The notes under the pieces: model-generated | Told to the model about the DNA's origin: nothing | What the model saw: only the letters and a program-made list of their open reading frames with translations | Database searches by the model: none | Program-made: the position numbers and the translations under genes | Shown here: positions 1-55,136 of the stretch, piece after piece | How the letters are laid out: each line of letters starts with the position of its first letter | Position numbering within the stretch: position 1 is the stretch's first letter | IMG/VR virus record: IMGVR_UViG_3300046004_002451 | Location: 1-55,136 of that record | Source of the DNA: a virus | Lineage: Duplodnaviria > Caudoviricetes | DNA length: 55,136 nt | Strand: one strand, 5' to 3'

Positions 1-2
1 TT

Positions 3-746
3 ATGGGACTCGAAATTCACACAAAACCCTCATCTGGCGGAGGCGGCGGAGAGACCAACCTCGGCAGAACCCTTTCGGCAACGCAGGTTGTTGTCACCTG
101 CGACACGGGCAGCGATGCAACCATTCCAGCCGCCGATGCGACCAATGCGGGCGTAATGACCAAGGTGATGTATGACAAGCTTGCCGGTGTTGAGGCCGCT
201 GCCGAAGTGACATCTACCGCCAAGGTATCGTCGGCCGGCGCAGTGATGAAGTCGCTTTTTGACGCCAACACCATCCTCATTGCTACCGCCGACAACGACC
301 CCGCCCCTCTCACTGTCGGGGCATCTACGTTCGTAGGTCGCAAAGCGGCTGGTGACATTGTGGCATTGACCACGGCGGAAGCTAAAGACCTTGTCAAGAA
401 GATAGAGGCTTTGGTGTTTGTTTGCTCGGACGAAACCACCGATCTTGCTGTGACAGCCCCGGTCGTGACGTACAGAATGCCTTACGGATATACGGTCACG
501 GGAGTTACCGCCTGCGTTACGACTGCGCCGGTGGGCGCTACACTCACGGTGGACATCAAGCAAAGTGGCACGTCGATTTTGTCCACGTTGATTGGTATTC
601 CTGAGTCAAACGAAGTTTCAACTAGTGGCGCGGTGAGCAACACGGCCCTTGTATCTACCGCAAAAATCACAATCGAGATTACCCAAGTTGGGGTTGCCAC
701 GAAAGGCGCGGGGCTCAAGGTCACAATTCTCGGACATCGCGCATGA
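3..746 (+). CDS. Virion structural/tail-associated protein
   Basis: Thr/Ala/Val-rich 247 aa ORF; C-terminal SDETTDL...YRMPY...TVDI...GAGLKVTILG beta-domain typical of phage tail accessory proteins; ATGA overlap with next gene. Confidence 0.6.
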   Translation: MGLEIHTKPSSGGGGGETNLGRTLSATQVVVTCDTGSDATIPAADATNAGVMTKVMYDKLAGVEAAAEVTSTAKVSSAGAVMKSLFDANTILIATADNDPAPLTVGASTFVGRKAAGDIVALTTAEAKDLVKKIEALVFVCSDETTDLAVTAPVVTYRMPYGYTVTGVTACVTTAPVGATLTVDIKQSGTSILSTLIGIPESNEVSTSGAVSNTALVSTAKITIEITQVGVATKGAGLKVTILGHRA

Positions 747-1828
747 TCATTGTAAACCCATACGCGTTTGGCGCGGCCCCAGAAACAATCGTCCGCACAG
801 CGTATCTTGCAGCCTCGCCCACAGGTAACGATGGGACAGGTGTTCTCGACGACTCTAACTATCCGTATGCTACGTTTAGCGGAGCTGCGACTGCACTTGC
901 AGCAGCGTATCCTGGGCAGACCACCACTATTCGTTTATTGACTAACCTCACACAGGATATGGCCGGGAGTGGTGACTGGACTGCTTTGCTTGTGGCTGGC
1001 TTGACACTTCGGTCTAACGCAGCGACACGTTTTCATGTTACAGGGTCTTTGCACTTGGGAGATACTTCAAATATCGCGCTCACACTTCGCAATATTGAGA
1101 TTGATACGCTGGCTAACGTCACTGGAGTTGACCAACCAATTTACATCACAGGTTCTAACAACGCTTATGTGCACGAGCTTTATGTCGCAGGCCCAGATGG
1201 GGTAGGAGGGGGTGCGGCAGGTAGTGACGGAACGTCGGCTTCGGGTAATGGAGGTGCACCTGGCAACGATGACGACAATTACCCCACGGCCGGTGGAACG
1301 GGTGAACATGTTTACACTTCAGGAGCGTCTGGTGAAGCAGGAGCCTCCGGTAGCCCAGCGTGGGATATATATTTATACGGGTCTGGCTTAGTTTCACACA
1401 TCACAGGAACAGGTGGAAACGGCACTCCAGGTGGAGCAGGCGGAAGCGCAGCAAACGGCTACGGTGGTGGCGGGGGCGCAGGTGGTGCCAATTTGACTAA
1501 TAGTGGTAGTGGTGCACCTGGCGGCGATGGCGGAAGTTGCAGTTCTGTTGGAGGTAACGGCGGCACAGGTGGTTCTGGTGGTGATGGTGCCACGATTCGT
1601 AAGGAATCTGGCTGGACTATTTCTAGCTCTTCTCTCACAGGCGGCTCAGGTTCTTCTGGCGGTGGTGCAGGTGGAGGAGAAACTACAAGCGCAGCTGGTT
1701 CCGGGGGTCCAGGTGGTGCGGGTTCGCCTAGCGGTTCCACTGGGGCTAGTGGTGGACTAGACACTAGCGACGGAGTGGCCGGTGGTAGTGGTTCAGGCGG
1801 TGCCAATGGCTCCATCATTTCGATTTAA
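743..1828 (+). CDS. Glycine-rich tail fibre/spike-like protein
   Basis: MIIVNPYAF start; C-terminal half made of GGxGGxGG repeats; structural-gene context. Confidence 0.6.
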   Translation: MIIVNPYAFGAAPETIVRTAYLAASPTGNDGTGVLDDSNYPYATFSGAATALAAAYPGQTTTIRLLTNLTQDMAGSGDWTALLVAGLTLRSNAATRFHVTGSLHLGDTSNIALTLRNIEIDTLANVTGVDQPIYITGSNNAYVHELYVAGPDGVGGGAAGSDGTSASGNGGAPGNDDDNYPTAGGTGEHVYTSGASGEAGASGSPAWDIYLYGSGLVSHITGTGGNGTPGGAGGSAANGYGGGGGAGGANLTNSGSGAPGGDGGSCSSVGGNGGTGGSGGDGATIRKESGWTISSSSLTGGSGSSGGGAGGGETTSAAGSGGPGGAGSPSGSTGASGGLDTSDGVAGGSGSGGANGSIISI

Positions 1829-1832
1829 ACTT

Positions 1833-2306
1833 ATGAAAAAACTCTTACATCTTCCAACACAAACTATCCGTGATTATCCTCGTGGTGATGATTTGCCAGT
1901 CGTCGGACTTTCACAAGCCTACGCAGTTCTTGACGTGCTAACAGAGCCAGTGCCAACCTTTGATCCTGCCATCGAGGTGCTGCATTCATCTGACGTTCTT
2001 GACGCAGAAGCACTCACGTTGACCACAACGTATTCGGTCACAGTCAAACCAGTCATCTACCCTGATGCAGCTAAGTGGCAAGTGCGTGAGTGGCTGATCG
2101 AAAACGGCATCATGCCAACAACAGTGCCCTCCGTTATCGAGCAACTCATCACAAACCCAGTCGAGCAGGCCAAAGCGCTCAATCGCTGGGAGCATGTGGA
2201 GTCCATTCCACGATTCCACCCTCTGGTGGTTTTACTCGGCAATCATCTCGGGTTGACTGAGGACGAAATTAACGCCGCATGGTCCGCCATTGTGGCAAAA
2301 CACTGA
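1833..2306 (+). CDS. Hypothetical protein, possibly tail fibre assembly/chaperone
   Basis: ATG at 1833 just after the fibre stop; ends in HPLV..LG..LGLTEDEINAAW, a pattern I recognise from genes downstream of fibres. Confidence 0.5.
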   Translation: MKKLLHLPTQTIRDYPRGDDLPVVGLSQAYAVLDVLTEPVPTFDPAIEVLHSSDVLDAEALTLTTTYSVTVKPVIYPDAAKWQVREWLIENGIMPTTVPSVIEQLITNPVEQAKALNRWEHVESIPRFHPLVVLLGNHLGLTEDEINAAWSAIVAKH

Positions 2307-2312
2307 ACGACT

Positions 2313-2624
2313 ATGAGCGAAAAAGCCCGGTCCATTATCCTCCTTATCTTTGGTTTTATCGGTGTTGCCGGGACTATTGGCACGCAGGTGCTCAGTGCCG
2401 GGAGAATCGAGGGCACCGTTATGACAATGATCAAAGCTCATGACCAGCGGCTTGAATCGCATGACCGAAAGTTTGAACAACAAGACACCAAGCTGAATGC
2501 CGCCGAGTTGCAAATCGAACGCATCAAAGGCCGCGTCGGCATCGCCGGCCGAAAACCTGACTCCTCCTCCACGGCGTCGAACCCTCCCTGCATAGAAACA
2601 GAAACAGAACAAAAAACACACTAA
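2313..2624 (+). CDS. Single-TM coiled-coil protein (lysis cassette; holin/spanin-like)
   Basis: N-terminal hydrophobic helix IILLIFGFIGVAGTIG followed by a heptad coiled coil; upstream of endolysin. Confidence 0.5.
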   Translation: MSEKARSIILLIFGFIGVAGTIGTQVLSAGRIEGTVMTMIKAHDQRLESHDRKFEQQDTKLNAAELQIERIKGRVGIAGRKPDSSSTASNPPCIETETEQKTH

Positions 2625-2630
2625 GCTACC

Positions 2631-2849
2631 ATGAAAAAGAAACTCCTCCTCTGGCTCTCACTCGGCACCAAAGTCGCATCCATCGGCACCGGACTTGCCT
2701 CCCTGCCTATCCTGTCCCTGCTGCCTGCTCAATACGCAGGATACGCAGCCTTGGCATTCGCTGGTGCCAGCATCCTCAAAGACACCACCAACCGCCTCGG
2801 CGACCTCGCGGACGATGGCGTGCTGAACAACAGCTACAAGGGCAACTGA
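2631..2849 (+). CDS. Putative holin
   Basis: 72 aa, basic N-terminus, two hydrophobic segments, charged C-terminus, upstream of endolysin. Confidence 0.55.
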   Translation: MKKKLLLWLSLGTKVASIGTGLASLPILSLLPAQYAGYAALAFAGASILKDTTNRLGDLADDGVLNNSYKGN

Positions 2850-2876
2850 CCGGTGCTGATTCAAACGAGGATTCTA

Positions 2877-2984
2877 ATGACCATGCTCGCCGAGATCCTT
2901 CCTGACACCGCTCGCGCTCTCGGCATGGCCGCATTCATCGTCTTTCTCACAATAATGATCCCCTTAGCAGCCTTCCGCCCATGA
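2877..2984 (+). CDS. 35-aa single-TM micro-protein (not in ORF track)
   Basis: MTMLAEILPDTARALGMAAFIVFLTIMIPLAAFRP; GAGG at 2867-2870; stop overlaps the endolysin ATG (ATGA). Confidence 0.55.
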   Translation: MTMLAEILPDTARALGMAAFIVFLTIMIPLAAFRP

Positions 2985-3739
2985 AAAGCACCCCAAAAGA
3001 ATTTGTCGCCGAATTTCAGCGCCGTGTCGGTCTCGACGATGACGAAGACCCCGGCGAGGACACGTACAATGCGCTCGACCGAGTGTTGCCAAAAAAGCCA
3101 AAGGCGGAGCAACCTGCCCCGGTAGTCATTCCGGCATCACAGGCTGGCGTGATCAACAAACAATCCCCCGCCGAGAAACTGGCCGCGTGCATCATTGCTG
3201 AAGCCAAACGCTTCTGCGGTTTGCAGGAAGTCCGGCCAAACCAGAACTGGGACAACCCTGCCACCAAAGGGCCGGACACTGCGCTCGTCGCTGAACTCAT
3301 CGCAGGAATGCGCCAGTCACCTTGGGAGCCAGGTTGGGCATACTGCGCGGCATTTGCCGAGTCGATGGCTGCGAAGGGGCTTGAGCAATTCGGTGCGACT
3401 CCTGCGCAGATTGCCAAGTTCCGGTCGGTAATGTCTCCGCACTGCATGACCTCTGCTGCGGCATTTGCGCGCCTCAACCTGTTGTCATCCGTCCCGGTGT
3501 CTGGTGCTATCTGGTTGGCTCAACATGGCAGTTCGGACAACGGCCATGCGGGAATCTGCACGCTGCCGCACGCTCCGAACATGGACACCATCGAGGCCAA
3601 CACGGGCGGCAACGGCAGCGGTAGCCAGCGCGAAGGCGATTGGATCACCCACAAAATCCGGCCCATCGCTGGTCCAGGAGATCTGCATACCCGCGGGTTT
3701 GTGCATCCTGTTGCTATATTGAAAATCTGCGGTCTCTAA
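2981..3739 (+). CDS. Endolysin, CHAP-type cysteine amidase/peptidase with N-terminal peptidoglycan-binding-like motif
   Basis: AYCAAF (catalytic Cys), GHAGI (His) and TIEANT motifs; N-terminal FQRRVGL..D...G..TYNAL resembles PG_binding_1. Confidence 0.8.
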   Translation: MKSTPKEFVAEFQRRVGLDDDEDPGEDTYNALDRVLPKKPKAEQPAPVVIPASQAGVINKQSPAEKLAACIIAEAKRFCGLQEVRPNQNWDNPATKGPDTALVAELIAGMRQSPWEPGWAYCAAFAESMAAKGLEQFGATPAQIAKFRSVMSPHCMTSAAAFARLNLLSSVPVSGAIWLAQHGSSDNGHAGICTLPHAPNMDTIEANTGGNGSGSQREGDWITHKIRPIAGPGDLHTRGFVHPVAILKICGL

Positions 3740-3770
3740 TTCTTTCCCGAAAAACCCAAAAAACCACCCC

Positions 3771-4673
3771 ATGAAAACTAACATACTCCTCCTCATTGCC
3801 TGCCTATTTTGGTCCGGCACACTCCTGGCGCAGCTCACCACTGCCAATATCACTGATAATCCGCGAGGCATTGCCTATGCCGCCCAGGTCGAATCAGTGA
3901 GCGGCAACTACACCGTCACAAGTCGCGACCACACTATCCTGGCTGATGCCACGTCCGCGGCCATCACGATTACTCTGCTGCCGGCAAAAGCTCGGTATCA
4001 GGTCATCAATGTCAAAAAGTCGGATGTCTCTGCCAATACAGTGACCGTCTCGGCCTCGAATAGTCAAACTATCGACGGCGCGCCAACGATTGTCCTCACT
4101 GGGCAGCACCAAAATGTCACTCTGCAATCCACAGGATTGGGTTGGAATCTCATCAGTCCAAATGTGAGTGTAGTTCGCAAAATCTCGCTTGGCGCTCCGC
4201 GCGATGACGAAACGAATAGGGCAGTTACATCGACAACCATGCGCGCGAGCACCTACACCATTGTCAACCAGCCGGACGTGCCGCGTAATGTTACCCTGAC
4301 TCAAACTACAGTAGCCGGCGCAGACACTCTTGGTACTGTGGTTATCGTTGGCACAGATTACCGAGGTAATGCCCTGACTGAGACTTTGACACCGGTGGCA
4401 GGAACTCTTGTCACTGGCACAAAGGTCTTCAAAACCGTAACCAGTCTCACTGGTGTGGGTTGGGTTGCTACCAGCACAGCCGATAATATAGTCATTGGTT
4501 ACGGCGCCCTCATTGGGCTGCCTGTGACTCTGCCGGCGGCAGGCACCGCACTCGGAACCCTGGACACAGTTGTGGCGGTCAAAGTGACGACGGGCGGCAC
4601 TCTCGCAACCTCAGCAGTCACCGAAGCCGGTGGTGATGGGTCTAAATTGCTCGTGGTTTATGTCAATCAGTGA
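3771..4673 (+). CDS. Thr/Val-rich beta-protein with signal-peptide-like N-terminus
   Basis: MKTNILLLIACLFWSGTLLA-Q leader; YTVTSRDHTILADATSAAITITL repeat-type domain of virion accessory proteins. Confidence 0.6.
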   Translation: MKTNILLLIACLFWSGTLLAQLTTANITDNPRGIAYAAQVESVSGNYTVTSRDHTILADATSAAITITLLPAKARYQVINVKKSDVSANTVTVSASNSQTIDGAPTIVLTGQHQNVTLQSTGLGWNLISPNVSVVRKISLGAPRDDETNRAVTSTTMRASTYTIVNQPDVPRNVTLTQTTVAGADTLGTVVIVGTDYRGNALTETLTPVAGTLVTGTKVFKTVTSLTGVGWVATSTADNIVIGYGALIGLPVTLPAAGTALGTLDTVVAVKVTTGGTLATSAVTEAGGDGSKLLVVYVNQ

Positions 4674-4699
4674 GTGACGTGACACAACCCTTCAATCTC

Positions 4700-4731
4700 A
4701 AGCCGCTGCCTTACCGGGCAGCGGCTTTTTT
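4700..4731 (+). terminator. Rho-independent terminator overlapping the integrase stop codon
   Basis: AAGCCGCTGCC-ttaccg-GGCAGCGGCTT followed by a T-run, between convergent genes. Confidence 0.8.
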
Positions 4732-5943
4732 CTTTGGGCTGAACGCCTTGTTGAGAGCCTTCGACTTCGTCGCGTCTTCCAGGTGCGTGTAGATCAGGTT
4801 TGTTGCGTCATTTGAGTGACCTGTGATCATGCGCCGGACCTCCGGCGTGACGCCGGCATTGGCGAGCAGGCTGTTGCAGGTGTGTCGGAGGGAGTGGAAC
4901 GTCAGAGAATTGAAGGAGAGCCCCCTACCCTGCCCTTCGACCTTCCGGCCTTTGATGCCGGCGGCCTTGAGGATCTCCGTGAACTGCGTGCTCAGGCCTC
5001 GGTTGCGGGCGGCGTGCACCCCGGCCAATGAGGGGGCGAGGTAAAGTGAATCCGTCGGTTCCTGCCACAACTCCGTCAGATGGCTCGCCAGCGGTCCCAC
5101 GATGGGGATACGCATTTTCTTCTTCGTCTTCCCCTGACTCATCTCCCATATCCATGTGCCGGGCTGCACGACGATTTGCGTGCGTAGGGCGTTCGCGCAG
5201 TCCGTGAGGCGCTGAGAGGTGCAAAGCCCAAGCAGCGTCACCGTAAGCCAGTCACGGCGCTCCGGCTTCGCGCGCAGATGGCTCAGAAGTCGCTCCACCT
5301 CTGCCGGCGTGTAAGGGTCGCGGGTGTTGGAGTTGTTGAGTTCTCGGGAGATGAGATTCACCGGGTTGCGGGTCGCATAGCCTTCGTCACGAGCCCTCTC
5401 GAAGATTGTCGAGATTGTCGAGGCCGCGATATTCATGGTCGTCGGCTTCAGTCCCTCCTCAATGCCGCTCAGATACCAGTTTTGCAGCATCTCACCGGTG
5501 AAGGACCCAAGCGCCAGCTCCACATCTTTTCCCAGCCACTCGGTGAAGTTATTGACGTAGCTCGTGTAGGCCTTCAGGGAGGAAGCGCTGAGCGTCTTTG
5601 GCACCCGCTTGGCAGCCGCCTTGAGCCATGCCTCTGAGTACGACTTCCAGCTTTTTGAGTCCACCACTTCCCTGTGCCCTGCGAGCCGTAGAATGTCATT
5701 GATGACCTCCACCACGAAGTCGCGTGAGATCCTGGCCGCACCGCTGACACCGCCCGCCGCCAGCGATACCCGCTCAAACTCACGAGCGATCTCCAGAGCC
5801 TTGGCCTCGTCTGTGCAGCGTGTCGATTTCATGGCCTGCTTCCACCGCTGCGCCCTTGCATCCCACACCTGAAACACCGCCGAATAGTACAGCGATTTCT
5901 TGCGACGGTAAACCGCTGCGGGTCGGGCGAGGGGCGGGGTCAT
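4711..5943 (-). CDS. int: Phage tyrosine integrase
   Basis: Catalytic R (SQRLTD), K (GKTKK), HSLRH, GHS and Y (IYTH); N-terminal arm-binding-like and SAM-like regions; start taken at MTPPLARP (5943). Confidence 0.92.
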   Translation of the reverse strand: MTPPLARPAAVYRRKKSLYYSAVFQVWDARAQRWKQAMKSTRCTDEAKALEIAREFERVSLAAGGVSGAARISRDFVVEVINDILRLAGHREVVDSKSWKSYSEAWLKAAAKRVPKTLSASSLKAYTSYVNNFTEWLGKDVELALGSFTGEMLQNWYLSGIEEGLKPTTMNIAASTISTIFERARDEGYATRNPVNLISRELNNSNTRDPYTPAEVERLLSHLRAKPERRDWLTVTLLGLCTSQRLTDCANALRTQIVVQPGTWIWEMSQGKTKKKMRIPIVGPLASHLTELWQEPTDSLYLAPSLAGVHAARNRGLSTQFTEILKAAGIKGRKVEGQGRGLSFNSLTFHSLRHTCNSLLANAGVTPEVRRMITGHSNDATNLIYTHLEDATKSKALNKAFSPKKKAAAR

Positions 5944-6238
5944 GGATGTAATAAAATAGCGGCGAGTGATAATGCCCGTGCTAAAGAATGTCAACAAAGA
6001 GAAAACAGCGTAAAACAAGAAATAAAGATGTAAAAGGCTGGAAATAAGCGCCTTACCAACACACTCCAAAACGCTGCAAAGATGTCAAAAACCCCTTAGA
6101 CTCATATAGGAGATGTCTTTTTAAAAGGCTGTTGCCTGGGTAAATGGGGCGTAAATGGCATGGGTGATAATGTAGGTGCTAAATTTGTGACACCCGTTCG
6201 AGTGTTGCAAATATTACATTAGCTCGCATGGTAGCCGG
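5944..6238. other. Candidate attP / divergent promoter region
   Basis: AT-rich non-coding gap next to int with short repeats (AGATGT at 6026, 6080, 6111; TAAAAGGCTG at 6031, 6122; GTGATAATG at 5966, 6164; GTAAATGG at 6140, 6151). Confidence 0.5.
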
Positions 6239-6520
6239 ATGCCTTTCGTGAGCAAGAAGCAGGTGGAGAATTACCACGCGGAGTATCGGCCTGAGTTCCG
6301 GGCCGGGAAGCGGCGCATGGAGCCTGGTGATTTAGCCACGGCTTTGGGCGAACTGCGGGCGCTGCGGGCGCTGGTGCAGAAGCAGCGGAAACGCATCTGG
6401 TTTTTAGAGCACAAGGAGGAAGCCAGCGCAAAGCAGCGCCGCCGGCGGCGGGATGTGCTCGTCCAGGATGCGGCAGCGGCTTTGGCAAATTTGGCAAAAG
6501 AACCCAGGAAAACAAAATGA
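6239..6520 (+). CDS. Hypothetical coiled-coil protein
   Basis: 93 aa ORF, ATGA-coupled to the next gene. Confidence 0.6.
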   Translation: MPFVSKKQVENYHAEYRPEFRAGKRRMEPGDLATALGELRALRALVQKQRKRIWFLEHKEEASAKQRRRRRDVLVQDAAAALANLAKEPRKTK

Positions 6521-7152
6521 GTACAGCTTTATCAATCGAAGTTACCGGTATCAATGCTGATCAGCAGCAAGTCCTCGCTGAAATCCTAGCGGACGTAAAA
6601 GCATCTGTTGATCGGCTTGCCCGAGCGGCCCGCCGATGGGTTGAACTACCTGAGCGCGCGCGCGAAAAGATTATTGAGCAGTCGCCAGCGTCTTTACGTG
6701 AGTTTTGGGGCCGGCTGGAGCGGGTGGGTCTCGGATCGCTCCATCCTCAACTCGCCACTGTAGGTGGCACGGCGGCACGGTTACTGGGTCGGCTGCCTCT
6801 GATTGAGCAGGAGCGCTACCTGCGCGAGCTGGTGCCAGTAGTCGTATCACGCGGCCGGGGATGGGACATCCGGCTGATTGATGTGGCTGAGTTGAGCGAT
6901 GATCAGCGTAAGCAGGTTTTCAAAATTGCTCCTGCCGGCGCCGTAGAGGTCCGGGACGCAGAAATGCAAAAGGCCTGGTTGGCCGATAAAGCCGCGCGGC
7001 GGGTGCTCGCTGAGCAAACTGGGGCAACCCTAAAACGCGTCGAACGGGCCGGGTGGCGCGTTGAGCGTGGCCGGGTATTTGTTAAGGAGGGGCTTCTCGT
7101 AGCAGGTATCACTCGGGCTCAGTTGGAGCGCATGATTGCGGATCTTGAGTAA
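6517..7152 (+). CDS. Hypothetical protein
   Basis: 211 aa ORF with natural composition, coupled to the upstream gene. Confidence 0.7.
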   Translation: MSTALSIEVTGINADQQQVLAEILADVKASVDRLARAARRWVELPERAREKIIEQSPASLREFWGRLERVGLGSLHPQLATVGGTAARLLGRLPLIEQERYLRELVPVVVSRGRGWDIRLIDVAELSDDQRKQVFKIAPAGAVEVRDAEMQKAWLADKAARRVLAEQTGATLKRVERAGWRVERGRVFVKEGLLVAGITRAQLERMIADLE

Positions 7153-7205
7153 CTCGGTGCGTGTTGGTTTGCCCCGAACGGGTGCATGATATGTGGTCAA
7201 TTCGT

Positions 7206-7448
7206 TCAGTGATCTGTACTGTTCAGTATCTTTTTCGCGTAGTCCTCGATATGCCGAGCGGACAGACCCGCATAGGCAATGTATTCGAGAGCATCACGGT
7301 ATTTGTCCCGCTCCTCTGCAAGCACTGCATAACAACTATCTCCGTGCTTCGCTTTTGCGATTTCTGACCACAACTCATCACGTTGTCGGCGCAGATACTC
7401 ACATTCAGATCCTGAACAATTGGATGCAGCACAATTCGCTTCACTCAT
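7206..7448 (-). CDS. Cassette-like hypothetical protein (80 aa)
   Basis: Starts inside the 7412-7468 hairpin; ends ...ILNSTDH across a degenerate core. Confidence 0.7.
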   Translation of the reverse strand: MSEANCAASNCSGSECEYLRRQRDELWSEIAKAKHGDSCYAVLAEERDKYRDALEYIAYAGLSARHIEDYAKKILNSTDH

Positions 7449-7468
7449 GGCTGATCCTTTCCGTTCAG
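7412..7468 (+). repeat. attC-like site (57 bp)
   Basis: CTGAAC-aatt-GGAT[G]CAGC ... GCTGATCC-tttcc-GTTCAG; ATGA stop/start overlap at 7445-7448 inside. Confidence 0.85.
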
Positions 7469-7672
7469 CGATCCATCATCGTGCGATGGTGCCTCGCTCA
7501 GCATGTCTATCATGAGGTTCGTGAGAGTCTCCCACCCAAGCCGCCCCATTCGCAGCGTCAGCAGGGTGCCGTCTTCCAGCGTGTGCTTGATCTGGTATTC
7601 CTGCTCACCGGGCACGGGAGAGCGGCCATTAGCTTCAGGGTGATCGTAGGTTGTGTATGTGAGTTCCTTCAT
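7445..7672 (-). CDS. Cassette-like hypothetical protein (75 aa, MKELTYTT...)
   Basis: ATG at 7672; ends SLNGKDQP inside the attC-like site. Confidence 0.7.
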   Translation of the reverse strand: MKELTYTTYDHPEANGRSPVPGEQEYQIKHTLEDGTLLTLRMGRLGWETLTNLMIDMLSEAPSHDDGSLNGKDQP

Positions 7673-7690
7673 AGTCTTGGGTGGTTCGGG

Positions 7691-7781
7691 CTGAACCATG
7701 GCACTGCTGCCAACGGCTCGTAAATATCTGTCATGCTTGCGGCGGCTTCTCGCTCGCCGTCGGCAGAGTTGGTTCGTTCTG
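7691..7781 (+). repeat. attC-like site (91 bp)
   Basis: CTGAAC-catggc-ACT[G]CTGCCaACGGC ... GCCGTcGGCAGAGT-tggttc-GTTCTG. Confidence 0.85.
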
Positions 7782-8126
7782 TGAATTGCGCTCGCGCTCC
7801 ATTTCGGCATCGAGGTCGCTGAAATCAGCGTTGGTTTGCCACACTTCAACGGCGCGACCATTTTCCCATTTTACACGGTAAACTCCCCATTCGTAGCCAT
7901 CGTCATCAAGGTTGCCGTGAGTGCAATCGTGCAACCATTTCATCCGCGCTTCGTATCGTTCTAATTCCACGATGCGCTTGCCAGCATCGAGTAGGAGTTC
8001 GCCGAGCGACTTTCCGACAGACACAGAACCAGCGGATGCAGGCAATGAGCCACGCCTCGGTTTGGTGCATCCAGTCCGGTGGGTCTGCCAAGATTCGCCG
8101 CACACATCACAGTGATAGTAGCTCAT
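7731..8126 (-). CDS. Cassette-like hypothetical protein (131 aa) with N-terminal CxxC
   Basis: Begins and ends within attC-like hairpins; ATGA overlaps at both ends. Confidence 0.7.
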   Translation of the reverse strand: MSYYHCDVCGESWQTHRTGCTKPRRGSLPASAGSVSVGKSLGELLLDAGKRIVELERYEARMKWLHDCTHGNLDDDGYEWGVYRVKWENGRAVEVWQTNADFSDLDAEMERERNSQNEPTLPTASEKPPQA

Positions 8127-8146
8127 GCCTGATCCTTTCCGTTCGG
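8024..8146 (+). repeat. attC-like site (123 bp)
   Basis: CAGAAC-cagc-GGAT[G]CAGGCA[A]TGAGC ... GCTCATGCCTGATCC-tttcc-GTTCGG; two extrahelical bases; shares the 16-mer CTGATCCTTTCCGTTC with the 7412 site. Confidence 0.9.
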
Positions 8147-8437
8147 CGGAAGTTGCAGGCTCTCGAATACCTCGTCCTTGGCATATCCAATCTGACGCTC
8201 CCGCCTGCCGTGCAGCGAGCGTTCAGCAATGTATTTCACGACTCCGGTTTTCCAGCGTAGCAGTTCAATGATCTTCCAACCCGCCAGCATGTTGATCGAG
8301 GTGATGACGTTGTTCACAAAGTCGAGGTGACTTTTCTCTGCTGCGACACGTTGCGCGTATTCCCACTCCGCCGAACAATTCTGCTGCTGGACAACAGAGC
8401 GGGGCTTTGTGGTATCATCGAGTTGATTCTGATTCAT
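8123..8437 (-). CDS. Cassette-like hypothetical protein (104 aa)
   Basis: N-terminal ...QQQNCSA half-site signature; C-terminal PPNGKDQA. Confidence 0.7.
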   Translation of the reverse strand: MNQNQLDDTTKPRSVVQQQNCSAEWEYAQRVAAEKSHLDFVNNVITSINMLAGWKIIELLRWKTGVVKYIAERSLHGRRERQIGYAKDEVFESLQLPPNGKDQA

Positions 8438-8450
8438 GATTTTGACTCAT

Positions 8451-8675
8451 TCATAGTGGATAGCGATGCGAGCATCGTGGGCAATCAAAGGCTCCGTAGT
8501 CACCCCAGCCTTTCCAGAAAGATTCCCACCACGTCGCCTCCGTGCGGTATGTGGTTTCCCATTCGCCGCAGCTTGGGCAGTGCCACGGGAAATAATCTCC
8601 ACGCTGCGACAAATCGCGGCAAGCTGAACCATGTGCTGTTCCCAATTCGGAGGGCGGTGATGTCGTAGGTGTCAT
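8451..8675 (-). CDS. Small double-CxxC zinc-ribbon protein (74 aa)
   Basis: WHCPSCG...FDCPRCS; AAAGGAG RBS upstream, inside the hairpin loop. Confidence 0.75.
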   Translation of the reverse strand: MTPTTSPPSELGTAHGSACRDLSQRGDYFPWHCPSCGEWETTYRTEATWWESFWKGWGDYGAFDCPRCSHRYPL

Positions 8676-8719
8676 GGTTGCTCCTTTCCGCCCTCCTCAT
8701 GGGAGAGCGAAGCGCTCTG
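8624..8719 (+). repeat. attC-like site (96 bp) with mutated R' core
   Basis: CTGAAC-catgt-GCT[G]tTCCCA[A]TtcGGAGGGCGG ... CCGCCCTCCtcATGGGAgAGC-gaagc-GCTCTG (GTT changed to GCT). Confidence 0.8.
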
Positions 8720-8721
8720 GA

Positions 8722-8928
8722 CTACGCTTCATCTGTTTCCGGCGCGGGTTTGAAGTCACCATCCGCGTCACAGTGAACGGGCGGCCATCCGTTCCGCTTG
8801 ATGTCCAAGTGCCGCAGCAGCCTTTTGAGCGGGTGGCAGATGATTTGCCGCGTGGCTTCGCAGACGGTGTAGAGCATGAAAAATGAGATGAAGGGATGCT
8901 CCATCATGAAGGGTAAGAGGTCTTTCAT
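8722..8928 (-). CDS. Small membrane-associated hypothetical protein (68 aa, MKDLLPFM...)
   Basis: Hydrophobic N-terminal half; C-terminal GWPPVHCDADGDFK motif. Confidence 0.7.
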   Translation of the reverse strand: MKDLLPFMMEHPFISFFMLYTVCEATRQIICHPLKRLLRHLDIKRNGWPPVHCDADGDFKPAPETDEA

Positions 8929-8938
8929 TTTGTCGTGT

Positions 8939-9511
8939 TCATGGTAGTTTTGCGCTCGCCGTCGCCTGATCCGGGGCGTTCGCCAGCCGCAGCAGCACGT
9001 CCGCATGGCAAGCCGTCCCATTCTTGCACCAGCACGCTAGATTCTTGCCACACAGAGTTTTCAGATTGTCCAGCATCCACTGCTTTCGCTCGGGTATTCC
9101 AGCGGTAACGCCTTCGACCGTGAGCCATGTTTGGAATGCGCCGACGGCGAGGATTTGCGGCCGCTCCGGTGTGACCTTGAACGGGTTACCCCACTTCGAA
9201 GGCCGCGAGACCACGACTGTATTCGGTGGCAGTTTCGCGCCTGCCTTCCTGGAGAGTTGCACACGATGCGGCATAGCTTGAGCAGGTAGTGGTAGAGGTA
9301 TAAAGTCATCAGCAGGTAGGCCAGGCTGATATTGTTTTGGCGGATTCATCAGCCTTCGGCGCGCCCGGTCGCACATTGGAAACCATGCCACTCGCGGGTA
9401 GTCGAAGAGCCATTGAGCAGCATGGTTCCTTTCGGCGCAGCCTTCGGACACACACAGCACCACTGACCCAGCGTCAGGAGTCAACCGCTCTGGAGTATCG
9501 TTTGTATTCAT
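8939..9511 (-). CDS. DUF4326 domain protein
   Basis: VSRPSKWGNPF ... LCGKNLACWC...CHADVLLRLAN; ATG at 9511 overlaps the upstream stop. Confidence 0.85.
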   Translation of the reverse strand: MNTNDTPERLTPDAGSVVLCVSEGCAERNHAAQWLFDYPRVAWFPMCDRARRRLMNPPKQYQPGLPADDFIPLPLPAQAMPHRVQLSRKAGAKLPPNTVVVSRPSKWGNPFKVTPERPQILAVGAFQTWLTVEGVTAGIPERKQWMLDNLKTLCGKNLACWCKNGTACHADVLLRLANAPDQATASAKLP

Positions 9512-9552
9512 TGGCGGCATTGGTTCGCTGGTGAGTCAGCCTTTACGTTCGG
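9463..9552 (+). repeat. attC-like site (90 bp), degenerate
   Basis: CTGACC...GGAGTCA[A]CCGC ... GCTGGTGAGTCAGCC-tttac-GTTCGG; R'' AAC changed to ACC; ATGA overlap at 9508-9511 inside. Confidence 0.6.
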
Positions 9553-9807
9553 CTTACACAGTGAGATCACCGCCAGTTGCTCCATCTTCACGGAGTTCTG
9601 CACGCCATCAAAAACAGCGTCCCGAAGGAGGCAGGCTTTTGCCACGGAGAGCGCCGTGCGATTGGCCGGAGTGTCTTCAACTTGCACCACCATTCGCAGG
9701 AGGCATATCGGCAGTGGCACGGAAGCCGACCCCAGCACTGGTGCCAATCGCCGGGGCTTTTGGCCTTTGGTCGCTTTCTTCTTCAATGGTGTCTTTTTGG
9801 TCTTCAT
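9508..9807 (-). CDS. Cassette-like hypothetical protein (99 aa)
   Basis: RRLAPVLGSA N-terminal and KPNVKADSP C-terminal hairpin-encoded peptides. Confidence 0.7.
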   Translation of the reverse strand: MKTKKTPLKKKATKGQKPRRLAPVLGSASVPLPICLLRMVVQVEDTPANRTALSVAKACLLRDAVFDGVQNSVKMEQLAVISLCKPNVKADSPANQCRQ

Positions 9808-9854
9808 GAATCAGTCGTGGTTAGTCCGGCGGTCGGCAAAGTTGTTTCGTTCGC
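9726..9854 (+). repeat. attC-like site (129 bp)
   Basis: CCGACC-ccagc-ACT[G]gTGCCaAtCGCCGG ... CCGGCGgTcGGCAaAGT-tgtttc-GTTCGC; ATGA overlap at 9804-9807 inside. Confidence 0.75.
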
Positions 9855-10115
9855 CCTTCCAGTTGCCATGCGACTCGCCTCCTGAATTGCCACCATCAAG
9901 TCAGCAGCGATGCAATGAGCTTCTTCGATGGATATTCCATGATCCACGGTGCGGAGCTTCCAATCCGCGCTGGTTGTGTCCCAAGACACGGTTCGCAGGT
10001 AAATTTTCCCGTATTTGTTCACAAATGCCCCGTTCTTGGGCGAACAAGACGCAGCACGCGCCGCGCCGCACTCCTCGGTTTTCTCAGGCTTCAATTCTTC
10101 GTTTTCGTTTGGCAT
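9804..10115 (-). CDS. Cassette-like hypothetical protein (103 aa)
   Basis: ARAASCSP and RANETTLPT signatures. Confidence 0.7.
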   Translation of the reverse strand: MPNENEELKPEKTEECGAARAASCSPKNGAFVNKYGKIYLRTVSWDTTSADWKLRTVDHGISIEEAHCIAADLMVAIQEASRMATGRANETTLPTAGLTTTDS

Positions 10116-10144
10116 AGATTTCAGACTTGGGGCATTCGATTCTT

Positions 10145-10615
10145 CTACTCATGGTCGTTCGGCTTACGGCATGGCATCCACTGGCCTATGGGGTCATGTA
10201 TCGCCCACATTCGGAGCGTTCGACCTCCCCATGACTGATACTCCACATCGTAGGCGGCAAGGTGTGGTGGCTCGCTAGGGTATCCCTCCGCGAAGTCCAC
10301 AATTCGGACCATGCGCCATTCCTGATTGGGATATTTACGCCACCAGTAGAATCCAGCCATATCAGGCAAAGCCGAACTACGTGATGCTTGTATGGAGCAA
10401 TCTTGGCATTGGAAAAGGCGTTCCTTCTTGGAACGTGGATCAAGGGGGTGCGGACTGCAGTTCATCGTGCATTCCTTTGTTTTCGGATCAAACTTTTCCA
10501 ACTCGGCCGGGTCTGATTTTGGCCAGCTCTTCAAGCTAGAATGTTGCGTGAAAGGGTTGCAGACTCCACACAAGTCCGCGGGCCGCCCGTGCTTACAGAT
10601 TAAGTTCATGGCCAT
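10145..10615 (-). CDS. Cys-rich hypothetical protein, two-part fusion
   Basis: MAMNLICKHG..C..C N-terminal part; LPDMAGFYWWR domain after the SRSSA half-site; ends KPNDHE. Confidence 0.7.
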   Translation of the reverse strand: MAMNLICKHGRPADLCGVCNPFTQHSSLKSWPKSDPAELEKFDPKTKECTMNCSPHPLDPRSKKERLFQCQDCSIQASRSSALPDMAGFYWWRKYPNQEWRMVRIVDFAEGYPSEPPHLAAYDVEYQSWGGRTLRMWAIHDPIGQWMPCRKPNDHE

Positions 10616-10628
10616 AGTTTCTTTGAGC

Positions 10629-11255
10629 TTATTTGGCAAAGTGATTGCGCCATTCTCCTGCGCTCGCGCGCTGTTGTTGTAATGTGGCCAGTTGGGCGCC
10701 GTTGCGCAGCGCGCTGCAGTGCTTTCCAACTGTGACATCATAATAAGGGGGTGCCCCCCGGTGATAGGTGTTGGTGCGGAGATGCAAGCAGCCTACAGCG
10801 AAGGCGTGCAGTAAGTCCTCATTGGCATGTCCTGGGTCAGTGTAGAGTCGGGCAATACCGGCTCGGAACGCGGGTATCTGCGGGTCACTCGGCTTGGGTG
10901 GTGCCAGTTCAGTGAGGTAAAACCGTGGATATGGGAAGTCGATGGCCGCGAGCGTCTCGGCATCGCTACGTATGAAGCGGTCGATAAAGTCCGTCACCGG
11001 CGCCCATCCCACCCATTGCCGGCTCCACGGTTGGTCATCGACCCACACGAGGTAAGAGGCGGATACCGCCTGCATCTGCTTGCCGGCGTGCTCGCCCACC
11101 GGCATGAAGCTGGAGGGCATCAGCACTCGGTCATGGCCGGGCCGGAAATATGGCACTCCATGCTGCTTGTGGAGTTTGGTGGGGTCTTGTGGCGCTGTAC
11201 GCCAGAAGCGCTCTTTGCGCGCGGCTTCATTGGAGGGTGCCCAGTTTGTGCTCAT
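10629..11255 (-). CDS. DUF3820-like plus DUF4031-like fusion protein
   Basis: MPVGEHAGKQMQAVSASYLVW (MPFGKHKG-type motif) and LHAFA....PYYDVT..K...ALRNGA. Confidence 0.6.
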   Translation of the reverse strand: MSTNWAPSNEAARKERFWRTAPQDPTKLHKQHGVPYFRPGHDRVLMPSSFMPVGEHAGKQMQAVSASYLVWVDDQPWSRQWVGWAPVTDFIDRFIRSDAETLAAIDFPYPRFYLTELAPPKPSDPQIPAFRAGIARLYTDPGHANEDLLHAFAVGCLHLRTNTYHRGAPPYYDVTVGKHCSALRNGAQLATLQQQRASAGEWRNHFAK

Positions 11256-11275
11256 AAATCGTTGAGGTATGGGTG

Positions 11276-12169
11276 CTAGACCAGCGGCAGCGCGGTGGCT
11301 TGGGTAAATCCTGCGGCACAAGGGTGCCCCCCACCGCCGGCGCTCATATCTGCGGCAACGTTATGGACCGGTGTGCCGTTTTTCCGCGAGCGTAGAGAGT
11401 AAACAAATTCACCGGTGCCGGGTTTCACGAACCACGAGGCGCTAAATGGTGCCTGCGGGTAGGTTTCCAACAGTAAGTTACACGCATCAGAAATAAGTTC
11501 ACTCGCCAGTCCATTTACCGCTGGGATCTTGCCCTGAGGGAATTGAAGCCAATGGCAATTTGCTGCGGCGGCCGCGATGATGGTAGCGTCCACGGACCTC
11601 AACCGTTGCCCAATGGCAATCACTGCGGCCAGTTCCTCATCGGTGCTAAGTATTAGCCGGCGCCAATCATCAAAATTGCGCGGTGTGACGCGCATGAGTG
11701 CGGCGTGCAGATTGAGTGAGTCGGCGCTGTCAGCGTGCGTTGGCTCTTGCCACGCAATGCCCCTGTCACGGTGAGAGATGAGGGTAACGGCGAGTGGCAC
11801 CGAGTTATCGAAATAGTGTTTCCACGCCAATTCAGCGCCAGAAGCAGTTTTGTCATAGACGCTTTCAAAAATGGGCACATTCGAGGTCACGTCATATTTG
11901 TGGGTTACCTCTGCCCCACCTGAATGGTGGTCGATGACGGTGACATACACTGCTCCCTCGAACTCATCACGCACAGTCAGCAATGTTGAAAGTGGGGGGG
12001 TATAGTCGAGGTAGGTGAGGGTATCACCGGCGGCGAGTCCTGGCGGTCGCTGAATAACATCGCCGTATTGTATCGGGTAGAATGCGGCGGGCTCGGTGAG
12101 AGCCTGCCTGGAGATAGTAGCGGCGGCAAAGCCGTCAGCGCAGTTAGCGTGGTAAAGTACGTGGTGCAT
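11276..12169 (-). CDS. DHH/DHHA1 phosphoesterase (nanoRNase NrnB-like)
   Basis: YHANCADG, YLDY, IDHH, SGAELAW, YSLRS and GGGGHPCAAGF motifs. Confidence 0.9.
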   Translation of the reverse strand: MHHVLYHANCADGFAAATISRQALTEPAAFYPIQYGDVIQRPPGLAAGDTLTYLDYTPPLSTLLTVRDEFEGAVYVTVIDHHSGGAEVTHKYDVTSNVPIFESVYDKTASGAELAWKHYFDNSVPLAVTLISHRDRGIAWQEPTHADSADSLNLHAALMRVTPRNFDDWRRLILSTDEELAAVIAIGQRLRSVDATIIAAAAANCHWLQFPQGKIPAVNGLASELISDACNLLLETYPQAPFSASWFVKPGTGEFVYSLRSRKNGTPVHNVAADMSAGGGGHPCAAGFTQATALPLV

Positions 12170-12492
12170 CAGATTGAAAAGAGGATTTGTGTGACTCGAA
12201 GTTTTGTTTTGGTCGTGCGGCCGCCCTTTGGGCCTTCGCCTTCCGTGGTTTGTAGTTTTGCCAGAATCGTGACGAGGGCGCCGGCTTGGAGTTTTTTGAG
12301 CGATTCGGCCTGTCCGCCATGTGCCACGAGGCCTAGCATATTGTCCCGAGTCCGCCTGACACCATCAGCCCCGGTCCATTCTTCATGGTTTGCCAGGCTG
12401 GCGGTGCAGTACGGCCGGTTGGAGTCATCGAGTTTGTATTCCGGCGCCGTGATGAGCCGGCCCTCGATAATTGCAGTGTTGAGGTGGCTCAT
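12169..12492 (-). CDS. ssb: Single-stranded DNA-binding protein (OB fold only)
   Basis: LNTAIIEGRL...PEYK and LQAGALVTI; lacks the acidic C-terminal tail. Confidence 0.8.
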   Translation of the reverse strand: MSHLNTAIIEGRLITAPEYKLDDSNRPYCTASLANHEEWTGADGVRRTRDNMLGLVAHGGQAESLKKLQAGALVTILAKLQTTEGEGPKGGRTTKTKLRVTQILFSI

Positions 12493-12773
12493 GTAGTTGG
12501 GAAAAGGTTGTCGGTGATGAGAAGATTGAGATAAACAATGCCACGCTCAGTAATCTGGTAAGTCGGGTCTTTGCCCGGATCTGCGAGGGTAACCAGTCCA
12601 TGCTTAACAAGTTGGCCAAGTGGAGAACTGCGAAAGGTTTTTCGTAACTCGGTGATGGAGATTGGGCGCCCGGCCGAAAAGCCTCTGAGCATAAGGTTGG
12701 CATCCCCGCCGCATCCCCGGAGAAGATGCGGCCATTTGTTGAGCCGGCTCTGTATGAGAGATTGAGAGGCCAT
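12489..12773 (-). CDS. Winged-helix DNA-binding protein
   Basis: LVKHGLV...YQITERGIVYL wing motif. Confidence 0.65.
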   Translation of the reverse strand: MASQSLIQSRLNKWPHLLRGCGGDANLMLRGFSAGRPISITELRKTFRSSPLGQLVKHGLVTLADPGKDPTYQITERGIVYLNLLITDNLFPTT

Positions 12774-12774
12774 G

Positions 12775-13149
12775 TTAATAAGCAGGGAAGGTTATTTCAC
12801 GACCTGTCTCCATTTCAAAGCGCCGGAAGGCTGCCTCCAGTCGGTTTACACGATCGTCCAAAGTAAGCACCTCGGGTTCTTTGTACTTCTCAATGCCGGC
12901 AGCCTCGCGGCTGGTTTGGAGATTAGTGGGCGTAATATCGAAGCCGAGATCCTTGGCGGCTTGGATTGCGAGCGCTGCATCGGTTAAGTTTTCGGCCTCA
13001 GCGATATGCTCCGCGAGCCACCCGAAAAGAAGAAACTGCTGGCGTTTATTGTGGCCAACTCGCACCGGCACTGGCGCCAATGGTGTAGTTGGTATTTCCA
13101 CGGGTGTCAGGTTGAGGTCGGGAGTAGTTGGCGTGTTAGTATCTTCCAT
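12775..13149 (-). CDS. Hypothetical protein
   Basis: 124 aa ORF tightly packed in the early operon. Confidence 0.7.
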   Translation of the reverse strand: MEDTNTPTTPDLNLTPVEIPTTPLAPVPVRVGHNKRQQFLLFGWLAEHIAEAENLTDAALAIQAAKDLGFDITPTNLQTSREAAGIEKYKEPEVLTLDDRVNRLEAAFRRFEMETGREITFPAY

Positions 13150-13173
13150 GATGTTTAGGTATCGGTTTGTTTT

Positions 13174-13602
13174 TTATGCGTCTGCTTTTGGCAGAAATTT
13201 ATGAAGCCACACGATTTGCCGCGTGATGTCCGCTAGTTCGTTGGGGTTGCCGGCGGCTTGTTCGATGGCGGATTGCAGCACCGGCAGCAGAGCGGTTTTG
13301 ATTTCGGTATAAGTGCTCAGTTCAGAACCGGTCCAAAACTCGATTTTGTAAGGTGCGTGAAGGTAGAGATGGGGCTCGTTATTGAGCAACAGAGCTTTGC
13401 CACTCGGCAAATTCCAAGCCGGCGCCTTCACGAGCCAAAGCGCGCTAACTTGGGCGCCGGTATAGCGCGCACGGGCACAGAGTAAGTGCGCTGGTGCCTG
13501 CTGTGTGGTCCGGCTCAGGCATGTTGCCAACTCGATGGGGTAAACGTGAGTAGCGTGCAGAGGCTTAGCGCAGATAGCACAAGTGTAAGAGGTGGTTTTC
13601 AT
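13174..13602 (-). CDS. Hypothetical protein with N-terminal CxxC...HxxC
   Basis: 142 aa ORF; ATGA overlap with the upstream gene. Confidence 0.65.
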   Translation of the reverse strand: MKTTSYTCAICAKPLHATHVYPIELATCLSRTTQQAPAHLLCARARYTGAQVSALWLVKAPAWNLPSGKALLLNNEPHLYLHAPYKIEFWTGSELSTYTEIKTALLPVLQSAIEQAAGNPNELADITRQIVWLHKFLPKADA

Positions 13603-14132
13603 TTCGCGGGGGTGTCAGGGAAAAACTGCGGAATTATGGTATGGCTCGCTCGGAGTTTCTTAAATTCGTAAAGCGAGATCGAGATCCGCTTGATGTTGTA
13701 TTGAATTTCCTGGGTCCAGTATGCTGGTGCATAGCGGACCCCGTCAGGCGTCTCTGCGCGCGGCATCGGCGGGTTCCACACAAAGTTCACGCTCGTGAGA
13801 TTTGCCACGGGCCGGGCGAGGTTTACGAGTCGGCTGCCGCGCACGTCGATGAAGTCGTAACCGGCTATACCCACGGGGGCCACAATGCTTTTGTCAGGGT
13901 TCTCCAGCGCAAGAAGAATTTCCTCCATGTTCCTGTCCTGCACACTGCGGCTGTATTTCTGTGCGGGTGGTGACCGGTCACTGTGCAACATTTCGAGGAT
14001 GGCGAGGAAGGCGTCATCGTAAATGAAGACAGAGTCGAAAATTTCCCGGCGCCGGTCTGGCACACCTTTGACATTTACAGGGCAGCGCGTGAGAAGGCGC
14101 TTATTGATTTCATCGGCGAGTTTGGCGCTCAT
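13599..14132 (-). CDS. Hypothetical protein
   Basis: 177 aa ORF directly downstream of the replication gene. Confidence 0.65.
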   Translation of the reverse strand: MSAKLADEINKRLLTRCPVNVKGVPDRRREIFDSVFIYDDAFLAILEMLHSDRSPPAQKYSRSVQDRNMEEILLALENPDKSIVAPVGIAGYDFIDVRGSRLVNLARPVANLTSVNFVWNPPMPRAETPDGVRYAPAYWTQEIQYNIKRISISLYEFKKLRASHTIIPQFFPDTPAK

Positions 14133-14136
14133 GGGG

Positions 14137-15084
14137 TTATTTGGTAAATTGCCACTCGGCTTCCAGTTCTACGATTTGCCGCTCCAGTGTATGCAGGCGA
14201 GTTGCCGCGGTTTGGCGTTCGGCGTCGGTGTGGAACGACTTGCGGCCTAGTTCTGCTGCCGCCGCCTTGGCCTGCATGTATTGCGCGTAGGCCGCCTTGC
14301 GAGGCATTGGAGCCTCGACACTGCCGGCGGTAGGGCGCTTGCTGCCAATAACACGATTTGCCCGGTGGTTTGAGCGTGCCTTGAGATGCGCGGCGAAGTT
14401 GGTCACTGCCTGCCCGCGGTCGTCACTGCCGCCGCGGCCTTCGATCTCCAGCCAGACGGTTGCTGCATAGTCAGGATCAACACCGATAGTGTTGGCGATA
14501 CTTCTGGCTTGCTCCTCTGAACTTGGGAATCCTGCCCGGCGGAGTGTGAGTGTCTCTGAATTACTCTTATCTTCTCTGATCTTATCTGCCTGCACGGTAG
14601 GCGTTACGGTAGGCGTTACGCTATCCTCACGCGTAACACCTGCTTGAAGTCTCTTTTTATCCCGCCACCGCTGTTGCCTCTGGCTATTGGTGCCGCCCTT
14701 GCCTGCCTTCGAGGGGGCATTGTGCTCGTTGAAGTTTGGCAGGGTTACGGTCATCGTGGTGGCATCTGCCACGGCATAGCCAACTGAGGCCATAGCCTGC
14801 CCGAAACCTGGGACGTGTGATAGGCTGTCGATGATTGTGAGTGACGCATGGCGGAACACGCCATCTACCGTGTGACGGTTTGCTTCGACCCATACACGCA
14901 CGAGAGACGATACCGTAACATCTACCATAACGTCACGCGTAACGGTCGGAGTTACACCAAGTAAGTCACGAGCGGACGGGTTAAGCACATAACTTGAGGC
15001 GCTCATGGAGAGCATATCAGCCATGGCGATGACGCGCGGATCGGAGTGCAGAGACTCGCGAACTTTGATCCAGGGTTGAGACAT
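14137..15084 (-). CDS. Phage replication initiator / replisome organiser-like protein
   Basis: WIKVRESLHSDPRVIAMA N-terminus, LPNF.EHN, RQQRWRDKK, VTPTVT low-complexity linker and DKIREDK; contains iteron-like repeats. Confidence 0.75.
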   Translation of the reverse strand: MSQPWIKVRESLHSDPRVIAMADMLSMSASSYVLNPSARDLLGVTPTVTRDVMVDVTVSSLVRVWVEANRHTVDGVFRHASLTIIDSLSHVPGFGQAMASVGYAVADATTMTVTLPNFNEHNAPSKAGKGGTNSQRQQRWRDKKRLQAGVTREDSVTPTVTPTVQADKIREDKSNSETLTLRRAGFPSSEEQARSIANTIGVDPDYAATVWLEIEGRGGSDDRGQAVTNFAAHLKARSNHRANRVIGSKRPTAGSVEAPMPRKAAYAQYMQAKAAAAELGRKSFHTDAERQTAATRLHTLERQIVELEAEWQFTK

Positions 15085-15121
15085 TGGGCAGAAAAGGTTG
15101 GGTTGTGTCGCGTCAAGCAGG

Positions 15122-15355
15122 CTAACTGGAGCGCCTTAACTTGGCTAAGTGGCGGCTGAGAGCGGTGCGCAGCGCGGCGGCGCTATGATTCTGCCACTCG
15201 GGTTCTTTCACCAACTCACGCACGACGTGGGCCGGCCGTACGTGGTCCTGGAGCACGAGGGCGCTAAGTGTAGCCATCAATTCCGGCGGATAGAGGGTCC
15301 GCGCGATTGGGCGTTTCTGCTGTCGAACTCGTGCGGCAAAATTACTGTAGTTCAT
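15122..15355 (-). CDS. Hypothetical basic protein
   Basis: 77 aa ORF in the operon. Confidence 0.6.
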   Translation of the reverse strand: MNYSNFAARVRQQKRPIARTLYPPELMATLSALVLQDHVRPAHVVRELVKEPEWQNHSAAALRTALSRHLAKLRRSS

Positions 15356-15381
15356 AAACGAGATTCTAGGGTGCCTCGGCT

Positions 15382-15666
15382 TTATGCGACAGATGACGCT
15401 ATGTGTGAAATCCAGTCTTGCACGGTATGGAGTTTCGCCGCCTCATCGTCGTCAAGGTCGAAGCCAAATTCAGTTTCCACCGACATGCCAATTTCAATGA
15501 TGTCGAGTGAGTCGGCCCCAAGTGAGGTGTGCTCATTGCGCTGCAGCTCGGGCACATGAACGTCTGAGATGTAGGCCTGCGGGGTAATCTCCGCCGCGTC
15601 GATGCCGAGGTGCTCAATTAAAATGGACGTGAAGGCGGCGAGAATGATGTGACGGCTAGTGTGCAT
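15382..15666 (-). CDS. acpP: Acyl carrier protein (phage-encoded)
   Basis: LGADSLDIIEIGMSVETEFG...DDEAAKLHTVQD with the phosphopantetheine Ser intact; start at MHTSRH. Confidence 0.88.
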   Translation of the reverse strand: MHTSRHIILAAFTSILIEHLGIDAAEITPQAYISDVHVPELQRNEHTSLGADSLDIIEIGMSVETEFGFDLDDDEAAKLHTVQDWISHIASSVA

Positions 15667-15780
15667 AAAATGGAGAAAAGTGGGATTCGAGGGTGGTGCT
15701 GGCCGAACCAGAAAGCGTGATCCCAGCGGGGCGGCGGTAACAAAAGTCACCACAATAACGCCCCCACCCTCGAAAATGGT

Positions 15781-16674
15781 TTAGACAGCCGAACTGCTAA
15801 GTCTTTGGGCTTCCTGCGCGGCTGGTGCTTCGCCGTGGAAAAACTCGGCAGAAGGATGAGTATCTCTCCACGCCTCGGTTTTATCTTTCCACGCCGTGTC
15901 AATCAAGTAGTCGATATGGCGGAGATCGAACCAAAACGTCAGTTTACCCTCGGTAACTCGGTGACTTATTTTTGCCTTAACTGCAAATGGCTCATCACCA
16001 TCAAAGAGCGGTATCCCGAGAGTGATCTCGGTAATCAGCGTGCTGCACTGCTCGCCATTCCTCTCCGAGCTGTAAGCCAACTTCATTTCACCGGTGGCGG
16101 TGATGATGCTGGACTTAAAAACTTCGGTGCGCGTGGCCTCCAGTGTCTCAGCAAACGTCAGAACGGCGGCGCCTTCGGGCTCCCGGATGTCCTCAATATA
16201 CTCCTCGAGAAACAGCGCAAAGGCTTCCTGAGTCATCTTCTGGCCATTCTTTGCCTGCCAGATTTTGAGCTGCCGCGACTTGACCAAGGCCACCGTGGCC
16301 CGGAAGTCCATCCAACCAGGCGCGCCGGCCGCATGATGATTGAGAATGGCAGTGAAGCGCAGTGTATTACGGTCGGCGTAAACTACTGGGTTCATTCCTG
16401 AACCGCTGCCGGCGAGGCGGTTGATGTAGGAGTGCAAATCCGCCAGGCTTAGCAAGCTGACGTTGCCAATGGGTCGCAGAGGCGCCGGCATGAGGTATGC
16501 CATGCTATGCAGCATGACTTGTTTAGAGACCGCGACGAGAGGCTGCTTCCCGTGCGGGAGTTCAAGCATGAAGTGCACCGGCGCCGCCGCCGCTTCCGAA
16601 ATGCGTTGAATAGCTTCTGCCTCGGTCAGGGTTGTCTGAGGATTGTTGTCGCCGTCTTGTGGGGGTGTTTTCAT
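15781..16674 (-). CDS. DUF2303 (YfdQ-like) protein
   Basis: FTAILNHH...PGW..FRA, MTQEAFALFLEE and LGIPLFDG motifs. Confidence 0.85.
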   Translation of the reverse strand: MKTPPQDGDNNPQTTLTEAEAIQRISEAAAAPVHFMLELPHGKQPLVAVSKQVMLHSMAYLMPAPLRPIGNVSLLSLADLHSYINRLAGSGSGMNPVVYADRNTLRFTAILNHHAAGAPGWMDFRATVALVKSRQLKIWQAKNGQKMTQEAFALFLEEYIEDIREPEGAAVLTFAETLEATRTEVFKSSIITATGEMKLAYSSERNGEQCSTLITEITLGIPLFDGDEPFAVKAKISHRVTEGKLTFWFDLRHIDYLIDTAWKDKTEAWRDTHPSAEFFHGEAPAAQEAQRLSSSAV

Positions 16675-16704
16675 GGAATGAGTGTGGAGTTTGAGATTGA
16701 AAAA

Positions 16705-17172
16705 TTACACGCGGCGAATGTCTGACTTCGCCGGCGGTTCAACCACCCGTAGCGGCGCGCTGTCAGGAGTCGCGACCGTGCGCAGGTCCATCTCCATCTG
16801 GTTTGGGTTGCGGCTGAGGAGTTGGCCTTTTTCGCTGATAAACAGCAAACTCGGGTGCTTTTTGCACTTCGGCGCCTTGATGCTGACATCGTAATCAATC
16901 TCGATCTGAGATTGACCGGCGGGGGTGAGGGTAATGCACAGGGTAAATTTGCCCTTCTTGCCCAAGGTAAGGCAGGCAATATTGAGTTCCTGCAGTCGCT
17001 CATCAATTTCCGCTACCATGTCTCCCTGGTCGATGCGGCAAAAGCCGATGATGGCCTCGCTATTGATAGCGGTAGGCCGGATGTCTTCGGGCACCGCAAG
17101 ATAACGGTGGGACTTTGGCGGGCTCGGAAGTGTGATTGAATCTGAGAGTTCGATGGCGGCGTTTGGTTTCAT
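16705..17172 (-). CDS. YfdP-like partner of DUF2303
   Basis: GKKGKFTLCITLTP...FISEKGQLLSRNPNQMEMDL; upstream of the DUF2303 gene. Confidence 0.75.
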   Translation of the reverse strand: MKPNAAIELSDSITLPSPPKSHRYLAVPEDIRPTAINSEAIIGFCRIDQGDMVAEIDERLQELNIACLTLGKKGKFTLCITLTPAGQSQIEIDYDVSIKAPKCKKHPSLLFISEKGQLLSRNPNQMEMDLRTVATPDSAPLRVVEPPAKSDIRRV

Positions 17173-17196
17173 GGTATCGGGTATCGGTTTGTTTGT

Positions 17197-17403
17197 TCAG
17201 CGCGCGCAGATGTCATGTGACAAGTCTGCACTGATGAAAGTAGTTCGCTCAAATAGAGCTGTAGCGTGTGGGCAGAAAGTATAGACAGCCCGTGTATCTT
17301 CCATGGCGATGCCATGGGTATGCTTCTCAACTGAGAGCACGGTGCCATCCATGGGACCGCCAAACAAGTGAGCCAACTCGGTTTCTGTAGGTTTTTCCTT
17401 CAT
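17197..17403 (-). CDS. Hypothetical protein
   Basis: 68 aa with FGGPMDG motif; ATGA overlap. Confidence 0.65.
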   Translation of the reverse strand: MKEKPTETELAHLFGGPMDGTVLSVEKHTHGIAMEDTRAVYTFCPHATALFERTTFISADLSHDICAR

Positions 17404-17564
17404 TTGAAAAATTCGTCATCATCCATTCTTGGGTTCCTGCTTGCCCGCAAGCCTGCCCGATAACCGTCAATCCATTCCGGGCCGTAGCATACAACTCTCA
17501 AGAACCAGCCCAGCGCAGTCGCTACAAGCAGGCTCAAAATAAGATATGCTGTTGGAACAATCAT
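17400..17564 (-). CDS. Small single-TM protein
   Basis: MIVPTAYLILSLLVATALGWFL...GYRAG; ATGA-coupled on both sides. Confidence 0.6.
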   Translation of the reverse strand: MIVPTAYLILSLLVATALGWFLRVVCYGPEWIDGYRAGLRASRNPRMDDDEFFK

Positions 17565-17743
17565 GGCTTTGAGCAGCCAAAGATTAGAAAAATGGCAGCC
17601 AGCAAGCCGGCGCCTAGAACTATAGCTGCGAGTGCGTCCCGCCAAAACGGTGGTGGTGAGTCATACACGCTGAGGCTGTCTTGAAGACTTGGTAGGTGCC
17701 GAGTCAGGTCTATTTTGGGTGTTGGCGAACCTCGTAACTTCAT
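17561..17743 (-). CDS. Small protein with C-terminal TM helix
   Basis: ALAAIVLGAGLLAAIFLIFG; ATGA overlaps. Confidence 0.6.
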   Translation of the reverse strand: MKLRGSPTPKIDLTRHLPSLQDSLSVYDSPPPFWRDALAAIVLGAGLLAAIFLIFGCSKP

Positions 17744-18177
17744 GGTTTAGGGAGTTGAATGGTGATGCCGTCTTCCCGCGAGATGTCCACAACCTCCAAG
17801 GGTGCGATTTTGGAGACCTTCGGGAAAAACTCTTCAACCTCATCACTGTAGGAACAGTGAACGTAGAAGCTTTGATTCGAGCGGCCTTTGCGACACCAAT
17901 GCCGATTTGACTGTGCCACTGGTGTGAGGCGCATGAGTCCTTTGTCGCTATCGCTGCCAACATCGAAGCGCATGGCGGACCGGTCAGTGATACCAGCGCT
18001 GTGTGCCAAAGAACTGGTGATACGTACCACTAGGGAGAGAGAATCGTTTCTCTTGTTCGTGGCCACAAAGTATGCAGCCGGGGCAGCCTGTTTCAGGCGT
18101 TTGGAAGAGCGGGCAGGGCGGAACATATCAGTTGAAAGCGGTTTTAAGGTCGATGAGTTCCCATTCACCCGACTCAT
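17740..18177 (-). CDS. Hypothetical protein
   Basis: 145 aa ORF in the operon; start uncertain. Confidence 0.6.
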   Translation of the reverse strand: MSRVNGNSSTLKPLSTDMFRPARSSKRLKQAAPAAYFVATNKRNDSLSLVVRITSSLAHSAGITDRSAMRFDVGSDSDKGLMRLTPVAQSNRHWCRKGRSNQSFYVHCSYSDEVEEFFPKVSKIAPLEVVDISREDGITIQLPKP

Positions 18178-18496
18178 GCAGAAGCGTTTTCAAAAGCTCA
18201 TTGCGGGGTTCGAGATCCATTAAAAATAGCGCAGCAATTTCAGCTCGGATTTCGGCCGGCAGATCGGCCAGCATGTCGAACAAATTGACGGCGGGCACTC
18301 CAGCCCAAGTTGCGCTGACAATATGGTTGGACCACATTGACCAAATTAGGCGCCGGACATGCTGACCGGTTGTGGTGGTATAGGCGGCACTTTTGAGCAC
18401 GCCGAGAAGTAAAGGTGTTGTCATGAAAGTTACGGGTGTTTGCCGTCTCTCCGGCTGTCTCTGTTTTTCCCGTCGTTCGTTCGGGTCGGTCGGCAT
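18128..18496 (-). CDS. Hypothetical protein
   Basis: GQHVRRLIWSMW..NLFDML helical domain; directly after the Cro-position gene. Confidence 0.6.
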   Translation of the reverse strand: MPTDPNERREKQRQPERRQTPVTFMTTPLLLGVLKSAAYTTTTGQHVRRLIWSMWSNHIVSATWAGVPAVNLFDMLADLPAEIRAEIAALFLMDLEPRNELLKTLLHESGEWELIDLKTAFN

Positions 18497-18498
18497 AA

Positions 18499-18657
18499 TC
18501 AGGTGGGAATAATCTCAGAAGAGATTTTTAGCAGAGCCTCCTTAATAAGTTCAATCATCGTGATTTTTCGGCGGGTCGCCATCGTTTGCAGCCGCGCGGA
18601 GTAATCCGCGGGCAGCTCTGAAAGTATTTTGGAGGTGACAAGGTCTTCGTGCGTCAT
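18499..18657 (-). CDS. Cro-position small DNA-binding protein (ribbon-helix-helix-like)
   Basis: 52 aa, ELPADYSARLQTMATRRKITMIELIKEAL; first gene of the leftward operon, divergent from the repressor. Confidence 0.6.
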   Translation of the reverse strand: MTHEDLVTSKILSELPADYSARLQTMATRRKITMIELIKEALLKISSEIIPT

Positions 18658-18745
18658 GTTATACAATGTGCATATAGCAGTATGCACAAAATACAAGTGG
18701 TCAACGATAACTTGCACAATGTAGAAAATAAATTATGGTTACGGC
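18658..18745. promoter_or_regulatory. Genetic switch: operator and leaderless repressor promoter
   Basis: Inverted repeat TGTGCATA-n6-TATGCACA (18667-18688); TTGCAC(18712)-16 nt-TATGGT(18734) ends 6 nt before the repressor ATG. Confidence 0.7.
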
Positions 18746-19159
18746 ATGAACACGCAAGCAACTCTAACCAGGTCACAGGTAGAAATGTGGCTGAAACAGC
18801 ACGGCCGAAGCCGCTCTTGGCTGGCAGAGAAGACTGGGTGCGAAGTGGGCACCGTGCATACATGGTTCAGTACCAGGGGGCTGCCATCAGGGGCGCGTGC
18901 TGCCATCGTGGCGCTGATGGCTTTAGATTCCGCCACCGCTGCCTCTGCCAATGCCAATGCCTCTGCCAATGCCAATGCCTCTGCCAATGCTGAACTCGGG
19001 TTGATTGAGTTTACCACTCACGAGTTTGAGCGACTCGAAGCCGCAAGGGCAGCGGTAGGCAGCCCAACCCGGCCGGCATTTTATCGTGACGCAATCATGC
19101 AGTATGTGCATGACATTGAAGCGGCTGATAAATCCGTGGCCGGCACAGTGACGCCGTGA
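18746..19159 (+). CDS. XRE-type HTH repressor-like protein
   Basis: WLKQHGRSRSWLAEKTGCEVGTVHTWFS HTH; ASANAN repeat linker; no S24 peptidase domain. Confidence 0.75.
   Translation: MNTQATLTRSQVEMWLKQHGRSRSWLAEKTGCEVGTVHTWFSTRGLPSGARAAIVALMALDSATAASANANASANANASANAELGLIEFTTHEFERLEAARAAVGSPTRPAFYRDAIMQYVHDIEAADKSVAGTVTP
18941..18990 (+). repeat. 18-bp tandem repeat (about 2.8 copies) in the repressor linker
   Basis: GCCTCTGCCAATGCCAAT x2 plus GCCTCTGCCAATGC. Confidence 0.9.
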
Positions 19160-19167
19160 GGCAACAC

Positions 19168-19653
19168 TTACGGCTTAATAATGCGCTGTACCGTGCCATC
19201 CTTGTGATGGACCTCCCACACTCCCGGTACTGCTTCGATAATGACATCCCCGGTCGAGGTGGTATATGCACCGCTGCCTATACCAATAATGGTTGTTACT
19301 TTGCCTGCCGGCGCGCTGGCCGGCTTGCTCGGCGTCGCCGTTGCTATAGGCTCGGCGGCCGCCTCTGCTATCCTGCCTCGGCTCCATTCGATAATTTGAG
19401 AGAGTCCACGATCGGGGCGCGCAAGCAAGGCCACCGATTCAGGTTGTCCCTGTGCCGCCCATACCCGCACGGCATCGGCGTATTGAGTCATCCAGTACCA
19501 TTCAGGGCTGGCCTGGTCAAACATATCAGGGTGCCGAGTCTGAGCCTCTGCGAGAGCTTGCTGATATTGCGCGTCAGTGCCGGCCGGGGATTGCAAACAA
19601 ATCAGGCAGCACAGGAGGCAGAGCCAAAAGCTTTTCATGTTCAAAATATCCAC
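19168..19653 (-). CDS. Exported protein (moron-like)
   Basis: MKSFWLCLLCCLICLQSPAG signal-peptide-like leader; convergent with the repressor. Confidence 0.65.
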   Translation of the reverse strand: MDILNMKSFWLCLLCCLICLQSPAGTDAQYQQALAEAQTRHPDMFDQASPEWYWMTQYADAVRVWAAQGQPESVALLARPDRGLSQIIEWSRGRIAEAAAEPIATATPSKPASAPAGKVTTIIGIGSGAYTTSTGDVIIEAVPGVWEVHHKDGTVQRIIKP

Positions 19654-19655
19654 TC

Positions 19656-19937
19656 ATGAATGCAAAAAAACAATCGCAAAGTGTGATCGGTCTGAAAGTC
19701 TGGCGCGGCTTGACGGTGGATGATCTGCCGCAAACCTACGCGCAGGACCGGCGATGGTGTTGGCCATTCTTCAAGCGCGGAACCTGGCCACCGGCCTGCT
19801 GGAAGGTGCCAACGGAGCTGGAAGGGCCGGCGCTCATGATGATGCTTGAGGAGCGCGCGAGGGCTCATAATGTGCCGCGTGGTCAACCGGTGCCAACTAC
19901 ACGACGCCTGCCTAGACAGGGAGGCAAGGTGAAGTGA
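19656..19937 (+). CDS. Hypothetical protein (93 aa)
   Basis: ATG at 19656; GTGA overlap with the resolvase gene. Confidence 0.55.
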   Translation: MNAKKQSQSVIGLKVWRGLTVDDLPQTYAQDRRWCWPFFKRGTWPPACWKVPTELEGPALMMMLEERARAHNVPRGQPVPTTRRLPRQGGKVK

Positions 19938-20413
19938 CACTCCGGCTGTGGCTGCCAGGGTATCACACTCCCAGTCTGAACCGCACACAAGGGCGGCATT
20001 GGACGGTAGCACAAGCTGGCAAGCAGGAGGTGGCGCGCGAAGTTCTCAAAGCATTGCCAGTTGGAGCTACAGCAAGTTTGGCCCTCGCTCGCAAAGTGCT
20101 GCTGCTACTCCAAGCCGGCGGGGCTGTTGCAAAAAAGGTTGCGGCTCTTCATGCCGCCTCAAGATTGGAAGTGCGTGAGGGGCTCACGCGCGTGCATTAT
20201 GTGAGGGTGACATGCGCGCCGCTCGATGCCGAGAATTTTGTCGGGTCAACCAAGGCGCTCACAGATTGCCTACGCTATGCGTTTCCGGCCATGCTGCCGG
20301 ATGATAGGCCGGAAGATGTGGAGATTACCCATACCCAAGAACGGTGTGCATCCCGCATCGAGGAAGGTACTTGGGTGCATCTCACTGCCGTATCCAATAC
20401 AGGTTCAGAGTAA
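19934..20413 (+). CDS. RusA-like Holliday junction resolvase
   Basis: TPSLN...HW and LDAENFVGSTKALTDCL....LPDD acidic/Lys catalytic pattern. Confidence 0.7.
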   Translation: MTLRLWLPGYHTPSLNRTQGRHWTVAQAGKQEVAREVLKALPVGATASLALARKVLLLLQAGGAVAKKVAALHAASRLEVREGLTRVHYVRVTCAPLDAENFVGSTKALTDCLRYAFPAMLPDDRPEDVEITHTQERCASRIEEGTWVHLTAVSNTGSE

Positions 20414-20538
20414 AGCTATACAGGATTCCACTCCGCCTATACAGATGCGGCCGAAAAAATTAACACTTAGGCCGGTGTTAATTTTGCCACCATGTCAGTC
20501 CTACTGCACTATTTCTGGTCAAAATCGTGCAGTAGGTT

Positions 20539-20763
20539 TCAGGTTGACTGATGCTTCCGGCGTATGTCGGTCTCACTCCAAGTCGGTTGACAGTGAGATT
20601 GATTCCACGCTAGCAGAAGCGGCAGGGCCTCGGACTCGCTTATAGCGAATCCACGGACCAATGTAACGGCAGCGTTAAAAGTGGCAGTGTCTCCACCGCT
20701 TCCCTCTATGGCGGGCGGCATCCGCTCTAGATACGCGGAAGCGCGTTCGAGTATTGTATTCAT
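20539..20763 (-). pseudogene. Isolated PriCT-like domain (truncated primase/replication gene)
   Basis: RASAYLERMPPAIEGSGGDTATFNAA..LVRGF...EAL.LL..WN...CQPTWSE.DI.RK then an immediate stop. Confidence 0.6.
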
Positions 20764-20828
20764 GGGCGCAGTTCTGGGTTGCGCCGCGCACCAGTTGAGG
20801 CAATTTCACGTCTTTCCTTCGCAGGGAG

Positions 20829-20865
20829 AAGCCGCGTTACCCTTTGCCGGGTGCGCGGCTTTTTT
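20829..20865 (+). terminator. Rho-independent terminator-like hairpin
   Basis: AAGCCGCG-ttaccc...gggtg-CGCGGCTT followed by T-run. Confidence 0.6.
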
Positions 20866-20994
20866 ATGCCTGGGCTTCGAGATCGATACGTTCGATCTCG
20901 CTTATGGCGAAACGAACGCCACGGCCAAGAAAGGAGGCTTGCAACGCTTTCTTGCAGGCATATGCCTGCAAAATAACGTTGCAAGCATGTGCGG

Positions 20995-23900
20995 CTATCG
21001 GAGGAGCAGCCCTGGGGCTCGGGCTTTGATACGTTCGTATTCGCGCATAGCGGTGTCGAGGGTTTGGCGCTCCAAGCCGGTGAGGCTAGCTCTAAACTTG
21101 GTTTGCTGTTCCTGCCCGCGAATGATCATCAGCGGGTTCTTGTAGAATAGTAGTTGCTGCACGTCCTTAGCATTCTGGATCGGCGCCCCCATGTCTTTTA
21201 GTTTAGCCTTGATATTCGCGATGGCTGCCAAGTTTGGTGTGTCCTGTGCGAGCACGGCAAATAGGGCTTTGCGGGCGCGGCTCTGCGGCGTGGTGCTGCC
21301 GTAGTCCATGCCCTCTGTGCTTGGCACTCCGTTCTTTTTCCGCCAGTCCTCGGCGATTCGATAGAGGTCGGGGGTAGCATTCCGCACGTCCATACCAAAA
21401 AGGGCACGGCCTACGGCCTGGGTAGGGCTGCGTACTTCGAGCGTCTTGTTAGTGCTGCGTTCGCCTGCATGAAGCAGCGTTGCAAAGCCGGTGCCGCCGG
21501 GCAGGAGTGGAGGCAGCACAGTTTTGGCCACATTATCGGCACGCGCTGCCAATTTCTCAGCGGCAGTCATGTTGTTCTCGACAAAGGTGCGGTCGCCAAA
21601 GGTGTCTTTGCCGGTCATCTGGCTGTAGAGCATGGAGCCGATAGGACCGGCCGCTACGAATGAGCGGAGAGTCTTCTGCCACCAGTCTTCGCTATCACCG
21701 CCTTCGACTCGGTTGCCCATGAAATCGACAAACGGGTGGATGGCGGAGATGTCGAACTGTTGCAGTTGCCCCTGGTCACTACGCACGGGCAGAAGCATCG
21801 AAAACAGCGGCACGCCACCGAGCGGCGTCGGGCCGAGGAGCTTGCCCCCCTTCCCTCTCATGTCACGCTTCACCTGCTCCAGCTCGTCATCATCGAGGCC
21901 CATGGCGAGCGCTGATAGGAATGTGATGAGTGATGGCACGGCCAGGCCGGCGGCGAGCGCAATGGGGCGTTCCTTGAGTGCATTGCCAAAGATGCGGATG
22001 CTTTCACGGTAGAAGCCCAGGAAAGGCATGGCGGTGCGGCCAAGTAGTTTCAGGCTGGCACTGGTGCCGCCGTCAAAGTAGGGGAACCAGTGGCGGACAT
22101 GATCACGCGCGGCCTCGTTGGTCATGCCCATGGCTTTCGCCTTAAAGTAGGTGGCGAGTTTGAAGAGTTCATCCTCGGCCTGATAGAGCGCGGCGATTTG
22201 GTTGTAGCTCTTATGCAGCGGGTTCTTCGCCCATTCAGGCAGCACCTTACCAAAAGCCTTGCCGATGCCGAGCAGCACGTCTGGCTTGCCATCATCAGCA
22301 ATAGTGGCGGGATCGGGCAGGAGTTGGCGGAGCGTCTGGCGCAGTTCGGCGCTGACAAAGTCGGCACCGAGCACGCCCATGTCATAGGCTTCTTGGAGAT
22401 CCCTGCCACCGTTGCGCATGGCGCTGAGTGCCTGCTTGTAGAAGGTCACGTTGCCGGGATTCCAAACACTGGTGCCAGCGAGCTGCGAAAAGAACACATT
22501 GCCGAGCACATTGCGAACGTGCGTGCCTGGATTGAGCACGGTCTTGCCAGTCTTCCACCAGCCGAGGAGTGTGTCATAGAGTTGCAGGGCGATGCCTGGT
22601 GCCTCGACCATTTCGAGGAGTTGGCCGGCGATGTCATCCATCACGAAGCGGCCCGCCAAGCGGCCAAAGCGTGGGTTGTCGGGAATCTCGGTGAAGCCAG
22701 CGACTTGGACATCTGAGATCCATTCAGGCTTGCTGGCCACGAAGTTGAAAAACTCCGCCGTGCTGTTGTCATGCACCATCTGCGCCATGTAGCGCGAGAT
22801 CGAGTAAACCGGGTCCATGATGAGGCCGGCGTGCTCTTGTTCATCGACGCTCAGCGGGGCGCGTTTCTCGAATCGGTAACGCTGGGCGCGTGTCAGTTCC
22901 TTGATGCGGCCTTGCAGTTCGGCATTGAGTTTGGCAGGGGCGCGGAGATCGGCCAGCGTGAGGCCACGGTTGGCTTTGTTGCGGCCTTGCAGCTCGGCCA
23001 AGACATTCCCGAGAATGAAGTCCTCATAGAACGCATCGCGGTGGCCCTGGTTTTTGAAGCGCCATTGATTGCCCTGGTGATTGATGAGCCGGGGTTCACC
23101 GGTGGCGTCTTTGTTTTCACGATCCGCGATGTGCCATGCCGTCGTGCGCTGGGCACCGATGTCTTTGAGCCCGAGGCGGAAACGCTTGGTGATGGATTTC
23201 TCACGCTGCACATCTTCCTTGTAGAAGTGCGGCATGTAACCGGCTTGCAAATTCTCGAAGGTTTCGAGAGACATGCGGCCCTGTTTCACGGCCTCGCGGC
23301 CCTGGTCCACGAGCAGCTCACGCAGGCGCGTGGCAAGGTCTTGCAGGGATTGCGGCAGGGCGCTGAGTGGCTCCTCACCCTTCATGGCGAGGTAGAGTTT
23401 CCGGCGCCACATCGGGTTACTGGCGAACTCCGGCGGGTAGGCGATGTCGGAGAACTTGGGATTGCCAGAGAGCGCGCGGACAAGGTCCATGGCCTTCTGA
23501 CTGCCCACGGCGGTCTTGATCTCCATCTCACGCTTGTGAGCAGCGACCTCACGCGGCAGCACTGAGTCCGGGAAGAACTCACGCTTGAGCGCGTGCGCGG
23601 CTGCCACGAAGGGCTTGGCATTTGGCGCAGACTGCCACTTGGCGACGGCGTCACCGGCTCCCGTGCTGGCGTTAAGGTGCGCAGCGAGGTCGGCGAGCTT
23701 GGCACTGGCGGCGCGGTCCAGGTGGTTCCAGCCGAGGGCGGCGAGGGGGGAGGCTGTTGTCGGAGCCTTCTTGCTTTGGGCAAGAACGGTGCCTTTGAAG
23801 AGGATGTTGTTCGTCTCAGGATTGAAGCGCTGGCTGAGCGGGATGACCTTGCCTGATTCGTCGCGGGTCACGGGGTCGGCGGATTTGATCTGGTTCGGGG

Positions 23901-26900
23901 TGAACGCAACCCAATCGTCCCGGTAAACATTGCCATCCGTATTACTCTCACGCACAACGATGCCATCAAAGCCGAGTTGTTGTAACCTTTCGCGGATTTG
24001 TGATGCGGGTATTTTTCGACTACTGCGGTAATCTTGGAGTTCTTCAAATCCTTCAAACTCCTTTGGATTTTTGATGAACAGAAAAGCATCCGTGACACTT
24101 CCAACTGATGTATCTCCGATTAGAAGATCACCCTTCATCTCCCATTTTTCAGGACCGCCTTCAAAACGATTGGCAAATTCTGCTGCTACTTCTTCCGCGT
24201 TCCCGGCATACTCCGATGAGTTGGATGGGGCCGCAAACCACACGCCAAGATGACGTGTGTGTGTGGAAACCTGATCTGCTGGCACCTTGAAAATCTGAAT
24301 ACCCTTTTGCGTGGTGCCATGGTAGGCGTGCATGGCTTCACCTTTGAAGAGAACAGCACCCGCCTCCTTCGCCGCCTCGTCCACCATGCGCTGAGCCTTC
24401 GCTAAGTCCCCGGCGGCCACGGCCTGCATGTATTCGGCGTCGTTGTTGGCAGGTGCCACGGTGCCTTTGAAAAGCCGGTTGGCCCGGTCGCCGAGTTGCT
24501 GGGACTGTTTGGCGGCTGCCTGCACAATGGCACCAAGGCCTGAAACATTCTTGAGCGTGTCGGTCGTGAGGAGGCCGATGACTGGGTCATTGATGCGGGC
24601 GTTTCCTTGGTGGTCACCGATGTAGTTATCTTCATGCAGGTCGAGCACGAGCCATGGGCGCCCTTTGACGATGGCGACTTGGGCGCGTTGGCCAGCTTTG
24701 GCGTGGGCACGTAGGCTATCAGGTATATCGACGGCGCCTGAGCGATTGAGGGAGATGTCACGGCGCTCCATGCTTCTGCCGGTGTCACTGCCGATATTGG
24801 GCCTCGGTGACATAGGTTGTTTCAGGTAGATGTGGCCATCAGCACCGATGGCGGCTATCTCAGTGGGGGTGCCACCCATGTCAGACATGACGGCTAAGCG
24901 CACTGCAGTTGCTCTAGGGTTCTTAGCCGGTTGGTAAGACCACTCCAAGCGTTTTAGATTGGTATGGCCGACGTGCGGCCAAATACCTCCACTGGGGTTC
25001 TCGGAGAAGTCCTTGAGCTTCTTGTAAATGACGCCGGCTGCATGGTCGAGATAGATCATGGACTCCACGCCTGCATCATTCACGGGCAAGGCACGAATAG
25101 CCTGCTCCTGAGCTTCTGTCAGCACAGGCACACCAAAGGCTTGAGCCAGCTCAGCGGCTAGGCGTGGGCCGGGGCTCCAGTCGAAGTTTGGGCGCGCAAA
25201 GGCACCTCCCTTCCTAAGTGGTCCAGCTTCATTGAGGCGGTCGAAATGGACATCGCGTATCGCTTGTCCTTGTTCAGCGGTAACTCGTGATCCTCGAATA
25301 AACGATTTTCCGGCAGTCCGGCTGTCCAGTTGATTTGTGACTCCTTCATGATCGGTACCATACACCGATTTATTGCTCATTGCAAGGCGCTCGGGGCGGT
25401 TCTCGGGGTCTTCCTGTTCAGGTCGGAGTTCGTAATTGTAAACTTCCTCGTCGGTAAGCCGGCGGTTGTAGTCGAGGTAGCCATGGCGGCTGCCGCCTTC
25501 AGTATGTGCAATCAGCCCTTCAGTAGGGTGCGTGTTAATGCCTGGGGGTCTGGCACGCATTTCATAGCGGTAGCTTTTGGGCGCTTCTGGCAACTTGCCA
25601 TCACGGCCAGACATCAGTGCTTTGATGGCAGAGGCTCGTTCATTATCGGCAGTGACCGGAGTAATCAACGAGGGGGTGAGGCCGAGGACTTCGCTCGGGT
25701 CATCGAGGAAGACGTGGGCTTTAACTTTCTTGCTCCACCTGCCGCCGGCGGATTCGAGGGCGCGGTTCACCTTCTCGTATAGCTTGCGGTCGAGCGTATC
25801 AGGCAGCACGAGCCGGTTAGCGGTGATGACGGCGCTTTCAATGGCGCGTTGCACCTCGGGACTCATGAAGTCGGGATCAGGCGCCTTCATTGGGCCAAGT
25901 GGCTGGCCGTTGACTTTAGGTGGGCCTTTGGGGGCATTCGGGTCCGGCTCCTGGTGAGCCCCGGCCTTTTCAGCAAGCCGGGCAGATACGGCTACGTCTT
26001 CGGCTTCGAGCGCGGCAAGGCGGTCGTGGTCTGGCCAGGCAGTCGCTCTGGAAAGCGCCTCGCGAAGTTTGGCTTCGGCCGCGGTATCGCGGATAATGTC
26101 ACGGTCGATTTGATCAATCGAATCTTGCGCCACGCCGGCTCTGCTGCGCAAGCGGTTGATGAGTCCGGCGGGTCCGTTGAAGCTGTTGCCCCAAGTACTG
26201 GCTGCTCCGTCACTGTCCAGAATGCTGCCGGGGGTGTCCTCACCGATGGCGGTGTGGACCTCGATGAACACGGGCTTGCCGTTGATGTGCATGGTCAGGG
26301 GTTTGCGCTTCTGTCCGGCGCGTTCCATGATGATGCTTTGCTCGCGCAACCAAAGTTCCATTGGCTTGGTGATGCCTTTGAAATCGGGAGCGGCGGTGTC
26401 GATGACCGTGCCGCCAAACTCATAGACGGCATCACCAGAGATGTCGGTTTCCGGGCGCACGCCTTCGGGTCGTGGAGCGGTGCGGACCCATAGCTTTTCA
26501 GCGGCGGCTTTCCTGGTGACTTCCTGGGCTCGGTAGAGCGGCGCGTTGCGCAGACTGGCTTGATAGCTCAAGAGGCGGGATTTGCGGCTGCCGTGCTCGC
26601 TGAGGTGGGAGTCACGCAGGAGGCGGAGATCCTTGATTTCCTTCTCCAGCTCAATCTTGCGGATAAAGTCGAGGTCTCCCAGGGTCCGCGCGGCCATTTC
26701 CGCAAGGTTGACGGCCATCGGGTCTGTAGGGTCGTCAAACACGTCGGAGATGTCCTCTCCCATGAGTAGCTGGGTGATGGCGCGTTGTTTGCGGGCGAGT
26801 GCGCTGTAAATGGCGCTGTCCATGCTGCCCTCGGTGCCGTAGTTAATGATGAACACGGGTTCATTCCAGGTGTCCACGCCTTCCACCTTGGCGGCGTGCA

Positions 26901-29900
26901 TGTTGCCTTGGCGTATGATTCTGCCATTGCGCTGCTCCTGCATGGCAGGTGTGAAGTCACGGGGCGGCATGAGGTGATGAACGGCTTTCAAGCGCTCCTG
27001 CACGTTGACGCCGACTCCGAGTAACTCGGTGCTGCCAATGACAATGCGAATTTCCCCGCTGCTGACTTTCTCAAAGAGCTTGGTCTTTTTATCGTCGGAC
27101 CATCCAGACTCCATTAGGAGGATATGCTCCGGCTTCACGCCGCTGGCGATGAGCTTCTTCTGCATGTCCTTGTAGAGATCGAACTCGCCCGCGCTGCCAT
27201 ACTCGGGGAAAGGGTGGCCGGTGAAGGGCACCAAGTAGTCCATCTTGAACTGGTTGCGCAAATCAGAGAAAATGAGCTGCGTCGTTTTGCGCTCGTGGCC
27301 TGCTTTGTAGATTTCCACCACGCGGCGGATAGCCACGTTGACCTTGCTATCAGCGTGGTCGGGAGCGGTAGGCGAGATGAGACGTGGATCGAGCGCGGCG
27401 GCAATGCCGGCAGCCATGGTCTGAATCGGTGCCGCCCCGTACATTTCCTTTTCCTCCTTGTCGGCGCCCTTCCAGAGTTCACCGACACTTCGCACCCAGG
27501 CGTTGAACTGGTCATTGCTGGGGGTGGTGTCGATAATCTTCATTTCCGCTTCACCGCCGTCGATGGCGGGCACGTCGAGGCCGAGTTTATCATTGCCCAT
27601 CGCCACGTCGAACATGCTGCGAATCATGGTGATGAGTGCCGGCCCGTTCTGGAATTTCACAAAGCGGCTCTCCATCTTGGGAGTGCCGCTCCATGCCATT
27701 TCGGGGGCGGTCACCATCTGGCCAAAGCTGGTGGCGAAGTCATCAAAGTTGCGGATACCATAGTCCTCCAGGATGTCCGGGGCCATGAACTGCATCATGA
27801 TGAAGGCCTCGGCGATGGAGTTCTTCACAGGTGTGCCGGTGGCGAGGAAGATGTTCTTTCCACCGGTCTTCTTTTGCACATCCCGCACCTTCAACATGAA
27901 GTTAATGGCACGCTGGCTGTCTTTAGACGAAGGCACACCTTTGACGCGGCCCATGCGGGTAATGATGGGGAGAGACTTGTAATTATGCGCCTCGTCCATC
28001 AGGATGGCATCGACGCCGAGATCCTCCCAAAATACGGCCGTGTCGGCGCGTTCGGCTAGATCGTTGAGCATCTTTGTCCGGCGCTCTTTGAGGCCGAGTA
28101 GGATGGTTTGCAGATTGCGCACCTTGCTCTCGTCCTTGGTGCGGGTCAGTGCCTCTTTGAGTTCCTGAATCTGGCTGTCCATGTAGTCCTTCACGGCGCT
28201 ATCCTTATTCGAGATGAGGTCAAATTTGGAATGTGGCAGGATGACAGTGTCCCAGTTGCCGGTAGCAATCTTTGCCACGAGCCGGCGAATGTTCTGCTTC
28301 TCGAAGTCCTTGGTCGTAGGCACGAGCACGCGGGCGGTGGGGTAGGCCTGCATGTAGGACTTGGCAAACTGGCCTAGGGTCGAGTTCTGCACCACAATCA
28401 TAGGTTTCTGCGCCATGCCGAGGCGCTTCAACTCGTAGGCCAGCATGATCAGGTTGAATGATTTACCGGAGCCTACTCCATGTGCCATCATGCCACGCCG
28501 GAGCGAGAGGAACCGGGCAAGCACGGCGCGCCGGAAAGGCTTGGTGTGGACGTGGCCGGTATTGAGTCCTGGGAACTGCAAATACTCGCCTTTGTGCTGC
28601 GGATTGACGTAACTGTTGTTCGTGACGTTGAAGGCGTCTTCACTGGCCTGCCAGACTGGAACGGGCGCCGGCGTGGGCGCTCCTGCCAGCTCTTCATCGG
28701 GCATGACGGTCACGGGCACTTCGGAAGATTTGACGAAGGTGACGAAGGCTTGGCGCATCTTATCGAGCGCGTGGCGGGCTGCTGCGGTGGCTTGATGGTC
28801 GAGGGATTTGTCATCGCCTTTACCGTCGTAGATGAGCGGCTCGGTCATGTTGAGCGCGTGCTTCATCAGCGTATAAGGTCCGGCTTTTTCGGTGCCAAAG
28901 TCCTCTGTGGTGAAAAGGTGGGGGCCGTGGAAGTTCCACGAGTTACCCGCCGGCTCATAGGTGACAGTGTCCGTGCCGCCAAGTTGGTCGGCGATGAAGG
29001 CGTTATACACCTCCATAGGTAGCCAGCGCGCGCCTAGGGTCGGCGTGATGCGGCCAATACTCTTGCGCTCTGGCATGGCCTGCGTCAGGGCATCGACGTT
29101 CTTGTTGAACTTGGGATCAGTCTTGGCTGCTTCTTCAGCGGTTTCCAGTCTGGCGCGGACATTGCCGCTGAGGTAGCTTTCCGCCGTCTCGTAGGTGCTG
29201 GTAGCCGGGTCTTCAAACACGTCGGCCTCGGCATCGAGAAGTTGGCGCACGGTATCGCTATCGGTGCGGAGCAGTTGAGCCATGTAAGTCGGCTGCAAGG
29301 TGCCCGTCCATGCAAGGGAGGTTTCCAGTGCCTCGCGGATGTTTTTGGCTGTGGTAGGTGCCTCAATGGGTGGCGTGATGCGCTTGGTGAGGATGTCGGC
29401 TTTCTTGTAGCTGTAGGTCTTCTTGGCGGTCTTCTTGTCGATGGCGACGACTTCATTCTCCAGCGCAGCGGTCAGCGGGTGGGCAGGATCGCCAAAGAGG
29501 AAACTATGCGCGTTCGGATACCGTTTAGAGATGGCCTTGTGTTTAAGGACGTGGGAATCATAGACCACGTTGAGACGGGCGCGGAGTGCATCGAGGTGGC
29601 TTTCCTTGGCGCCTTGCTGAATGGATGCCTCAATGAGTTCCTGGGTGGCTTCATGCACCGTCTTCCACGAGCGCCAGACTTTGACGAACTCGGGGTTGAG
29701 CCCCCAGTCGGCTTCTTCGAGACTGCCATCCGGCTGCACCTCGTAGATTTTGCCATCGCGCTCGATATGGCTGAAAGGCTTGTCGCCTCGGCTGGCGTTG
29801 CCGGCGTTGTTGGCAGCGGGAGCCTGCTGGCCCATGATGTTTTTAGGCAAACCGGGGATCAATGCCTCCAGGGCTTTCATGACATCCATGCCCTCGGGGG

Positions 29901-32900
29901 CTTGGACGGCGTAGGCGCCCCCGCGATACATGGAGCCTTCCAGCGTGTGAGTGCCAAGCACGTTCTGCGGGTGATTGATGAAATACTCGTTCACCATGAT
30001 CGGCGCGGATACGGTGATGCGGGCAGCGCCTCGGTCGCGGGTGTCTTCGCTGGTGATGGGGCCCAGCCGCTCGGCCTCTTTGCGCAAGTCAGCGAGAAGC
30101 TGCCCGTCGCTTTGTTTGAGCGTCACGGGTGCCCGGCCTACTTCTACGAGATCACGCCAGGCCTCGCCCTTGAACGGAGTGCCATCGGGCTTGCGGATGA
30201 TGATGATGTCAGTGGTGACTTCGGTGCCAGCATTGGCCTTAAAGGCGTTATTGGGCAGGCGGAACGCGGCCACGAGATCACCTTTGGAGGCGATGAACTC
30301 CCGCTGCTTGATACGGTTCTGCAAGGTGCCGTCACTGGTGATGAAGGCCACGAGTCCGCCGGGCTTCACCTTATCGAGCGCGTGGGCGAAGAAGAAGTTG
30401 TGTAGGTTGAGATTTGGAAAACCCTTCTTTTTCGGGCCAGTTTGGTGGAAGGGCACGTTGGAGATGAAGAGATCGAGCGAGCCATTCGGCACGCGCGCCT
30501 CCTGGAATCCCATACCGCTGGCTATGCGGGCTGGGTTGCCGCCTTCCTGCTCGTTGACGGTGATTTCAGGGTAAAGTTTGGCAAGCAGGCGGGTGGTGAG
30601 TTCATCCAGCTCTGTGCTTTGCCAGCGGGTGCGGTCGGCGAGGGTGCTGGGCTGCAAGCCGATATAGTGGCCATTGCCGGCGCTGGGCTCCATGGCGCGT
30701 CCGCCTTTGAAGCCGAGATGCTCGACCATCTTCCACATCGCACGGATGACGGGAGCGGCCGTGAAGTGGGCGTTGAGGGTGGACAGGGCGGCGCTGTCGA
30801 ACTCCTCCTGCGTCATCGCTTCCTTGAGCAGTTTATGCGTATCGCGGTGGTTCTCGGACCATGAGCGCAAATAACCTGGCATATAGGTCTTGTCGCTGCG
30901 GTGGTCCCAGTGCCGGCGGATACTTTCCTCGTAGCCTTCGTTGAAGGCTTCTTTGAAAGCACCCCAGCCAGTGTAGGAGGCGAGCACCTGCTTCTCTTCC
31001 GGCGAGGCGTTACGCTGCTCGTCTTCGAGCTTCTTGAGTAGCTTGATTGCGTCCTGATTGGCTTGAATCTTGGCCTTGTTACCGGTGGGAGCGAGGGTCT
31101 CGACAGTGTCAGGCACCTCGAAGTTACGATCGGACGATCCTACGGGAGGTCTTGGCCGGCCGACATTGTAATCCTTGATGAGCACGGCCTTGCCAGTGCT
31201 GTCACGGCCAAAGAATTGGCCAAAGGTATCCTTAGCTTGGCCGCGCGCATTCGATGCCCAATTATGTTGGGACGTTTCACCGTTGCGCTGGATAACAAGG
31301 AAGGGGCCGACTAGACCGTTTGTGTCGCCGGCATGAGGATCTTCGCCATCTGTGCGCAGGCCGGGCACACGGTCGCCAGGGAGGTCTTGAGATTGTCCTT
31401 CTCCGTTTCCGTCAGTTCCAAGTCCGCTAGTTGCTCCTCCACCATCGGCATTAGCTCCGCTTCCTCCGCGGCCTCCTGACTGTCCGGCGTCCCCGAATAG
31501 GGGTCCGTTTCGGCTGAGTCCGTTTCCGGCCATGCCTGTTTGGCCAAATAGGTCGTCAAAGCCGCCGGCTGTGCCAGTAGCTTCTTGAGTCCGGGGTGCG
31601 CGAGTAGGCTGTGCAGGACGTTTGGTAGTTGGTCGGGGTTGCGCATCGGTGAAATCTCCAAATAGGTTGAGCGTCTGAGCCTGCTGCAGCTTCGCCGCAT
31701 TTTGGGCGGGGGTCAATAGGGTGGTGAGATCGAGGCCATTGTTGAAAGAGAAGAGATCGGGAGTGTCATCGACGGCCTTGCGGCCCATCGCGAGAGACTG
31801 CGATTCACGCGGCCGGCCATTCTCTTCGAGGATCTTGACCAGTTTAGCATCAAAAAGGACATAGTTGTGAGTTGGGTTCTTGGAAGCCTCAACCCACCAT
31901 TTACCGCTGGCGGCATCGCCCTCGAAGCCGCGTGGGATGACATGTACTTCGAGATAGCCATCTGCGCGAAGTTGATCGGCGCGTGCTTGGGCTTCTTCAC
32001 GAATTACAAACCCTTCGGTTACATCTTGGATGCGGCTGCCTCCATCGAGGTAGCGGATACCTGGGACACCGAGTTGTGCGAGAGATTCACTCGCCCGTCG
32101 AGCTGCATGTTCAAAGCCTCGAAGTCCGGTGGTTCCACCGGCCAGCATGTCGTAAATAGCAGACCCAGTAATCTGGTCAGATATTACCATTGGGTAGCCT
32201 CTCCGAGCGCCCTCCTGCTTCTGATATTCAAGCCATGCTGCCCGCACTTTTGAGCTTTGCAGAATCACCGGCAAGTCCCAGTCGAGGAACTCGTCCTCAT
32301 CGGGTAGGAGATCCAGGGTGTAGAGGTTGCCGGTAGATAACTCGGTACTGTCAATGAATCGTGCGATGTCTGCCGCTTCGGATTCTGACACTATTTCGTC
32401 TAGGACTTGCCTTTTTAACTCGGCCTTAGCTGATTCTTTATTGCCCCTGTAATAGTTGATCAGATCGGCGGCCCTGCTTGAAGCACTCGAAGAATCAATC
32501 GGATTAGCTTTGTTCTTACCCGCTAGGTTCTCTTGATAACGCTTCGCTGTTTTTACGTTCCTTGCAAAATATAGACCCCACCCATAAGCCTGCACGCCCT
32601 CACCTGTACCAATCTTGTCGAGGCTGAACTCGTCCACCTTGTGCGGGGTGCCATGATACACAGTGCCTTTTTTCAGGATTTGTAACCCTGGTCCTTCCAG
32701 GATGGCGCCGTCTGGCATGACGGTCTGATTGCCGCCCGTGATTGCCTGAGTGAGTGCCTGCTCATCCTCCCATAGATAATTCCAGTTCGCGTCATGTGGG
32801 TCTGTCGATGTCAGTGTCCCGTCTGCGTGCATTGCACGGATGTAACCATCCAAGATGCGGATCTGCACTTCACCCTTGGACTCGTGCTCGACTTGCTTCT

Positions 32901-35900
32901 GATAAGCTTCAGCGGCACCGGGGAATATATCAAACGACGAACTTCCTTCGGAAACGAAGTCATCCCACCCTGTCTGATAGACCGGGTCAATGGAGGTATC
33001 GGCGGTCCATAGTGAAACGCTGCCTTTCTTGAGAGTACTGAACTCGCTGCTCTGAGGTGCATTCCAAGGCCGGCCAAACGCGGTCTTGATATGCGGAGTT
33101 GGTAGGCCGGTGATGCCACGCTCATAAGTGAGGCCATCTTCCAGCGCTGTAGCGCGCTTGACCATGGTAACGGCGGTGCCGGCTTTGATGATGGGCACGC
33201 CTTGGCGCCTGGCGCTGCGTTCAGGACCGTCTGATAGCTCTGCCCAGTAGCCGGGAGTCTTGAGGCGCCCGAGCAGCCCATGGACTCCCTGCTTGCCTCC
33301 GTAACTGCCATCACTGCCAAAGCTGGTGCCTTTGTATCCGTAGATGCCCGGCTTCACCATCGCGAAGGTGACAGGCACTCCAGCGTCATTGAAAACAATA
33401 TCAAAGAGCACGTCTTCGGCGAGAAGCTGGTCGGCGCTTTGGTAAGGGTTGCCCATGCCGTCATAAGTTAGCTTCTGCATGGCCCATACCTGAGGCAGGA
33501 ACCGCTTACGAGCAGGACCGCCAAGGCGCAGTGTGCGCGCGGCATCTGGCAGGGCGTGAGCACCGGTGAGTTCACGCGCGCCCCCGGCCTGCATCATCAA
33601 TTCGTCCAATGTGAGTTGGGCTTGTTCTTGGGTGGTAGGTTGCCGGGATTCCGCTTGATTATCTGCCTGGAATCGCATATCCTTCGACATGAAGGAAGCT
33701 CTTGAAAAGTATCGTGCTCTTTCCGTGGAAGACAGGCGCGCGGCGGATTTATGTGTCCGCCCTAGCGCCAACAATCGGACGATGGGCGAGTTGTTTGACG
33801 CGGGATTTGATTGGGCTGTGGAGGCGGTGGATGAGGCGGTTTCGATTGGCCGTGAGATGCTTGCCTCCGGGTTCACTGAGGCTGATGCGCTGGAGATTGC
33901 TGAGGCGGGTCGCTGACCCATGTGCCGCTCGGCAAAGGTGGCGCGCTTCTTGGTCCATGACCATGATGACCATTTCTTGAAGGCCTCTAGTGCCTTCTCA
34001 AGCCGGTAAGAAGCCGCTCCGTAAAGGGTTGTGCGGCGCTTGATCAGAGCCGGGGAGGCAATGCGTAGCTCTTGGACGATTGGATCAATGTGCGTATCAC
34101 TGTCCTGCACGAGGGAGAGCACGACTTCACCTTCGGCATACTCCATGAAGGGTTCGCCGGCTGTATCGGTGGCGAGTTGATAGCCAAGATCAGCCAATGC
34201 AGGCATGAGCCGCTCGACACTGGCAAGAAGTTGCTCCTCGGTCTGTCCATCCTGCAAGGTGGTGCGCAGGAGATTGTGCGGCACACTCTGACGAGCTGGG
34301 TTCTTAGTGCGCGGTGCGGACACGGCATCTCCTGCCAGTGTTGGCAGGAAGCGCAGGCCTACTTTCCGTGCGGCTTGGCGCATGGCTGGCAAGAATGTCT
34401 CAGCTTGGGTCTTGGCGTAGCCGTGGGCGAACTCGGTAAGTTGCTGGATCTCACGAGGGAGTCCGGGCATGACTTCCATGAGACTCGGGCTGGCCGGCGC
34501 TGGTTGGGGGGCTGACTGTGCAGCACGCCCAAACCAGATTTCAGACTCGCGGGCACCTGCCTCGGGGCTATCGCTGAGGTGAATGCCGTTGTCGATGCTG
34601 TTGAGTTTGGGGTCGGTAAAAAGGTTGTTCCACCCTTCTTCGGCGCCGTTGCCGGCATAAACGATACTGGAACGAAGTGAGGGCTCGTTCTTTGGCACGG
34701 ATGACTTGCCAACGAGGTTGCGGAGTGTGGGGATGGCATCCGCGCGGACCTTGACGCGATAAGCTGCCACGTCACGGCCCTCATAGTAGCCGGTGAGCTT
34801 GGGGAAGAAGCCTTTACCTTTGTGCTCGGCATAATGCTGCTCCATGCGCTCGCTGGTGACACGGCCCTTCCATTTAGCCGAGATGATGCCGCCGTGCTTT
34901 TTGATGAAGTCTTCCAAGATACGTTCACCGTTCATTTCCAGCCCGATTGGCTTGACCAGAAAGACAACATCAGTGTCGGGCGCCGAGAAGAAGCGGGAGA
35001 GATTGGCGCCGGTGGCTTTATCCACCCGGTTCCAAACTGAATTATTGAGGCTGATAGCCTGGTCCACGATCGTGCGCGGCACGCCAGGTAGTTCGACGGC
35101 TTTCTTGCTGGCGAACAAAGCCAACTGCACGGGTGATGAGTCGGCAAAGGTGGCGCGGCTAGCGGTCTGGCGCTCAAGCACGAGATCGTCAGCAGGTTTC
35201 AGGATACTGGTCTCCGGCGCATCAAACATGAATGTCTGACCGAGAGCGCGCTCGGCGGTCTCCAAGGCTTTAGCCTGCCCGGCGGTGAGGGGGGCTTCTG
35301 CTTGTTTTGCGGTGAGGGTGCGGTAGAGCTTGAGAGCGGTCTGCGGGGCGAGCCGCGGCGCCGGCAATTTTGAATCCGCCGGCTGTGCCACTGGCATGGT
35401 GACAATTTTCCGCTGTTGCCTACCGAAGAAGAAACCGACATCACTATGCCGAAGCTTGCCTTTAGTAATGGGCACATCGAGCCCATCAATCTCAGCTACG
35501 ATTTTACCGCCATAGTCAGAGACTTCTGTGAGTCGAAGCTCTACTGGAGTTGCAAAGTTGAGCGCCTTATTGAGTGCGCGAAGGCCGGCAGAATACCAGT
35601 TTGGCCCCGAGAACCGTTGGCCGCTGTTGAGGGAAGCAAGTAAATTGGCCTTGCTTGGCACATCAATGATTTCATCGGTCGGCTTGACGGCTTTCGAGCC
35701 CATGCTGAGCCGGTTATACTCGGCAGGGTCCATGCCTTCGGCCCATGTGTGCCTCTTGGATGGTGCTGCGTTGTTATTCGGGTAGCGTGCTGCAAGCGCT
35801 GCCTGTTTCTTGAGTTCTTCGGGCGTGGCTTTTTCTGCCGCTGCTGCATCAGGTTCGGCTTTTTTCGGCCTCTGGATGTCTTTGATGAGACCTTCGGCGA

Positions 35901-38900
35901 GGCGAAATGCGGCGAGGGGGCGCAGAGATAATTGCGCGACAAGAGCTTCACTGAGTTTGGAGGCATCAAGTAAGCCAGTCTTTTTCTGGATGGCCTTGGC
36001 GGCGTCCAAACTACTGAGAGCACCGGCCGCCGGAGTGGAAACCGGAGTGGAAACCGGAGTGGAAACCGGAGTGGAAACCGGAGTGGAAACCGGAGTGGAA
36101 ACCGGAGTGGAAACCGGAGTGGAAACCACCTTGGAAACAAAGCGCTCTGCAACACTGAAAGTCCTGCCTCCAGGCGTGATAGCCGGGTATGACCATGCTT
36201 GGTCTTCCTTGTTCCAAACAGGTTCACCAGTCACGGTAAGATTACCCTCAGAGCGGTAAACATCTGAGAAAATCAAACTGCCTTTAGGAAGGTCATGCTT
36301 TGGCGCTGGGTGTCCAGGGGCCGGCGCGGCTTCCTCGTTGCTTGGTTGTGCGGGAGGCGCCTCCACGGCAGGGGCAGCTTCCTGAGTGAAGGTCTTACCT
36401 GTAGCGAGGGCGAAGAGTTCAGCTTTGGTTGGGCGCGGCTCGTTGCCAAATAGGCTTGTCTGTTTGGGGTCTCCGGCTGCGTCTATGGCTTTGGCGTAGC
36501 GGTCGAGCGCGGCTAGGAGCTGCTTGGGCTTCCGGCGGTGATCATGCAAAGCTGTGACGAGGGTTTTCTCAAAAGCCGATGGTGCCTCACCAATGCCGGC
36601 AAGGGTCTCCTGTGCTGACCATGATTCTACAGTATCACCTCGGGTTTTGATGTCCTGGTAAGTTGCGAGTGCTTTGGCCAGCTCTTCTGTGATGCTGAGC
36701 GGATAGAGGGCGCCGGCGCTGATGCGGCTATTCTGCTCGGCAAAGCGTGGTGCAATCGCGATGAGGGCATTAACCAGATTCCTGCCTTCTCCATTGATGT
36801 CCTCGGTAAGGGTGCTGAGTGCGCCTAGTGTTTCTTTGCTGTCGCCATAGGCATAGACAAAGAGCGCATTACGCAGTCGGCGCAGCCCGGTTTGCGAAAG
36901 ATTGCCTTGGGCGTCGATGATTGCCGGCCTTTCAGCGGGTGGAACAATGTCGCTGATGAAGCCGCGAATGAACTCGGCATTGGCTTGAGTGAATACTTCA
37001 CCCTCTTCATTCGGGACAAAGTTCTCGAAGTGGTCCGGGACAATCTGCTTAGCATCAATCTTGGCCTGCTCAATTTCCCGCTTTGGTGCGATCGTGCTGA
37101 CATTGGCAGATAGCACGAATGCTACACGGTTCACCGGCGTCTTGCGAATCCGCACGAGCACCGGGTTCTTAATTTTACCGACTTCGGCGGCATCGAGGCC
37201 AAAACTTGCAGCCTTCGCAAGGAGCGCTTCCCGATATGTGGCGGCTGCTGGTGACTGATTACCATGGGCACGCCGGGCACCCATCATTCGGCCATTGCCT
37301 GACTCAACGACTCCATCATCCCCGATAATTGGCGCACCATCGCCGACTCCATTACTGGCGCTGAGGCGGTCCAAGTTGAGGTTCTTCGCGATGTCGATTA
37401 CCTGGGATTCACTGCCGGCGCTGGTGCGGTCGCGCGGCTGTAATTCCTGAGGGTATTCAGGATTGATACGCCCATCATCCTTATTCGAGATTGTGAGGCT
37501 GTTCACATCGACAACGGCCCATTCGTAATCAATGGCATCGTTCGCGTCGGTATATGCGGTGCCGCTGGTGCCGGTGACGGGCTTGAAATCAGCGCTCGCC
37601 GTGGCTTTTGTCTGTGGTAGCGGCGCAGCGCCAGCCAGCACCGCTGCCCGGTTGTCGGTGGTAGTGTCCACTCCCGTCACTTTTCCGGGCTTGGGTGGGA
37701 CATTATTTGTCTGACCCCCTGATATTTCCTTCGTAGTTACCGCGGCTTTTGCCGCCGGCCGCAAAGTCGGCATCGAGGCCAGTCGGGACGGGTCGCCCTG
37801 GCTACGAGCTTGAAACTCAAGCACGAGTTGGCCGATTTCATCCACCATAACGTTCAACTCGTCTTGCAGTTCCGGGCTGGTTTGGCTGATGAGATCCTTG
37901 AGCGCTTGGCCAAGATCCTTAAGCATGTCCATCAGCCACTTGGCGAGGCTCTTATCCTGAGCTGCCGCTTCGGAGACCTGCCCGGCAAAATGACGGTCCT
38001 GGACCAACATGCGCGCGAACTCGTGCATGAGATGCCATTGCCGGCCCGCGCTGAGGTCGGTAGGCATCTTGGCCGGCTGTTTCTTGTTGGCGATGTCGAT
38101 GGCGTGATAACTGCTCCAGACCTTCTGGCGAAGTGCTGGAGTGAGTGATTGCCAGCGTTTGACCAATGCACCACGGCCATATTTCTCGGGCTTACCCTGA
38201 GCAATTTTAAGGACGGCTGCATGAATGGCTTCCTCCACAAGTGATGCGGTAATGCCTTCATTTACATTCGTGATATTCCTCATCTCGTGGATGAGAGCGC
38301 CAAGATTGATAGCAAGCACCATGTCGCCATTCAACTCCTGGACCGCTATGGCATCCCCGCCAAGGATAGCTTTTGCTGAGTCGCCCAAAGCAAGCTTTGA
38401 AAATAGGAGATGGTTCGAGGCAATGGCCCTCTCCAGTGCGTTGAGAGTTGCCCGTGCCGCCTTCCTGCTTTCGGCCGGCAGAGTAGTGAGTGCTTGTAAC
38501 CGCGCGCGCGCCCAGGCTGCATGGCGCCGGAGATCGGCCGGCCGGTCTGGCGTGACGGCTACGGTTTCAGGTTCAGTGGTATCATTTGATACCGTCGAGG
38601 CTTCGACTACGGGGCTGCCATCCGGGTTGACCTTACCTTTGGTAAGTTTGCCATCGTTGGCGGCATTCTCTTTCTCGGCGAGCCATTGCAAGAAATGTTT
38701 CTGGCGGGCTGCTGCGGAATCAGGCGCCAATTTGAGCTTCCGGCTTTTGAGCATGTGGGCGATAGCGGCATCGAGCCGGCCACCGAATGACGCAACATAC
38801 TCATCGGCTAGGGCTGCCGCCTCTTCTTGGCTGTAGGGTCCAGAACCGTCCCTGTAGAGCATTACGGCAATCTGCTCACTGCGTTCCTGCTGTGGGTAAG

Positions 38901-41900
38901 ACAGGGTAGGTGGGGTTTTCAGGCTGGGTTTGGCCTTGATCACGGGTCGCTCAGCGACGTTTGAGCGTGACTCTGGCGAGTCGCTCACGGGTCGCTTAGC
39001 GCCTTGGTCGGCTGGCTTACTTGGCGCTGAATTGACGTTTTGCGGAGACAGTTTTGCATCGAGATCAACCGGCGCTGTGAGTGGATCACTTTGGGAATGG
39101 GCAGGTGATAGAGACCCGGTGATTCCAAGCGCCCGCAAAATCTTCGGGTAATCCTTGCTGACGGCTTGCTCCATGTAGCTTTCACCGACGACTCCTTGAG
39201 TTGCCACAAGATGCTCGGCCACTTTGGCTGCCTCTTCCTCAGTCAAACCGAGATCGGCGAAGTGTCTGGTAAACTCCTCGACACGCAGAGCCGCGGGAGA
39301 TTGCTCTCCCGCAGCCGGCGCCGGTGCGTTTAGCAGCGCGTTCCCTTGCCCTTGGCGCCCTTCTTGGCTTCCTGGCTGGTTTTCATGTGTGGTTGTGCTT
39401 TGTGGGGTTTCCGGGCTATTCGCCCCCGGTGTGGCGGTCGGCTGGGCTGACACAGGGGTTGCGCCATGATCGGCTGGAATGGCGGCAGCGACTTCGGGCA
39501 GGTGTTCGGCAAGGATTGCGCGATAGGCGGGTGCAACGGTGATGTTGCCGGCAGTATCCACTTCAAGCACGGGCGGACCAGCATAGCCTTTGAGAGCTGT
39601 AGGCGGTGCATTGAGGTCTGTCTGTCCGTCTTTGTTGCGGCGCGTCCAGCCGGCTGCGTTGAGTTGTTCCTCCTCCAGGTCAGCGGCGCTGCCACCTTGC
39701 GCGACGGCGAGAGCGGCGCTGGCTCTTGCCTGCATGGGTGCCACTTCCTCCGGGCGCACGGTCGGATGGTTGGCCAGTTGGTCGATGGCACTCCAAGCTG
39801 CTGCTGCCACTTCTGGCCTAAGTGCTGGGTCCATTTGGGGTGCAGTAGCTACCGGGGCAGCGCCGGCCGCTCCGGGTTGTGTCGCGTCACTGCGCTTCAT
39901 GCCAGTCTCGCGGATTCCCTGAATACCTTCACCCATGCCACCCAGGCCGAATATGGCGATAGAAAGCTCTGGCAACGACTCAACAAACTGGGCGAGCGCT
40001 TGGGGCACACTCTGCCCGGTGCCAACGGCTGCTGCGACTGTGCTGAAAAGTTCGTCGCCGATTTCCTCCGGCCACTCCTTGAGCCCGCCTTTGACGAACT
40101 CCTTACCGATATACCCCGCGCGCGCCATCTGGCTCGTGAACTGCTTCTTGAAAGCCTCCTTGGCAAGGTTGGGCGTCACGAGCAATTTTGTGATACCTTG
40201 CGCGCCGGTGAGAGTAGTCAGAAGAGCGGTGACACCGCCGGAGAGAATCGAGGGGAGTTGTGCTTGTCGGAGTGCCGTGGCATGACTCATCTCCGGGTTC
40301 TGCTGCCTGAGTGTGGTGTAAATGTCCGCGATTTGAGCCCCGTACGTCTGTGCTCCGCCGGCGACTGCAGAGCCAGCAACTCCGGCCCGAACTATGGAGG
40401 CGGTCGCTTTTGCTGCCTGGGCGGGTGTGGTGGCGCCGCGCAAAGCAGCGGCGAGGGCTGGCAGCATCTTGGCTCCAAAGCCTGTCCTGGCAAATAGGGT
40501 AAGGCCAAGTTGTCCCGCGCGAGCGCCGCCAAAAGCTGGGATGAGGCTGGGCACGAGGCGGCCGAACTGTCCCACACTGCGCAGAGCCAAGCCTTCGGCG
40601 GCACCATGGATTTGTTTATCCAGCTCCATGAGCTGAGAACGCTCATTGAGTGCCTGGGCGCCCTTCATGGCAGTTTCGCTGCCGGTAATGCCGGCCACGA
40701 GTCCCAGCGCCTGGGCGCCAATATCATCGACGCCTTGAGCCAGGCTCATCAGGAGTTGGCGGGTAATTTTGCCGGCGGGCGTAGCGCTGTCTTTGAGTGT
40801 GTCGGCGTAGCGTGCTGCCTGCTCTTCGAGTGCTACGTCCTTGGGCTGTGACTTCTGGAAAGCCAGCCATCCCTCGTCTTGCAGCTTGGAAAGAGTTTCC
40901 AGCGATTGCCGGCCATAGTTGGCACGAATATCCGGCTGAACTGCCATAGCTGCCCGTTTGGCTTCCGGGCTGGCTGGTGCGGCTTCGACGGCTTTAGCGT
41001 ATTCTGCTGGATCGGTGATCTGTGGGTTAATGAGCAACCCACCATTGCCAAGGATACGGTGTTGACGCTTATCGCCGCGCACCTCGTGCATGAACTGTGC
41101 AGCACCGGTGCCAGGTCCAAAGTCCTCGCCATGCTTGCCTTGAATGCTGCTCCAGTCATGTGACTCGACATCGTTCAGGATACGATCGGCTTCCTGTTCG
41201 GTGACTCCAGTAGCTTGCGCCAAATTCTTGCGCGCTTCGAGGAATAGATCGCCGGCATGAGCTTTCAGTGCTGGATTCTCTGCCAGCTTGGTCTTGATAC
41301 CCATGTAAGCAGCCTGAGCGGCCGCATTGGTCTGCACGCCTTGAGCGTGTGCCTGCTCCAGGCGGCTCTGAGTATCCTGATTGAGTGCTTCTGCGGCTGC
41401 TGCGCGCTGCGGGCTACCCTCGGGGTATTGCTCCAAGTCTGCGGCGCGGTGGGCGTGCTCCTGCTCGATGGCAGCGCTTGCGGCGCTGCTTTGCTCCATT
41501 CCTGGAATGAAGCTCTGAACTGCTTTCACATCGCCGGCGCCCTGCTTTTGTTTTTCTTGCACATTTTGGGCAGCTTCATTTCTCAAGTTCACCTCGCGGC
41601 CGTACTCGGCTGCATCAATCTCCAGGAGCTTGCGCTGTTTCTGGTGCTCAGGATCGGCTTGGAGTGTCGTGGTCTGCGCTTGTAGATCGGTCAACTTTTT
41701 CCAGATTGGGGCGTGCCATGTGCTGCCATCGCTGGCGGTCACGAGTTCGCCCGCTGGGATACCGCGCTGCTTGGCCGCATCATTTTCGGCGGTGAGTGCG
41801 GTCTGTTTGGCCTGGGCGTCGATGTAAGGCGCCTCAAGGTCGGCTTGTCGCTGTTGCAGTGTGGCAGCGCTGGCATTCAGAGTTTCATCGGTCTTGTCGA

Positions 41901-42843
41901 TGTGCTGTTGCAGCGCCGGCGTATCCATGTTTGCCAGTTTTTTCCGCTGGAAGGCTTCCCACTTTGCAGGATCAGCTTTTCGTAGATTTAGTTCGGCAAT
42001 AGTCTGGCCGGTCTGCTGGTGGCGTGTGCGCGCTTCATCATCGCCGGCAATCTTGGCTTGGGCAGCCCGGAGTTTTGCGGCGTGTGGTGCTGTGAGTGGA
42101 TCTGCTTCAAGGTCGGTGATGTCGGTCTCATCGAGTTGTGACTCAGGCTGACTCAGGCGGTCCATGCGCGCTTGAGCTGCTTGGGCTTCGGGAGTGGGAG
42201 CTTCATTGAATGGCACAAAGTCAGAGCCTCCTGTGACTCCTTTGGCACGCTCTTGAAGTTTAGGGGTGAGGGCAAAGGTGGCATTTTGATGAGCCGTCTT
42301 GAGTTCCTTCTCAGATGCGCGCCGTTCAGTCATGCTAAGGTGCTGCTGCTGTACGCCCGCCTCGGCTTTGATGCTCTCAATTTGTGAATCCAAAGAACTC
42401 CGCCGGAGATCCTCGCCTTCCTTCGCGCTGCGTTGAGCAAGCACGGCATCTGATTCGAGGGCCGTGAGTTCACCCGTGGCCGGATTCGTGGTGTATTTCC
42501 GGCCTTCCTGCTTCCACTTCACTTCTTGGGCTCCATCCTGCTGCTTCTTGAGCTGGGCGGCTTCCCATGTGGCATCATCCTGCTTCGGCCGAATGATTCC
42601 ATCAGCACCGGTCCACATTGGCCGGCCTTGTGCAATCAGGCTGCCTTCCGTATCAAGATTCTGATTGATTGTCTGCTGTTTGGCGATGTCTCGCTGTGCT
42701 TTGTCTGCCTCCCTTGAGGCTAACTGCTCGGCGCGCTGTTGCTCGCGACTGGCGCGCTGTTCTTCCTGGTCTCTGGCGGCAATTTCAGAGGCGTATTGTT
42801 TGCGGAGGTCGGGATTGTTGGAGAGGCTTGGATCGAAGGGCAT
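20995..42843 (-). CDS. Giant polyvalent DarB-like internal virion protein (7282 aa)
   Basis: Uninterrupted 21.8 kb ORF with ddrB-ParB, NDK, two ART-like (YHGT) domains, N6-adenine MTase (EPSAGNG/NVPF), SNF2-type helicase (GVGSGKS, DEAH, QRNGRIIRQGN), DarA_C-like and kinase-like domains; downstream of portal. Confidence 0.92.
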   Translation of the reverse strand: MPFDPSLSNNPDLRKQYASEIAARDQEEQRASREQQRAEQLASREADKAQRDIAKQQTINQNLDTEGSLIAQGRPMWTGADGIIRPKQDDATWEAAQLKKQQDGAQEVKWKQEGRKYTTNPATGELTALESDAVLAQRSAKEGEDLRRSSLDSQIESIKAEAGVQQQHLSMTERRASEKELKTAHQNATFALTPKLQERAKGVTGGSDFVPFNEAPTPEAQAAQARMDRLSQPESQLDETDITDLEADPLTAPHAAKLRAAQAKIAGDDEARTRHQQTGQTIAELNLRKADPAKWEAFQRKKLANMDTPALQQHIDKTDETLNASAATLQQRQADLEAPYIDAQAKQTALTAENDAAKQRGIPAGELVTASDGSTWHAPIWKKLTDLQAQTTTLQADPEHQKQRKLLEIDAAEYGREVNLRNEAAQNVQEKQKQGAGDVKAVQSFIPGMEQSSAASAAIEQEHAHRAADLEQYPEGSPQRAAAAEALNQDTQSRLEQAHAQGVQTNAAAQAAYMGIKTKLAENPALKAHAGDLFLEARKNLAQATGVTEQEADRILNDVESHDWSSIQGKHGEDFGPGTGAAQFMHEVRGDKRQHRILGNGGLLINPQITDPAEYAKAVEAAPASPEAKRAAMAVQPDIRANYGRQSLETLSKLQDEGWLAFQKSQPKDVALEEQAARYADTLKDSATPAGKITRQLLMSLAQGVDDIGAQALGLVAGITGSETAMKGAQALNERSQLMELDKQIHGAAEGLALRSVGQFGRLVPSLIPAFGGARAGQLGLTLFARTGFGAKMLPALAAALRGATTPAQAAKATASIVRAGVAGSAVAGGAQTYGAQIADIYTTLRQQNPEMSHATALRQAQLPSILSGGVTALLTTLTGAQGITKLLVTPNLAKEAFKKQFTSQMARAGYIGKEFVKGGLKEWPEEIGDELFSTVAAAVGTGQSVPQALAQFVESLPELSIAIFGLGGMGEGIQGIRETGMKRSDATQPGAAGAAPVATAPQMDPALRPEVAAAAWSAIDQLANHPTVRPEEVAPMQARASAALAVAQGGSAADLEEEQLNAAGWTRRNKDGQTDLNAPPTALKGYAGPPVLEVDTAGNITVAPAYRAILAEHLPEVAAAIPADHGATPVSAQPTATPGANSPETPQSTTTHENQPGSQEGRQGQGNALLNAPAPAAGEQSPAALRVEEFTRHFADLGLTEEEAAKVAEHLVATQGVVGESYMEQAVSKDYPKILRALGITGSLSPAHSQSDPLTAPVDLDAKLSPQNVNSAPSKPADQGAKRPVSDSPESRSNVAERPVIKAKPSLKTPPTLSYPQQERSEQIAVMLYRDGSGPYSQEEAAALADEYVASFGGRLDAAIAHMLKSRKLKLAPDSAAARQKHFLQWLAEKENAANDGKLTKGKVNPDGSPVVEASTVSNDTTEPETVAVTPDRPADLRRHAAWARARLQALTTLPAESRKAARATLNALERAIASNHLLFSKLALGDSAKAILGGDAIAVQELNGDMVLAINLGALIHEMRNITNVNEGITASLVEEAIHAAVLKIAQGKPEKYGRGALVKRWQSLTPALRQKVWSSYHAIDIANKKQPAKMPTDLSAGRQWHLMHEFARMLVQDRHFAGQVSEAAAQDKSLAKWLMDMLKDLGQALKDLISQTSPELQDELNVMVDEIGQLVLEFQARSQGDPSRLASMPTLRPAAKAAVTTKEISGGQTNNVPPKPGKVTGVDTTTDNRAAVLAGAAPLPQTKATASADFKPVTGTSGTAYTDANDAIDYEWAVVDVNSLTISNKDDGRINPEYPQELQPRDRTSAGSESQVIDIAKNLNLDRLSASNGVGDGAPIIGDDGVVESGNGRMMGARRAHGNQSPAAATYREALLAKAASFGLDAAEVGKIKNPVLVRIRKTPVNRVAFVLSANVSTIAPKREIEQAKIDAKQIVPDHFENFVPNEEGEVFTQANAEFIRGFISDIVPPAERPAIIDAQGNLSQTGLRRLRNALFVYAYGDSKETLGALSTLTEDINGEGRNLVNALIAIAPRFAEQNSRISAGALYPLSITEELAKALATYQDIKTRGDTVESWSAQETLAGIGEAPSAFEKTLVTALHDHRRKPKQLLAALDRYAKAIDAAGDPKQTSLFGNEPRPTKAELFALATGKTFTQEAAPAVEAPPAQPSNEEAAPAPGHPAPKHDLPKGSLIFSDVYRSEGNLTVTGEPVWNKEDQAWSYPAITPGGRTFSVAERFVSKVVSTPVSTPVSTPVSTPVSTPVSTPVSTPVSTPAAGALSSLDAAKAIQKKTGLLDASKLSEALVAQLSLRPLAAFRLAEGLIKDIQRPKKAEPDAAAAEKATPEELKKQAALAARYPNNNAAPSKRHTWAEGMDPAEYNRLSMGSKAVKPTDEIIDVPSKANLLASLNSGQRFSGPNWYSAGLRALNKALNFATPVELRLTEVSDYGGKIVAEIDGLDVPITKGKLRHSDVGFFFGRQQRKIVTMPVAQPADSKLPAPRLAPQTALKLYRTLTAKQAEAPLTAGQAKALETAERALGQTFMFDAPETSILKPADDLVLERQTASRATFADSSPVQLALFASKKAVELPGVPRTIVDQAISLNNSVWNRVDKATGANLSRFFSAPDTDVVFLVKPIGLEMNGERILEDFIKKHGGIISAKWKGRVTSERMEQHYAEHKGKGFFPKLTGYYEGRDVAAYRVKVRADAIPTLRNLVGKSSVPKNEPSLRSSIVYAGNGAEEGWNNLFTDPKLNSIDNGIHLSDSPEAGARESEIWFGRAAQSAPQPAPASPSLMEVMPGLPREIQQLTEFAHGYAKTQAETFLPAMRQAARKVGLRFLPTLAGDAVSAPRTKNPARQSVPHNLLRTTLQDGQTEEQLLASVERLMPALADLGYQLATDTAGEPFMEYAEGEVVLSLVQDSDTHIDPIVQELRIASPALIKRRTTLYGAASYRLEKALEAFKKWSSWSWTKKRATFAERHMGQRPASAISSASASVNPEASISRPIETASSTASTAQSNPASNNSPIVRLLALGRTHKSAARLSSTERARYFSRASFMSKDMRFQADNQAESRQPTTQEQAQLTLDELMMQAGGARELTGAHALPDAARTLRLGGPARKRFLPQVWAMQKLTYDGMGNPYQSADQLLAEDVLFDIVFNDAGVPVTFAMVKPGIYGYKGTSFGSDGSYGGKQGVHGLLGRLKTPGYWAELSDGPERSARRQGVPIIKAGTAVTMVKRATALEDGLTYERGITGLPTPHIKTAFGRPWNAPQSSEFSTLKKGSVSLWTADTSIDPVYQTGWDDFVSEGSSSFDIFPGAAEAYQKQVEHESKGEVQIRILDGYIRAMHADGTLTSTDPHDANWNYLWEDEQALTQAITGGNQTVMPDGAILEGPGLQILKKGTVYHGTPHKVDEFSLDKIGTGEGVQAYGWGLYFARNVKTAKRYQENLAGKNKANPIDSSSASSRAADLINYYRGNKESAKAELKRQVLDEIVSESEAADIARFIDSTELSTGNLYTLDLLPDEDEFLDWDLPVILQSSKVRAAWLEYQKQEGARRGYPMVISDQITGSAIYDMLAGGTTGLRGFEHAARRASESLAQLGVPGIRYLDGGSRIQDVTEGFVIREEAQARADQLRADGYLEVHVIPRGFEGDAASGKWWVEASKNPTHNYVLFDAKLVKILEENGRPRESQSLAMGRKAVDDTPDLFSFNNGLDLTTLLTPAQNAAKLQQAQTLNLFGDFTDAQPRPTTKRPAQPTRAPRTQEATGTAGGFDDLFGQTGMAGNGLSRNGPLFGDAGQSGGRGGSGANADGGGATSGLGTDGNGEGQSQDLPGDRVPGLRTDGEDPHAGDTNGLVGPFLVIQRNGETSQHNWASNARGQAKDTFGQFFGRDSTGKAVLIKDYNVGRPRPPVGSSDRNFEVPDTVETLAPTGNKAKIQANQDAIKLLKKLEDEQRNASPEEKQVLASYTGWGAFKEAFNEGYEESIRRHWDHRSDKTYMPGYLRSWSENHRDTHKLLKEAMTQEEFDSAALSTLNAHFTAAPVIRAMWKMVEHLGFKGGRAMEPSAGNGHYIGLQPSTLADRTRWQSTELDELTTRLLAKLYPEITVNEQEGGNPARIASGMGFQEARVPNGSLDLFISNVPFHQTGPKKKGFPNLNLHNFFFAHALDKVKPGGLVAFITSDGTLQNRIKQREFIASKGDLVAAFRLPNNAFKANAGTEVTTDIIIIRKPDGTPFKGEAWRDLVEVGRAPVTLKQSDGQLLADLRKEAERLGPITSEDTRDRGAARITVSAPIMVNEYFINHPQNVLGTHTLEGSMYRGGAYAVQAPEGMDVMKALEALIPGLPKNIMGQQAPAANNAGNASRGDKPFSHIERDGKIYEVQPDGSLEEADWGLNPEFVKVWRSWKTVHEATQELIEASIQQGAKESHLDALRARLNVVYDSHVLKHKAISKRYPNAHSFLFGDPAHPLTAALENEVVAIDKKTAKKTYSYKKADILTKRITPPIEAPTTAKNIREALETSLAWTGTLQPTYMAQLLRTDSDTVRQLLDAEADVFEDPATSTYETAESYLSGNVRARLETAEEAAKTDPKFNKNVDALTQAMPERKSIGRITPTLGARWLPMEVYNAFIADQLGGTDTVTYEPAGNSWNFHGPHLFTTEDFGTEKAGPYTLMKHALNMTEPLIYDGKGDDKSLDHQATAAARHALDKMRQAFVTFVKSSEVPVTVMPDEELAGAPTPAPVPVWQASEDAFNVTNNSYVNPQHKGEYLQFPGLNTGHVHTKPFRRAVLARFLSLRRGMMAHGVGSGKSFNLIMLAYELKRLGMAQKPMIVVQNSTLGQFAKSYMQAYPTARVLVPTTKDFEKQNIRRLVAKIATGNWDTVILPHSKFDLISNKDSAVKDYMDSQIQELKEALTRTKDESKVRNLQTILLGLKERRTKMLNDLAERADTAVFWEDLGVDAILMDEAHNYKSLPIITRMGRVKGVPSSKDSQRAINFMLKVRDVQKKTGGKNIFLATGTPVKNSIAEAFIMMQFMAPDILEDYGIRNFDDFATSFGQMVTAPEMAWSGTPKMESRFVKFQNGPALITMIRSMFDVAMGNDKLGLDVPAIDGGEAEMKIIDTTPSNDQFNAWVRSVGELWKGADKEEKEMYGAAPIQTMAAGIAAALDPRLISPTAPDHADSKVNVAIRRVVEIYKAGHERKTTQLIFSDLRNQFKMDYLVPFTGHPFPEYGSAGEFDLYKDMQKKLIASGVKPEHILLMESGWSDDKKTKLFEKVSSGEIRIVIGSTELLGVGVNVQERLKAVHHLMPPRDFTPAMQEQRNGRIIRQGNMHAAKVEGVDTWNEPVFIINYGTEGSMDSAIYSALARKQRAITQLLMGEDISDVFDDPTDPMAVNLAEMAARTLGDLDFIRKIELEKEIKDLRLLRDSHLSEHGSRKSRLLSYQASLRNAPLYRAQEVTRKAAAEKLWVRTAPRPEGVRPETDISGDAVYEFGGTVIDTAAPDFKGITKPMELWLREQSIIMERAGQKRKPLTMHINGKPVFIEVHTAIGEDTPGSILDSDGAASTWGNSFNGPAGLINRLRSRAGVAQDSIDQIDRDIIRDTAAEAKLREALSRATAWPDHDRLAALEAEDVAVSARLAEKAGAHQEPDPNAPKGPPKVNGQPLGPMKAPDPDFMSPEVQRAIESAVITANRLVLPDTLDRKLYEKVNRALESAGGRWSKKVKAHVFLDDPSEVLGLTPSLITPVTADNERASAIKALMSGRDGKLPEAPKSYRYEMRARPPGINTHPTEGLIAHTEGGSRHGYLDYNRRLTDEEVYNYELRPEQEDPENRPERLAMSNKSVYGTDHEGVTNQLDSRTAGKSFIRGSRVTAEQGQAIRDVHFDRLNEAGPLRKGGAFARPNFDWSPGPRLAAELAQAFGVPVLTEAQEQAIRALPVNDAGVESMIYLDHAAGVIYKKLKDFSENPSGGIWPHVGHTNLKRLEWSYQPAKNPRATAVRLAVMSDMGGTPTEIAAIGADGHIYLKQPMSPRPNIGSDTGRSMERRDISLNRSGAVDIPDSLRAHAKAGQRAQVAIVKGRPWLVLDLHEDNYIGDHQGNARINDPVIGLLTTDTLKNVSGLGAIVQAAAKQSQQLGDRANRLFKGTVAPANNDAEYMQAVAAGDLAKAQRMVDEAAKEAGAVLFKGEAMHAYHGTTQKGIQIFKVPADQVSTHTRHLGVWFAAPSNSSEYAGNAEEVAAEFANRFEGGPEKWEMKGDLLIGDTSVGSVTDAFLFIKNPKEFEGFEELQDYRSSRKIPASQIRERLQQLGFDGIVVRESNTDGNVYRDDWVAFTPNQIKSADPVTRDESGKVIPLSQRFNPETNNILFKGTVLAQSKKAPTTASPLAALGWNHLDRAASAKLADLAAHLNASTGAGDAVAKWQSAPNAKPFVAAAHALKREFFPDSVLPREVAAHKREMEIKTAVGSQKAMDLVRALSGNPKFSDIAYPPEFASNPMWRRKLYLAMKGEEPLSALPQSLQDLATRLRELLVDQGREAVKQGRMSLETFENLQAGYMPHFYKEDVQREKSITKRFRLGLKDIGAQRTTAWHIADRENKDATGEPRLINHQGNQWRFKNQGHRDAFYEDFILGNVLAELQGRNKANRGLTLADLRAPAKLNAELQGRIKELTRAQRYRFEKRAPLSVDEQEHAGLIMDPVYSISRYMAQMVHDNSTAEFFNFVASKPEWISDVQVAGFTEIPDNPRFGRLAGRFVMDDIAGQLLEMVEAPGIALQLYDTLLGWWKTGKTVLNPGTHVRNVLGNVFFSQLAGTSVWNPGNVTFYKQALSAMRNGGRDLQEAYDMGVLGADFVSAELRQTLRQLLPDPATIADDGKPDVLLGIGKAFGKVLPEWAKNPLHKSYNQIAALYQAEDELFKLATYFKAKAMGMTNEAARDHVRHWFPYFDGGTSASLKLLGRTAMPFLGFYRESIRIFGNALKERPIALAAGLAVPSLITFLSALAMGLDDDELEQVKRDMRGKGGKLLGPTPLGGVPLFSMLLPVRSDQGQLQQFDISAIHPFVDFMGNRVEGGDSEDWWQKTLRSFVAAGPIGSMLYSQMTGKDTFGDRTFVENNMTAAEKLAARADNVAKTVLPPLLPGGTGFATLLHAGERSTNKTLEVRSPTQAVGRALFGMDVRNATPDLYRIAEDWRKKNGVPSTEGMDYGSTTPQSRARKALFAVLAQDTPNLAAIANIKAKLKDMGAPIQNAKDVQQLLFYKNPLMIIRGQEQQTKFRASLTGLERQTLDTAMREYERIKARAPGLLLR
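25158..25349 (-). CDS. Nested alternate-frame gene (63 aa) just upstream of the kinase-like domain
   Basis: TTGCAA(25385-25380)-17 nt-TATGGT(25362-25357)-7 nt-ATG. Confidence 0.5.
   Translation of the reverse strand: MKESQINWTAGLPENRLFEDHELPLNKDKRYAMSISTASMKLDHLGREVPLRAQTSTGAPAHA
31311..31646 (-). CDS. Nested alternate-frame gene (111 aa) just upstream of the MTase domain
   Basis: GGAGA RBS; helical acidic product with CxxC; host frame here is a Gly-rich linker. Confidence 0.65.
   Translation of the reverse strand: MRNPDQLPNVLHSLLAHPGLKKLLAQPAALTTYLAKQAWPETDSAETDPYSGTPDSQEAAEEAELMPMVEEQLADLELTETEKDNLKTSLATVCPACAQMAKILMPATQTV
33689..33916 (+). CDS. Nested antisense gene (75 aa, acidic helical)
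   Basis: TTGATT(33655)-17 nt-TATCCT(33678)-5 nt-ATG; host frame here is a Ser-rich antisense shadow. Confidence 0.65.
   Translation: MKEALEKYRALSVEDRRAADLCVRPSANNRTMGELFDAGFDWAVEAVDEAVSIGREMLASGFTEADALEIAEAGR
36030..36125. repeat. Perfect 12-bp tandem repeat x8 encoding (VSTP)8
   Basis: CCGGAGTGGAAA x8 with no mismatches. Confidence 0.97.
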
Positions 42844-42870
42844 GAGAGTTTAAGGGTAGTTATTCAACCG

Positions 42871-43539
42871 TTAAGGCTGACCGTTTGGGAATGGGCTTGT
42901 TGAACGAGGGCTGAAAGTCTTCGGTGTAAATAAAGCGGTGGCGGCATTTTGCACGACGTTTGCCAATTTACCGTTTCCGGGGATGATTGCTTGAGCAATG
43001 GCGCCAGGTATAGATACGCCATCAGCTACATTCTTCGCGGTTTGCTGTGCGAAGTTGATCGCTTTTAAGCCGGCGTTGGCGCCAGAAAAAGCAAGGTCCG
43101 GCAACATGCCAATACCCTCGGCAGTTATTCTGGCTGGCACGGAAAGCCGCGGCTCAATCGCGTCGATGGTAGCCTGTGTGTCGTTTGTTAAATTCCGCGC
43201 GGCTTTGCCAATAGGCTTAGCTACCGGCAGTAACGATTGTGAATGAGCACGGCTATTGTTCAGGGCTTGAGTCTCTAAAGTTTTTGGGTCGGCTTTTAGG
43301 GTATCCCATACCCGGCCGAGAATGCTCTTTCCAGCTCCTACAGTGGGTTGAGATACAACCGGCCGCTGGCTATTATTTTGGAGAAAGTTCGACGCCTGCA
43401 TTAGCGGTTTAGATACGCCTTGCACGATTTTTGCACCACCTACCACCGTTGCAGCGAGGGCTTGGTTGCCCGGACTTAGAGCCGGCTGCGCTGGAGCAGG
43501 TGGAGCTTGAAAGCCTGCTTGTGGCATTAGGAGATTCAT
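42871..43539 (-). CDS. Putative internal virion protein
   Basis: 222 aa Ala/Gln/Pro-rich; between portal and the giant gene; ATGA-coupled. Confidence 0.6.
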   Translation of the reverse strand: MNLLMPQAGFQAPPAPAQPALSPGNQALAATVVGGAKIVQGVSKPLMQASNFLQNNSQRPVVSQPTVGAGKSILGRVWDTLKADPKTLETQALNNSRAHSQSLLPVAKPIGKAARNLTNDTQATIDAIEPRLSVPARITAEGIGMLPDLAFSGANAGLKAINFAQQTAKNVADGVSIPGAIAQAIIPGNGKLANVVQNAATALFTPKTFSPRSTSPFPNGQP

Positions 43540-44816
43540 CGCGTTGCAATGACTGCGGGCTGTGGTTGAGGGGTAGGACGTTGAACACCTCTCTTGAGGC
43601 GATCCTGTGCATTCTTGTCGCCGAACAGGAATTTGCCACCCGCGGCACCGGCTTTGCCAATCATTTCACCGCCGGCTGCTAATACTCCCCCGACGACATC
43701 CGGGGTTTTTAGGAGTGGTGCTGCCAGCGTTCCAACCCCTTTGGCTATGGCTACAGGTCCGGGTGTGGCATCATGCTGGTCCAGCCGAGTTTGAGCCTCT
43801 GCGAATGCTGGTGAGGCAGTGGCAGGTGCAAAGCTCGGCGCCGGCGTCGGTGCCGGTAAACCAGCCATACCTTCGTTGATGATGGCTAGTCGGCCGGCGG
43901 GTGTCATGTTCTGCGGCACGCTTGTGCCTCCTGTGCTCGCTGCTACAGCGGCAGGTGTAGATAATGCCTTGGGCGGTCCTTGATCAATAAGGGCCCGTCC
44001 CACGGCGCTGGGGGCATTTGCTGGGTTTACTGGATAGGCGGGGGTCGGGGCTGCTGCTACGGTGGGCGGGGCGGCCACGGGCGGCGGTGTCATCGGTGGT
44101 TTAGTGACTGCGCCGGCGAGGACGGCCGGCGGTGTGGCAATCTGCCCAAACACACCAGCCGCTTGCCGTTGTTTAGCAAAGGCGGTGGCTGCTGCTAGGC
44201 GTGGGTCACTAGGCCTTTGGCCGGCGGGCAACTGGGTACTGCTGCCGCTGCCAAATTGTGAGCCGGCAATAGTCTGCGCGCCACTTTGGCCGGGCATGAT
44301 GCGGGCTCCTGACGCAAACTGAACACCATTGGCATCTCGAGCCGTGATGCCATTCTTGGCATCATTAAGTCCGCGCGAAATACCTGCAGCGGCGGCCTCA
44401 GCACCACGAACTGCGCCATCATGAGCTACCTGTGATTGTGCGTTGATCCCGTCACCCGTTGGGGCCGGCGGGGGGGTCAATCCGCTGAACATTGGTGGCG
44501 GAGCTGTTGGCGCCGCGCGCGGAGTGAGCCCTACGCCCCCGGATAATGGCCCACCTTTCACATATCCACTTTTCCCAGTTGGAACGGGGGCGCCGGAAAG
44601 GATGGCTTGCTGCATGTCCGGTTTAGTGAGCCCCTTAAATGGTCCATCTTTTACGCGCGTGCCTTTGGTGCTGGTTGTGACGGTGCCTCGGCCGGCTTCA
44701 CGCATATCACGACCTTCCGTGTCGATGATGTTCTGCTTAAACGCTATTTGCTCGGCGGGAGTGAGCGGGGGTAATTTACGATCAGCGCGGCGTCGTTGTT
44801 CTTGTTCGAGAGTCAT
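43536..44816 (-). CDS. Pro/Ala/Gly-rich putative internal virion protein
   Basis: 426 aa low-complexity ORF in the portal operon. Confidence 0.6.
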   Translation of the reverse strand: MTLEQEQRRRADRKLPPLTPAEQIAFKQNIIDTEGRDMREAGRGTVTTSTKGTRVKDGPFKGLTKPDMQQAILSGAPVPTGKSGYVKGGPLSGGVGLTPRAAPTAPPPMFSGLTPPPAPTGDGINAQSQVAHDGAVRGAEAAAAGISRGLNDAKNGITARDANGVQFASGARIMPGQSGAQTIAGSQFGSGSSTQLPAGQRPSDPRLAAATAFAKQRQAAGVFGQIATPPAVLAGAVTKPPMTPPPVAAPPTVAAAPTPAYPVNPANAPSAVGRALIDQGPPKALSTPAAVAASTGGTSVPQNMTPAGRLAIINEGMAGLPAPTPAPSFAPATASPAFAEAQTRLDQHDATPGPVAIAKGVGTLAAPLLKTPDVVGGVLAAGGEMIGKAGAAGGKFLFGDKNAQDRLKRGVQRPTPQPQPAVIATR

Positions 44817-44856
44817 GGTGATGATGTGAAAAGTTTGAAACTAGGTGTCATGGGTG

Positions 44857-45141
44857 TCATCTAACCGGATTGAGAATCTGCGCACGAGCACGAGCTTCCA
44901 TGTCTCGAAGCATCTGGAACAGCGGGTTAAGTGTGCGGTAGGTCGCAAGCGCTGCACTATCAGGCGGCACACCCGCTTCCACGGCTTCGAGGATTTGGAC
45001 TTTCGCGCCTTCGAGGTCGATCGTGAGCTTTGGTAATAGCCACTCAGTCCAGCCAGCGCATTTTTTCAGTGATTCCAACCAGCGAATGATTCCACCTGCA
45101 TCAAGCGGCGGAGTTTTTGGCTTGTCGGGCGATGGCAGCAT
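44857..45141 (-). CDS. Small protein following portal
   Basis: 94 aa helical ORF starting 3 nt after the portal stop. Confidence 0.65.
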   Translation of the reverse strand: MLPSPDKPKTPPLDAGGIIRWLESLKKCAGWTEWLLPKLTIDLEGAKVQILEAVEAGVPPDSAALATYRTLNPLFQMLRDMEARARAQILNPVR

Positions 45142-45144
45142 AAT

Positions 45145-47313
45145 TCAGAGGGGCAAAGAGGGCTGCTCTTGAGCTGCACTAGCTGCTGGTCCAGCGGGCG
45201 CTTCTGGCGCCGGGGGCATCGAGGCGGCAATTTCTTCGGCGCTGAATGGCACAATGATTTCCTCAGCATCTTTGATCTGATAGGATTTGAGCTGCTGCCG
45301 ATAAAGTGAGGTGAGACGTTGCTGAACGAGTGGAGGCAGCATGTAAAACTGTTGTGCAGCTACCGCGGCGCTTTGTGCCTGTGCAGCTTCTTGTTGCCCT
45401 CGGTACTTGGTCATTTCCAAGTCCACGTTGAGCGACATATCGCGGACTTCTTCCGGTGTGATCTCTGCGAAAAGCGAGACATCGCCGTTAAAGAATTTGA
45501 AAACGCGGGGGCTGTCGAGATGAGCAATGGCCAACTGGCCAAGTGAGCGAACGAGGTCGCGCACATCCGGCATTAAATCGCTGATGAACTTTCCAAACAG
45601 CTCGCTGCCGCTGGCTTCGAGGTTGCGCACACCAGTTGCCAGTTTGGCGGTATCCATGCCCACCATGCCGGCATCGTTCACGTTTGTGACGCCGCTCATG
45701 TTGAGGGCAATCTGCATGATGAACTCCAGCATGGTTTTAAGGTCCATGCCTTTCAGGTCAGGCAGTGCGACATAAGAGAGGATTTCGGCATCAGTTTTGC
45801 CTGGCTTTGGTGTGTAGGTGCCGCCGTTGTTCAGTTTCAGCGCGGGATCGGCATCACCTTCCACGGTATTGTGCGGCCGCCATAGAGTGACGCGGCCGCT
45901 GCTGGATTGGCTGAAATTCCAGCGATTAAACACGAGGTCGGCATCGGTTTGCAGCGACTCAAACACTTCCACATTGCCCTGGCCATGGATGCGGCCAGCT
46001 ACCGGGTTAATGCGTAAGCACCGATAAGGGCGCCGTGCATCAGGAGTGAAGTTAGCAACATAGTCGTAGGCAATGGGGTATCCTTCCTCTGTCGCAATCA
46101 GGAGGATGTCTTCCATGTTACCATCCTCGTTGGCGTCGTAATGGAGGCAGAACCGCCCTATGTTGAGTTGCGGCTCCTGGTCGTCGGTGCCGAGTGATGC
46201 CATGCCTTCGCTGAGGTCTGCGCGGCCCTGCTTAGCTGCGGCGTCAGGGTTACGATTGCTACCTGGTAGCAGCCGCTCAAGCATGAGCGCTACTCGCTGC
46301 ATGGTATCCTCCGGCCCAAGTCCATCGACTTGTCCAAAGCGGTGGACGAGGTTTATCAGTGGCTCACTCGTGCGGTGCCATAGGATGTCAGCTTCATCGA
46401 GCGTAGCAGCATCGAGGGGGTAGAGGAAGTCGGCCGGCTGGAGGAGGTCGGCTTTTGGCCCCTCCTTCACGAGAGTGCGGCGCCAAATGATCTGCTCTTC
46501 GTATAAGTCCTGCCCCGGGTATGGCGTGACGCCATCCCTTTTCAGGACCATCTCGCCGGTAGGTGTGCCGGGTGCGCCTGTGGCTGGATCTACCGCGGCT
46601 GGTTTAGCGATGAAGCTGTCTTCTTTTTCCAGGATGAAATCGCCGTCAACGGTCGATACATACGGGGCGCCATCCGCTCCAATCAGCACACTCGCTTTCC
46701 GCTGGTAGTAGCTGTACTTCTTCTGGTAACTGAGGGCGAAGAAGGCACCACTGGTGATAGCCGCGCGCTCCAGGCCTGCATCAATGTCTGCACGGGTATT
46801 GTTGTCGCTGTCGAGGGTATGGCGTATCCAGCGGTCAAGTTTTTCAGAGAGTGCCTTGTCCTCTGACCCTACATCGTAGGCCGAATAGTATGGATCTGTA
46901 CCTGTGAAGTAGGCAATCAACCGCGCGATTTGTTGTTGGAGAATGCGGCGAGTGACTGGGACGTGGAGATTTGATTCTGCAAAAATGCCGCCCAGGATAG
47001 AAGGTCTCCAATCGAACTTCATGGCGTAAGTCAGGAGTGCCATGTACTGCGTGTCGAGGTGCTTGCGCTCGTGCCGGCCTGAATTGGTGAGCCCCTGCCG
47101 ATACCAATCTTGAGAGCTAAAGTCCCGCAAGCCGAGATCCCCGGCGAGTTTAGACTTACGCTGCTGTACGTGCGCCAACAATCTGTCTTCTTGTTCCCGA
47201 GTCAGGATTAACGCGCCCTCAATGAGCACACGAGGTTTATCCGCCTGCTCAGGTGCGAGTGGCGGTAATTTGGCGGCGAGGCGGTGCGCCTGTGGTTCAG
47301 ATGCTACAGGCAT
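45145..47313 (-). CDS. Portal protein (P22-like, long)
   Basis: 722 aa; RINPVAGRIHGQGNVE...LQ...D...NR, MSGVT...G...TAKLATG and Gln-rich C-terminal helix pattern. Confidence 0.8.
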   Translation of the reverse strand: MPVASEPQAHRLAAKLPPLAPEQADKPRVLIEGALILTREQEDRLLAHVQQRKSKLAGDLGLRDFSSQDWYRQGLTNSGRHERKHLDTQYMALLTYAMKFDWRPSILGGIFAESNLHVPVTRRILQQQIARLIAYFTGTDPYYSAYDVGSEDKALSEKLDRWIRHTLDSDNNTRADIDAGLERAAITSGAFFALSYQKKYSYYQRKASVLIGADGAPYVSTVDGDFILEKEDSFIAKPAAVDPATGAPGTPTGEMVLKRDGVTPYPGQDLYEEQIIWRRTLVKEGPKADLLQPADFLYPLDAATLDEADILWHRTSEPLINLVHRFGQVDGLGPEDTMQRVALMLERLLPGSNRNPDAAAKQGRADLSEGMASLGTDDQEPQLNIGRFCLHYDANEDGNMEDILLIATEEGYPIAYDYVANFTPDARRPYRCLRINPVAGRIHGQGNVEVFESLQTDADLVFNRWNFSQSSSGRVTLWRPHNTVEGDADPALKLNNGGTYTPKPGKTDAEILSYVALPDLKGMDLKTMLEFIMQIALNMSGVTNVNDAGMVGMDTAKLATGVRNLEASGSELFGKFISDLMPDVRDLVRSLGQLAIAHLDSPRVFKFFNGDVSLFAEITPEEVRDMSLNVDLEMTKYRGQQEAAQAQSAAVAAQQFYMLPPLVQQRLTSLYRQQLKSYQIKDAEEIIVPFSAEEIAASMPPAPEAPAGPAASAAQEQPSLPL

Positions 47314-47385
47314 GGTGGTGGTCTGCACCGGTGGCTGCCTAAAATTTCTGGTGTCAAATACAGATTTAGGTGCCCACCGTGGCGA

Positions 47386-48159
47386 ATGCTGAAACGAAAG
47401 AAGCCAGCCGGTGCCGCTGCCACGCAATGTATATCCTGGCGAGCTGTGCCCGACACTCTAGGGACCGGCCGTGTGCGACTCTATAATGCAGACAAAGGTT
47501 GCCCTGATTTAATGCCAGCGGCTTTGGAGGGTTCCCTGAAAGATACGCCTTGGGTATTGGTGCATTTACCTTCGCGGCGCTGGCAAGCCTGGGCGTCGAA
47601 GGATGGGGCGCTGACTGTATTGCGCTCGATAGGCGAGGGCGAGATTCAACCCGATTCGTCATTCCTCCCCCCTTTAGACAAAAAAAGAAGCCGTGTACGT
47701 GCAGCGGCGCGCGCGAGGGAAATACCCCCATCAGAGGGGGTATCCGAAGGGGTTTCTGAGGGGGTATTGCAACCGCCTTCACCGCCGGCGGCAGTGGCAA
47801 CTCCCGTGCCGGATGATTTGTCATTCGATAAAGCGATGCAGCATGTATTCCCCGTGTCCAAGATCACGGCTCAGATTGAGCGGCTGCTACATGCAGAAGA
47901 GGATATTTACGACCGCGAGGGCACTGTGATAGGGTCGAAACCTGTTTTCTCGACTCAGTTCTCGATGCTCAAAACGCTCATTGAATACCATCAAGGCCGG
48001 CCAGATGTGAAGCCAAAAACCAAAGACGTGAAGGCGCCGATAACGATTCAAGAGTTGCGTGCCAAAATGATCCTCAGTGATGAATATCGAATTGGCATCA
48101 TCGACATGGCGAATGATTGCGCCAAAATCTCAGCGGCGAGGAAGGCACAACCTGCATGA
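47386..48159 (+). CDS. Putative terminase small subunit
   Basis: ATGA-coupled immediately upstream of TerL; helical C-terminal LKTLIEYHQGRP; start uncertain. Confidence 0.55.
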   Translation: MLKRKKPAGAAATQCISWRAVPDTLGTGRVRLYNADKGCPDLMPAALEGSLKDTPWVLVHLPSRRWQAWASKDGALTVLRSIGEGEIQPDSSFLPPLDKKRSRVRAAARAREIPPSEGVSEGVSEGVLQPPSPPAAVATPVPDDLSFDKAMQHVFPVSKITAQIERLLHAEEDIYDREGTVIGSKPVFSTQFSMLKTLIEYHQGRPDVKPKTKDVKAPITIQELRAKMILSDEYRIGIIDMANDCAKISAARKAQPA

Positions 48160-50039
48160 GTGAAGACCCGAATCTTGATGACGTTGACCAACTCATCATC
48201 CGGCGGAAGCCTGGCGCATGGCTGGAAACCTGTGGCCATATCATCGACAAGGCTGGTAATGAGCGAGGTATCGACTCGTTTGAGGGTTTGGCGCTCCAAG
48301 CTAACTGGCTGCAGCGCCGTATCTTTGAGGTGGCGCAATGGTGCCTCGATAATAATGAGCCGTGTCGGCAACTCGTTTACAAGCCACGACAAAAGGGTTG
48401 TAGCACTGGCACTATGGGCCTGGCCTACTGGTGGAGCCGGCGTGTGCGGTCGAACTGCCTCATCATGGGCGGGCAGTATTCGCAGGTGGAAAACTTGTGG
48501 GGCATCCTTGGCCATTATGCAGCTCGGGATAAATTCGACTGGGGCAACGAGATGACGGTGAATGCCGAAAAAGCACACTGCACGAATGGCAGTGAATGGC
48601 AGTGGGAGACCGCGCGAGATCCCGAAGCTGGTCGGTCCGGCACATATCAGGTTGCTGTGCTGACTGAGGTGGCTCGCTGGTCTGAGCAGGGTGTGAGCAA
48701 CGCAGCGAAAGTCCTGAATGGCGTGCAGAACTGCGTGCCTAAACTGCCTGGAACGCTAGTCATTTTGGAAACGACGGTGAAGGGTGGCTTTGGTGAGTTT
48801 TTCCACAAGTGGCAAGGTGATAAGGAGAAGAATGTGCCCGGTGCCGTGACTTTTGAGGAGTTCAAACGCGGTAAGCGTGGCAACGGCTGGATTAAGGTCT
48901 TTGCGCCCTGGTTCAAGTTTGATGACAGTGCTATCGCGGTGCGGGATGAACAAGAAGCCGCGGACATTATGGCCGGCATTGGAGCGCTGAGTGAGAGCGA
49001 AGCCTTGGCTGAGCGTGACATGGCTCGGAAGTTTGGTCTCAAAGCGCCACAAATCAAATACTGGCGCGATGTGCTCATCAATGAGTGCCAGCGAGATCCA
49101 GATAACCGGGACCGTGAGTATCCACCAACTCCAGAAGCAGGGTTCAAAAGCACGTTGCCAGGTAGGTTCTCGCGATTGGGTCTCCACCGGCTCCGTGCTG
49201 CTGCTGAGAATGCGCGGAGTGAAATGAAGAGGTTCATTCTCGAAGATCCTCAACGGACCAACCGCCAATTTGTAAAACGATATGTCAGCTCTGATGCTGA
49301 GGCCGACTTTTACGAATATGAGGCACCTCGAATTGGTATGCGGTATGTGCTCGCGGCCGATTTAGCGGCTGGGGTAGAAGTGACTGAAGGTGCCAACACC
49401 GATTGTCATACTATGCTCATGCTGCGCGAGGGCTATATGGATAGCCGGCGAGGCGTTTGGATGCCTCCTAAAGTCGTGGCTACCTGCAAGGTGGATAATC
49501 GCATTGACCAGATACCTTTAGCTGGGCTGGCGTGGAAACTGAGTCAGTATTACGGCGGCTGTTTGATTGTGCCGGAGGCCAATTACGATCGCGGTTTTAT
49601 CCGTATTCTACGCGATTTGGGCGCGCATATTTATGAGCGTGAGCGGCCGGCTACCGAAAAGGAAGACGCACGGCCAACGAACAAGTACGGGTTCTGGACC
49701 AAGGGCGGCGATGGCGAGAACCAACGTGGCTGGTGCATCGAGCAAGTAGCGCGTGCTGTGCGCGAGTGGGATGTCGATGGCAGCGGCTTAGACTGTCCGG
49801 CCCTGCATGTGATCAGCGAATTGGAGTATTTTATCCGCAAGGAAAATGGCAGGGAGGAAGCTGCACCGGGCAAGCATGATGATTGGGTTATTGCGCTAGC
49901 CTTGGCCTTGGCCACGATGGCCGGCGGCACTCTGTATCATCCCAAGTCGGCGGCACCTGAATTGCCACGCCATCAACTTCGCGCGGCCGAGAAAGCAACG
50001 GGTTCTCAGCGCGCCTCAATACCTGGGCTGCAAGCGTGA
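48156..50039 (+). CDS. terL: Terminase large subunit
   Basis: KPRQKGCST Walker A, VLTEVARW Walker B, ILETT motif III; nuclease motifs AADLAAG, VPEAN, HDDWVIALAL. Confidence 0.92.
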   Translation: MSEDPNLDDVDQLIIRRKPGAWLETCGHIIDKAGNERGIDSFEGLALQANWLQRRIFEVAQWCLDNNEPCRQLVYKPRQKGCSTGTMGLAYWWSRRVRSNCLIMGGQYSQVENLWGILGHYAARDKFDWGNEMTVNAEKAHCTNGSEWQWETARDPEAGRSGTYQVAVLTEVARWSEQGVSNAAKVLNGVQNCVPKLPGTLVILETTVKGGFGEFFHKWQGDKEKNVPGAVTFEEFKRGKRGNGWIKVFAPWFKFDDSAIAVRDEQEAADIMAGIGALSESEALAERDMARKFGLKAPQIKYWRDVLINECQRDPDNRDREYPPTPEAGFKSTLPGRFSRLGLHRLRAAAENARSEMKRFILEDPQRTNRQFVKRYVSSDAEADFYEYEAPRIGMRYVLAADLAAGVEVTEGANTDCHTMLMLREGYMDSRRGVWMPPKVVATCKVDNRIDQIPLAGLAWKLSQYYGGCLIVPEANYDRGFIRILRDLGAHIYERERPATEKEDARPTNKYGFWTKGGDGENQRGWCIEQVARAVREWDVDGSGLDCPALHVISELEYFIRKENGREEAAPGKHDDWVIALALALATMAGGTLYHPKSAAPELPRHQLRAAEKATGSQRASIPGLQA

Positions 50040-50110
50040 GGGCGCCGATTCTGTCTCTAAAGAAACTTCCTTGACTTCGCATTTTTTAGGCAGGCAACGG
50101 TTTGGCCACT

Positions 50111-51232
50111 ATGTCTGTGGTCTCCACCCAGCCCCCAACCGCCGCCAGCGAGGTTTTGCCCGCCGGTCAAGCACCCATCGTGCCAGTCTCTCAAGCTGGC
50201 AACAATACCCACCCAAACGATAACAACTCCTCGGCGGTCAATGAGACGCCGGTTCCTGGAGCCAGTTGGGGTGTGGACTTGGAAGGAATAACAGATAGCG
50301 AGTCGCTGAATCGTGCCATTGAAGGCATGGGTCTGCCTGAGCTGCCGCCGGAGGGAACTCAAACAGTTCCTACACCTACGGTGCCGGCACAGATTGCACC
50401 GGCCGAAGATGCTTTGACGCGCCCTGGCGAAATGCCGCGCAATCTCAAGATGCCGATTCGTGATGAGGTGGACTGGAAAGTTCAATCCCTCATCAAAGAT
50501 GCCCGGCTTAACAACCGTGAGATGACTTATGCGCAAGCTGAGCATCAAGCGCTTGCTGCCTTGGGACGTGCTCCAGTTGAGCCGCTGCAATCAATCGGCC
50601 ACGAGCCGGCGCCCATCGTGCCGGAGAGCCTGCCACCTGCTGAGAATGCTGACCTCGATGCTGCTTACGCAGATTATCAGGCTGCCCGACAAGCGTTTGA
50701 TGATGAAGCCGAAGTGAATGCACTCCGCCGCATCAATGCTCTTGAGCGTGATCATGGCCAAGCAGCGATTGCAGCAACGGCCCAAGCCGCTAAGGCACAG
50801 CAAGAAGCGCAAACCGATTTTGATGCTCGATGGAACGATACCGTATCCACGGTTCAACGTGTCTATGCTGACGCTGCAAACCCTGAGAGCGCACTGTCCC
50901 AGCGCGCAGCGGAGATTCAGCAAGCCTACGCAGCGAGCACTGACCCGTCTCAACTGGCTATCTACCACTCACCCAATTCCGCCATGCTGTATTACCAGCT
51001 CGCGGCCATGGATTTGCAGGTGCAGCCCAGCCCGGCCCCGGCGCCAATTCCTTCACAGAAGTCCACACCTCAACTGGTCCCAGGTAATCGGCCCCCAATG
51101 TCCGCCTACCTCGCCGGGGGTCAACCCGGCAATGCAGCACCGGCGCCTCCTGGCTTCGACCTGAACCGTATCACCGACTCGCACGACCTCGATGCACTCA
51201 TCGAGGCTCAGGCCGGCCGGTGGGCCGCGTGA
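50111..51232 (+). CDS. Capsid scaffolding protein
   Basis: Acidic Pro/Ala-rich protein with central coiled coil, directly upstream of the capsid gene. Confidence 0.7.
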   Translation: MSVVSTQPPTAASEVLPAGQAPIVPVSQAGNNTHPNDNNSSAVNETPVPGASWGVDLEGITDSESLNRAIEGMGLPELPPEGTQTVPTPTVPAQIAPAEDALTRPGEMPRNLKMPIRDEVDWKVQSLIKDARLNNREMTYAQAEHQALAALGRAPVEPLQSIGHEPAPIVPESLPPAENADLDAAYADYQAARQAFDDEAEVNALRRINALERDHGQAAIAATAQAAKAQQEAQTDFDARWNDTVSTVQRVYADAANPESALSQRAAEIQQAYAASTDPSQLAIYHSPNSAMLYYQLAAMDLQVQPSPAPAPIPSQKSTPQLVPGNRPPMSAYLAGGQPGNAAPAPPGFDLNRITDSHDLDALIEAQAGRWAA

Positions 51233-51272
51233 GGTTGTTATCAGGGCGCCATAACCAAACAAACCCAACATT

Positions 51273-52820
51273 ATGGCAGACTTTAACGGAAACGGACCGA
51301 ACGACTACTCAAACGCTGGAGGAACGACCGGGCTCTCGCAGCAAGGCGTCGATCCTCGCAAGATTTGGGATCGCGCAGTTAGCATTTACGAAGGTGAAGA
51401 AGATCCCTTCATCAATCTCGAAGGTGGCTCTGATGCCATTATCGAGACCAAGAACGACACCGCCGCCGGCGCCGGTGCAACCATCAAATTCACCGTCACC
51501 TCCGAGTTCGGCGATGAGGGCAAGATGGGTGATGACCTTTTTGAAGTCGGTGACGACTTCGAGGAAATGTTGCTCGGCGAATTTGAGCTGACTGTGGACT
51601 GGCTCCGCGGTGCGACTCGCTGGAAAAAGCGCGGCATGGAAGTGATGGGCCTCGGCACTGAACTGACACGCAAAGTGCCCCAGCAGCTCGGTGCCTGGAG
51701 TGGCAAAATGAAAGCACACTCGATGCTCATGACAATTCTGCACAAGACCAGCTCGAACAACCACTTCTACGTCGATGGCGGCGGTGAGGACGTGTTGACC
51801 TTTGGCGATACGCTCACGTATGACGCCATTGTGAAGGGTGGAGCAATCCTGAAACCCCTGGGCGGCACCGCTGCCAAGATTGGCCGCGATGCTCAAAACA
51901 ACCCTATTTGGGGTGCGTGCGTGCTCGCAACCGATAACGCTACCTTCGGTCTCAAGATGGACCCTGTGTACCGTGCCAACCTGCAAAACGCTTTTGACAA
52001 GGGCGCCAAAAACTTGCTGTTCTCCGGTGGTGTCGCAAACGTCGATGGCCATCTCATCAAGGAATACATCCCTCGTCGTGGTGATATCGAAGGTGCTGTC
52101 GGTAGTCCTCTCAACCCACAAGCACTTCTTGGCGTTGCGATTGAGGCCGGCACGGTAACGTTCTCCCTCAAGGGTGGCGGTAATGCCATCAGCGCAGCCA
52201 AGACCAAAAAGAAGTTCTTTAAGTATTTCCCAAAAAATGCTTTTGCTTGGAGCCCATCTGACGCTTTGAGCACGACCAGCCAGATTTGCTGGAAGCTGCA
52301 AGCTACTGGTTACGATAATGGCGTGTCTCCCGATGTGCCGGCAACGAATGTGTTTTATGTCCGTGTGCAGAATCCGCCGAATGCCACCACGGCTGCCGGC
52401 AAGTGGGGTTTCTATGAAATCTCCGCCAACAATGGCAATCTGCTCACGGTTTCTGCCCGTCTCGCTGGCACGGCCAATTCAGGCGTGACCCTCGACATCG
52501 CTCACACAACCATCGGTGGTGTGACATGGAACAGCGCTGTTAATACTGCTGACCATGAAGCCGGTGCTCTGGTAGTGCTCTGCAACCGTCTTGGCACCCC
52601 GCTTGGCGCCACCCCGTTCATGTACCGCCAGATGGCGTATCGTGGATATGGGAGTGTCCGCAATCAGCGCCAGGAAGATTCGCACAACGGCGGATTCGTC
52701 CAGGAACGCTACATTGAAACCGTGTTTGGCCAATGTCTGCGCGAGGACCGCGTCGGCAACAAGCCGGGCGTGGCCATCATCAAACATGCCGTGAGTTATC
52801 CCGGCCTGATTGATTCCTAA
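51273..52820 (+). CDS. Major capsid protein (N4-gp56/DUF4043-like HK97 fold)
   Basis: IIETKND..AGAGATIKF, LTVDWLR, LFSGG.ANVDG.LIKE and ETVFG; followed by a strong terminator. Confidence 0.85.
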   Translation: MADFNGNGPNDYSNAGGTTGLSQQGVDPRKIWDRAVSIYEGEEDPFINLEGGSDAIIETKNDTAAGAGATIKFTVTSEFGDEGKMGDDLFEVGDDFEEMLLGEFELTVDWLRGATRWKKRGMEVMGLGTELTRKVPQQLGAWSGKMKAHSMLMTILHKTSSNNHFYVDGGGEDVLTFGDTLTYDAIVKGGAILKPLGGTAAKIGRDAQNNPIWGACVLATDNATFGLKMDPVYRANLQNAFDKGAKNLLFSGGVANVDGHLIKEYIPRRGDIEGAVGSPLNPQALLGVAIEAGTVTFSLKGGGNAISAAKTKKKFFKYFPKNAFAWSPSDALSTTSQICWKLQATGYDNGVSPDVPATNVFYVRVQNPPNATTAAGKWGFYEISANNGNLLTVSARLAGTANSGVTLDIAHTTIGGVTWNSAVNTADHEAGALVVLCNRLGTPLGATPFMYRQMAYRGYGSVRNQRQEDSHNGGFVQERYIETVFGQCLREDRVGNKPGVAIIKHAVSYPGLIDS

Positions 52821-52830
52821 ACCCCTCAAT

Positions 52831-52868
52831 GGTCCGGCCCCTCAAAAGGGGGCCGGACTTTCTTCTTT
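52831..52868 (+). terminator. Rho-independent terminator after the capsid gene
   Basis: GTCCGGCCCC-tcaaaag-GGGGCCGGAC followed by TTTCTTCTTT. Confidence 0.85.
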
Positions 52869-52882
52869 ACCAAACTACGACC

Positions 52883-53455
52883 ATGATTAAAGCCCTCATC
52901 TATCTCCCAGCCATCTCGAAGTCTGTCCAGCGTGTGCGCGAGTTTCGCCGCTGCCCCGAGTATGACAACCTTTTGGCTTATCTTGGCCGGCCTTTGGCCC
53001 TCGAAGAATTTAACAAAATCGCGAGTCGCGTCATTTCTGACCTGACCCGCACGGAACTTGGTGTGTTGCCATGCGTCAAACTTGTGGACATCCCTGATAT
53101 TATGCCGGTCGCGACGGTGGAACCGGTCGCGCCGGTGGAACCGGTTGCCGGCGCTGGTGCATTTCTAGCTCCTGCACCTGTCGAACCAATCTCTGAAAAC
53201 TGTCACCCTCCTGAGTTGGTTTTTCCTGATGGTGTTGTCATTGAGACCCTGGAAACAGGTGAGTTCTGTGTTGCAGATTACCGGGCCGGCGCCGCTCTGT
53301 ATCTTGGGGCCGGCTCCTCTGAATGGCAGTCTGACATTTCCCTTATCACACCGTTCGAGTCACCTGGCGCCGCCACCTTTGCGGCTCAGGCTACCCTACT
53401 GCCTTCGGCTGACGCGACACAACCCAGCGCTAAGCGCACCAGAAAATCGAAGTAA
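52883..53455 (+). CDS. Hypothetical virion-region protein
   Basis: ATG at 52883; ends in basic KRTRKSK; TAATG overlap with the next gene. Confidence 0.65.
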   Translation: MIKALIYLPAISKSVQRVREFRRCPEYDNLLAYLGRPLALEEFNKIASRVISDLTRTELGVLPCVKLVDIPDIMPVATVEPVAPVEPVAGAGAFLAPAPVEPISENCHPPELVFPDGVVIETLETGEFCVADYRAGAALYLGAGSSEWQSDISLITPFESPGAATFAAQATLLPSADATQPSAKRTRKSK

Positions 53456-54282
53456 TGTCTGAAATTTTCCAGCATCTCAAGCCTGCTGATACTGCCGGCG
53501 CTGCATCAGCAGCGCTCGGTAAGCGGCTAGGTGTGCTGGAGGATCTCGAGCGCAATACACTAGGCCAGTCGCTACCTGCAGTCGTGACAGATTCGGCGAC
53601 GGGGAGGCGAGTGCTTGCACAGATTACGCTGCCCGGCGGAGTGCCTGACGCGGCTCCCTTCGATCGTAACTATCCGGCCGGCAAGACTCCAAGCGGCTCG
53701 GAGACTGATGTGCTAGCAAAAACCAAGGCCGTTATCAGCCGGCTTGATGTCGCGCAGGACGGCTTTGCACCGGTCATGGTCGGCTATGACATCACCGCGC
53801 AACGCGCCGGGCTGTATGAAGTGCCGGCCATCCCCATCGGCCCCTCCACGGGCGAGCCTTTCAGCGTGTCGCATGGTGGCGGTGACGTGTGGCATGTCAT
53901 GGGCGGGCGGGTGACGTATGGCTATTATGCTGACGCTTCCTTCACGGTCGATCCTGTAACCCTGCATGTGCGTGAGGGCTGGATTGGCTTCCAGGTGTCC
54001 TATGCGCCAAAGAAGAGCGAGAGCTTCCACCAGCTTTATACTGCTACTCCATCCGCCATTTACTCGCCGGGTGCCAACTACGTCAACAGCGCCTCTCCAA
54101 CGATCAACTACCCCGACGAGACCACTGACCAAAAGGACTATCTGCCGGGTTCTCTCTTTTACCCGCTGGCTTACGTCACGGCTCCACTGAACACGCAGCG
54201 CGCCGAGATCCTGATTGTGGCCGGTGGTGCTGATTTTTCCCTTGGCGGATGGGTGAACTACGGTCCGCCGCACGCCAAATAA
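53455..54282 (+). CDS. Hypothetical structural protein
   Basis: 275 aa ORF in the late operon. Confidence 0.65.
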   Translation: MSEIFQHLKPADTAGAASAALGKRLGVLEDLERNTLGQSLPAVVTDSATGRRVLAQITLPGGVPDAAPFDRNYPAGKTPSGSETDVLAKTKAVISRLDVAQDGFAPVMVGYDITAQRAGLYEVPAIPIGPSTGEPFSVSHGGGDVWHVMGGRVTYGYYADASFTVDPVTLHVREGWIGFQVSYAPKKSESFHQLYTATPSAIYSPGANYVNSASPTINYPDETTDQKDYLPGSLFYPLAYVTAPLNTQRAEILIVAGGADFSLGGWVNYGPPHAK

Positions 54283-54288
54283 TCTCCT

Positions 54289-54831
54289 ATGTCTCCCGCA
54301 CTCATCGACATGCAATCCAAGCGCCTCCTCGACGCTGCGGATGGACATGGCTACGGGGTGCCTGCGGGCGTGATGACTCCGGGCGGGCGGTCTCCGCAAC
54401 TCTACGGCACAGAGCACCCATTCAAGGGTAAGCCGCACGGGGCACTCGCAATGCTCGCCTGCTACAAGGTCGGGGATGACATATACATGCAGCGCGGCTT
54501 TGTCGAGGGCACGCCAGTCTCAGGAACCGGCAAAATCAATCTCAGCGAGGGCGATGATGTTTATCTTGTGGTCTCACTGGTGCGGCAAAAGGCGCTTTGG
54601 TTCACGCATCCATACACAAATCAAAAATTCGAGTATCTGACTGGCCGGTACTCAATCTCTGCGGCGAACATCGTCATCCTACCGGGCGGTTCAGATCCTC
54701 CGGCGACAGAGAACGGACTCACACGGTACACGAATTACGATCTCCTTTTTACCGCGACAAACATCGCCTCACCTGATTTTCACACTTTGGGCCGGTGGCG
54801 CTCCATCGCCCGCGTCGATCTGACTTTTTAA
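54289..54831 (+). CDS. Hypothetical structural protein
   Basis: 180 aa ORF in the late operon. Confidence 0.65.
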   Translation: MSPALIDMQSKRLLDAADGHGYGVPAGVMTPGGRSPQLYGTEHPFKGKPHGALAMLACYKVGDDIYMQRGFVEGTPVSGTGKINLSEGDDVYLVVSLVRQKALWFTHPYTNQKFEYLTGRYSISAANIVILPGGSDPPATENGLTRYTNYDLLFTATNIASPDFHTLGRWRSIARVDLTF

Positions 54832-54842
54832 CGAATCCCTCC

Positions 54843-55136
54843 ATGCCCGCCTCAACCTATCTCAACAACAAAATTCTCGATCTCGTCTTTGGCGGCGCTG
54901 CGTACACAGACCGTCCATCGACCTTGTATTTTGCGCTGTTCACATCTTCACCGGTGGCATCAGGTGGAGGCGAGGAAGTTGTTGGTGCTGCGTATGCCCG
55001 AAAAGCCGTCACCGCGAACACAACAAATTTCCCGGCCATTTCGACTGCTGGCGATAACATGTCTCTGGCGGCAGACATCCAGTGGCCGCTTGCCACCGGC
55101 GATTGGGGCACGGTGGTAGCTTGGGGCCTCTCCTTT
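54843..55136 (+). CDS. Tail-associated structural protein, 3' partial (not in ORF track)
   Basis: MPASTYLNNKILDLVFGGAAY...TLYFALFTSSP..SGGGEEV.GAAYAR...GDWGTVVAWGL; open to the window end. Confidence 0.8.
   Translation, partial: MPASTYLNNKILDLVFGGAAYTDRPSTLYFALFTSSPVASGGGEEVVGAAYARKAVTANTTNFPAISTAGDNMSLAADIQWPLATGDWGTVVAWGLSF

Follow-up and report, generated by a model that had tools for sequence, protein, structure and literature searches.

Clusters of attC sites without an integron integrase are called CALINs (Cury et al. 2016, PMC4889954). As described there and by Loot et al. (2017, PMC5371416), attC sites are imperfect hairpins of 57-141 bp with R''/L''/L'/R' repeats, an unpaired spacer, bulged bases and a variable loop, in which AAC/GTT alone is invariant. 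Clusters of attC sites have been reported from temperate and virulent phage genomes (Qi, Rajabal, Ghaly, Tetu, Gillings 2023, PMC9892861), and 5 of the 6 phage attC sites tested in that work recombined with attI1 under IntI1. The arrays described there for phages TJE1 and PH101 have the usual same-direction arrangement, and a third phage has divergent site directions. A second kind of junction motif, the PeSL of T4-type phages, is a short conserved stem-loop that lies between small accessory genes in hyperplastic regions and marks exchange points of otherwise unrelated sequences; PeSLs are promoter/terminator composites and are thought to use homologous recombination (Comeau et al. 2014, PMC4122927).

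Here we analyze a viral DNA stretch of 55,136 nucleotides (the window) in which, at 7.2-10.2 kb, we find a co-oriented cluster of attC-type hairpins without an integron integrase, which we consider probably a CALIN-like cassette array. The window sites share with attC sites the imperfect hairpins, repeats, spacer, bulged bases and variable loop and the invariant AAC/GTT, and their lengths (59-131 nt) lie inside the attC range. As in a CALIN, several sites point the same way, 258-833 bp apart, with no adjoining integron integrase. Unlike canonical attC sites, which have RYYYAAC/GTTRRRY, the window R boxes have GAAC/GTTC and score below threshold in canonical models; unlike integron and CALIN cassettes, the window genes run antisense to the attC top strand, with reading frames that extend into the sites. 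Section 3.4 of Qi et al. describes no uniformly backward genes, no sites that span stop and start codons and no GAAC cores, although its supplementary tables may hold such arrays. The window motif resembles the PeSL as a conserved junction stem-loop; it differs in being attC-like, in carrying a translation start instead of a promoter, and in that the breakpoint core common to the window relatives is just 4-7 nt.

Genes of the array and their phage context

The array occupies the accessory end of the leftward early operon of a temperate phage, next to the phage integrase, as the initial annotation had proposed in placing it at the distal end of an early operon. Genes a to f, h and i and the small ORF are placed by ORF tiling and their starts.
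4711-6069, minus strand, phage tyrosine integrase (PF00589, E 3.8e-16)
7206-7448, minus strand, gene a
7445-7672, minus strand, gene b
7669-7734, minus strand, small ORF (sORF21)
7731-8126, minus strand, gene c
8123-8437, minus strand, gene d
8451-8675, minus strand, gene e
8722-8928, minus strand, gene f
8939-9511, minus strand, gene g (Pfam DUF4326, E 4e-22)
9508-9807, minus strand, gene h
9804-10115, minus strand, gene i
10145-10615, minus strand, gene j, whose tail KPNDHE* passes through the last GAAC core

Beyond gene j, the operon reaches about 18.5 kb and includes SSB, DUF2303 and a replication initiator. The integrase at 4711-6069 is not an integron integrase (17.8 bits against the TIGR02249 cut-off of 265); the phage record has no IntI, and three partial viral contigs with attC-like sites yielded no tyrosine recombinase. 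Relatives of TerL occur in only 2 of 401 Verrucomicrobiota genomes searched (about 31% identity).

The minus-strand genes are supported by ORF tiling, the DUF4326 match of gene g and codon usage, which prefers the minus-strand gene over overlapping plus-strand ORFs in 8 of the 9 genes compared, the exception being gene e. ATGA stop/start overlaps are found at six minus-strand junctions between 7206 and 10115. The claim that the attC top strand is on plus while every gene in the array is on minus holds. Because the genes are antisense to the attC top strand, the bottom strand, which would fold for recombination, is also the mRNA-sense strand.

AttC-type sites and covariance models

We used two canonical attC covariance models (R1 and R2), built from attC sites adjoining IntI genes in Pseudomonadota, which recover held-out real attC sites at 16-85 bits and score the correct strand far above the wrong one. 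R2 yielded 25 sites at E≤0.05 across 13 phage or metagenome loci, and a third model, R3, was made from those 25 sites, all on other contigs and none from the window; motifs of the window sites themselves had served to find the training loci, so that although the training sites differ, the loci are not an unbiased sample. R3 was run on both strands of the whole window with filters off, and its E-values are rough because its calibration was shortened.

7174-7226, plus strand, d1, degenerate terminal site after the last gene (GAAC...GTTC)
7411-7469, plus strand, s1, attC-like, family A short form, R'' CCTGAAC, R' GTTCAGC (R3 25.1 bits, E 1.2e-4)
7690-7782, plus strand, s2, attC-like, family B, R'' GCTGAAC, R' GTTCTGT (R3 26.5 bits, E 4.8e-5)
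8023-8147, plus strand, s3, attC-like, family A long form, R'' ACAGAAC, R' GTTCGGC (R3 41.5 bits, E 4.7e-9)
8624-8720, plus strand, s4, weak site, R'' (G)CTGAAC, R' degenerate (GCTCTGG) (R3 12.3 bits, E 0.32)
8954-8985, plus strand, right half-site without left arm, L'-spacer-R': GCCTGATCC GGGGC GTTCGCC
9462-9553, plus strand, s5, weak site spanning the h/g ATGA junction, R'' ACTGACC (mutated core), R' GTTCGGC (R3 12.3 bits, E 0.33)
9725-9855, plus strand, s6, family B, spanning the i/h ATGA junction, R'' GCCGACC (mutated core), R' GTTCGCC (R3 15.9 bits, E 0.034)
10040-10162, plus strand, d2, degenerate, j/i junction, R'' GCGAAC, R' GTTTGGC (10107) or GTTCGGC (10156) (R3 11.5 bits, E 0.53, match at 10040-10113)

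The seven best R3 matches in the window are the six complete sites and one degenerate site, all on plus, and for the six complete sites the match ends fall within 1 nt of those in the initial annotation. Three of the seven are significant, one is marginal and three are weak (s4, s5 and d2 are not significant even with R3); the runner-up anywhere in the window reaches 9.0 bits. R3 scores up to 57.7 bits on known IntI-linked attC sites of Pseudomonadota, whereas three other genomes, together about 18 Mb, gave no match at E≤1e-3. The canonical models put the same window sites first, R1 with s1 at 12.7 bits and R2 with s3 at 13.3 bits, below threshold (E 0.39-0.52) and lower than the 16-47 bits of real attC sites in held-out arrays. 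The significance of the window sites arises only via the subclass model R3.

When single folds were compared with dinucleotide shuffles, s1-s4 were more stable (z –1.7 to –3.8; on the minus strand, –3.8 for s2 and –3.6 for s4), and s5, s6, d1 and d2 were not. In plus-strand order, s1 and s3 read (C)TGAAC/AGAAC, 4 nt, GGAT[G]CAG, loop, CTGATCC, TTTCC, GTTC, with cores, spacer, extrahelical base and loop as initially described. Both arms are common to s2 and s6. The s2 stem contains a G-T wobble that is tolerated on the mRNA-sense strand only.

The degenerate and half sites fared unevenly. The 10040 region stands as the weak d2; d1, whose GAAC is overlapped by the stop of gene a, matches none of the three models, and what points to it is a single loose end at 7226, where a contig of run X3 leaves the window. 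The half-site at 8983 stands, since 28 nt of it (8954-8981) match the right arm of a complete site in another contig (L038) at 96% identity and contigs join or end there (joint 8043->8953 in X2, loose ends 8951/8953 in X4); those proposed at 8371 and 10372 gained no support from these analyses.

Each hairpin bridges two genes in frame: it takes in the last codons of one, with the stop, and the ribosome site, start codon and first 12-34 codons of the next. In s1 these are the final 6 codons of gene b, with its stop, and the SD and ATG of gene a with 12 codons; in s3 they are the tail of gene d through its stop, and the SD and ATG of gene c with 34 codons. The s2 hairpin covers the end of gene c, stop included, together with a 21-codon ORF, and s4 covers the SD and ATG of gene e plus its first 16 codons. 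All 6 intact R' cores have AAC as an in-frame Asn codon, and 6 of the 7 R'' cores have GTT in that same frame ([G/C]-Ser; e and i counted by hand from the sequence); thus, exchange at either core keeps the reading frames.

The window sites belong to a GAAC/GTTC-core attC subclass whose R boxes are not YAAC/GTTR, and sites of this subclass also border the cassettes of a true integron, in a Verrucomicrobiales genome (G007): contig C124 of that genome encodes an IntI (369.8 bits), and upstream of it, on the other strand, lie three R3 matches, of which the best reaches 65.4 bits (GCCGAAC...GTTCGGC). A class alignment of 55 matches (53 distinct), itself fitted to the model, has 91.9% paired cells, compared to 65.8% in shuffles and 21-40% with slid partners, and 18 of 21 pairs have changes on both sides. 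Two spacer-proximal pairs (A-U, C-G) are constant in 53/53 and a third (A-U) in 51/52. In family A, the base preceding the ATG covaries with its partner (T-A, C-G, G-C).

Breakpoints at the cores in related genomes

Copies of two window sites are present in unrelated phage contigs with different flanks. The s1 site is 85% identical over 55 nt to copies in two contigs (L003 and L004) that otherwise share nothing with the window, and s3 is 89% identical over 126 nt to a site in L038, where the flanks differ on both sides and nothing else is common. The family A site has at least 9 upstream and at least 6 downstream flanks in contigs otherwise unrelated to the window. In the L003 group, pairwise breakpoints collapse to 66 distinct conserved-side ends. 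On manual reading, most of these fall at GAAC(G) or GTTC(G), and so do about 20 of the roughly 30 that lie outside family A. One clear gene loss, between the L002 type and L003, is a deletion between CGATA microhomologies away from the cores.

Natural variants were taken from lake and freshwater metagenome contigs (runs X1-X4). A joint at 8025->8626, from s3 to s4, is found in X1, X2 and X4 (depth 1871 in X1 and 890 in X2; 6 shared letters), and contigs have loose ends at 7226, 7689 and 7775 (s2), 8024, 8672 and 8719 (s4), and 9735 and 9826 (s6). Some joints fall inside sites (8043, 7714). The initial annotation had named a comparison of relatives at the cores as a check, and gene content does change there in the L003 group, in L038 and at the metagenome joints.

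Breakpoints lie at the AAC/GTT cores of both arms, R'' and R'. Integron crossovers occur at R' only. Breakpoints at both R boxes are thus unlike integrons, and together with the joints within sites they are not predicted by an integron integrase that acts on the bottom strand only.

In every phage-type array compared (the window, the L003 group and L058), R3 matches lie opposite to the gene strand. In the L003 group, gene X is open only on the strand opposite the sites (codon differences: 10 silent vs 7 changing). A different arrangement is seen in L019, a forward-oriented cassette array with ORFs on the site strand in 9 of 10 intervals, which holds a unit of about 175 nt between two R' cores, made of a family A site and a backward 53-codon gene and co-oriented with that array's other sites. 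Cassettes with their own promoter (toxin-antitoxin) in chromosomal integrons are often backward. Like the window genes, these are expressed independently of Pc (Richard et al. 2024, PMC13108822); however, they are single exceptions in forward arrays, whereas the window array is wholly backward and read from a phage operon. L058 also has a methyltransferase between sites, and methyltransferase cassettes are noted in Qi et al. (PMC9892861).

A probable cassette array and alternative explanations

The hairpins could instead be primarily RNA elements of the polycistronic early mRNA that sequester SD and AUG, leaving translation of each gene to depend entirely on coupling to the preceding one through the ATGA overlaps, or that serve processing; we consider this unlikely. 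The conserved junctions would then recombine by homology or microhomology and so produce the mosaicism, a mechanism proposed for PeSL motifs, which Arbiol et al. reportedly treated in T4-type phages in 2010, and the attC likeness would be convergent or ancestral, without a present recombinase. The SD and start codon of s1 and s3 lie within the stem or internal loop, the six ATGA overlaps and the wobble in s2 fit, and an RNA role would equally explain why hairpins and genes share an orientation, given that the hairpins are located at gene starts. At many L003-group junctions, GAACG and TCATGA recur about 12 nt apart without an obvious hairpin, the L002/L003 gene loss is a microhomology deletion, and junction motifs that act as exchange points have a precedent in the published PeSLs (PMC4122927). 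However, the sequence shared at many breakpoints, GAAC(G), spans just 4-7 nt, less than homologous recombination requires, and TCATGA, equally conserved, is not a breakpoint. Models trained on IntI-linked attC sites detect the sites with strong strand asymmetry, an RNA role does not require invariant AAC/GTT, and the phage-type unit in L019 lies between R' cores in the orientation that site-specific insertion gives.

The sites might also be structure-specific recombination or cleavage sites of a non-integron enzyme, a phage or host nuclease or recombinase that works on both arms and recognizes GAAC/GTTC at a hairpin or cruciform base; we regard this as distinctly improbable. Site-specific single-strand nucleases reportedly exist as a class, according to one published study. 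Such an enzyme would suit the breakpoints at both R'' and R', a phage without IntI and the presence of sites in phage lineages with no shared proteins detected, but no candidate enzyme was found and the same site subclass adjoins a true IntI in G007 in ordinary integron geometry. Moreover, attC top strands recombine with IntI1 at lower rates (section 3.4 of PMC9892861), which could yield R'' crossovers with no new enzyme.

A passive relic, that is, a piece of bacterial array gained once by illegitimate recombination and now carried as cargo without continuing shuffling, would fit the mutated cores or weak scores of s4, s5, s6, d1 and d2, the lone half-site and terms in which section 3.4 of PMC9892861 partly discusses phage CALINs, but is very improbable given backward, translationally coupled, in-frame cassettes in three unrelated contig groups (window, L003 group, L058), the different look of bacterial forward-oriented arrays (L019) and near-identical lake-metagenome phage variants that already differ at sites.

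We therefore prefer the CALIN-like cassette array, which accords with the site architecture, the relation to attC, the gene orientation and the relatives that differ at the cores. With an integron integrase supplied by the host, cassettes would be cut and joined at AA|C in the folded single strand. Because breakpoints occur at both arms, exchange may involve both strands or both R boxes, and the same hairpin in the mRNA would serve translational coupling. The initial annotation's observation is confirmed, and its view that the phage acquires and shuffles accessory genes as integron-type cassettes is partly supported: core breakpoints and the L019 unit favor it, while the lack of IntI in the phage and the breakpoints at R'' do not. 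Phage-borne attC clusters have already been published (Qi et al. 2023, PMC9892861), and the window array is a variant of these.

The phage record and its distal operon

The record (55,136 bases, linear, about 90% complete) has genes for portal, large terminase, protease and major head proteins, and also for a replication initiator, an SSB and a DUF2303 protein. A single 7282-codon ORF (20995-42843, minus strand) takes up 40% of it, between the early region and the portal/terminase block, and served as codon-usage training. The features used below are as follows.

4711-6069, minus strand: tyrosine integrase
About 18.5 kb down to 7.2 kb, minus strand: operon, whose last 3 kb is the region of interest
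7206-10615, minus strand: small ORFs, genes a-j
7411-7469, 7690-7782, 8023-8147, 8624-8720, 9462-9553 and 9725-9855, plus strand: complete attC-like sites s1 to s6 (59, 93, 125, 97, 92 and 131 nt)
7174-7226 and 10040-10162: degenerate sites d1 and d2
7669-7734, minus strand: 21-codon ORF inside s2, ATGA-coupled to gene c before it and to gene b after it

The initial annotation placed an array of integron-type sites at the distal end of a phage operon, and the minus-strand operon does end there. The region is tiled by genes a-j, and six of the junctions are ATGA stop/start overlaps. Because comparing open-frame lengths between strands is indecisive for short GC-rich intervals, we used codon usage instead and found that it prefers the minus-strand gene over the overlapping plus-strand ORFs in 8 of 9 genes, gene e being the exception. 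DUF4326 (phrog_464), in gene g, is the sole family found among the cassette proteins in Pfam and PHROGs, and gene e has weak zinc-ribbon matches. Paralogy among these proteins is limited to short common tails (NGKDQ[PA] in b and d, NE[PT]TLPTA in c and i).

The integrase scores 17.8 bits against the integron-integrase model TIGR02249 (cut-off 265 bits) and is of the ordinary phage type. Nothing in the whole record scored above the cut-off, so the record has no integron integrase, and the array is not a complete integron, which would have an intI gene with attI beside it. We found no match for positions 7000-11000 among GenBank phages by blastn, and no relatives among viral contigs via the flanking proteins at 6517-7152 and 11276-12169. 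Relatives of the large terminase were present in 2 of 401 Verrucomicrobiota genomes; since this survey covered one phylum without a comparison phylum, we assign no host.

Most operon genes at 10.7-18.5 kb (minus strand) have C/A-rich leaders without a Shine-Dalgarno (SD) sequence (e.g. ...CCAACCTTTTCTGCCCA ATG), whereas several array genes carry GGAAAGGA-type ribosome sites. This contrast suggests a host that may use few SD sequences and a separate origin for the cassettes. A scan of 6-19.5 kb for sigma-70-like promoters, a consensus that may not be the host's, gave none on the minus strand and four on the plus strand, fewer than in shuffles; a terminator scan alongside it gave nothing useful.

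Hairpin architecture and attC covariance models

When we folded each proposed site, we found stems closed by GAAC/GTTC. Sites s1 to s4 are stabler than dinucleotide shuffles (z from –1.7 to –3.8), and s5, s6, d1 and d2 are not. Two sequence families are present, family A (s1 and s3) and family B (s2 and s6). In the mRNA sense (minus strand), family A reads GAAC GGAAA GGATCAG N CATGAG ... loop ... CTG C ATCC NNNN GTTC. In the 5' arm are the final six codons and the stop of the gene upstream, together with the SD and ATG of the next gene, and the 3' arm lies within the N-terminal codons of the downstream gene. In family A, the same arms surround short or long loops.

Real attC sites have only three conserved nucleotides in common, and their other features, as well as the rule that they recombine through the bottom strand, are described in PMC5371416. 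The attC architecture claimed for the window sites largely held. The folds of s1 to s4 and the class alignment described below give an imperfect hairpin built from the inverted repeats R''-L''...L'-R'; s1 and s3 have unpaired spacers of 4 and 5 nt and extrahelical L'' bases; and the site lengths, which reflect a variable loop, fall within the 57-141 bp of attC sites. The bulged G of s1 and s3 (GGAT[G]CAG, plus-strand 5' arm) lies in the same arm as in real attCs, although there the base is mostly C and sometimes G (as in locus L068). The conserved triplets are also present: GTT of R' is intact in five of the six complete sites (GCT in s4) and AAC of R'' in four (ACC in s5 and s6). The R boxes depart from the consensus: the window has (N)NNGAAC and GTTC(A/G/T)NN where canonical sites have RYYYAAC and GTTRRRY.

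GTTC occurs 27 times on the plus strand of 7174-10162, at 9.0 per kb as compared to 3.7 per kb elsewhere in the window, and GAAC is not enriched there (3.0 vs 2.8 per kb); cores outnumber recognised sites in the array. The GAAC/GTTC tetramers alone are common, and a 12-mer with 2 mismatches is no rarer than in shuffles. A chance origin of the sites was dropped only after the model and comparative results.

To obtain attC models, we searched 401 Pseudomonadota genomes, found integron integrases in 84 and retrieved 20 arrays as controls. Model R1 was built from five 60-68-nt attCs and R2 from 46 matches to R1. Both recover real attCs from arrays outside their training (16-85 bits) and score the correct strand far above the wrong one. 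In the window, scanned on both strands with filters off, the best R1 match is s1 on the plus strand (12.7 bits, E 0.39) and the best R2 match is s3 on the plus strand (13.3 bits, E 0.52), with s1 on the plus strand third; all are below threshold. By these models, no other part of the phage looks more like attC than the proposed sites, which also have the proposed orientation, but they stay below the R1 and R2 threshold. An R2 match at 4682-4739 was rejected as a terminator-like hairpin after the integrase gene.

R2 finds clear sites in loci that bear families A and B. Locus L019 has several on one strand (up to 47.3 bits), and there are further matches in L009, L030, L023, L005, L058, L029, L028 and L037. 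The R boxes of these sites are GCCGAAC...GTTCGGC, which makes them a GAAC/GTTC-core subclass of attC. By eye, no row of a 90-hit alignment (A3) from Pseudomonadota arrays opens with a GAAC R'' box.

We built a third model, R3, from these R2-found sites, 25 in all, none of them from the window and none a copy of family A or B. Its top seven window matches are the six complete sites and d2, all on the plus strand, at 41.5, 26.5, 25.1, 15.9, 12.3, 12.3 and 11.5 bits (the next match has 9.0 bits). Sites s3, s2 and s1 are significant, s6 is marginal, and s4, s5 and d2 are not significant. A CALIN is defined as at least two attC sites within 4 kb without an integron integrase (Cury 2016, PMC4889954). 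By R3, the region would count as a CALIN, as 740 bp contain three sites at E≤1.2e-4 and 2.7 kb contain all seven; by the canonical surrogates R1 and R2 at E<0.1 it would not.

R3 recognises family A copies in 13 further contexts, always opposite to the gene strand, and scores known IntI-linked Pseudomonadota attCs at up to 57.7 bits. At E≤1e-3 it found nothing in one Chloroflexota, one Paracoccus and one Rhizobium genome. Of 151 genomes scanned in each of two phyla, 25 (Verrucomicrobiota) and 13 (Pseudomonadota) have matches at E≤1e-6, so R3 is not a single-phylum model. In the class alignment (55 members, 53 distinct), 91.9% of cells are paired as compared to 65.8% in shuffles and 21-40% with slid partners, although the alignment was fitted to the model, which favours the structure. 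Both sides have changed in 18 of 21 pairs; counted from the spacer, the first two pairs (A-U, C-G) are constant in 53 of 53 and the third (A-U) in 51 of 52.

A Verrucomicrobiales genome (G007) encodes an integron integrase (369.8 bits), and the same contig carries three R3 matches upstream on the opposite strand, with GCCGAAC/GTTCGGC boxes and a best score of 65.4 bits. This arrangement is that of an ordinary integron. The integrase match (G007:C124:4411-5346) has one in-frame TGA, which may point to a pseudogene, to recoding or to an error in sequencing. We found no tyrosine recombinase in three site-bearing viral contigs, which are 18-54% complete.

Gene orientation, copies of the sites and breakpoints

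An integron gene cassette carries its ORF in front of the attC, on the top strand of that site. In the window, all genes lie opposite to the top strand and overlap the sites, so they are not forward cassettes; the initial annotation had noted this reversal, and the plus-strand R3 sites and the codon usage agree with it. L019 is a forward-oriented array: in 9 of 10 intervals, ORFs and sites are on the same strand. The remaining interval has a family A site whose 53-codon gene runs backward; this unit of about 175 nt is bounded by an R' core on either side and faces the same way as the other sites. In three groups, every gene is backward: the window; the L003 group, which encodes thymidylate synthase and a clamp loader; and L058, which encodes a DnaB-like helicase and a methyltransferase and has weak terminase (E 6e-4) and major-head (E 1e-5) matches.

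L058, 2994-4037, plus strand: DNA methyltransferase with an N-terminal HTH/antitoxin-like part, between two attC-like sites

The L058 methyltransferase recalls the methyltransferase cassettes of phage CALINs reported in PMC9892861.

The cores are also in frame with the genes. Opposite every intact R' GTT of the window (6 of 6 cores), the complementary AAC is read in frame as Asn by the gene upstream, and the R'' GTT lies in one frame ([G/C]-Ser) in 6 of 7 cores, with genes e and i counted by hand.

The exact family A 23-mer is present in four other viral contigs and a 19-base form in 42 metagenome and 11 genome loci. Many of these 53 loci are plain ribosome-site look-alikes (e.g. in Rhizobium) and were excluded by eye; a distinct subset has the whole hairpin. 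The short-loop copies adjoin at least nine distinct sequences on the upstream side and at least six on the downstream side, and long-loop copies are found in L014, L030 and L038. When we compared the window with L001-L004 by tblastx at 1e-5, there was no match, and nothing else is common to them. L038 and the window have exactly the 126 nt of s3 in common, at 89% identity, and both flanks differ. The reading frame through the conserved family A 3' arm differs between s1 and L003, indicating that the nucleotides and not the peptide are conserved, and covariation links the base just ahead of the ATG to the base it pairs with (T-A, C-G, G-C).

The s3 loop (8030-8126) encodes a conserved CxxC...H...C peptide, MSY[Y/S]HCDVCGESWQTHRTGC, which is also found in L038; the two proteins that begin with it are otherwise unrelated. 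Family A sites in L002, L001 and L007 are followed by stubs (4, 11 and 15 codons) resembling the 21-codon ORF of s2, and a tRNA-like sequence, recognised by eye, lies just downstream of the small-gene region of L003 (5780-5860).

The initial annotation predicted that gene-content breakpoints in relatives would coincide with the cores. The L003 group consists of mosaic contigs, whose pairwise breakpoints reduce to 66 distinct conserved-side ends. On reading the list, we found that most ends are at GAAC(G) or GTTC(G), as are about 20 of the roughly 30 ends outside family A; by chance, one or other tetramer would be expected within so short a span in a few per cent of cases. One upstream gene, after ...GCGAACG, runs into three unrelated junctions. 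The prediction was borne out for most ends, with two departures: one gene loss is a deletion between CGATA microhomologies away from the cores, and breakpoints fall at R'' cores as well.

The region also recurs in lake and freshwater metagenomes from three studies, with 0.97, 0.56 and 0.51 of sampled words present in runs X1, X2 and X3. A contig joint 8025->8626 connects the R'' core of s3 to that of s4, with 6 shared letters, at a depth of 1871 in X1 and 890 in X2, as compared to a phage depth of about 222 and about 5-10. Other joints are 8043->8953 and a weak 7714->8024, and loose contig ends lie at 7226, 7689, 7775, 8024, 8045, 8672, 8719, 8951/8953, 9735 and 9826. The joint depths and loose ends indicate that the body of gene c (7775-8025) lies between other sites in a much more abundant genome. 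In X1 and X2, contig depth in the bins 7624-8191, 8476-8759 and 9612-9895 is 1.6- to 80-fold above the rest of the phage, indicating that single cassettes or sites are common to at least one far more abundant genome in the same lake samples. These variants are assembled contigs of other genomes and not recombination events caught in progress, and gaps in the contig cover of 4500-13000 in runs X2-X4 are not evidence of absence.

Known systems and a possible mechanism

T4-type promoter-early stem-loops (PeSL) combine an early promoter with a terminator-like stem-loop between genes (PMC4122927; also PMC2839356); the window hairpins hold an SD and ATG instead of a promoter and are thus not PeSLs. 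Phages have been reported to carry 17 CALINs, and five of six phage attCs were active with IntI1 (Qi 2023, PMC9892861). Those clusters were described as ordinary carried cassettes, whereas the window sites are part of phage gene expression. In the literature covered, which includes section 3.4 of PMC9892861, we found no account of arrays whose cassettes all face backward and whose sites extend across stop/start overlaps, nor of in-frame cores or GAAC-core phage sites.

Taken together, we read the region as a CALIN-like array of GAAC-core attC-type sites with backward, translationally coupled, in-frame cassettes; comparison at the sequence level establishes the relation to attC, the gene orientation and the coincidence of breakpoints with cores. 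The sites would be cut by an integron integrase supplied by the host. Breakpoints at both R boxes do not fit recombination of the folded bottom strand only, which has its crossover at G|TT of R', so that top-strand recombination, which occurs at lower rates in phage attCs (PMC9892861, section 3.4), or another enzyme would be needed. The hairpin is also predicted to form in the mRNA, where it would cover the SD and AUG, and translational coupling is a likely second role.

The sites are embedded in phage gene expression: within each lie a stop and a ribosome site, together with a start and leader codons. The same units recur in phage contigs that are unrelated, in a genome of far greater abundance from the same lakes and within a forward-oriented array. 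We put forward only tentatively, as a possibility that we doubt more than we favour, that phages run their own cassette economy, built on attC-type hairpins that serve at the same time as joints for translational coupling. Gene bodies would then close with an in-frame Asn codon (AAC) and open behind a GTT in fixed frame, and with such ends exchange at either core would swap bodies, N-terminal leaders and C-terminal tails like exons. The recombining strand would be the non-template (mRNA-sense) strand, and transcription of the operon could expose it. Units made in this way might be insertable into bacterial integrons, as in L019. How cassettes are created is called unknown in the field (Cury 2016, PMC4889954); if this reading is true, phage accessory regions would be one birthplace of integron cassettes. 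If an integron integrase acts on these sites, the strand and arm selectivity of the subclass would look looser than that of the textbook attC, phage accessory regions and bacterial integrons would draw on one cassette pool, and phages could supply new cassettes.

Follow-up and report, generated by a model that had tools for sequence, protein, structure and literature searches.

The minus-strand gene array and its junctions

The window, i.e. the whole stretch of 55,136 nt of viral DNA that was analysed, carries on its minus strand an array of ten small genes and two mini-ORFs, delimited from the ORF list and the sequence, with a phage-type tyrosine integrase downstream on the same strand. The phage is temperate, and the array belongs to its early region. 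These features are as follows:

7206-10741, minus strand: array of ten small genes and two mini-ORFs
10145-10741, minus strand: array gene 1
9804-10115, minus strand: array gene 2
9508-9807, minus strand: array gene 3
8939-9520, minus strand: array gene 4, matching DUF4326 (profile search, E = 4e-22)
8942 to 8925, minus strand: mini-ORF of 5 codons, bridging junction J4 to the following gene
8722-8928, minus strand: array gene 5
8451-8675, minus strand: array gene 6
8123-8437, minus strand: array gene 7
7731-8126, minus strand: array gene 8
7734 to 7669, minus strand: leader ORF of 21 codons, encoded by the 3' arm of junction J6 and ATGA-coupled to both flanking genes
7445-7672, minus strand: array gene 9 (alternative start at 7699)
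7206-7448, minus strand: array gene 10
4711-6069, minus strand: phage-type tyrosine integrase (PF00589, E = 3.8e-16)

Most joints between array genes in the window ORF list are ATGA stop/start overlaps. Gene 8 has 42 other homologues, among which the C-terminal domain is conserved and the tails vary, and its own Cys-rich N-terminus is encoded in the loop of junction J5. A search for related loci returned no relatives for 11276-12169, 7731-8126 or 8123-8437, so that swapped-tail tests with DNA context are limited to the DUF4326 gene.

The initial annotation stated that eight array genes read the AAC of a recombination core in frame as Asn, and the sequence and ORF translations bear this out for all eight. 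The core is (C/T/A)GAAC(G/A), with GAACG making up seven of the eight cases, and the Asn sits 3-16 codons ahead of the stop. Specifically, the gene ends read KPNDHE, RANETTLP..., KPNVKADS..., LANAPDQA..., PPNGKDQA, SQNEPTLP..., SLNGKDQP and ILNSTDH, and the Asn codons are found on the minus strand at 10157-10159, 9849-9851, 9547-9549, 8978-8980, 8141-8143, 7776-7778, 7463-7465 and 7221-7223. The remaining two of the ten genes (8722-8928 and 8451-8675) have no Asn-type core at their ends. Promoters of the ECF-sigma type (GGAAC...GTT) were also considered for these motifs, and are excluded by the spacing of 45-115 nt.

Eight junctions were delimited around these cores, using our own covariance model (R1) rather than that of IntegronFinder for attC calls:

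J1, 10157-10163, minus strand: R' core GCCGAAC with no supported second arm; fold z +1.44
J2, 9736-9858, minus strand: degenerate hairpin, paired manually; DNA fold z -0.30
J3, 9547-9553, minus strand: R' core GCCGAAC; z -0.43
J4, 8867-8991, minus strand: half site; R1 28.4 bits, the 3' arm being mismatched along its length
J5, 8015-8154, minus strand: intact attC-like hairpin with a long variable loop; fold z -1.61
J6, 7682-7789, minus strand: intact attC-like hairpin, the best copy in the window; R1 61.6 bits, E = 1.5e-16
J7, 7403-7476, minus strand: intact attC-like hairpin; R1 21.9 bits, E = 3e-4 with filters off
J8, 7172-7230, minus strand: last junction; z 0.07

Three of the eight junctions (J5, J6, and J7) are intact hairpins, the other five being degenerate or half sites. 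On the sense strand, the 5' half of J7 reads GCTGAAC, a 5-nt spacer, GGATCAGC and then a loop with the ATGA stop/start, and its 3' half reads GCTG(C)ATCC, a 4-nt spacer and GTTCAGG. Its R and L boxes are paired, with the C bulged, under both RNA and DNA folding parameters (DNA z -0.81). In the J5 fold, GGATCAGGC pairs with GCCTG(C)ATCC, and J5 differs from J7 by a compensatory change at one base pair; under default filters R1 scores J5 at 24.6 bits, and at 12.2 bits when the filters are off. J6 folds as DNA at -17.8 kcal/mol (z -2.3). Among the other junctions, J4 has a 5' arm and conserved loop motif near-identical to the family consensus and has lost its 3' arm; J2, which R1 missed, keeps the L-box stem and has GTC instead of GTT as its second core; and at J3, the downstream GGGTCAG (read as AGSV) pairs as inner stem and not as a core. 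At J8, a CTGAAC core (7221-7226) is followed by another, TGAACG (7203-7208), which shares bases with the last gene's stop; GTTCGGG comes next, at 7179, and the fold has no L-box pairing. The z-scores of J5-J7 are modest (-0.8 to -2.3), and across all junctions DNA-fold z ranges from -2.3 to +1.44, with four of eight no better than shuffles, so fold energy by itself is weak evidence. The model R1 found no more elements in the rest of the window, and Rfam gave no matches over the whole window at gathering score.

An attC-like hairpin family in viral and bacterial arrays

The window cores belong to a family of hairpins of ~85 nt with integron attC geometry. The viral sample was seeded by an exact 18-mer of J4 (8955-8972) that recurs in 25 viral stretches, 21 of which contain the rest of the element; because it was seeded by one exact 18-mer, the sample represents a single attC subfamily. 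R1 yields 55 non-overlapping matches in ~20 viral contigs, always on one strand per contig. An exact 16-mer from J5/J7 was also tried, and its 33 single matches in viral contigs are, by a rough estimate, about the number expected by chance.

The family has inverse cores that pair as an R box (RYYYAAC ... GTTRRRY), mostly in the form RYYGAAC/GTTCRRY with some TAAC/GTTA variants, and the AAC/GTT pairs are formed in 49-51 of 53 rows. The outer R-box positions are poorly paired (23-39 of 53 rows). The central spacers are unpaired and 5 nt long (5-6 nt in attC sites), and the L box has 4 bp. The arm opposite AAC has a bulged C in 50 of 52 rows and, 5 bp further in, a wobble-paired or bulged T, compared with attC extrahelical bases ~6 bp apart with a distal T; the published bottom-strand layout of attC agrees with this placement, although the usual first extrahelical base is G rather than the C of the viral family (PMC5027507). 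The distance from AAC to GTT is 49-128 nt, mostly 80-84, within the attC length range (57-141 bp) and with a variable terminal structure. Inner pairs are compensatory (AT 43 / TA 9; GC 38 / CG 11), as counted in an alignment fitted to the model. The initial assignment of R' to the GTT read on the plus strand fits the extrahelical bases, the orientation of intI and the gene orientation in bacterial arrays (PMC5027507).

Element arms are nearly identical between contigs, and the conserved 5' arm is open in all three frames. It is read in two frames, one in the window and another in L040, with compensating indels that give APDQATASAKLP and ARGSGDGEHKTL; this use of the same arm in two frames indicates that conservation of the element acts at the nucleic-acid level. 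Of ten sense ORFs from the viral arrays, four have Pfam domains, vs none of ten antisense ORFs, and the array cargo includes DNA methyltransferases. Viral status is less direct for some relatives: of five array-bearing records, only one has a match to the gpA terminase family, and a PHROGs search of L077 (8616-10631) gave no match, so for several relatives it rests on the classification of the collection.

The window has no IntI (best TIGR02249 scores of 17.8 and 13.1 bits vs a cut-off of 265). The window integrase is not an integron integrase and is unrelated to IntI; it shares only 29% identity over 101 residues with the IntI of L077. By contrast, IntI lies beside the array, as in a complete integron, in 4 of 20 related viral records (341-355 bits vs the curated cut-off of 265), one of them a 39-kb record with direct terminal repeats that is estimated to be 100% complete. 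In all three records inspected, intI is preceded on its own strand by an element 0.5-1.3 kb away. IntI was not found in the other 16 of 20; many of these are fragments, but four are 93-100% complete. In the window, J7, J6, J5 and the half site J4 cluster within 1.6 kb on the minus strand, as called by our own model, and with no IntI this makes the window a CALIN.

The same hairpin family forms ordinary cassette arrays in Verrucomicrobia genome records. In these records, 33 of 36 spacers have their longest ORF on the opposite strand, i.e. in the canonical layout with the ORF on the top strand and attC past its stop, vs 11 of 35 spacers in viral arrays; neither the window nor the viral arrays have this layout. 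Seven genome loci have both an element and an IntI homologue; in two of the seven, these are on opposite strands. Based on these comparisons, the junctions are probably attC sites of the family used by Verrucomicrobia integrons, and the window is probably a CALIN with frame-locked, bottom-strand genes.

Codon phase at the crossover triplet

The frame bias that the initial annotation proposed to look for in other phage arrays is present: AAC is in frame at 36 of 41 scorable viral sites (phases 36/2/3), and at the remaining five the gene's own stop overlaps the core. Gene frames were set by an open-frame-length rule and not by a gene caller, and the count leaves out 9 of 50 sites that are ambiguous (frames 2/4/3). 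By contrast, Verrucomicrobia arrays of the same attC family have AAC phases of 15/11/13. At 35 of the 36 in-frame sites the stop lies inside the element, and at 18 of 36 there is a 4-nt stop/start overlap (ATGA/TTGA).

The second core behaves differently. The same xGT/GGG TCx frame was claimed for eight genes, and the peptides (NCSG, AGSV, NCSA, HGSA, AGSV, LGSA, SCSP, and RSSA) are indeed present in the window ORFs; as a rule of the family, the claim fails, with GTT-core phases of 16/12/5 across viral elements. Two of the eight second cores are GGGTC rather than GTT, and only those at 7417 and 8029 are partnered in a folded, model-supported hairpin. A ninth and genuine GTT partner, absent from the original list (7696-7694, in the hairpin 7789-7682), is in a different phase. 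A constrained phase on the GTT side had also been suggested by the compensating indels between the window and L040, and was dropped after this count.

Homology also breaks at the AAC, with three such breakpoints found. For example, L080 and L083 share a block of 1,537 nt (99% identical) that begins exactly at AAC, with unrelated genes upstream. Sequences diverge immediately 5' of the AAC, and many unrelated upstream genes abut it.

A phase set by chance or codon usage is extremely improbable. GAAC is common, with 221 copies on the window minus strand, xxG AAC is a favoured phase in G+C-rich coding DNA, and the background is already in phase 0 at 44-52%; yet the 36 of 41 sites depart from it at P = 6e-9 (44%) to P = 1.4e-6 (52%), which rejects chance at these sample sizes, and all five exceptions are stop overlaps. 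In addition, with 52 GAACG on the entire minus strand, ~0.5 would be expected in ten gene ends of ~50 nt, vs the seven observed. There is very little likelihood, too, that the 5'-arm tail is a functional C-terminal peptide tag with selection on the tag fixing the frame. Many viral cassette proteins do have near-identical tails (e.g. N-V-S/P-D-Q-A-T-A-S), as a tag would predict; but L040 reads the same DNA in another frame, type II sites yield unrelated tails such as NEPTLPTA, tail length after the Asn varies from 1 to 24 residues (median 12), and five genes, whose stop is at the core, lack a tail altogether.

Two further explanations were weighed. It seems unlikely that the hairpins work only in mRNA, through strict translational coupling, with the attC likeness inherited but idle. 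Here, the hairpin would hide the downstream ribosome-binding site and start until an upstream ribosome melts the stem, which agrees with the stop, a Shine-Dalgarno-like AAGGA/GAGGA and the ATG all lying within the stem-loop, with the overlaps at half of the in-frame sites, with the lack of IntI in the window and with RNA parameters that fold the hairpins equally well. However, the uniform AAC phase is left unexplained, because the conserved arm is open in every frame, as are the breaks in homology exactly at AAC and the IntI genes adjoining arrays in some records; translational coupling is more likely to act in addition to recombination than instead of it. Ordinary homologous recombination between the ~30-nt arms, in which in-register exchange would shuffle genes and keep the phase, as at the boundary or linker sequences of mosaic phages, is likewise improbable. 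The near-identity of the arms favours it, and L075 and L083 (1885-1991) have in common the 3' half of an element and its downstream flank but not the loop's 5' half, which shows that elements undergo homologous exchange internally as well. This process cannot, however, set many unrelated upstream genes precisely at AAC with divergence right 5' of it; the poor outer R-box pairing is what would be expected if core halves came from different units, and bacterial arrays with equally conserved arms have no phase rule.

Translated sites compared with known systems

Relative to ordinary cassettes, the genes of this phage lineage are inverted, being coded on the attC bottom strand, so that the mRNA traverses every site. 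The upstream gene reads the R' core AAC as Asn and then the spacer and inner arm as its short tail of 1-24 residues. Its stop falls in the variable loop and often forms part of an ATGA that doubles as the next start; the next gene often starts within the hairpin. IntI cuts the triplet as AA|C. The mobile unit thus comprises the C, the remaining hairpin (prior tail, stop, ribosome-binding site, and start) and the gene body up to AA, and new junctions would be in frame, terminated and coupled because units share the AA|C phase or bring their own stop (TAA|C, TGAA|C). The phase counts and controls support, and extend to other arrays, the original suggestion that each unit carries the tail and stop of the previous gene and its own start in a uniform AA|C phase. 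We infer that IntI, from a relative or the host, moves units in phages and that the phase persists because selection favours exchangeable units; for the window phage, exchange itself has to be inferred, because most of its junctions (five of eight) are degenerate or half sites.

The usual view of integrons is that a single promoter beside intI drives the cassettes, with attC sites as non-coding spacers between genes. In the viral arrays the layout differs, with transcription towards the integrase, translation through the sites and expression by coupling rather than by distance from Pc; the direction of the genes, towards the integrase, argues against Pc-type expression. T4-type phages and lambdoid phages also have short conserved elements at gene borders (mobile promoter-stem-loop cassettes, PeSLs, and boundary sequences, respectively) in hyperplastic regions, thought to aid modular exchange; these are intergenic and thought to work by homologous recombination, unlike the viral elements, which have attC geometry, a link to IntI and a break at a single triplet.

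Phage-borne attC sites and CALINs with DNA methyltransferase cargo have been described (Qi et al. 2023, PMC9892861). The viral sites resemble these and other attC arrays in their hairpins, AAC/GTT inverse cores, unpaired spacers, extrahelical bases and variable loop, as well as in their single orientation, spacing of 0.3-1.2 kb and IntI that is present in some relatives and absent in the window (PMC9892861). Unlike known sites, those of the window type have genes on the bottom strand that run towards the integrase, are translated on one or both arms and hold the crossover triplet in a fixed codon phase; section 3.4 of that account makes no mention of coding overlap or phase. A partial parallel is ORF-11/ORF-18 of the class 1 attI1 site, a short ORF across the crossover whose in-phase stop is supplied by the core of the inserted cassette and which couples translation to the cassette (PMC8876359). 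That case, as described there, is one attI leader on the top strand with its stop in GTTRRRY, whereas every viral cassette gene crosses its attC on the bottom strand, with Asn at AAC by convention.

A codon phase held constant at the crossover would amount to a reading-frame convention, the first natural one described for site-specific recombination, and phages could trade small early genes as ready-to-express modules. We are evenly divided over a broader proposal: the arrays may represent an inside-out integron in a Verrucomicrobia phage lineage, in which bottom-strand cassettes, translated sites and the AA|C phase form an in-frame assembly standard, with IntI encoded by the phage in some members and supplied by the host in others. 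Under this reading, IntI could reshuffle an early operon without breaking termination or coupling, the accessory genes being moved would include DNA methyltransferases and probably also anti-defence genes, and loss of the loop stop would directly yield attC-linked fusion proteins. The contrast between viral and bacterial phases within one attC family makes this idea directly testable.

The viral arrays are also a natural counterpart to engineered coding attC sites, in silico designs that have been assayed with IntI1 (Nivina et al. 2020, PMC7439510). Both hold attC structure and peptide in the same DNA, in the engineered case as linkers joining protein parts; the viral sites are natural and usually have a stop/start pair instead of a continuous linker. 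One exception is L083 (2448-3710), where a single ORF reads through the whole element behind an MT-A70 domain, as a natural counterpart of the attC-encoded linker.

Gene content and junctions of the array

The window record (55,136 bases, estimated to be ~90% complete) carries head, replication and integrase genes, and ten small minus-strand ORFs (10741 to 7206) are found between the replication genes and the integrase, most of them linked by ATGA overlaps.

Features of the window
Encoded in the window: portal, large terminase, head protease and major head protein
Encoded in the window: replication initiator and SSB
4711-6069: one tyrosine integrase
11276-12169, minus strand: DHH-family phosphoesterase (PHROG 4771, E 1e-43), adjoining the SSB gene, upstream of the array
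7734-7669, minus strand: leader ORF of 21 codons, holding the GTT partner 7696-7694 and ATGA-coupled on both sides
8925-8942, minus strand: mini-ORF of 5 codons, with ATGA overlap to the upstream stop and downstream start
8991-8867, minus strand: junction retaining the 5' arm alone
9858-9736, minus strand: junction whose second core reads GTC

Between the early and the head genes, one uninterrupted frame spans 7,282 codons (20995-42843, minus strand), which is very large for a 55-kb phage.

Eight of the ten array ORFs end in a residue followed by Asn, a tail and a stop, just as the initial annotation had it. In all eight the Asn codon is an AAC within (C/T/A)GAAC(G/A); seven of these cores read GAACG, a word with 52 occurrences in total on the minus strand of the window. 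Three junctions (7476-7403, 8154-8015, and 7789-7682) share one fold on the gene strand. Its 5' side consists of a core of 6-7 nt with AAC at its 3' end, five unpaired spacer nucleotides, and a 4-bp box continued by further stem; a variable loop follows, which holds the stop of the upstream gene and often also the start of the downstream one; the 3' side consists of the return stem, with its bulged C, a spacer of 4-5 nt, and a core that opens with GTT. Only these 3 of the 8 junctions are intact; besides the two incomplete ones listed, three further junctions have the core, with no support for a second arm.

The initial annotation also noted that eight genes read the other core in one frame, as a GS/CS-type dipeptide. 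These eight dipeptides are indeed present in the window, but the phase at the GTT core follows no rule (16/12/5 among 33 decided of 47 sites), and the GTT partner of the best hairpin (7696-7694), which is genuine, is in another phase than the eight listed dipeptides. The 21- and 5-codon mini-ORFs sit in hairpin loops or arms and resemble ribosome-relaying leader peptides. In genes 8123-8437 and 8451-8675, the sequences coding for the N-termini (minus strand, near 8376 and 8629, respectively) resemble orphan 3' arms (…CAGCAGCAGAATTGTTCGGCG and …CAGCACATGGTTCAGC) whose 5' partner is absent, suggesting that losses or insertions have taken place within sites.

An attC-like family, its integrases and its orientation

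The 18-mer at 8955-8972, part of a 5' arm, was found again in 25 viral stretches, 21 of which contain the whole ~85-nt element (18 distinct copies), and element similarity ends sharply just 5' of AAC and just 3' of GTTC. A covariance model built from the 18 distinct copies identifies 55 non-overlapping elements in ~20 viral contigs, arranged in same-strand arrays with a spacing of ~0.3-1.2 kb, and also recovers the window's own sites. In the rows aligned to the model, compensatory changes are seen at inner pairs, 50 of 52 rows retain the bulged C, AAC/GTT pairs are kept in ~50 of 53, and outer core positions pair poorly (23-39 of 53); these counts lean towards the structure because the row alignment was fitted to the model.

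PMC5027507 describes the attC bottom strand as having AAC in R', unpaired spacers of 5-6 nt, and a total length of 57-141 bp; the arm facing AAC bears the extrahelical bases, of which the distal is a T located ~6 bp from the proximal, usually a G. The layout of our element agrees with this description, and the sole difference is a C at the proximal position, where G is usual.

Integron integrases (IntI) are found in 4 of 20 related viral records, with scores of 341-355 bits against a curated NCBIfam cut-off of 265, and one of these records has direct terminal repeats and an estimated completeness of 100%. All three viral records looked at have an element on the intI strand, 0.5-1.3 kb 5' of the gene. 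IntI-bearing relatives also have elements on both strands (L106, 571-1368 on the minus and 8263-8368 on the plus strand; L107 likewise), with one element immediately 5' of intI and another array, oppositely oriented, 7-8 kb off. IntI is absent from the window, whose integrase scores 13-18 bits (cut-off 265) and has only the generic C-terminal catalytic region in common with the IntI of a related contig (L077). Given this absence and the low number of intact junctions, the data suggest that the window array is either decaying or dependent on IntI in trans.

Frequent matches to the 8955-8972 18-mer also come from genome records titled Verrucomicrobiaceae, Prosthecobacter, Brevifollis, Luteolibacter, and relatives, in many cases several per contig, and the covariance model finds 99 non-overlapping elements in the bacterial genome records that bear it. 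Seven genome loci combine an element with an IntI homologue: five have the element upstream of intI and on its strand, and in the other two it occupies the opposite strand.

Three independent observations identify the model strand, i.e. the gene strand in the window, as the attC bottom strand: the arm with the bulged bases is the one facing AAC, the intI coding strand is the model strand, and 33 of 36 spacers in bacterial arrays have their longest inter-element ORF off the model strand, as ordinary cassettes do. For viral arrays, 24 of 35 spacers have their longest ORF on the model strand, and Pfam domains are detected in 4 of the 10 longest sense ORFs (gpA terminase, MT-A70, N6_N4 methylase, and Dam) vs 0 of the 10 longest antisense ORFs; the DUF4326 gene of the window is likewise on the sense strand. 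The phage cassette genes are therefore reversed with respect to attC, and read towards the integrase.

Codon phase at the AAC core

Phase was analyzed for the 50 of 55 viral elements that have AAC where the model places it. The upstream gene was assigned to the frame with the longest open stretch, provided that this was 150 nt or more and no less than 1.3 times as long as its runner-up, which decided 41 elements. We find that AAC is an Asn codon in 36 of these 41, so the frame bias anticipated by the initial annotation extends across viral arrays. Among the exceptions, two genes end in TAA, with the AA being that of the core, and three end in TGA, with the A being the first core A. The nine undecided sites have frames 2/4/3.

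Two controls were used. All remaining (G/T)AAC words of these loci, treated with the same rule, are in phase 0 in 44% of cases, and (G/T)AACG words in 52%; against these backgrounds, 36 of 41 has P = 6e-9 and P = 1.4e-6, respectively. Bacterial arrays of the element family have phases of 15/11/13 (39 decided of 85 sites).

The 36 in-phase sites give tails with a median length of 12 residues; a 4-nt overlap between stop and next start (ATGA or TTGA) is present in 18, and the stop falls inside the element in all except one, where the gene reads through. The conserved arm is open in all three frames, and the window and a related contig (L040) use the same arm in different frames, APDQATASAKLP and ARGSGDGEHKTL, because of compensating single-base indels. 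It follows that the nucleic acid and the AAC phase are conserved, not the peptide.

Breakpoints at AAC and a possible cassette mechanism

Homology between contigs also breaks at the core. For example, two related contigs (L080 and L083) have in common a 1,537-nt block of 99% identity whose first base, in each contig, is precisely the leading A of AAC; their upstream genes are unrelated, one ending in TAA at the core and the other continuing ...SENVSDQATASK. Similarity had been expected to end at the Asn, and this is what we observe for the window DUF4326 gene, which is ~85% identical to its L034 homologue up to GGC(G/T)AAC and unrelated thereafter; a sequence match to L090 stops one base past AAC. 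In the window, the DUF4326 gene is followed by the 5' arm of an element; in L040 and L090 that element precedes the gene instead. Homologues of the 7731-8126 product, compared as proteins only, have a common domain of ~50 residues, followed in several by (A/Q)N and a short unrelated tail. Homologous exchange within arms also occurs.

The array is best read as a phage CALIN (an attC cluster lacking IntI) of a reversed, translated type. Each unit would carry the previous gene's tail and stop, a ribosome-binding site and a start, followed by its own gene as far as AA; a common phase, or a stop left of the cut, would then make every junction productive. We infer that recombination occurs in phages; the enzyme serving this one would be an IntI provided by its host or a relative. 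Selection for exchangeability presumably maintains the phase, and RNA-level coupling is probably an added function.

Parts of this have precedents in the literature, including integrons and CALINs in phages (PMC9892861), synthetic attC sites within coding sequence (PMC7439510), and the attI1 leader ORF-11, where the inserted cassette supplies an in-phase stop (PMC8876359). In a non-exhaustive search of the literature on integrons, attC sites (translational coupling and cassette orientation included), CALINs, phages, and Verrucomicrobia, we found no description of bottom-strand-coded attC arrays or of crossover codon phase.

On L083, a 421-codon ORF (2448-3710, minus strand) with an MT-A70 methyltransferase domain at residues 22-189 runs through a complete attC-like element (3130-3025) into 223 more residues, a naturally occurring fusion whose reading frame spans a recombination site. 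One array of the same contig (1508-5391, minus strand) has three DNA methyltransferase genes (Dam, MT-A70, and N6_N4) as adjacent units. In another related contig (L086), the TGA that closes a gpA-type large terminase gene (1284-3002, minus strand) overlaps an attC-like core, and the sites are thus not limited to accessory-gene regions.

Follow-up and report, generated by a model that had tools for sequence, protein, structure and literature searches.

Micro-ORFs with ATGA overlaps at both ends lie between small genes in a phage gene array

Introduction

Reinitiation at -4 overlaps, where the stop codon of one gene is overlapped by the start codon of the next, has been studied with reporters, in which the coupling is described as steeply distance-dependent (PMC10666635; PMC12548453). 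The coupler ORFs of MIRUs (mycobacterial interspersed repetitive units) are reported to make the presence of the element in an operon nearly harmless, and in bicistronic designs, as presented in the same source, a short cistron whose stop lies on the start of the gene of interest removes the dependence on local RNA structure (PMC12548453). Small genes in cassette-like settings have also been described in phages: 17 cases of CALINs (clusters of attC sites without integrase) are reported in temperate, virulent, and uncharacterised phages (PMC9892861), and the PeSL cassettes of T4-type phages are presented as short conserved elements between small ORFan genes, with modular shuffling and mini-circles (PMC2839356).

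Here we describe an array of small genes in an uncultivated, integrase-bearing phage (IMG/VR record IMGVR_UViG_3300046004_002451) in which gaps between genes are bridged by micro-ORFs. The window is the whole stretch of DNA that was analysed, 55,136 nucleotides; the array genes and the micro-ORFs described from it are on its minus strand.

Organization of the array

The array spans coordinates 10115 to 7206 and contains nine small genes (10115-9804, 9807-9508, 9511-8939 encoding a DUF4326 protein, 8928-8722, 8675-8451, 8437-8123, 8126-7731, 7672-7445, and 7448-7206). Genes were curated by hand; greedy calling by ORF length took spurious antisense ORFs in the array. Direct -4 overlaps are present at 9807, 9511, 8126, and 7448, that at 9511 assuming use of the second ATG of the DUF4326 gene, as the first (9520) gives a 13-nt overlap. 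Gaps of 10, 13, and 58 nt are each bridged by one micro-ORF. MNTTK (8942-8925, five codons) links the DUF4326 gene, whose stop is at 8939, to the 68-aa gene, which starts at 8928. MNESKS (8454-8434, six codons) has the 74-aa gene before it, with its stop at 8451, and the 104-aa gene after it, with its start at 8437. The third, MTDIYEPLAAVPWFSPNHPRL (7734-7669, 21 codons from an ATG, 21 aa), begins in an ATGA on the stop of the 131-aa gene, and its own stop overlaps ATG 7672. A same-strand ATGA is present at both ends of all three, as the preliminary description had claimed at these coordinates: the TGA at the start of MNTTK, MNESKS, and the 21-codon ORF closes open frames of 198, 81, and 163 codons, and the ATG at the end opens ORFs of 68, 104, and 75 codons, respectively.

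The remaining gap, 46 nt following TAG 8722, is unbridged, and 8722/8675 is the sole uncoupled junction between 10115 and 7206, in agreement with the single break originally proposed. This junction (J5, 8619-8726) contains TAG 8722 and a local hairpin (z -1.6) whose arms, GAGGGCGG and CCGCCCTC (repeat I20), enclose AAAGGAG, noted earlier as lying in the loop, together with ATG 8675. Of the GAAC and GTTC cores that flank other junctions, the 5' GAAC is replaced here (repeat family D1, 70% identity) and the 3' GTTC at 8629 is intact; similarity to J5 in other contigs begins at 8719. Segment 8720-8952, containing MNTTK and the 68-aa gene, is missing from a related form of the module and occupies the interior of a class-A module that is compact elsewhere, an absence read from a joint (8043->8953) in one contig, X2, with 20 letters on the shorter side and the intervening sequence not seen.

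Contigs from four runs match the window without differences (X1, 6500-7804; X2, 7948-8708; X3, 8329-8984; X4, 7590-7740), so the window sequence is not an assembly slip; this comparison is of contigs only, and near-identical contigs with unchanged micro-ORFs show just that the sequence is real. The seven runs containing this phage are lake or freshwater metagenomes, and none of them is listed as RNA.

A fourth relay, MTPMTPSFKLFTSSP (44860-44813, 15 codons), is found outside the array in the structural operon, downstream of the portal gene; it joins a gene of 94 aa (45141-44857) to one of 426 aa (44816-43536).

Placement of the micro-ORFs

Double-ATGA micro-ORFs are not enriched on the minus strand (15, compared with 12.8 +/- 3.8 in 200 dinucleotide shuffles), and the unusual feature is their placement, not their number. 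Among 17 curated A|TGA stops, 13 are direct overlaps, four open relays, and none is orphaned. The chance of a relay at an orphan ATGA stop was taken as 9/21 (non-overlapping ATG starts with A next) x 1/3 (frame) x 0.964 per internal codon (from base composition), giving 0.12, 0.12, 0.07, and 0.09 for the individual relays. By our own arithmetic the product is ~9e-5, or ~7e-4 when the two homologous short ORFs are counted once. The series of -4 overlaps in this genome is unbroken to a degree that is unlikely by chance, and the placement is non-random. For the 21-codon ORF considered singly, a +1-shifted frame would end in A|TGA with an estimated chance of ~8%, and its relay could be luck.

The MNTTK and MNESKS junctions are homologous at the DNA level (pattern ATGAAYRMGWCAAAAT), so the three array micro-ORFs represent fewer than three independent events. 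Their peptides differ at three of five aligned residues as well as in length, which argues against the micro-ORFs encoding functional micropeptides, as do their sizes of only 5-21 residues and the nature of the 21-residue peptide as an out-of-frame reading of a conserved leader; with nothing on its side beyond the existence of the ORFs, a micropeptide function is extremely improbable. One detail at the MNESKS junction counts against a relay: a second ATG (8450) directly follows the stop and opens an 11-codon frame that crosses start 8437. An origin of MNESKS by tandem duplication of the next start was rejected (10 of 18 bases matching, by eye). A search of viral_contigs with the short-ORF junction pattern CYACYATGAAYRMGWCAAAAT returned three matches, all in unrelated low-GC sequence, which were treated as chance.

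Protein families and start sites

The bridging depends on where the downstream genes begin, and the gene calls of the record differ from ours at two genes of the chain. The 75-aa gene is called from ATG 7699, inside the micro-ORF, as an 84-aa product (P0044), which counts against the relay, and the 131-aa ORF is called as 97 aa from a GTG just past a GTTC core (P0001). If such starts were the true ones the micro-ORFs would never be read, and these calls are what favors that reading. Homologues were found for three of the nine chain proteins: 43 for the 131-aa protein, seven for the 68-aa protein, and one for the 75-aa body. Six of the seven 68-aa homologues share the aligned first methionine, which establishes ATG 8928 as a true start. 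In the homologue of the 75-aa body, a methionine lies a single residue away from where ATG 7672 falls, and its first 14 residues show no relationship; there is no Shine-Dalgarno (SD) motif before 7699. With these observations against them, misplaced starts are a quite unlikely explanation.

The same alignments bear on which residues belong to the conserved proteins. Conservation in the 131-aa family runs from about residue 50 onward, and the 75-aa homologue aligns with residues 15-78 of the 84-aa called form, without the NGKDQP tail. By these alignments, leader and tail are module-encoded and lie outside the conserved protein. No relatives with the same gene order were found in viral_contigs by way of the 131-aa, 104-aa, or DHH proteins, and a profile search with the 131-aa family gave five loci with different neighbours. 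A scan of genome_contigs returned nothing but distant DUF4326 matches, and searches of GenBank phages with the 3-kb region and with each of the two modules gave no match.

Junction modules and their folding

The array junctions share a repeated module of the form GAAC ... ATGA ... GTTC, which recurs within the window and in other contigs. In the class-A module J9 (7405-7478; dG -25.5, z -2.5) the order is GAAC, GGAAA, GGATCAGC, a loop with ATGA 7448, GCTG(C)ATCC, AATT, and GTTC, and modules of this type are also present in other contigs. The class-A module J7 (8018-8156; z -1.06) has a long loop with ATGA 8126 within the stem, and in one contig (L043) the J7 leader is joined to a different body past GTTC. 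J8 (7686-7791; z -1.5) is a class-B module, GAACGAACCAACTCTGCCGACGGC ... GCCGTTGGCAGCAGTGCCATGGTTC, with ATGA 7734 in the loop.

Frame arithmetic follows the number of ATGAs at a junction. GTTC cores are in codon phase 2 in eight of nine cases and GAAC cores in phase 3 in all eight, and GTTC-to-GTTC lengths are 2 mod 3 (332, 314, 263, 347) where one ATGA joins the genes, 1 mod 3 (253) where MNESKS adds a second ATGA, and 0 mod 3 (333, 279) around the core at 7696, which is out of phase and has three ATGAs.

The preliminary description had proposed that continuous ribosome transit is selected because it melts the junction hairpins, and one reading of the relays is that moving ribosomes thereby prevent start occlusion and polarity. 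Several features of the modules are consistent with this. Class-A and class-B modules fold with ATGA in a loop or stem, J9 most clearly, and the class-B consensus fold (11 modules) has 22 pairs, two of them compensatory, with AAC and GTT in 11/11. In the class-A inner stem, GGATCAGx / xCTG(C)ATCC, the bulged C is constant, the loops measure ~19 to 85 nt, and the closing base covaries in three forms (CAGC/GCTG, CAGGC/GCCTG, and CAGT/ACTG), as judged by eye. The 21-codon ORF continues across the 3' arm of J8. However, it is the only one of the three array micro-ORFs to lie in a hairpin, and the MNTTK (z -0.89) and MNESKS (z +0.79) junctions fold no better than shuffles; J8 and J7 have modest z values themselves, and no junction module was recognised (by eye) at the fourth relay, 44860-44813. 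The unbroken overlaps of the earlier proposal stand, and are unlikely by chance, whereas its link to hairpins is weak, and selection for hairpin melting is unlikely.

The only match in an Rfam scan, to an L31 leader at 8681-8707, was below threshold (E 0.2), and no sigma-70-like promoters were found in 6900-10800, compared with 2.1 +/- 1.3 in shuffles.

Origin and possible translation of the micro-ORFs

Relatives carrying the same modules reveal where the micro-ORFs come from. In related viral contigs, modules of the type containing the 21-codon ORF have the leader fused in frame to ten different bodies (10/10 distinct modules). Compared with the in-frame leader of the closest relative, L056 (MTDTIRAVGSSAIVR...), the leader of J8 in the window has the same MTD... 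start but one nucleotide fewer, which gives the 21-codon ORF; the conserved leader reading, RAVGSSAMV, shares its frame with the 75-aa body. By this comparison the 21-codon ORF is evidently the frameshifted leader of J8, read out of its conserved frame. A further contig (L033) contains a relay consisting of leader and tail with almost no body (MKDCYANGKDQS), which shows how such ORFs arise.

On balance we think it somewhat more probable than not that the micro-ORFs represent uncoupled leader cistrons belonging to the junction modules, which would separate cassette-like gene units in the early operon of this temperate phage. A normal module would supply the last codons of the upstream gene with its TGA, an ATG overlapping that TGA (ATGA), and a leader of ~10-30 codons with the GTTC core, running in frame into the body. 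An indel or non-standard join would put leader and body out of frame, such that the leader ends after 5-21 codons at a TGA overlapping the body's own ATG. At 7734 the leader is 1 nt short, and 8942 and 8454 are cut-down leader-like starts. With all but one of the stops in the chain overlapped by a start, a finishing ribosome could reinitiate at once, and twice if needed.

The initiation signals of the phage are compatible with such a scheme. SD sites are almost absent, and no SD-like motif is present upstream of most starts, so reinitiation at stop-start overlaps is sensible and, judged from the sequence, plausible; an operon of this kind is suited to chained reinitiation. In reporter work coupling collapses over about 20-38 nt (PMC10666635), so that a bridge would be required across the 58-nt gap between 7731 and 7672. 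Yield may suffer where reinitiation has to occur twice in succession. We infer translation of the micro-ORFs, and retention of variants with intact overlaps because downstream genes stay expressed.

Alternatively, the micro-ORFs could be neutral scars, remnants of frameshift, truncation, or cassette loss that have no role, with downstream genes starting alone. The origin of all three as leader remnants fits this, and truncated leaders without a relay do occur in relatives: MSANFANRQSA in L023 (TAA then 12 nt), MSDSEIEPHPVVRNFT in L027 (TAG then 6 nt), and MSDI leaders at array ends. Independent initiation also exists, in that the phage's non-coupled genes begin downstream of A/C-rich stretches that contain no SD. 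Automatic, unchecked calls in relatives with the same modules gave two relays and 13 non-relay micro-ORFs, the latter reducing to ~9 distinct cases as two are cut by locus ends and there are two duplicate pairs; the relay is accordingly not a general rule of these modules. Yet orphan ATGA stops are followed by relays in 4/4 cases here compared with ~2/11 distinct cases in relatives (Fisher ~0.01, our own arithmetic), and starts 8928, 8437, and 7672 lack both SD and the long A/C-rich leader of the free-standing genes. We regard neutral scars as doubtful, while granting them a real minority share of probability, and retain the uncoupled leader cistrons as the preferred reading.

Comparison with known systems

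A broader reading of the array, which we put forward tentatively, its chance of being correct being fair but less than even, is that of a phage-borne in-frame cassette system. Bodies without their own start or stop would be swapped at the 4-6-nt GAAC/GTTC cores of attC-like hairpins by integron-like or other hairpin-directed recombination, with the modules supplying C-terminal tail, ATGA, and N-terminal leader, such that any order gives one coupled chain and micro-ORFs result from a loss of phase or the absence of a body. The same modules are shared by phages of unrelated types (T4-like, DnaB/HTH, PolA/primase, and this integrase-bearing phage), which under the cassette reading implies cassette traffic across phage lineages.

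The array resembles, in its sequence organization, the attC clusters of phages. As in CALINs, imperfect inverted repeats whose AAC ... GTT cores are conserved lie between the small genes; the outer boxes have pairing AAC and GTT triplets (GAAC/GTTC in the window), the inner stem has one bulged base and a variable loop, and the ends of a cassette are specifically complementary to each other. Complementary runs between the ends of the same unit are 5, 4, 5, 6, 4, 3, and 2, compared with 1, 1, 0, 0, 0, and 2 between neighbours; the unit from 9468 to 8983 has a run of 0. Own-end complementarity is also present in five relative units with both ends clear, and two naive pairings gave 0, one in L034, where a second unit lies between the ends, and one in L039, where the same is assumed only. 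Comparison of the window with other contigs reveals gain, loss, and swapping of single units at the cores. In contrast to CALINs, the core in most copies is GAAC/GTTC rather than RYYYAAC/GTTRRRY, which fits only as exceptions (GTTAGCC in L044 and GCTTAAC at a loose end), and the sites are within coding sequence, at a constant codon phase, and include the stop/start overlap. The window lacks an integron integrase, the integrase at 4711-6069 scoring 17.8 bits on TIGR02249 (cut-off 265), and no recombinase was seen among 29 large ORFs scanned in six relative loci. A complete integron requires an integron integrase, but a CALIN does not.

PeSL cassettes likewise have short conserved junction elements between small genes and modular shuffling, but a PeSL is a promoter and terminator stem-loop between genes, whereas the element described here is translated through and has no sigma-70-like promoter. 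In a literature search with module 12-mers, the 10 papers listed of 3,135 were all unrelated, although the motif may still be published, and a narrow combined search for phage cassette/stem-loop systems found none.

The modules behave like recombination sites placed in coding sequence, in fixed phase, and common to unrelated uncultivated phages. Such an element would tie gene shuffling and translational coupling together, and would help account for phages acquiring and losing small accessory genes while those downstream escape silencing. If the relays work, they represent a natural repair of a broken stop-start overlap that does not restore the reading frame, with a few codons between two ATGAs carrying the ribosome over a gap that would otherwise halt reinitiation; they would be a parallel in nature to engineered bicistronic designs and to MIRU ORFs. 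Bicistronic designs and ribosome-delivering uORFs differ in having their own ribosome-binding site, whereas the phage ORFs would begin by reinitiation at an upstream stop.

Classical -4 coupling shares with this array the same-strand stop overlapped by the next start; the phage differs in having two serial overlaps by way of a 5-21-codon ORF, a nine-gene chain, and almost no SD. MIRUs are alike in being a repeated junction element with an internal ORF coupled at -4 nt, as found here, but they reside in mycobacterial chromosomes, and the phage unit is a hairpin module that normally gives an in-frame leader, with the micro-ORF as its broken form. We know of no sequence relation to MIRUs, and the likeness is one of architecture. 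Coupling at -4 overlaps and MIRU coupler ORFs are the closest known systems to the relays.

The small-gene array and its proposed coupling chain

By its gene content the window, which spans an entire IMG/VR virus record (55,136 bases; estimated completeness ~90%), reads as a temperate tailed phage. It encodes a tyrosine integrase (4711–6069, minus strand), a replication initiator, SSB, a DHH phosphoesterase, and a DUF4326 protein, as well as an SU10-type portal, large terminase, and major head protein; a giant minus-strand ORF of 7,282 codons (20995–42843) occupies 40% of the record. An array of nine small genes (10115–7206) lies at the far end of a long minus-strand early operon. Its 131-residue protein (7731–8126, minus strand; alignment A1) represents a widespread small family with the invariant core RLxWLH ... 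DGYEWG.YRVKW.NG ... DFSDLDA and no Pfam or PHROG name, and proteins of the 68-residue family (8722–8928, minus strand; alignment A4) are hydrophobic in their N-terminal half and share the invariant motif GWPPxHCDADGDFKP. Plus-strand open frames of 176, 113, and 153 codons (7193–7723, 8327–8668, and 9656–10117) lie antisense to the array and mislead a gene call by ORF length; sequence composition probably accounts for them.

The preliminary description proposed that array genes lacking a direct overlap are bridged by micro-ORFs with ATGA at both ends, and the three relays named are indeed present: MNTTK (5 codons, 8942–8925) and MNESKS (6 codons, 8454–8434), both recovered by a script listing all ORFs of 2–25 codons with ATGA at start and end, and a 21-codon ORF (7734–7669). 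The TGA at their starts closes frames open for 198, 81, and 163 codons, and the ATG at their ends opens genes of 68, 104, and 75 codons, respectively. With curated starts the junctions from 10115 to 7206 are −4, −4, +10 (bridged), +46 (unbridged), +13 (bridged), −4, +58 (bridged), and −4, and the chain has the single break previously noted, after TAG 8722, where a local hairpin (GAGGGCGG/CCGCCCTC) contains AAAGGAG and ATG 8675 in its loop. A fourth relay of 15 codons (MTPMTPSFKLFTSSP; 44860–44813, minus strand), absent from the earlier account and adding to its three cases, lies downstream of the portal between genes for 94- and 426-residue proteins.

This fourth relay (44813–44860) opens with a 9-base tandem repeat, ATGACACC(C/T). 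At 8415–8450 (minus strand) the sequence TGAATG places an ATG right behind the stop of the 74-residue gene, opening an 11-codon frame that also ends in ATGA; it crosses the start at 8437 and is a possible competitor of MNESKS. The source's gene call starts the 75-residue gene at 7699.

Chance and placement of the relays

Double-ATGA micro-ORFs as such are common in this base composition: the minus strand has 15, and 200 dinucleotide shuffles give 12.8 ± 3.8. The unexpected feature of the relays is their placement. Seventeen curated genes have A|TGA stops, 13 in direct −4 overlaps and 4 opening relays, leaving no orphans, and the remaining non-overlapping stops are TAA, TAG, or TGA preceded by C, G, or T. 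By our own arithmetic the chance of a relay per orphan ATGA stop is the product of the frequency of A following ATG (9 of 21 free-standing starts), 1/3 for a fitting frame, and 0.964, from base composition, for each internal codon staying open. The resulting estimates are 0.12, 0.12, 0.07, and 0.09 per relay and ~9e-5 for the four jointly, or ~7e-4 with both homologous short ORFs taken as a single event. Two more micro-ORFs, within the giant gene or on the strand facing it, satisfy a naive flank test by coincidence; the five minus-strand 'orphan' stops of the automatic call all come from alternative-frame or antisense ORFs.

Relays are the exception among relatives, where automatic, unchecked calls on the sense strand of 16 loci count 2 relays beside 45 direct overlaps; another 13 micro-ORFs are not relays (locus ends truncate 2 of these 13, which also include two pairs of duplicates). 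The relay share is 4/4 in the window versus ~2/11 in these automatic, unchecked calls (Fisher ~0.01, own arithmetic). The proposed chain stands as to the relays themselves; its selective part has against it the mostly non-relay micro-ORFs of the relatives, the possible competitor ATG at 8450, and the caller's 7699 start. That the coupling chain is maintained is a plausible idea, and one that fits the numbers.

Junction modules and reading frame

Each chain junction carries a repeated module, with two clear forms. Class A (7405–7478 and 8018–8156) runs GAAC, GGAAA, GGATCAGx, a loop with ATGA, xCTG(C)ATCC, four bases, and GTTC, and class B (7686–7791 and 9721–9864) reads GAACGAAxCAACTxTGCCGAC ... 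GCCGxTGGCA ... GTTC. As RNA, the junction at 7405–7478 folds well (dG −25.5, z −2.5 versus shuffles) and those at 7686–7791, 8619–8726, and 8018–8156 modestly (z −1.5, −1.6, and −1.06); the MNTTK and MNESKS junctions gain no stability over shuffles (z −0.89 and +0.79). The further proposal that ribosome transit is selected to melt the hairpins and avoid polarity could therefore apply to at most one relay.

GTTC cores read xGT TCx in eight of nine copies and GAAC cores xxG AAC in all eight, and with this fixed phase the modules encode the leader and the tail (e.g. NGKDQA) that flank the body in each protein. This agrees with the 131-residue family (43 matches), whose conservation begins at about residue 50, and with the sole homologue of the 75-residue body, which aligns over residues 15–78 of the called 84-residue form, without the tail. 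GTTC-to-GTTC distances are 2 mod 3 where one ATGA joins the genes (332, 314, 263, and 347), 1 mod 3 (253) where MNESKS contributes a second, and 0 mod 3 (333 and 279) flanking the sole out-of-phase core (7696), where there are three ATGAs in all. The micro-ORFs supply exactly the shift needed for the reading frame to meet the next module in phase again.

Nearly all gene starts in the window lack an SD-like motif upstream; A/C-rich stretches lie ahead of the free-standing genes, and GGAAAGGA is present in the class-A modules only. Among the reporter results given in PMC10666635, reinitiation requires an overlap or very short gap, with a loss of 5–70% at 2 nt, near abolition at ~20 nt, and a loss of 80–100% at 38 nt in E. 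coli. On this dependence the 58-nt gap would uncouple the 75-residue gene, and coupling would be weaker across the gaps of 10 and 13 nt; a relay beginning on the upstream stop and ending on the next start restores two −4 overlaps.

Origin of the relays

The 3′ half of the module at 7686–7791 is matched in 12 IMG/VR stretches, 10 of them distinct, and in all ten (one ORF being cut by the contig end) a leader (M..TTSAPKVGSSA[IM]V or similar) reads across GTTC into the body without a change of frame, the body being a different one each time. The closest leader, in the related locus L056 (MTDTIRAVGSSAIVR), shares its ATGACAGAT start with the window, which is minus one base before CGAGCC and retains the conserved frame RAVGSSAMV in frame with the 75-residue body (138-codon ORF). 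The missing base and the retained frame indicate that the 21-codon ORF is a frameshifted leader. Its stop overlaps a body Met, either by chance or because the overlap was retained; in the body's homologue (P0045) a Met lies one residue off from ATG 7672, and contigs of other samples have another 1-nt length variant, at 7703.

MNTTK and MNESKS share a 16-base pattern, ATGAAYRMGWCAAAAT, whose exact copies in the window are these two sites alone; at ≤2 mismatches there are three matches, reached by 0 of 100 shuffles. Their lengths differ by one codon, so that the relay frame is kept in both, and they resemble the opening codons of class-B-type leaders (MNT..., MNE...). In the 68-residue family one member starts with MNTD, continuous in frame with the rest, in place of the window's MNTTK-stop and subsequent MKDLL; the first Met, common to six of seven homologues, establishes ATG 8928 as a real start. 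One contig from another sample joins 8953 straight to a class-A 3′ half (20 letters on one side), which suggests that 8952–8720, with MNTTK and the 68-residue gene, is an insert within a module.

Two related loci (L033 and L027) contain a 12-codon ORF with ATGA at both ends, MKDCYANGKDQS, in which a leader start meets a class-A tail with almost nothing between them; L026 has a full body there, and L024 has a 4-codon stump (MSDI) at the position of a whole unit in L025. Such cases illustrate how relays can arise, and on these comparisons the micro-ORFs are module-leader remnants, not purpose-built devices.

Modules as possible recombination sites and comparison with integrons

The class-A pattern recurs, exact over 22 bases, in four further contigs of IMG/VR and in 21 stretches from metagenomes (~13 of the latter distinct), which differ in sequence left of GAAC and in the bodies right of GTTC. 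Locus L043 has the window's leader of 8018–8156 and another body after GTTC, and L034 and L035 differ by exactly one GAAC-flanked module and body. In three lake-metagenome runs far more abundant contigs carry the body 7775–8025 (16 letters and 2 gaps different over 251 bases) joined at a shared TGGTTC to module 8626–8719, skipping 600 bases, exactly two units; the module that follows the body is a different one. Bases after GTTC are complementary to those before the GAAC of their own unit (runs of 5, 4, 5, 6, 4, 3, and 2, and 0 in the unit from 9468 to 8983), and far less so to the adjacent junction (1, 1, 0, 0, 0, and 2). Five units of relatives have the same property; two naive pairings there gave 0, with a second unit intervening in L034 and only assumed to do so in L039. 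The modules behave like recombination sites, with the gain, loss, and swap of units at the cores that is the signature of integron cassettes.

The 22-base class-A core or the class-B module is found in unrelated phage types, T4-like (L025 and L036, with gp32, gp59, and Thy1), with DnaB and HTH (L051), and with PolA, DUF2800, and primase (L023); the GenBank phage collection gave zero matches to the two modules queried. This distribution points to modules or cassettes travelling between phage lineages. Arrays of T4-like relatives end in a truncated class-A module (ATGAGCGATA, then TCTAATATAAAATGGG), in seven loci (L024, L028, L034–L036, L041, and L047).

The small genes of the window (7200–10400, minus strand), like those of the loci L023–L062, form cassette-like units delimited by GTTC and GAAC cores, which belong to attC-like hairpin modules; PMC9892861 reports attC clusters in phages. 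The attC consensus core, however, differs from that of the window in most copies, the window integrase does not belong to the integron integrases (17.8 bits versus a cut-off of 265), and the large ORFs scanned in the relatives (T4-like with gp32 and gp59, DnaB/HTH, and PolA/primase phages) include no recombinase. These mismatches argue against simple integron membership, and the cassette reading is therefore kept as context; an integron-like cassette system would be the bold case. The module and cassette system surrounding the relays merits a study of its own. The relays themselves are a variant of the known coupling through short ORFs.

Follow-up and report, generated by a model that had tools for sequence, protein, structure and literature searches.

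Phage P1 encodes DarB, DdrB and DarA, head-internal proteins that protect incoming DNA. Each is a protein of its own, and loading of the others depends on DarA. Phage polyvalent proteins, which join domains of disparate activity in one polypeptide, usually have a MuF domain as their virion anchor. In the account given by Iyer et al. 2017 (PMC5512222), protection from type I restriction is a function known for P1 DarB only; the same account describes kinase-bearing polyvalent proteins of Verrucomicrobia prophages and a plasmid polyvalent protein of 12,242 aa. The polyvalent protein gp47 of Stx phage phi24B (2811 aa) is reported to be present in virions by proteomics, and has been proposed to be an ejection protein (bioRxiv 10.64898/2026.04.10.717836). 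Phage N4 gp50, a giant capsid-packaged protein of 3500 aa, is described as being ejected through the narrow tail as linked domains (PMC13434306, PMC4496689), with its C-terminal domain needed for encapsidation and its N-terminal domain for genome injection (unpublished results cited in PMC4496689).

Here, we describe a 7282-aa protein encoded by a temperate freshwater phage (it has an integrase gene at 4711-6069) whose host is probably a member of the Verrucomicrobia. The protein belongs to a known kind, and for two of its features we found no description in the literature.

The giant gene and its surroundings

The window is the whole stretch of DNA that was analysed, an entire viral record of 55,136 bp with an estimated completeness of about 90% (CheckV). 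The features around the giant gene are the following:

45145..47427, minus strand: portal protein (PF23899 SU10_portal, E 3.9e-16; phrog_1216), first large gene of the run
43536..44816, minus strand: Ala/Pro/Gly-rich ORF of 426 aa without cysteine, 41% identical in a related phage; candidate ejection protein
42871..43539, minus strand: Gly/Ala-rich ORF of 222 aa without cysteine, directly upstream of the giant gene; candidate small ejection protein
20995..42843, minus strand: giant ORF of 7282 aa, ATG start, no cysteine (ORF listing, translation)
20937..20986, minus strand: strong hairpin starting 11 nt past the stop codon (-36.7 kcal/mol, z -6.6)

A run of genes on one strand with short gaps leads from the portal gene through ORFs of 94, 426 and 222 aa to the giant gene, which comes last. 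A related viral contig of 54.7 kb, with a portal of only 37% identity, has the same order. The giant gene sits in a portal operon beside late and virion genes, flanked by those for portal, large terminase and major head protein; tail genes were not recognised in the record. The 222-aa ORF has no family match in Pfam, PHROGs or NCBIfam, and no detectable similarity to the 248-aa ORF in the same place of the relative. The hairpin, with none of 200 shuffles scoring as well, is a candidate for the end of the operon transcript, and was missed by the terminator pattern scan because it has no T-run. Hits of the promoter and terminator pattern scans are within chance, no Shine-Dalgarno sequence is evident before the giant-gene ATG, the window holds no tRNA genes, and a megablast of positions 43000-53000 against the phage collection gave no match.

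As the earlier note had stated, the giant ORF takes up about 40% of the window. Its translation has no internal stops and, because the window equals the record, the gene accounts for 39.6% of the latter (21,849/55,136). An open frame this long cannot credibly have arisen at random; profile searches match Pfam and PHROG families along the length of the frame, which is collinear with independent proteins of 5409-7441 aa.

The ORF could in principle be an assembly chimera, an objection raised in the earlier note, or a sequencing-error fusion of several genes. The metagenomic origin of the record would allow for this, as would the Logan contigs of run X1 (possibly the source sample), which break at two places, 24473-24502 and the 12-nt tandem repeat described below. 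Against it, the three X1 contigs tile 22850-42849 at uniform depth (214, 218 and 203), with no further breaks, and runs X2 and X3 from two other studies contain fragments, most of which agree to 99% or more, covering 30 of 30 bins in X2 and 27 of 30 in X3; at about 0.5-1.6 kb, these fragments are short and therefore demonstrate presence rather than continuity. Furthermore, a relative from a separate assembly (P0002) is collinear over aa 1-2378, 3900-5735, 5836-6132 and 6365-7282, and block order is identical in 18 relatives. The chimera explanation is left with practically no probability, and the ORF is real.

Domains along the chain

Starting from the N-terminus, the recognised parts ahead of the C-terminal module are:

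40774..42843, minus strand: Gln/Glu/Ala-rich N-terminal region by composition, aa 1-690, part of the kept N-terminal block
39922..40752, minus strand: cluster of moderately hydrophobic segments rich in Gly and Ala, aa 698-974 (Kyte-Doolittle 1.0-1.33)
37744..38517, minus strand: conserved block in which E1538 and H1541 are invariant; HEF, some 65 residues further on, is also conserved
37141..37542, minus strand: ddrB-like ParB, aa 1768-1901 (PF18763, phrog_5143, phrog_2299)
36030..36127, minus strand: (VSTP)8 linker, a 12-nt tandem repeat of 8.2 copies with 100% matches
34528..34962, minus strand: NDK, aa 2628-2772 (PF00334), catalytic His at about aa 2755; variable cassette
31819..32664, minus strand: ART-PolyVal-like 1, aa ~3394-3675, N-terminal 40 profile positions and then a long insert
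25954..31326, minus strand: DarB-like MTase and SNF2 helicase, aa 3840-5630 (phrog_10089, Pfam)
~30184-30486, minus strand: MTase with motif IV NVPF, read in the translation
~26905-28500, minus strand: helicase with GSGKS and DEAH, read in the translation
25417..25578, minus strand: DarA_C, aa 5756-5809 (PF18789); variable cassette
24424..25401, minus strand: minimal protein-kinase-like domain, aa 5815-6140 (invariant residues, fold search)
23875..24345, minus strand: ART-PolyVal 2, aa 6167-6323 (PF18760)

Nine domain calls that the earlier note had made from the sequence are supported by the tools (ddrB-ParB, NDK, two ART-PolyVal domains, DarB-like MTase, SNF2, DarA_C, the VSTP repeat and the kinase), and its coordinates lie within a few tens of bases of those found here. 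At least eight distinct families (Pfam, PHROG) are present along the ORF, making the protein polyvalent by its predicted domains, with at least two of disparate activity in one polypeptide.

The N-terminal region has the composition of what is probably a coiled coil (aa 1-690), and has no family match in Pfam, PHROGs or NCBIfam; searches of the N-terminal 1300-1500 aa against PHROGs and NCBIfam returned nothing significant. Stand-alone forms of the N-terminal 1300 aa amount to one protein of 1119 aa (26% identity). By analogy with the N4 gp50 N-terminal domain, as described in PMC13434306, the hydrophobic cluster at aa 698-974 is a candidate membrane-interacting region; no N-terminal segment reaches the hydropathy typical of a membrane helix. 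The conserved block that follows had been called zincin-like for its EEAIH motif, a call we do not uphold: the motif offers ExxH only (E1538 and H1541, both invariant in relatives), there is no HExxH across the 7282 aa, and Pfam assigns no peptidase family to the block. An Atlas look-up of aa 1443-1700 returned hypothetical viral clusters only, with LPD23 in 18% of the members of one cluster.

The ddrB-like ParB domain matches PF18763 over profile positions 3-121 of 121 (E 3.9e-31, 108.1 bits vs a cut-off of 27.6). It is followed by the VSTP repeat, which is 72 nt shorter in one independent contig. For the NDK domain (PF00334, E 1e-13, 51.7 bits vs a cut-off of 27), the catalytic His was sought in the motif N-x-x-H-x-S-D; DNGIHLSDSPE aligns with KNVIHASDSPE of a solved NDK (3vvt_A), keeping this His. 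The domain scores 44 bits against an NCBIfam equivalog cut-off of 155 bits, and is therefore a divergent NDK-fold domain rather than an orthologue of cellular Ndk. The suggestion of a degenerate RelA/SpoT-like region behind it found no support, as aa 2772-3379 have no Pfam match at E<=10 and no PDB sequence match, and an Atlas look-up of aa 2785-2990 gave nothing usable.

Of the two ART domains (ADP-ribosyltransferases), the second matches PF18760 over positions 3-134 of 140 (E 1.5e-10, 42.5 bits vs a cut-off of 31.2). The call of the first stands weakly: it is above the cut-off (33.5 bits) and covers positions 8-47 of 140 only. BLASTP finds no pairwise similarity between the two copies. YHGT and G(L/V)(Y/W)FA were read by eye in both, the Asp of the H-Y-D triad not being placed by alignment.

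Between the ART domains lies the DarB-like part, with phrog_10089 matching the MTase-helicase at E 7.5e-277 and 1.1e-162. Pfam recognises N6_Mtase (E 0.014 only) and then, in this order, ResIII, SNF2-rel_dom and Helicase_C; QxxGRxxR was also read. The MTase has the SAM-binding EPSAGNG, and its motif IV is NVPF instead of the NPP(Y/F) expected of a gamma-class N6-adenine MTase, as it is in the consensus of the relatives. Identity to the DarB-like proteins in 130 isolated-phage records is 28-32%, a range that refers to these proteins rather than to P1 itself. The DarA_C piece matches PF18789 over positions 2-68 of 70 (E 1.5e-9, 38.6 bits vs a cut-off of 27).

The kinase-like domain was recognised by four residues (K5941, D6068, N6073 and D6086) that are invariant in 17 sequences and are candidates for the beta-3 Lys, the catalytic D-x4-N and a metal-binding Asp, with a spacing that we take to match D166/N171/D184 of PKA. 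A wide structural search with its model (pLDDT 79) returned almost only protein kinases, among them the small ones NleH1, OspG and HopBF1 (Z <=5.7). Foldseek of the model against the PDB gave nothing at E<=1e-3 (best E 0.09), and Pfam has no kinase family on this block or on the homologous block of relative P0019. PF18762, found in P0011 and P0019, was rejected as a kinase label because it lies off the block homologous to this region.

Relatives sharing the frame

The frame of the giant protein recurs, with swapped enzyme cassettes, in at least 18 relatives of 5409-7441 aa. The N-terminal block is kept in 17 of 18, the kinase-like block in 16 and the C-terminal module in all, and identity within the DarB core is 40-63% across about 2000 aa. 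The NDK cassette is common to one relative only (P0008), as is the DarA_C cassette (P0007; 1/18), and the exact domain combination was seen in none of the 18. The most conserved parts are the non-enzymatic N- and C-terminal blocks, and related phages swap the enzyme cassettes in between. To the earlier note, the presence of all three P1-type modules plus NDK, kinase and two ARTs in one chain had looked exceptional. The modules are there; the adjective is overstated in view of these relatives and of the kinase-bearing and 12,242-aa examples in PMC5512222. The giant protein is not unique, being an unusually large member of a known phage protein class.

A C-terminal module shared with virion proteins

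The C-terminus had been described as helical. It is mostly so, and also the best-conserved and most informative part of the protein:

20998..23796, minus strand: putative virion/ejection module, aa 6350-7282; mostly helical, best conserved
21934..22677, minus strand: module core, aa 6723-6970, aligning with N4 gp50 aa ~3185-3452

The module is 55-72% identical across the 18 relatives and includes hydrophobic helices at aa 6961-6979 (KD 2.09) and aa 7002-7020. It is widespread, with at least 2277 cluster representatives (at 50% identity) for the C-terminal ~930 aa. It matches no Pfam family, nor does any of 27 shorter carriers, and PHROGs and NCBIfam gave nothing significant (phrog_24395, at E 0.0053, being the best across these and the N-terminal searches); tblastn against isolated phages found a single weak match. 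A profile of the module (A1) matches gp123 of Cellulophaga phage phi18:3 (E 1.6e-39), a protein of 1935 aa annotated as virion structural from MS/MS, and a 1027-aa protein of Pseudoalteromonas phage vB_Pun_Y3 (E 3.6e-40), whose gene comes after that of a 3421-aa ddrB-ParB protein. Furthermore, 12 of 19 remote module homologues match phrog_22602, 'virion structural protein'. Profile A1 finds nothing in Klebsiella phage LASTA, which has a 4433-aa DarB-like protein that also follows virion genes, and the module is thus not universal. The 'PLxRFG' label on LASTA-like proteins led nowhere.

A search of BFVD with a model of the module (pLDDT 78, pTM 0.72) gave 118 matches at E<=1e-3, headed by C-terminal pieces of phage polyvalent proteins. 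One match is the 'Tail protein' (1114 aa) of Anabaena phage A-4L (E 6e-9); a chain of the same name and length is part of PDB 9K3A, the A4 pre-ejectosome (as described in PMC12002296). Foldseek of the model against the PDB gave nothing at E<=1e-3, and a wide structural search with all 933 residues returned mostly short helical matches (Z <=5.6). In a second-look structural alignment covering 967 chains, phage ejection proteins took all of the first five places (N4 gp50 and T7 core two each, the PhiM1 ejectosome one; Z 5.0-5.6). Searching PDB sequences with A1 gave nothing significant (A4 chain, E 0.51). Each of these links to solved ejection proteins is weak when taken alone.

Comparison by hhalign of A1 with the C-termini of nine Schitoviridae virion RNA polymerases gave a probability of 89.1% (E 2.3e-6, 220 columns), with a score of 57.6 against 16.8 for the reversed control and at most 23.8 for 20 column shuffles (control probability <=0.9%). 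HMMER on the N4 genome (E 0.0037) and structure (Z 5.6) point to the same N4 region. From this one profile-profile match at 89%, we conclude with moderate confidence that the module core is homologous to the C-terminal end of N4 gp50. Single-sequence hhalign against gp50 reached 3.5%; with a broadened HMM, E was 0.0028 for the domain and 0.55 for the whole sequence. Among the gp50 comparisons, the profile-profile run is the only convincing one. In hhalign against gp51, gp52 and the N-terminal domain of N4 gp50, three N-terminal blocks and the 426- and 222-aa proteins stayed below 1%. None of the tiles of the giant protein matches an RNA polymerase family (Pfam, PHROG, NCBIfam), and the protein is hence not a virion RNA polymerase.

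Cysteine is absent from all 7282 residues, against 103 in the 9302 aa of the other 39 ORFs (11 per 1000; P ~6e-36). The 18 relatives have 12 cysteines in 112,354 aa, and 121 of 147 module carriers have none, resulting in 0.17 per 1000 over about 315,000 residues. Phi18:3 gp123 and both proteins of the vB_Pun_Y3 gene pair have none either; the same is true for N4 gp50, gp51 and gp52, compared with 11-14 per 1000 in four N4 replication proteins. The absence is not universal among ejection proteins, as gp26 and gp27 of cyanophage A4 are described as forming a disulfide (PMC12002296). The text of Iyer et al. 2017 (PMC5512222) makes no mention of cysteine absence.

How the giant protein may act

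Considering the ORF, its domains, its operon position, the homology of its module to verified virion proteins and its lack of cysteine, we think it likely that the giant protein is a polyvalent effector that is packaged in the capsid and ejected into the host; packaging, ejection, the roles of the domains and any processing are what we infer. The earlier note had read it as a polyvalent protein with P1-type modules. The DarB, DdrB and DarA modules are indeed there, with further enzymes, and delivery into the recipient cell together with the DNA is probable, as suggested by the MS/MS-verified homologue of the module and the link to N4.

Expression of the protein would be late, as part of the portal operon, and its conserved C-terminal module would bring it into the capsid. 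Upon infection, the chain would pass through portal and tail one domain after another, preceding or accompanying the DNA; as it lacks cysteine, no disulfide can lock it in the virion or periplasm. Contact with the envelope is probably made by the Gly/Ala-rich N-terminal part and by the hydrophobic helices of the module. Once in the cell, the enzyme domains could refold and be active ahead of all phage gene expression: the DarB-like MTase-helicase pair may modify or shield incoming DNA against restriction, ddrB-ParB may target DNA or NTPs, host proteins may be modified by the two ADP-ribosyltransferases and by the minimal kinase, and NDK may act on nucleotide pools.

Every recognised enzyme domain could also work in the cytoplasm, and a MuF domain was not found in the giant protein (Pfam). 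It might therefore be an unpackaged anti-defence enzyme, made in the infected cell or from a prophage and confined to the cytoplasm. We consider this unlikely given the gene's position at the end of the portal operon, the homology between the module and a virion protein verified by MS/MS, and the cysteine-free sequence, a trait that the ejected proteins of N4 also have; protection of incoming DNA, moreover, requires the enzyme at entry, as described for P1 DarB acting in cis (PMC5512222). Still less probable is a mainly structural ejection or channel protein whose enzyme-like domains are decayed, inactive passengers. This would agree with the stronger conservation of the non-enzymatic terminal blocks, the deviating MTase motif IV, the partial profile coverage of ART-1 and the distance of NDK from its equivalog cut-off, yet the NDK His, Walker A and DEAH are kept, the kinase K/D/N/D residues are invariant, and the identity of the DarB core among relatives implies purifying selection. 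That the protein serves a lysogen, as a prophage-encoded weapon against superinfecting elements, is very improbable: the phage has an integrase, and such a possibility is raised for host-captured polyvalent proteins in Iyer et al. 2017 (PMC5512222), but the gene is in a late structural operon rather than a moron position, module and cysteine signature point to delivery, and nothing suggests prophage expression.

If the giant protein is indeed packaged and ejected, two fifths of the coding capacity of this phage would go into one probably cell-delivered protein, an extreme case of 'bring your own counter-defence'. The fixed frame and exchangeable cassettes of the relatives would then form a natural catalogue of first-minute phage effectors, including an NDK and a minimal kinase. 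The module, for which Pfam gave no match, links polyvalent proteins to an MS-verified virion protein and the N4 virion polymerase, and the lack of cysteine provides a simple compositional mark shared with proven ejected proteins. Should these two points stand up, it would become possible to recognise ejected proteins in metagenomes, and to try the module as a vehicle for phage protein delivery in laboratory strains. Going further, we tentatively speculate, without leaning towards it, that the module identifies an unnamed and very large superfamily of ejection proteins that carry cargo, with the N4 virion RNA polymerase as one specialised case. Entry into the capsid and exit through the tail would both depend on the module as a shared ticket, ahead of which almost any enzyme could be inserted, with near-total cysteine avoidance selected by that route; if so, cysteine avoidance could predict ejected proteins from sequence alone.

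Comparison with known systems

The closest counterparts are the polyvalent proteins of phages and conjugative elements described in Iyer et al. 2017 (PMC5512222), above all the kinase-bearing ones from prophages of Verrucomicrobia, the same host phylum, which likewise combine ART-PolyVal, ddrB-ParB, MTase-SNF2, DarA and a truncated kinase in one chain, are encoded beside virion genes and are predicted to be delivered with the DNA. Unlike these, the giant protein has no MuF anchor and no recognisable zincin peptidase, and it carries an NDK, which the main text of that paper does not mention, as well as a conserved C-terminal module without a Pfam match. The LPD and MuF-C domains described for phi24B gp47 were not found in it either. 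With P1, it shares the DarB-like N6-adenine MTase with SNF2, ddrB-ParB and DarA_C; here, these modules are joined in one chain, and only a 54-residue DarA_C piece represents DarA.

For the C-terminal module, the proteins of T7 (gp16), PhiM1 and cyanophage A4 are the nearest solved structures, at a weak Z of 3.0-5.3, and those of A4 (gp26 and gp27) differ in containing a disulfide, as described in PMC12002296. The vB_Pun_Y3 pair and phi18:3 gp123 have the same module and no cysteine, the former also with ddrB-ParB and ART annotations. They are much shorter (3421 plus 1027 aa in two genes, and 1935 aa), carry other cargo and come from phages infecting Gammaproteobacteria and Bacteroidota, respectively. 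N4 gp50 is also free of cysteine, its last ~270 residues align with the module core, and two smaller genes for cysteine-free ejection proteins precede its own. The N-terminal parts and the neighbouring genes showed no similarity, and the cargo of gp50 is an RNA polymerase, whereas that of the giant protein consists of anti-defence enzymes, for which the phage sets aside 40% of its genome compared with 15% for gp50.

The giant ORF and its domains

The earlier note's single ORF of 7282 aa, filling ~40% of the window, was recovered at 20995..42843 (−), where an ATG opens 7282 codons of stop-free translation. The gene takes up 39.6% of the record, which makes up the whole window and is linear (55,136 bp) with a completeness of ~90% (CheckV), and its product has a predicted mass of ~0.8 MDa (7282 × about 110 Da). 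The upstream ORF stops 27 nt ahead of the ATG, and no Shine-Dalgarno-like sequence is present in 42844-42870. To weigh an assembly chimera, the reading that would dissolve the giant ORF, Logan contigs from three sequencing runs (X1–X3) were placed on 22850-42849. Three contigs from X1, possibly the source sample, tile the stretch at depths of 214, 218 and 203, and the tiling is interrupted at just two places, 24473-24502 and a 12-nt tandem repeat. Fragments from X2 and X3 (other studies; lake or fresh water) are mostly at least 99% alike in 30/30 and 27/30 bins, respectively, and being short, they are evidence of presence, not of continuity. Continuity is supported by independent collinear proteins such as P0002, a 6370-aa relative from a separate assembly that is collinear with aa 1-2378, 3900-5735, 5836-6132 and 6365-7282. 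The even X1 tiling and the collinear P0002 both argue that the giant ORF is not an artefact.

Scanning six overlapping tiles of 1500 aa against Pfam and PHROGs gave the following domains (aa numbers refer to the giant protein):

aa 1768-1901, ddrB-ParB (E 3.9e-31)
aa 2628-2772, NDK (E 1.1e-13)
aa 3840-5630, DarB-like methyltransferase-helicase (phrog_10089, E 7.5e-277 and 1.1e-162; also ResIII, SNF2 and Helicase_C)
aa 5756-5809, DarA_C (E 1.5e-9)
aa 6167-6323, ART-PolyVal copy 2 (42.5 bits, cut-off 31.2)

Thus, the ddrB-ParB, NDK, methyltransferase, SNF2 helicase, DarA_C and second ART-like domains that had been read from the sequence alone are all backed by Pfam or PHROGs, and the catalytic histidine of the NDK domain aligns to that of a solved NDK. 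The proposed VSTP repeat, where the X1 assembly breaks, is a perfect 12-nt × 8.2 array at 36030-36127 encoding (VSTP)8; it varies between samples, one X3 contig joining 36029 to 36102 with 72 nt (six units) missing. The first ART-like domain stands in part: scanned alone, ART-PolyVal copy 1 exceeds the cut-off (33.5 versus 31.2 bits) but covers only 40 of 140 profile positions, with a long insert after them. Two other assignments found no support. The supposed zincin site is EEAIH, of which only E1538 and H1541 are invariant, and HExxH is absent from the whole protein; a RelA/SpoT-like region found nothing in Pfam, PDB sequences or the Atlas. No peptidase domain was recognised along the chain.

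The kinase-like block (aa 5815-6140) gave no Pfam match. The putative kinase call draws on K5941, D6068, N6073 and D6086, four residues that never vary when the block is aligned with 16 relatives and whose spacing is that of the protein kinase A catalytic loop and DFG aspartate, and on the structural matches to its predicted model (pLDDT 79, pTM 0.79). These are almost all protein kinases, including the small bacterial NleH1, OspG and HopBF1, with modest scores (Z ≤5.7). As modelled, the block fits the truncated kinase described in polyvalent proteins of Verrucomicrobia prophages (Iyer et al., PMC5512222).

A fixed frame with exchanged cassettes

A search confined to proteins of 4005-12,744 aa gave 58 matches among 686 candidates scored. 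The best 18 of these 58 (P0002-P0019, 5409-7441 aa) have conserved blocks in identical order:

aa 1 to about 1300, N-terminal block (17/18)
aa 1443-2150, ExxH site and ddrB-ParB block (17/18)
aa 3683-5724, DarB core (17/18)
aa 5820-6133, kinase-like block (16/18)
aa 6350-7282, C-terminal block (18/18)

Conservation is highest in the C-terminal block (55-72% identity across relatives), and the stretches between blocks at aa 2150-3680 and 6135-6350 are variable. Among the 18 relatives, NDK is shared only with P0008 and DarA_C only with P0007, ART-PolyVal is listed for two, and others bear families named zeta toxin, RadC or ATPase by their sources. The domain combination, which the earlier note called exceptional, is therefore not unique in its frame, although its exact set occurs in none of the 18. 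Between 32001 and 34000, GC content drops to 0.554 and GC skew to 0.014, compared with a skew of 0.04-0.12 over the remainder of the giant gene; the drop falls inside the region of variable cassettes (about aa 2950-3614) and would fit a recent import.

The C-terminal module and its virion links

A HMMER search with the C-terminal module (aa 6350-7282) against 1.84 billion cluster representatives gave 2277 matches at E≤1e-3, of which 1204 reach E≤1e-10. Among the 150 matches listed, which are 150-7022 aa long, the module occupies the C-terminal end or lies close to it, and 27 shorter carriers contain no Pfam families. Several matches lead to virions: 12 of 19 module homologues match phrog_22602 ('virion structural protein'), and a profile built from 36 module sequences (A1) matches Cellulophaga phage phi18:3 gp123 (E 1.6e-39), a 1935-aa protein annotated as virion structural from MS/MS. 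A1 also matches a 1027-aa protein of Pseudoalteromonas phage vB_Pun_Y3 (E 3.6e-40). In this isolated 48.9-kb phage (OR779980.1), 24147-37521 encodes a 3421-aa ddrB-ParB protein followed by the 1027-aa module protein, a two-gene version that is a possible laboratory model. A1 weakly matched the end of the 3421-aa gene as well, across 3 TGA codons (E 4.4e-4).

The AlphaFold model of the module is mostly helical (pLDDT 78.4, pTM 0.72). No solved structure matched it significantly, and 118 predicted viral structures did so at E≤1e-3, headed by C-terminal pieces of phage polyvalent proteins and including the 1114-aa 'Tail protein' from Anabaena phage A-4L. A chain of the same name and length, possibly the same protein, occurs in the cyanophage A4 pre-ejectosome (PDB 9K3A; PMC12002296). 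In a second-look structural alignment of 967 chains, phage ejection proteins took each of the first five places, two of them going to N4 gp50, two to T7 core proteins and one to the PhiM1 ejectosome, with weak scores (Z 5.0-5.6).

The relation to N4 gp50, the virion RNA polymerase, was examined with a profile of its last 351 residues aligned with eight other Schitoviridae polymerases. The N4 link comes from one profile-profile match of 220 columns (probability 89.1%, E 2.3e-6), in which residues 374-621 of the module (aa 6723-6970) are set against gp50 aa about 3185-3452. The real score was 57.6, versus 16.8 for the reversed control and at most 23.8 for 20 column shuffles. A HMMER search of the N4 genome (E 0.0037) and the structural alignment led to the same gp50 region. 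According to unpublished work cited in a review of the N4 RNA polymerases (PMC4496689, its reference 78), encapsidation requires the C-terminal domain of gp50 and genome injection its N-terminal domain.

Absence of cysteine

The giant protein has no cysteine in 7282 residues, versus 103 in 9302 (11.1 per 1000) for the other 39 ORFs of the record, a rate at which zero has a probability of ~6e-36. Its 18 relatives have 12 cysteines in 112,354 residues, and another 147 proteins with the module total 55 in 314,817 (0.17 per 1000); 121 of the 147 are cysteine-free, as are 44 of the 54 with at least 2000 aa. Cysteine is also missing from phi18:3 gp123, the vB_Pun_Y3 pair, and the two ORFs (426 and 222 aa) that precede the giant gene. 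In N4 (NC_008720), the ejection proteins gp50, gp51 and gp52 (3500, 644 and 150 aa) all lack it, versus 11-14 per 1000 in the helicase, polymerase, exonuclease and primase. An exception to the rule is A4, where gp26 and gp27 form a disulfide (PMC12002296). As side observations, the N4 major head protein and gp57 are likewise cysteine-free, and the large terminase of the record (48117-50039) has its maximum (14 in 640 aa), in sharp contrast to the cysteine-free portal-operon proteins.

Genome context and host

Coordinates of two genes in the record:

4711-6069, tyrosine integrase
45145-47427 (−), portal (PF23899 SU10_portal, E 3.9e-16)

The record also encodes a replication initiator, SSB and DUF2303, and a large terminase, a possible protease and a major head protein surround the giant gene. 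A minus-strand run with short gaps leads from the portal through ORFs of 94, 426 and 222 aa to the giant gene. A related 54.7-kb viral contig has the same order: portal (37% identity), a 495-aa protein (41% identical to the 426-aa ORF), a 248-aa protein and the giant gene. Starting 11 nt past the giant gene's stop codon is a nested 50-nt hairpin with 22 bp (20937-20986, −; −36.7 kcal/mol, z −6.6; 0/200 shuffles as good), followed by a C/U-rich stretch with no T-run, which may end or stabilise the operon transcript. No tail, adaptor or fibre genes were recognised by Pfam or PHROGs in 1-4673 and 52829-55111 of this ~90% complete record, nor any tail gene elsewhere in it; a weak endolysin match lies at 2981-3739. 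In the early region, genes for DUF4326 (8939-9520), a DHH phosphoesterase-like protein (11276-12169; phrog_4771, E 8e-44) and DUF2303 (15781-16674; E 2e-45) stand beside SSB and the replication initiator. The host phylum is likely Verrucomicrobia, since partial relatives occur in Verrucomicrobia MAGs (Brevifollis) and the name of one family member derives from such a MAG.

A probable route into the host

Alongside the domains, operon, homology to virion proteins and composition observed here, we propose a route in which the giant protein would be made late and taken up into the capsid via its C-terminal module. Ejection would then proceed in the manner proposed for N4 gp50 (PMC13434306), with domains of about 150-600 residues strung together by low-complexity linkers such as the VSTP repeat and the stretches rich in Ala/Pro (aa 1000-1440) and Gly (aa 3750-3900). 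Lack of cysteine would avoid disulfide locking outside the cytoplasm. Candidates for envelope contact are a Gly/Ala-rich cluster (aa 698-974) and hydrophobic helices (aa 6961-6979 and 7002-7020). Once inside, the enzyme domains would work ahead of phage transcription.

Comparison with known systems

Four features seem new or unremarked: the genome share (39.6%), the NDK cassette, the family-wide lack of cysteine and the Pfam-less C-terminal module with its putative N4 polymerase link. 'NDK' and 'nucleoside diphosphate' are absent from the main text of Iyer 2017, 'cysteine' is absent from Iyer 2017, the 2026 N4 paper and a 2022 ejection-protein review, and the listed matches of a full-text literature search gave no account of the cysteine lack. 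The giant protein itself belongs to a known kind, being a member of the polyvalent proteins sensu Iyer et al. 2017, a class that already holds a 12,242-aa plasmid protein (PMC5512222). Two further precedents support this placement: phi24B virions contain a 2811-aa polyvalent protein, proposed to be an ejection protein (2026 preprint, bioRxiv 10.64898/2026.04.10.717836), and isolated phages also have DarB-like giants, such as the 4433-aa protein of Klebsiella phage LASTA, which, unlike the family described here, does not match the module profile.
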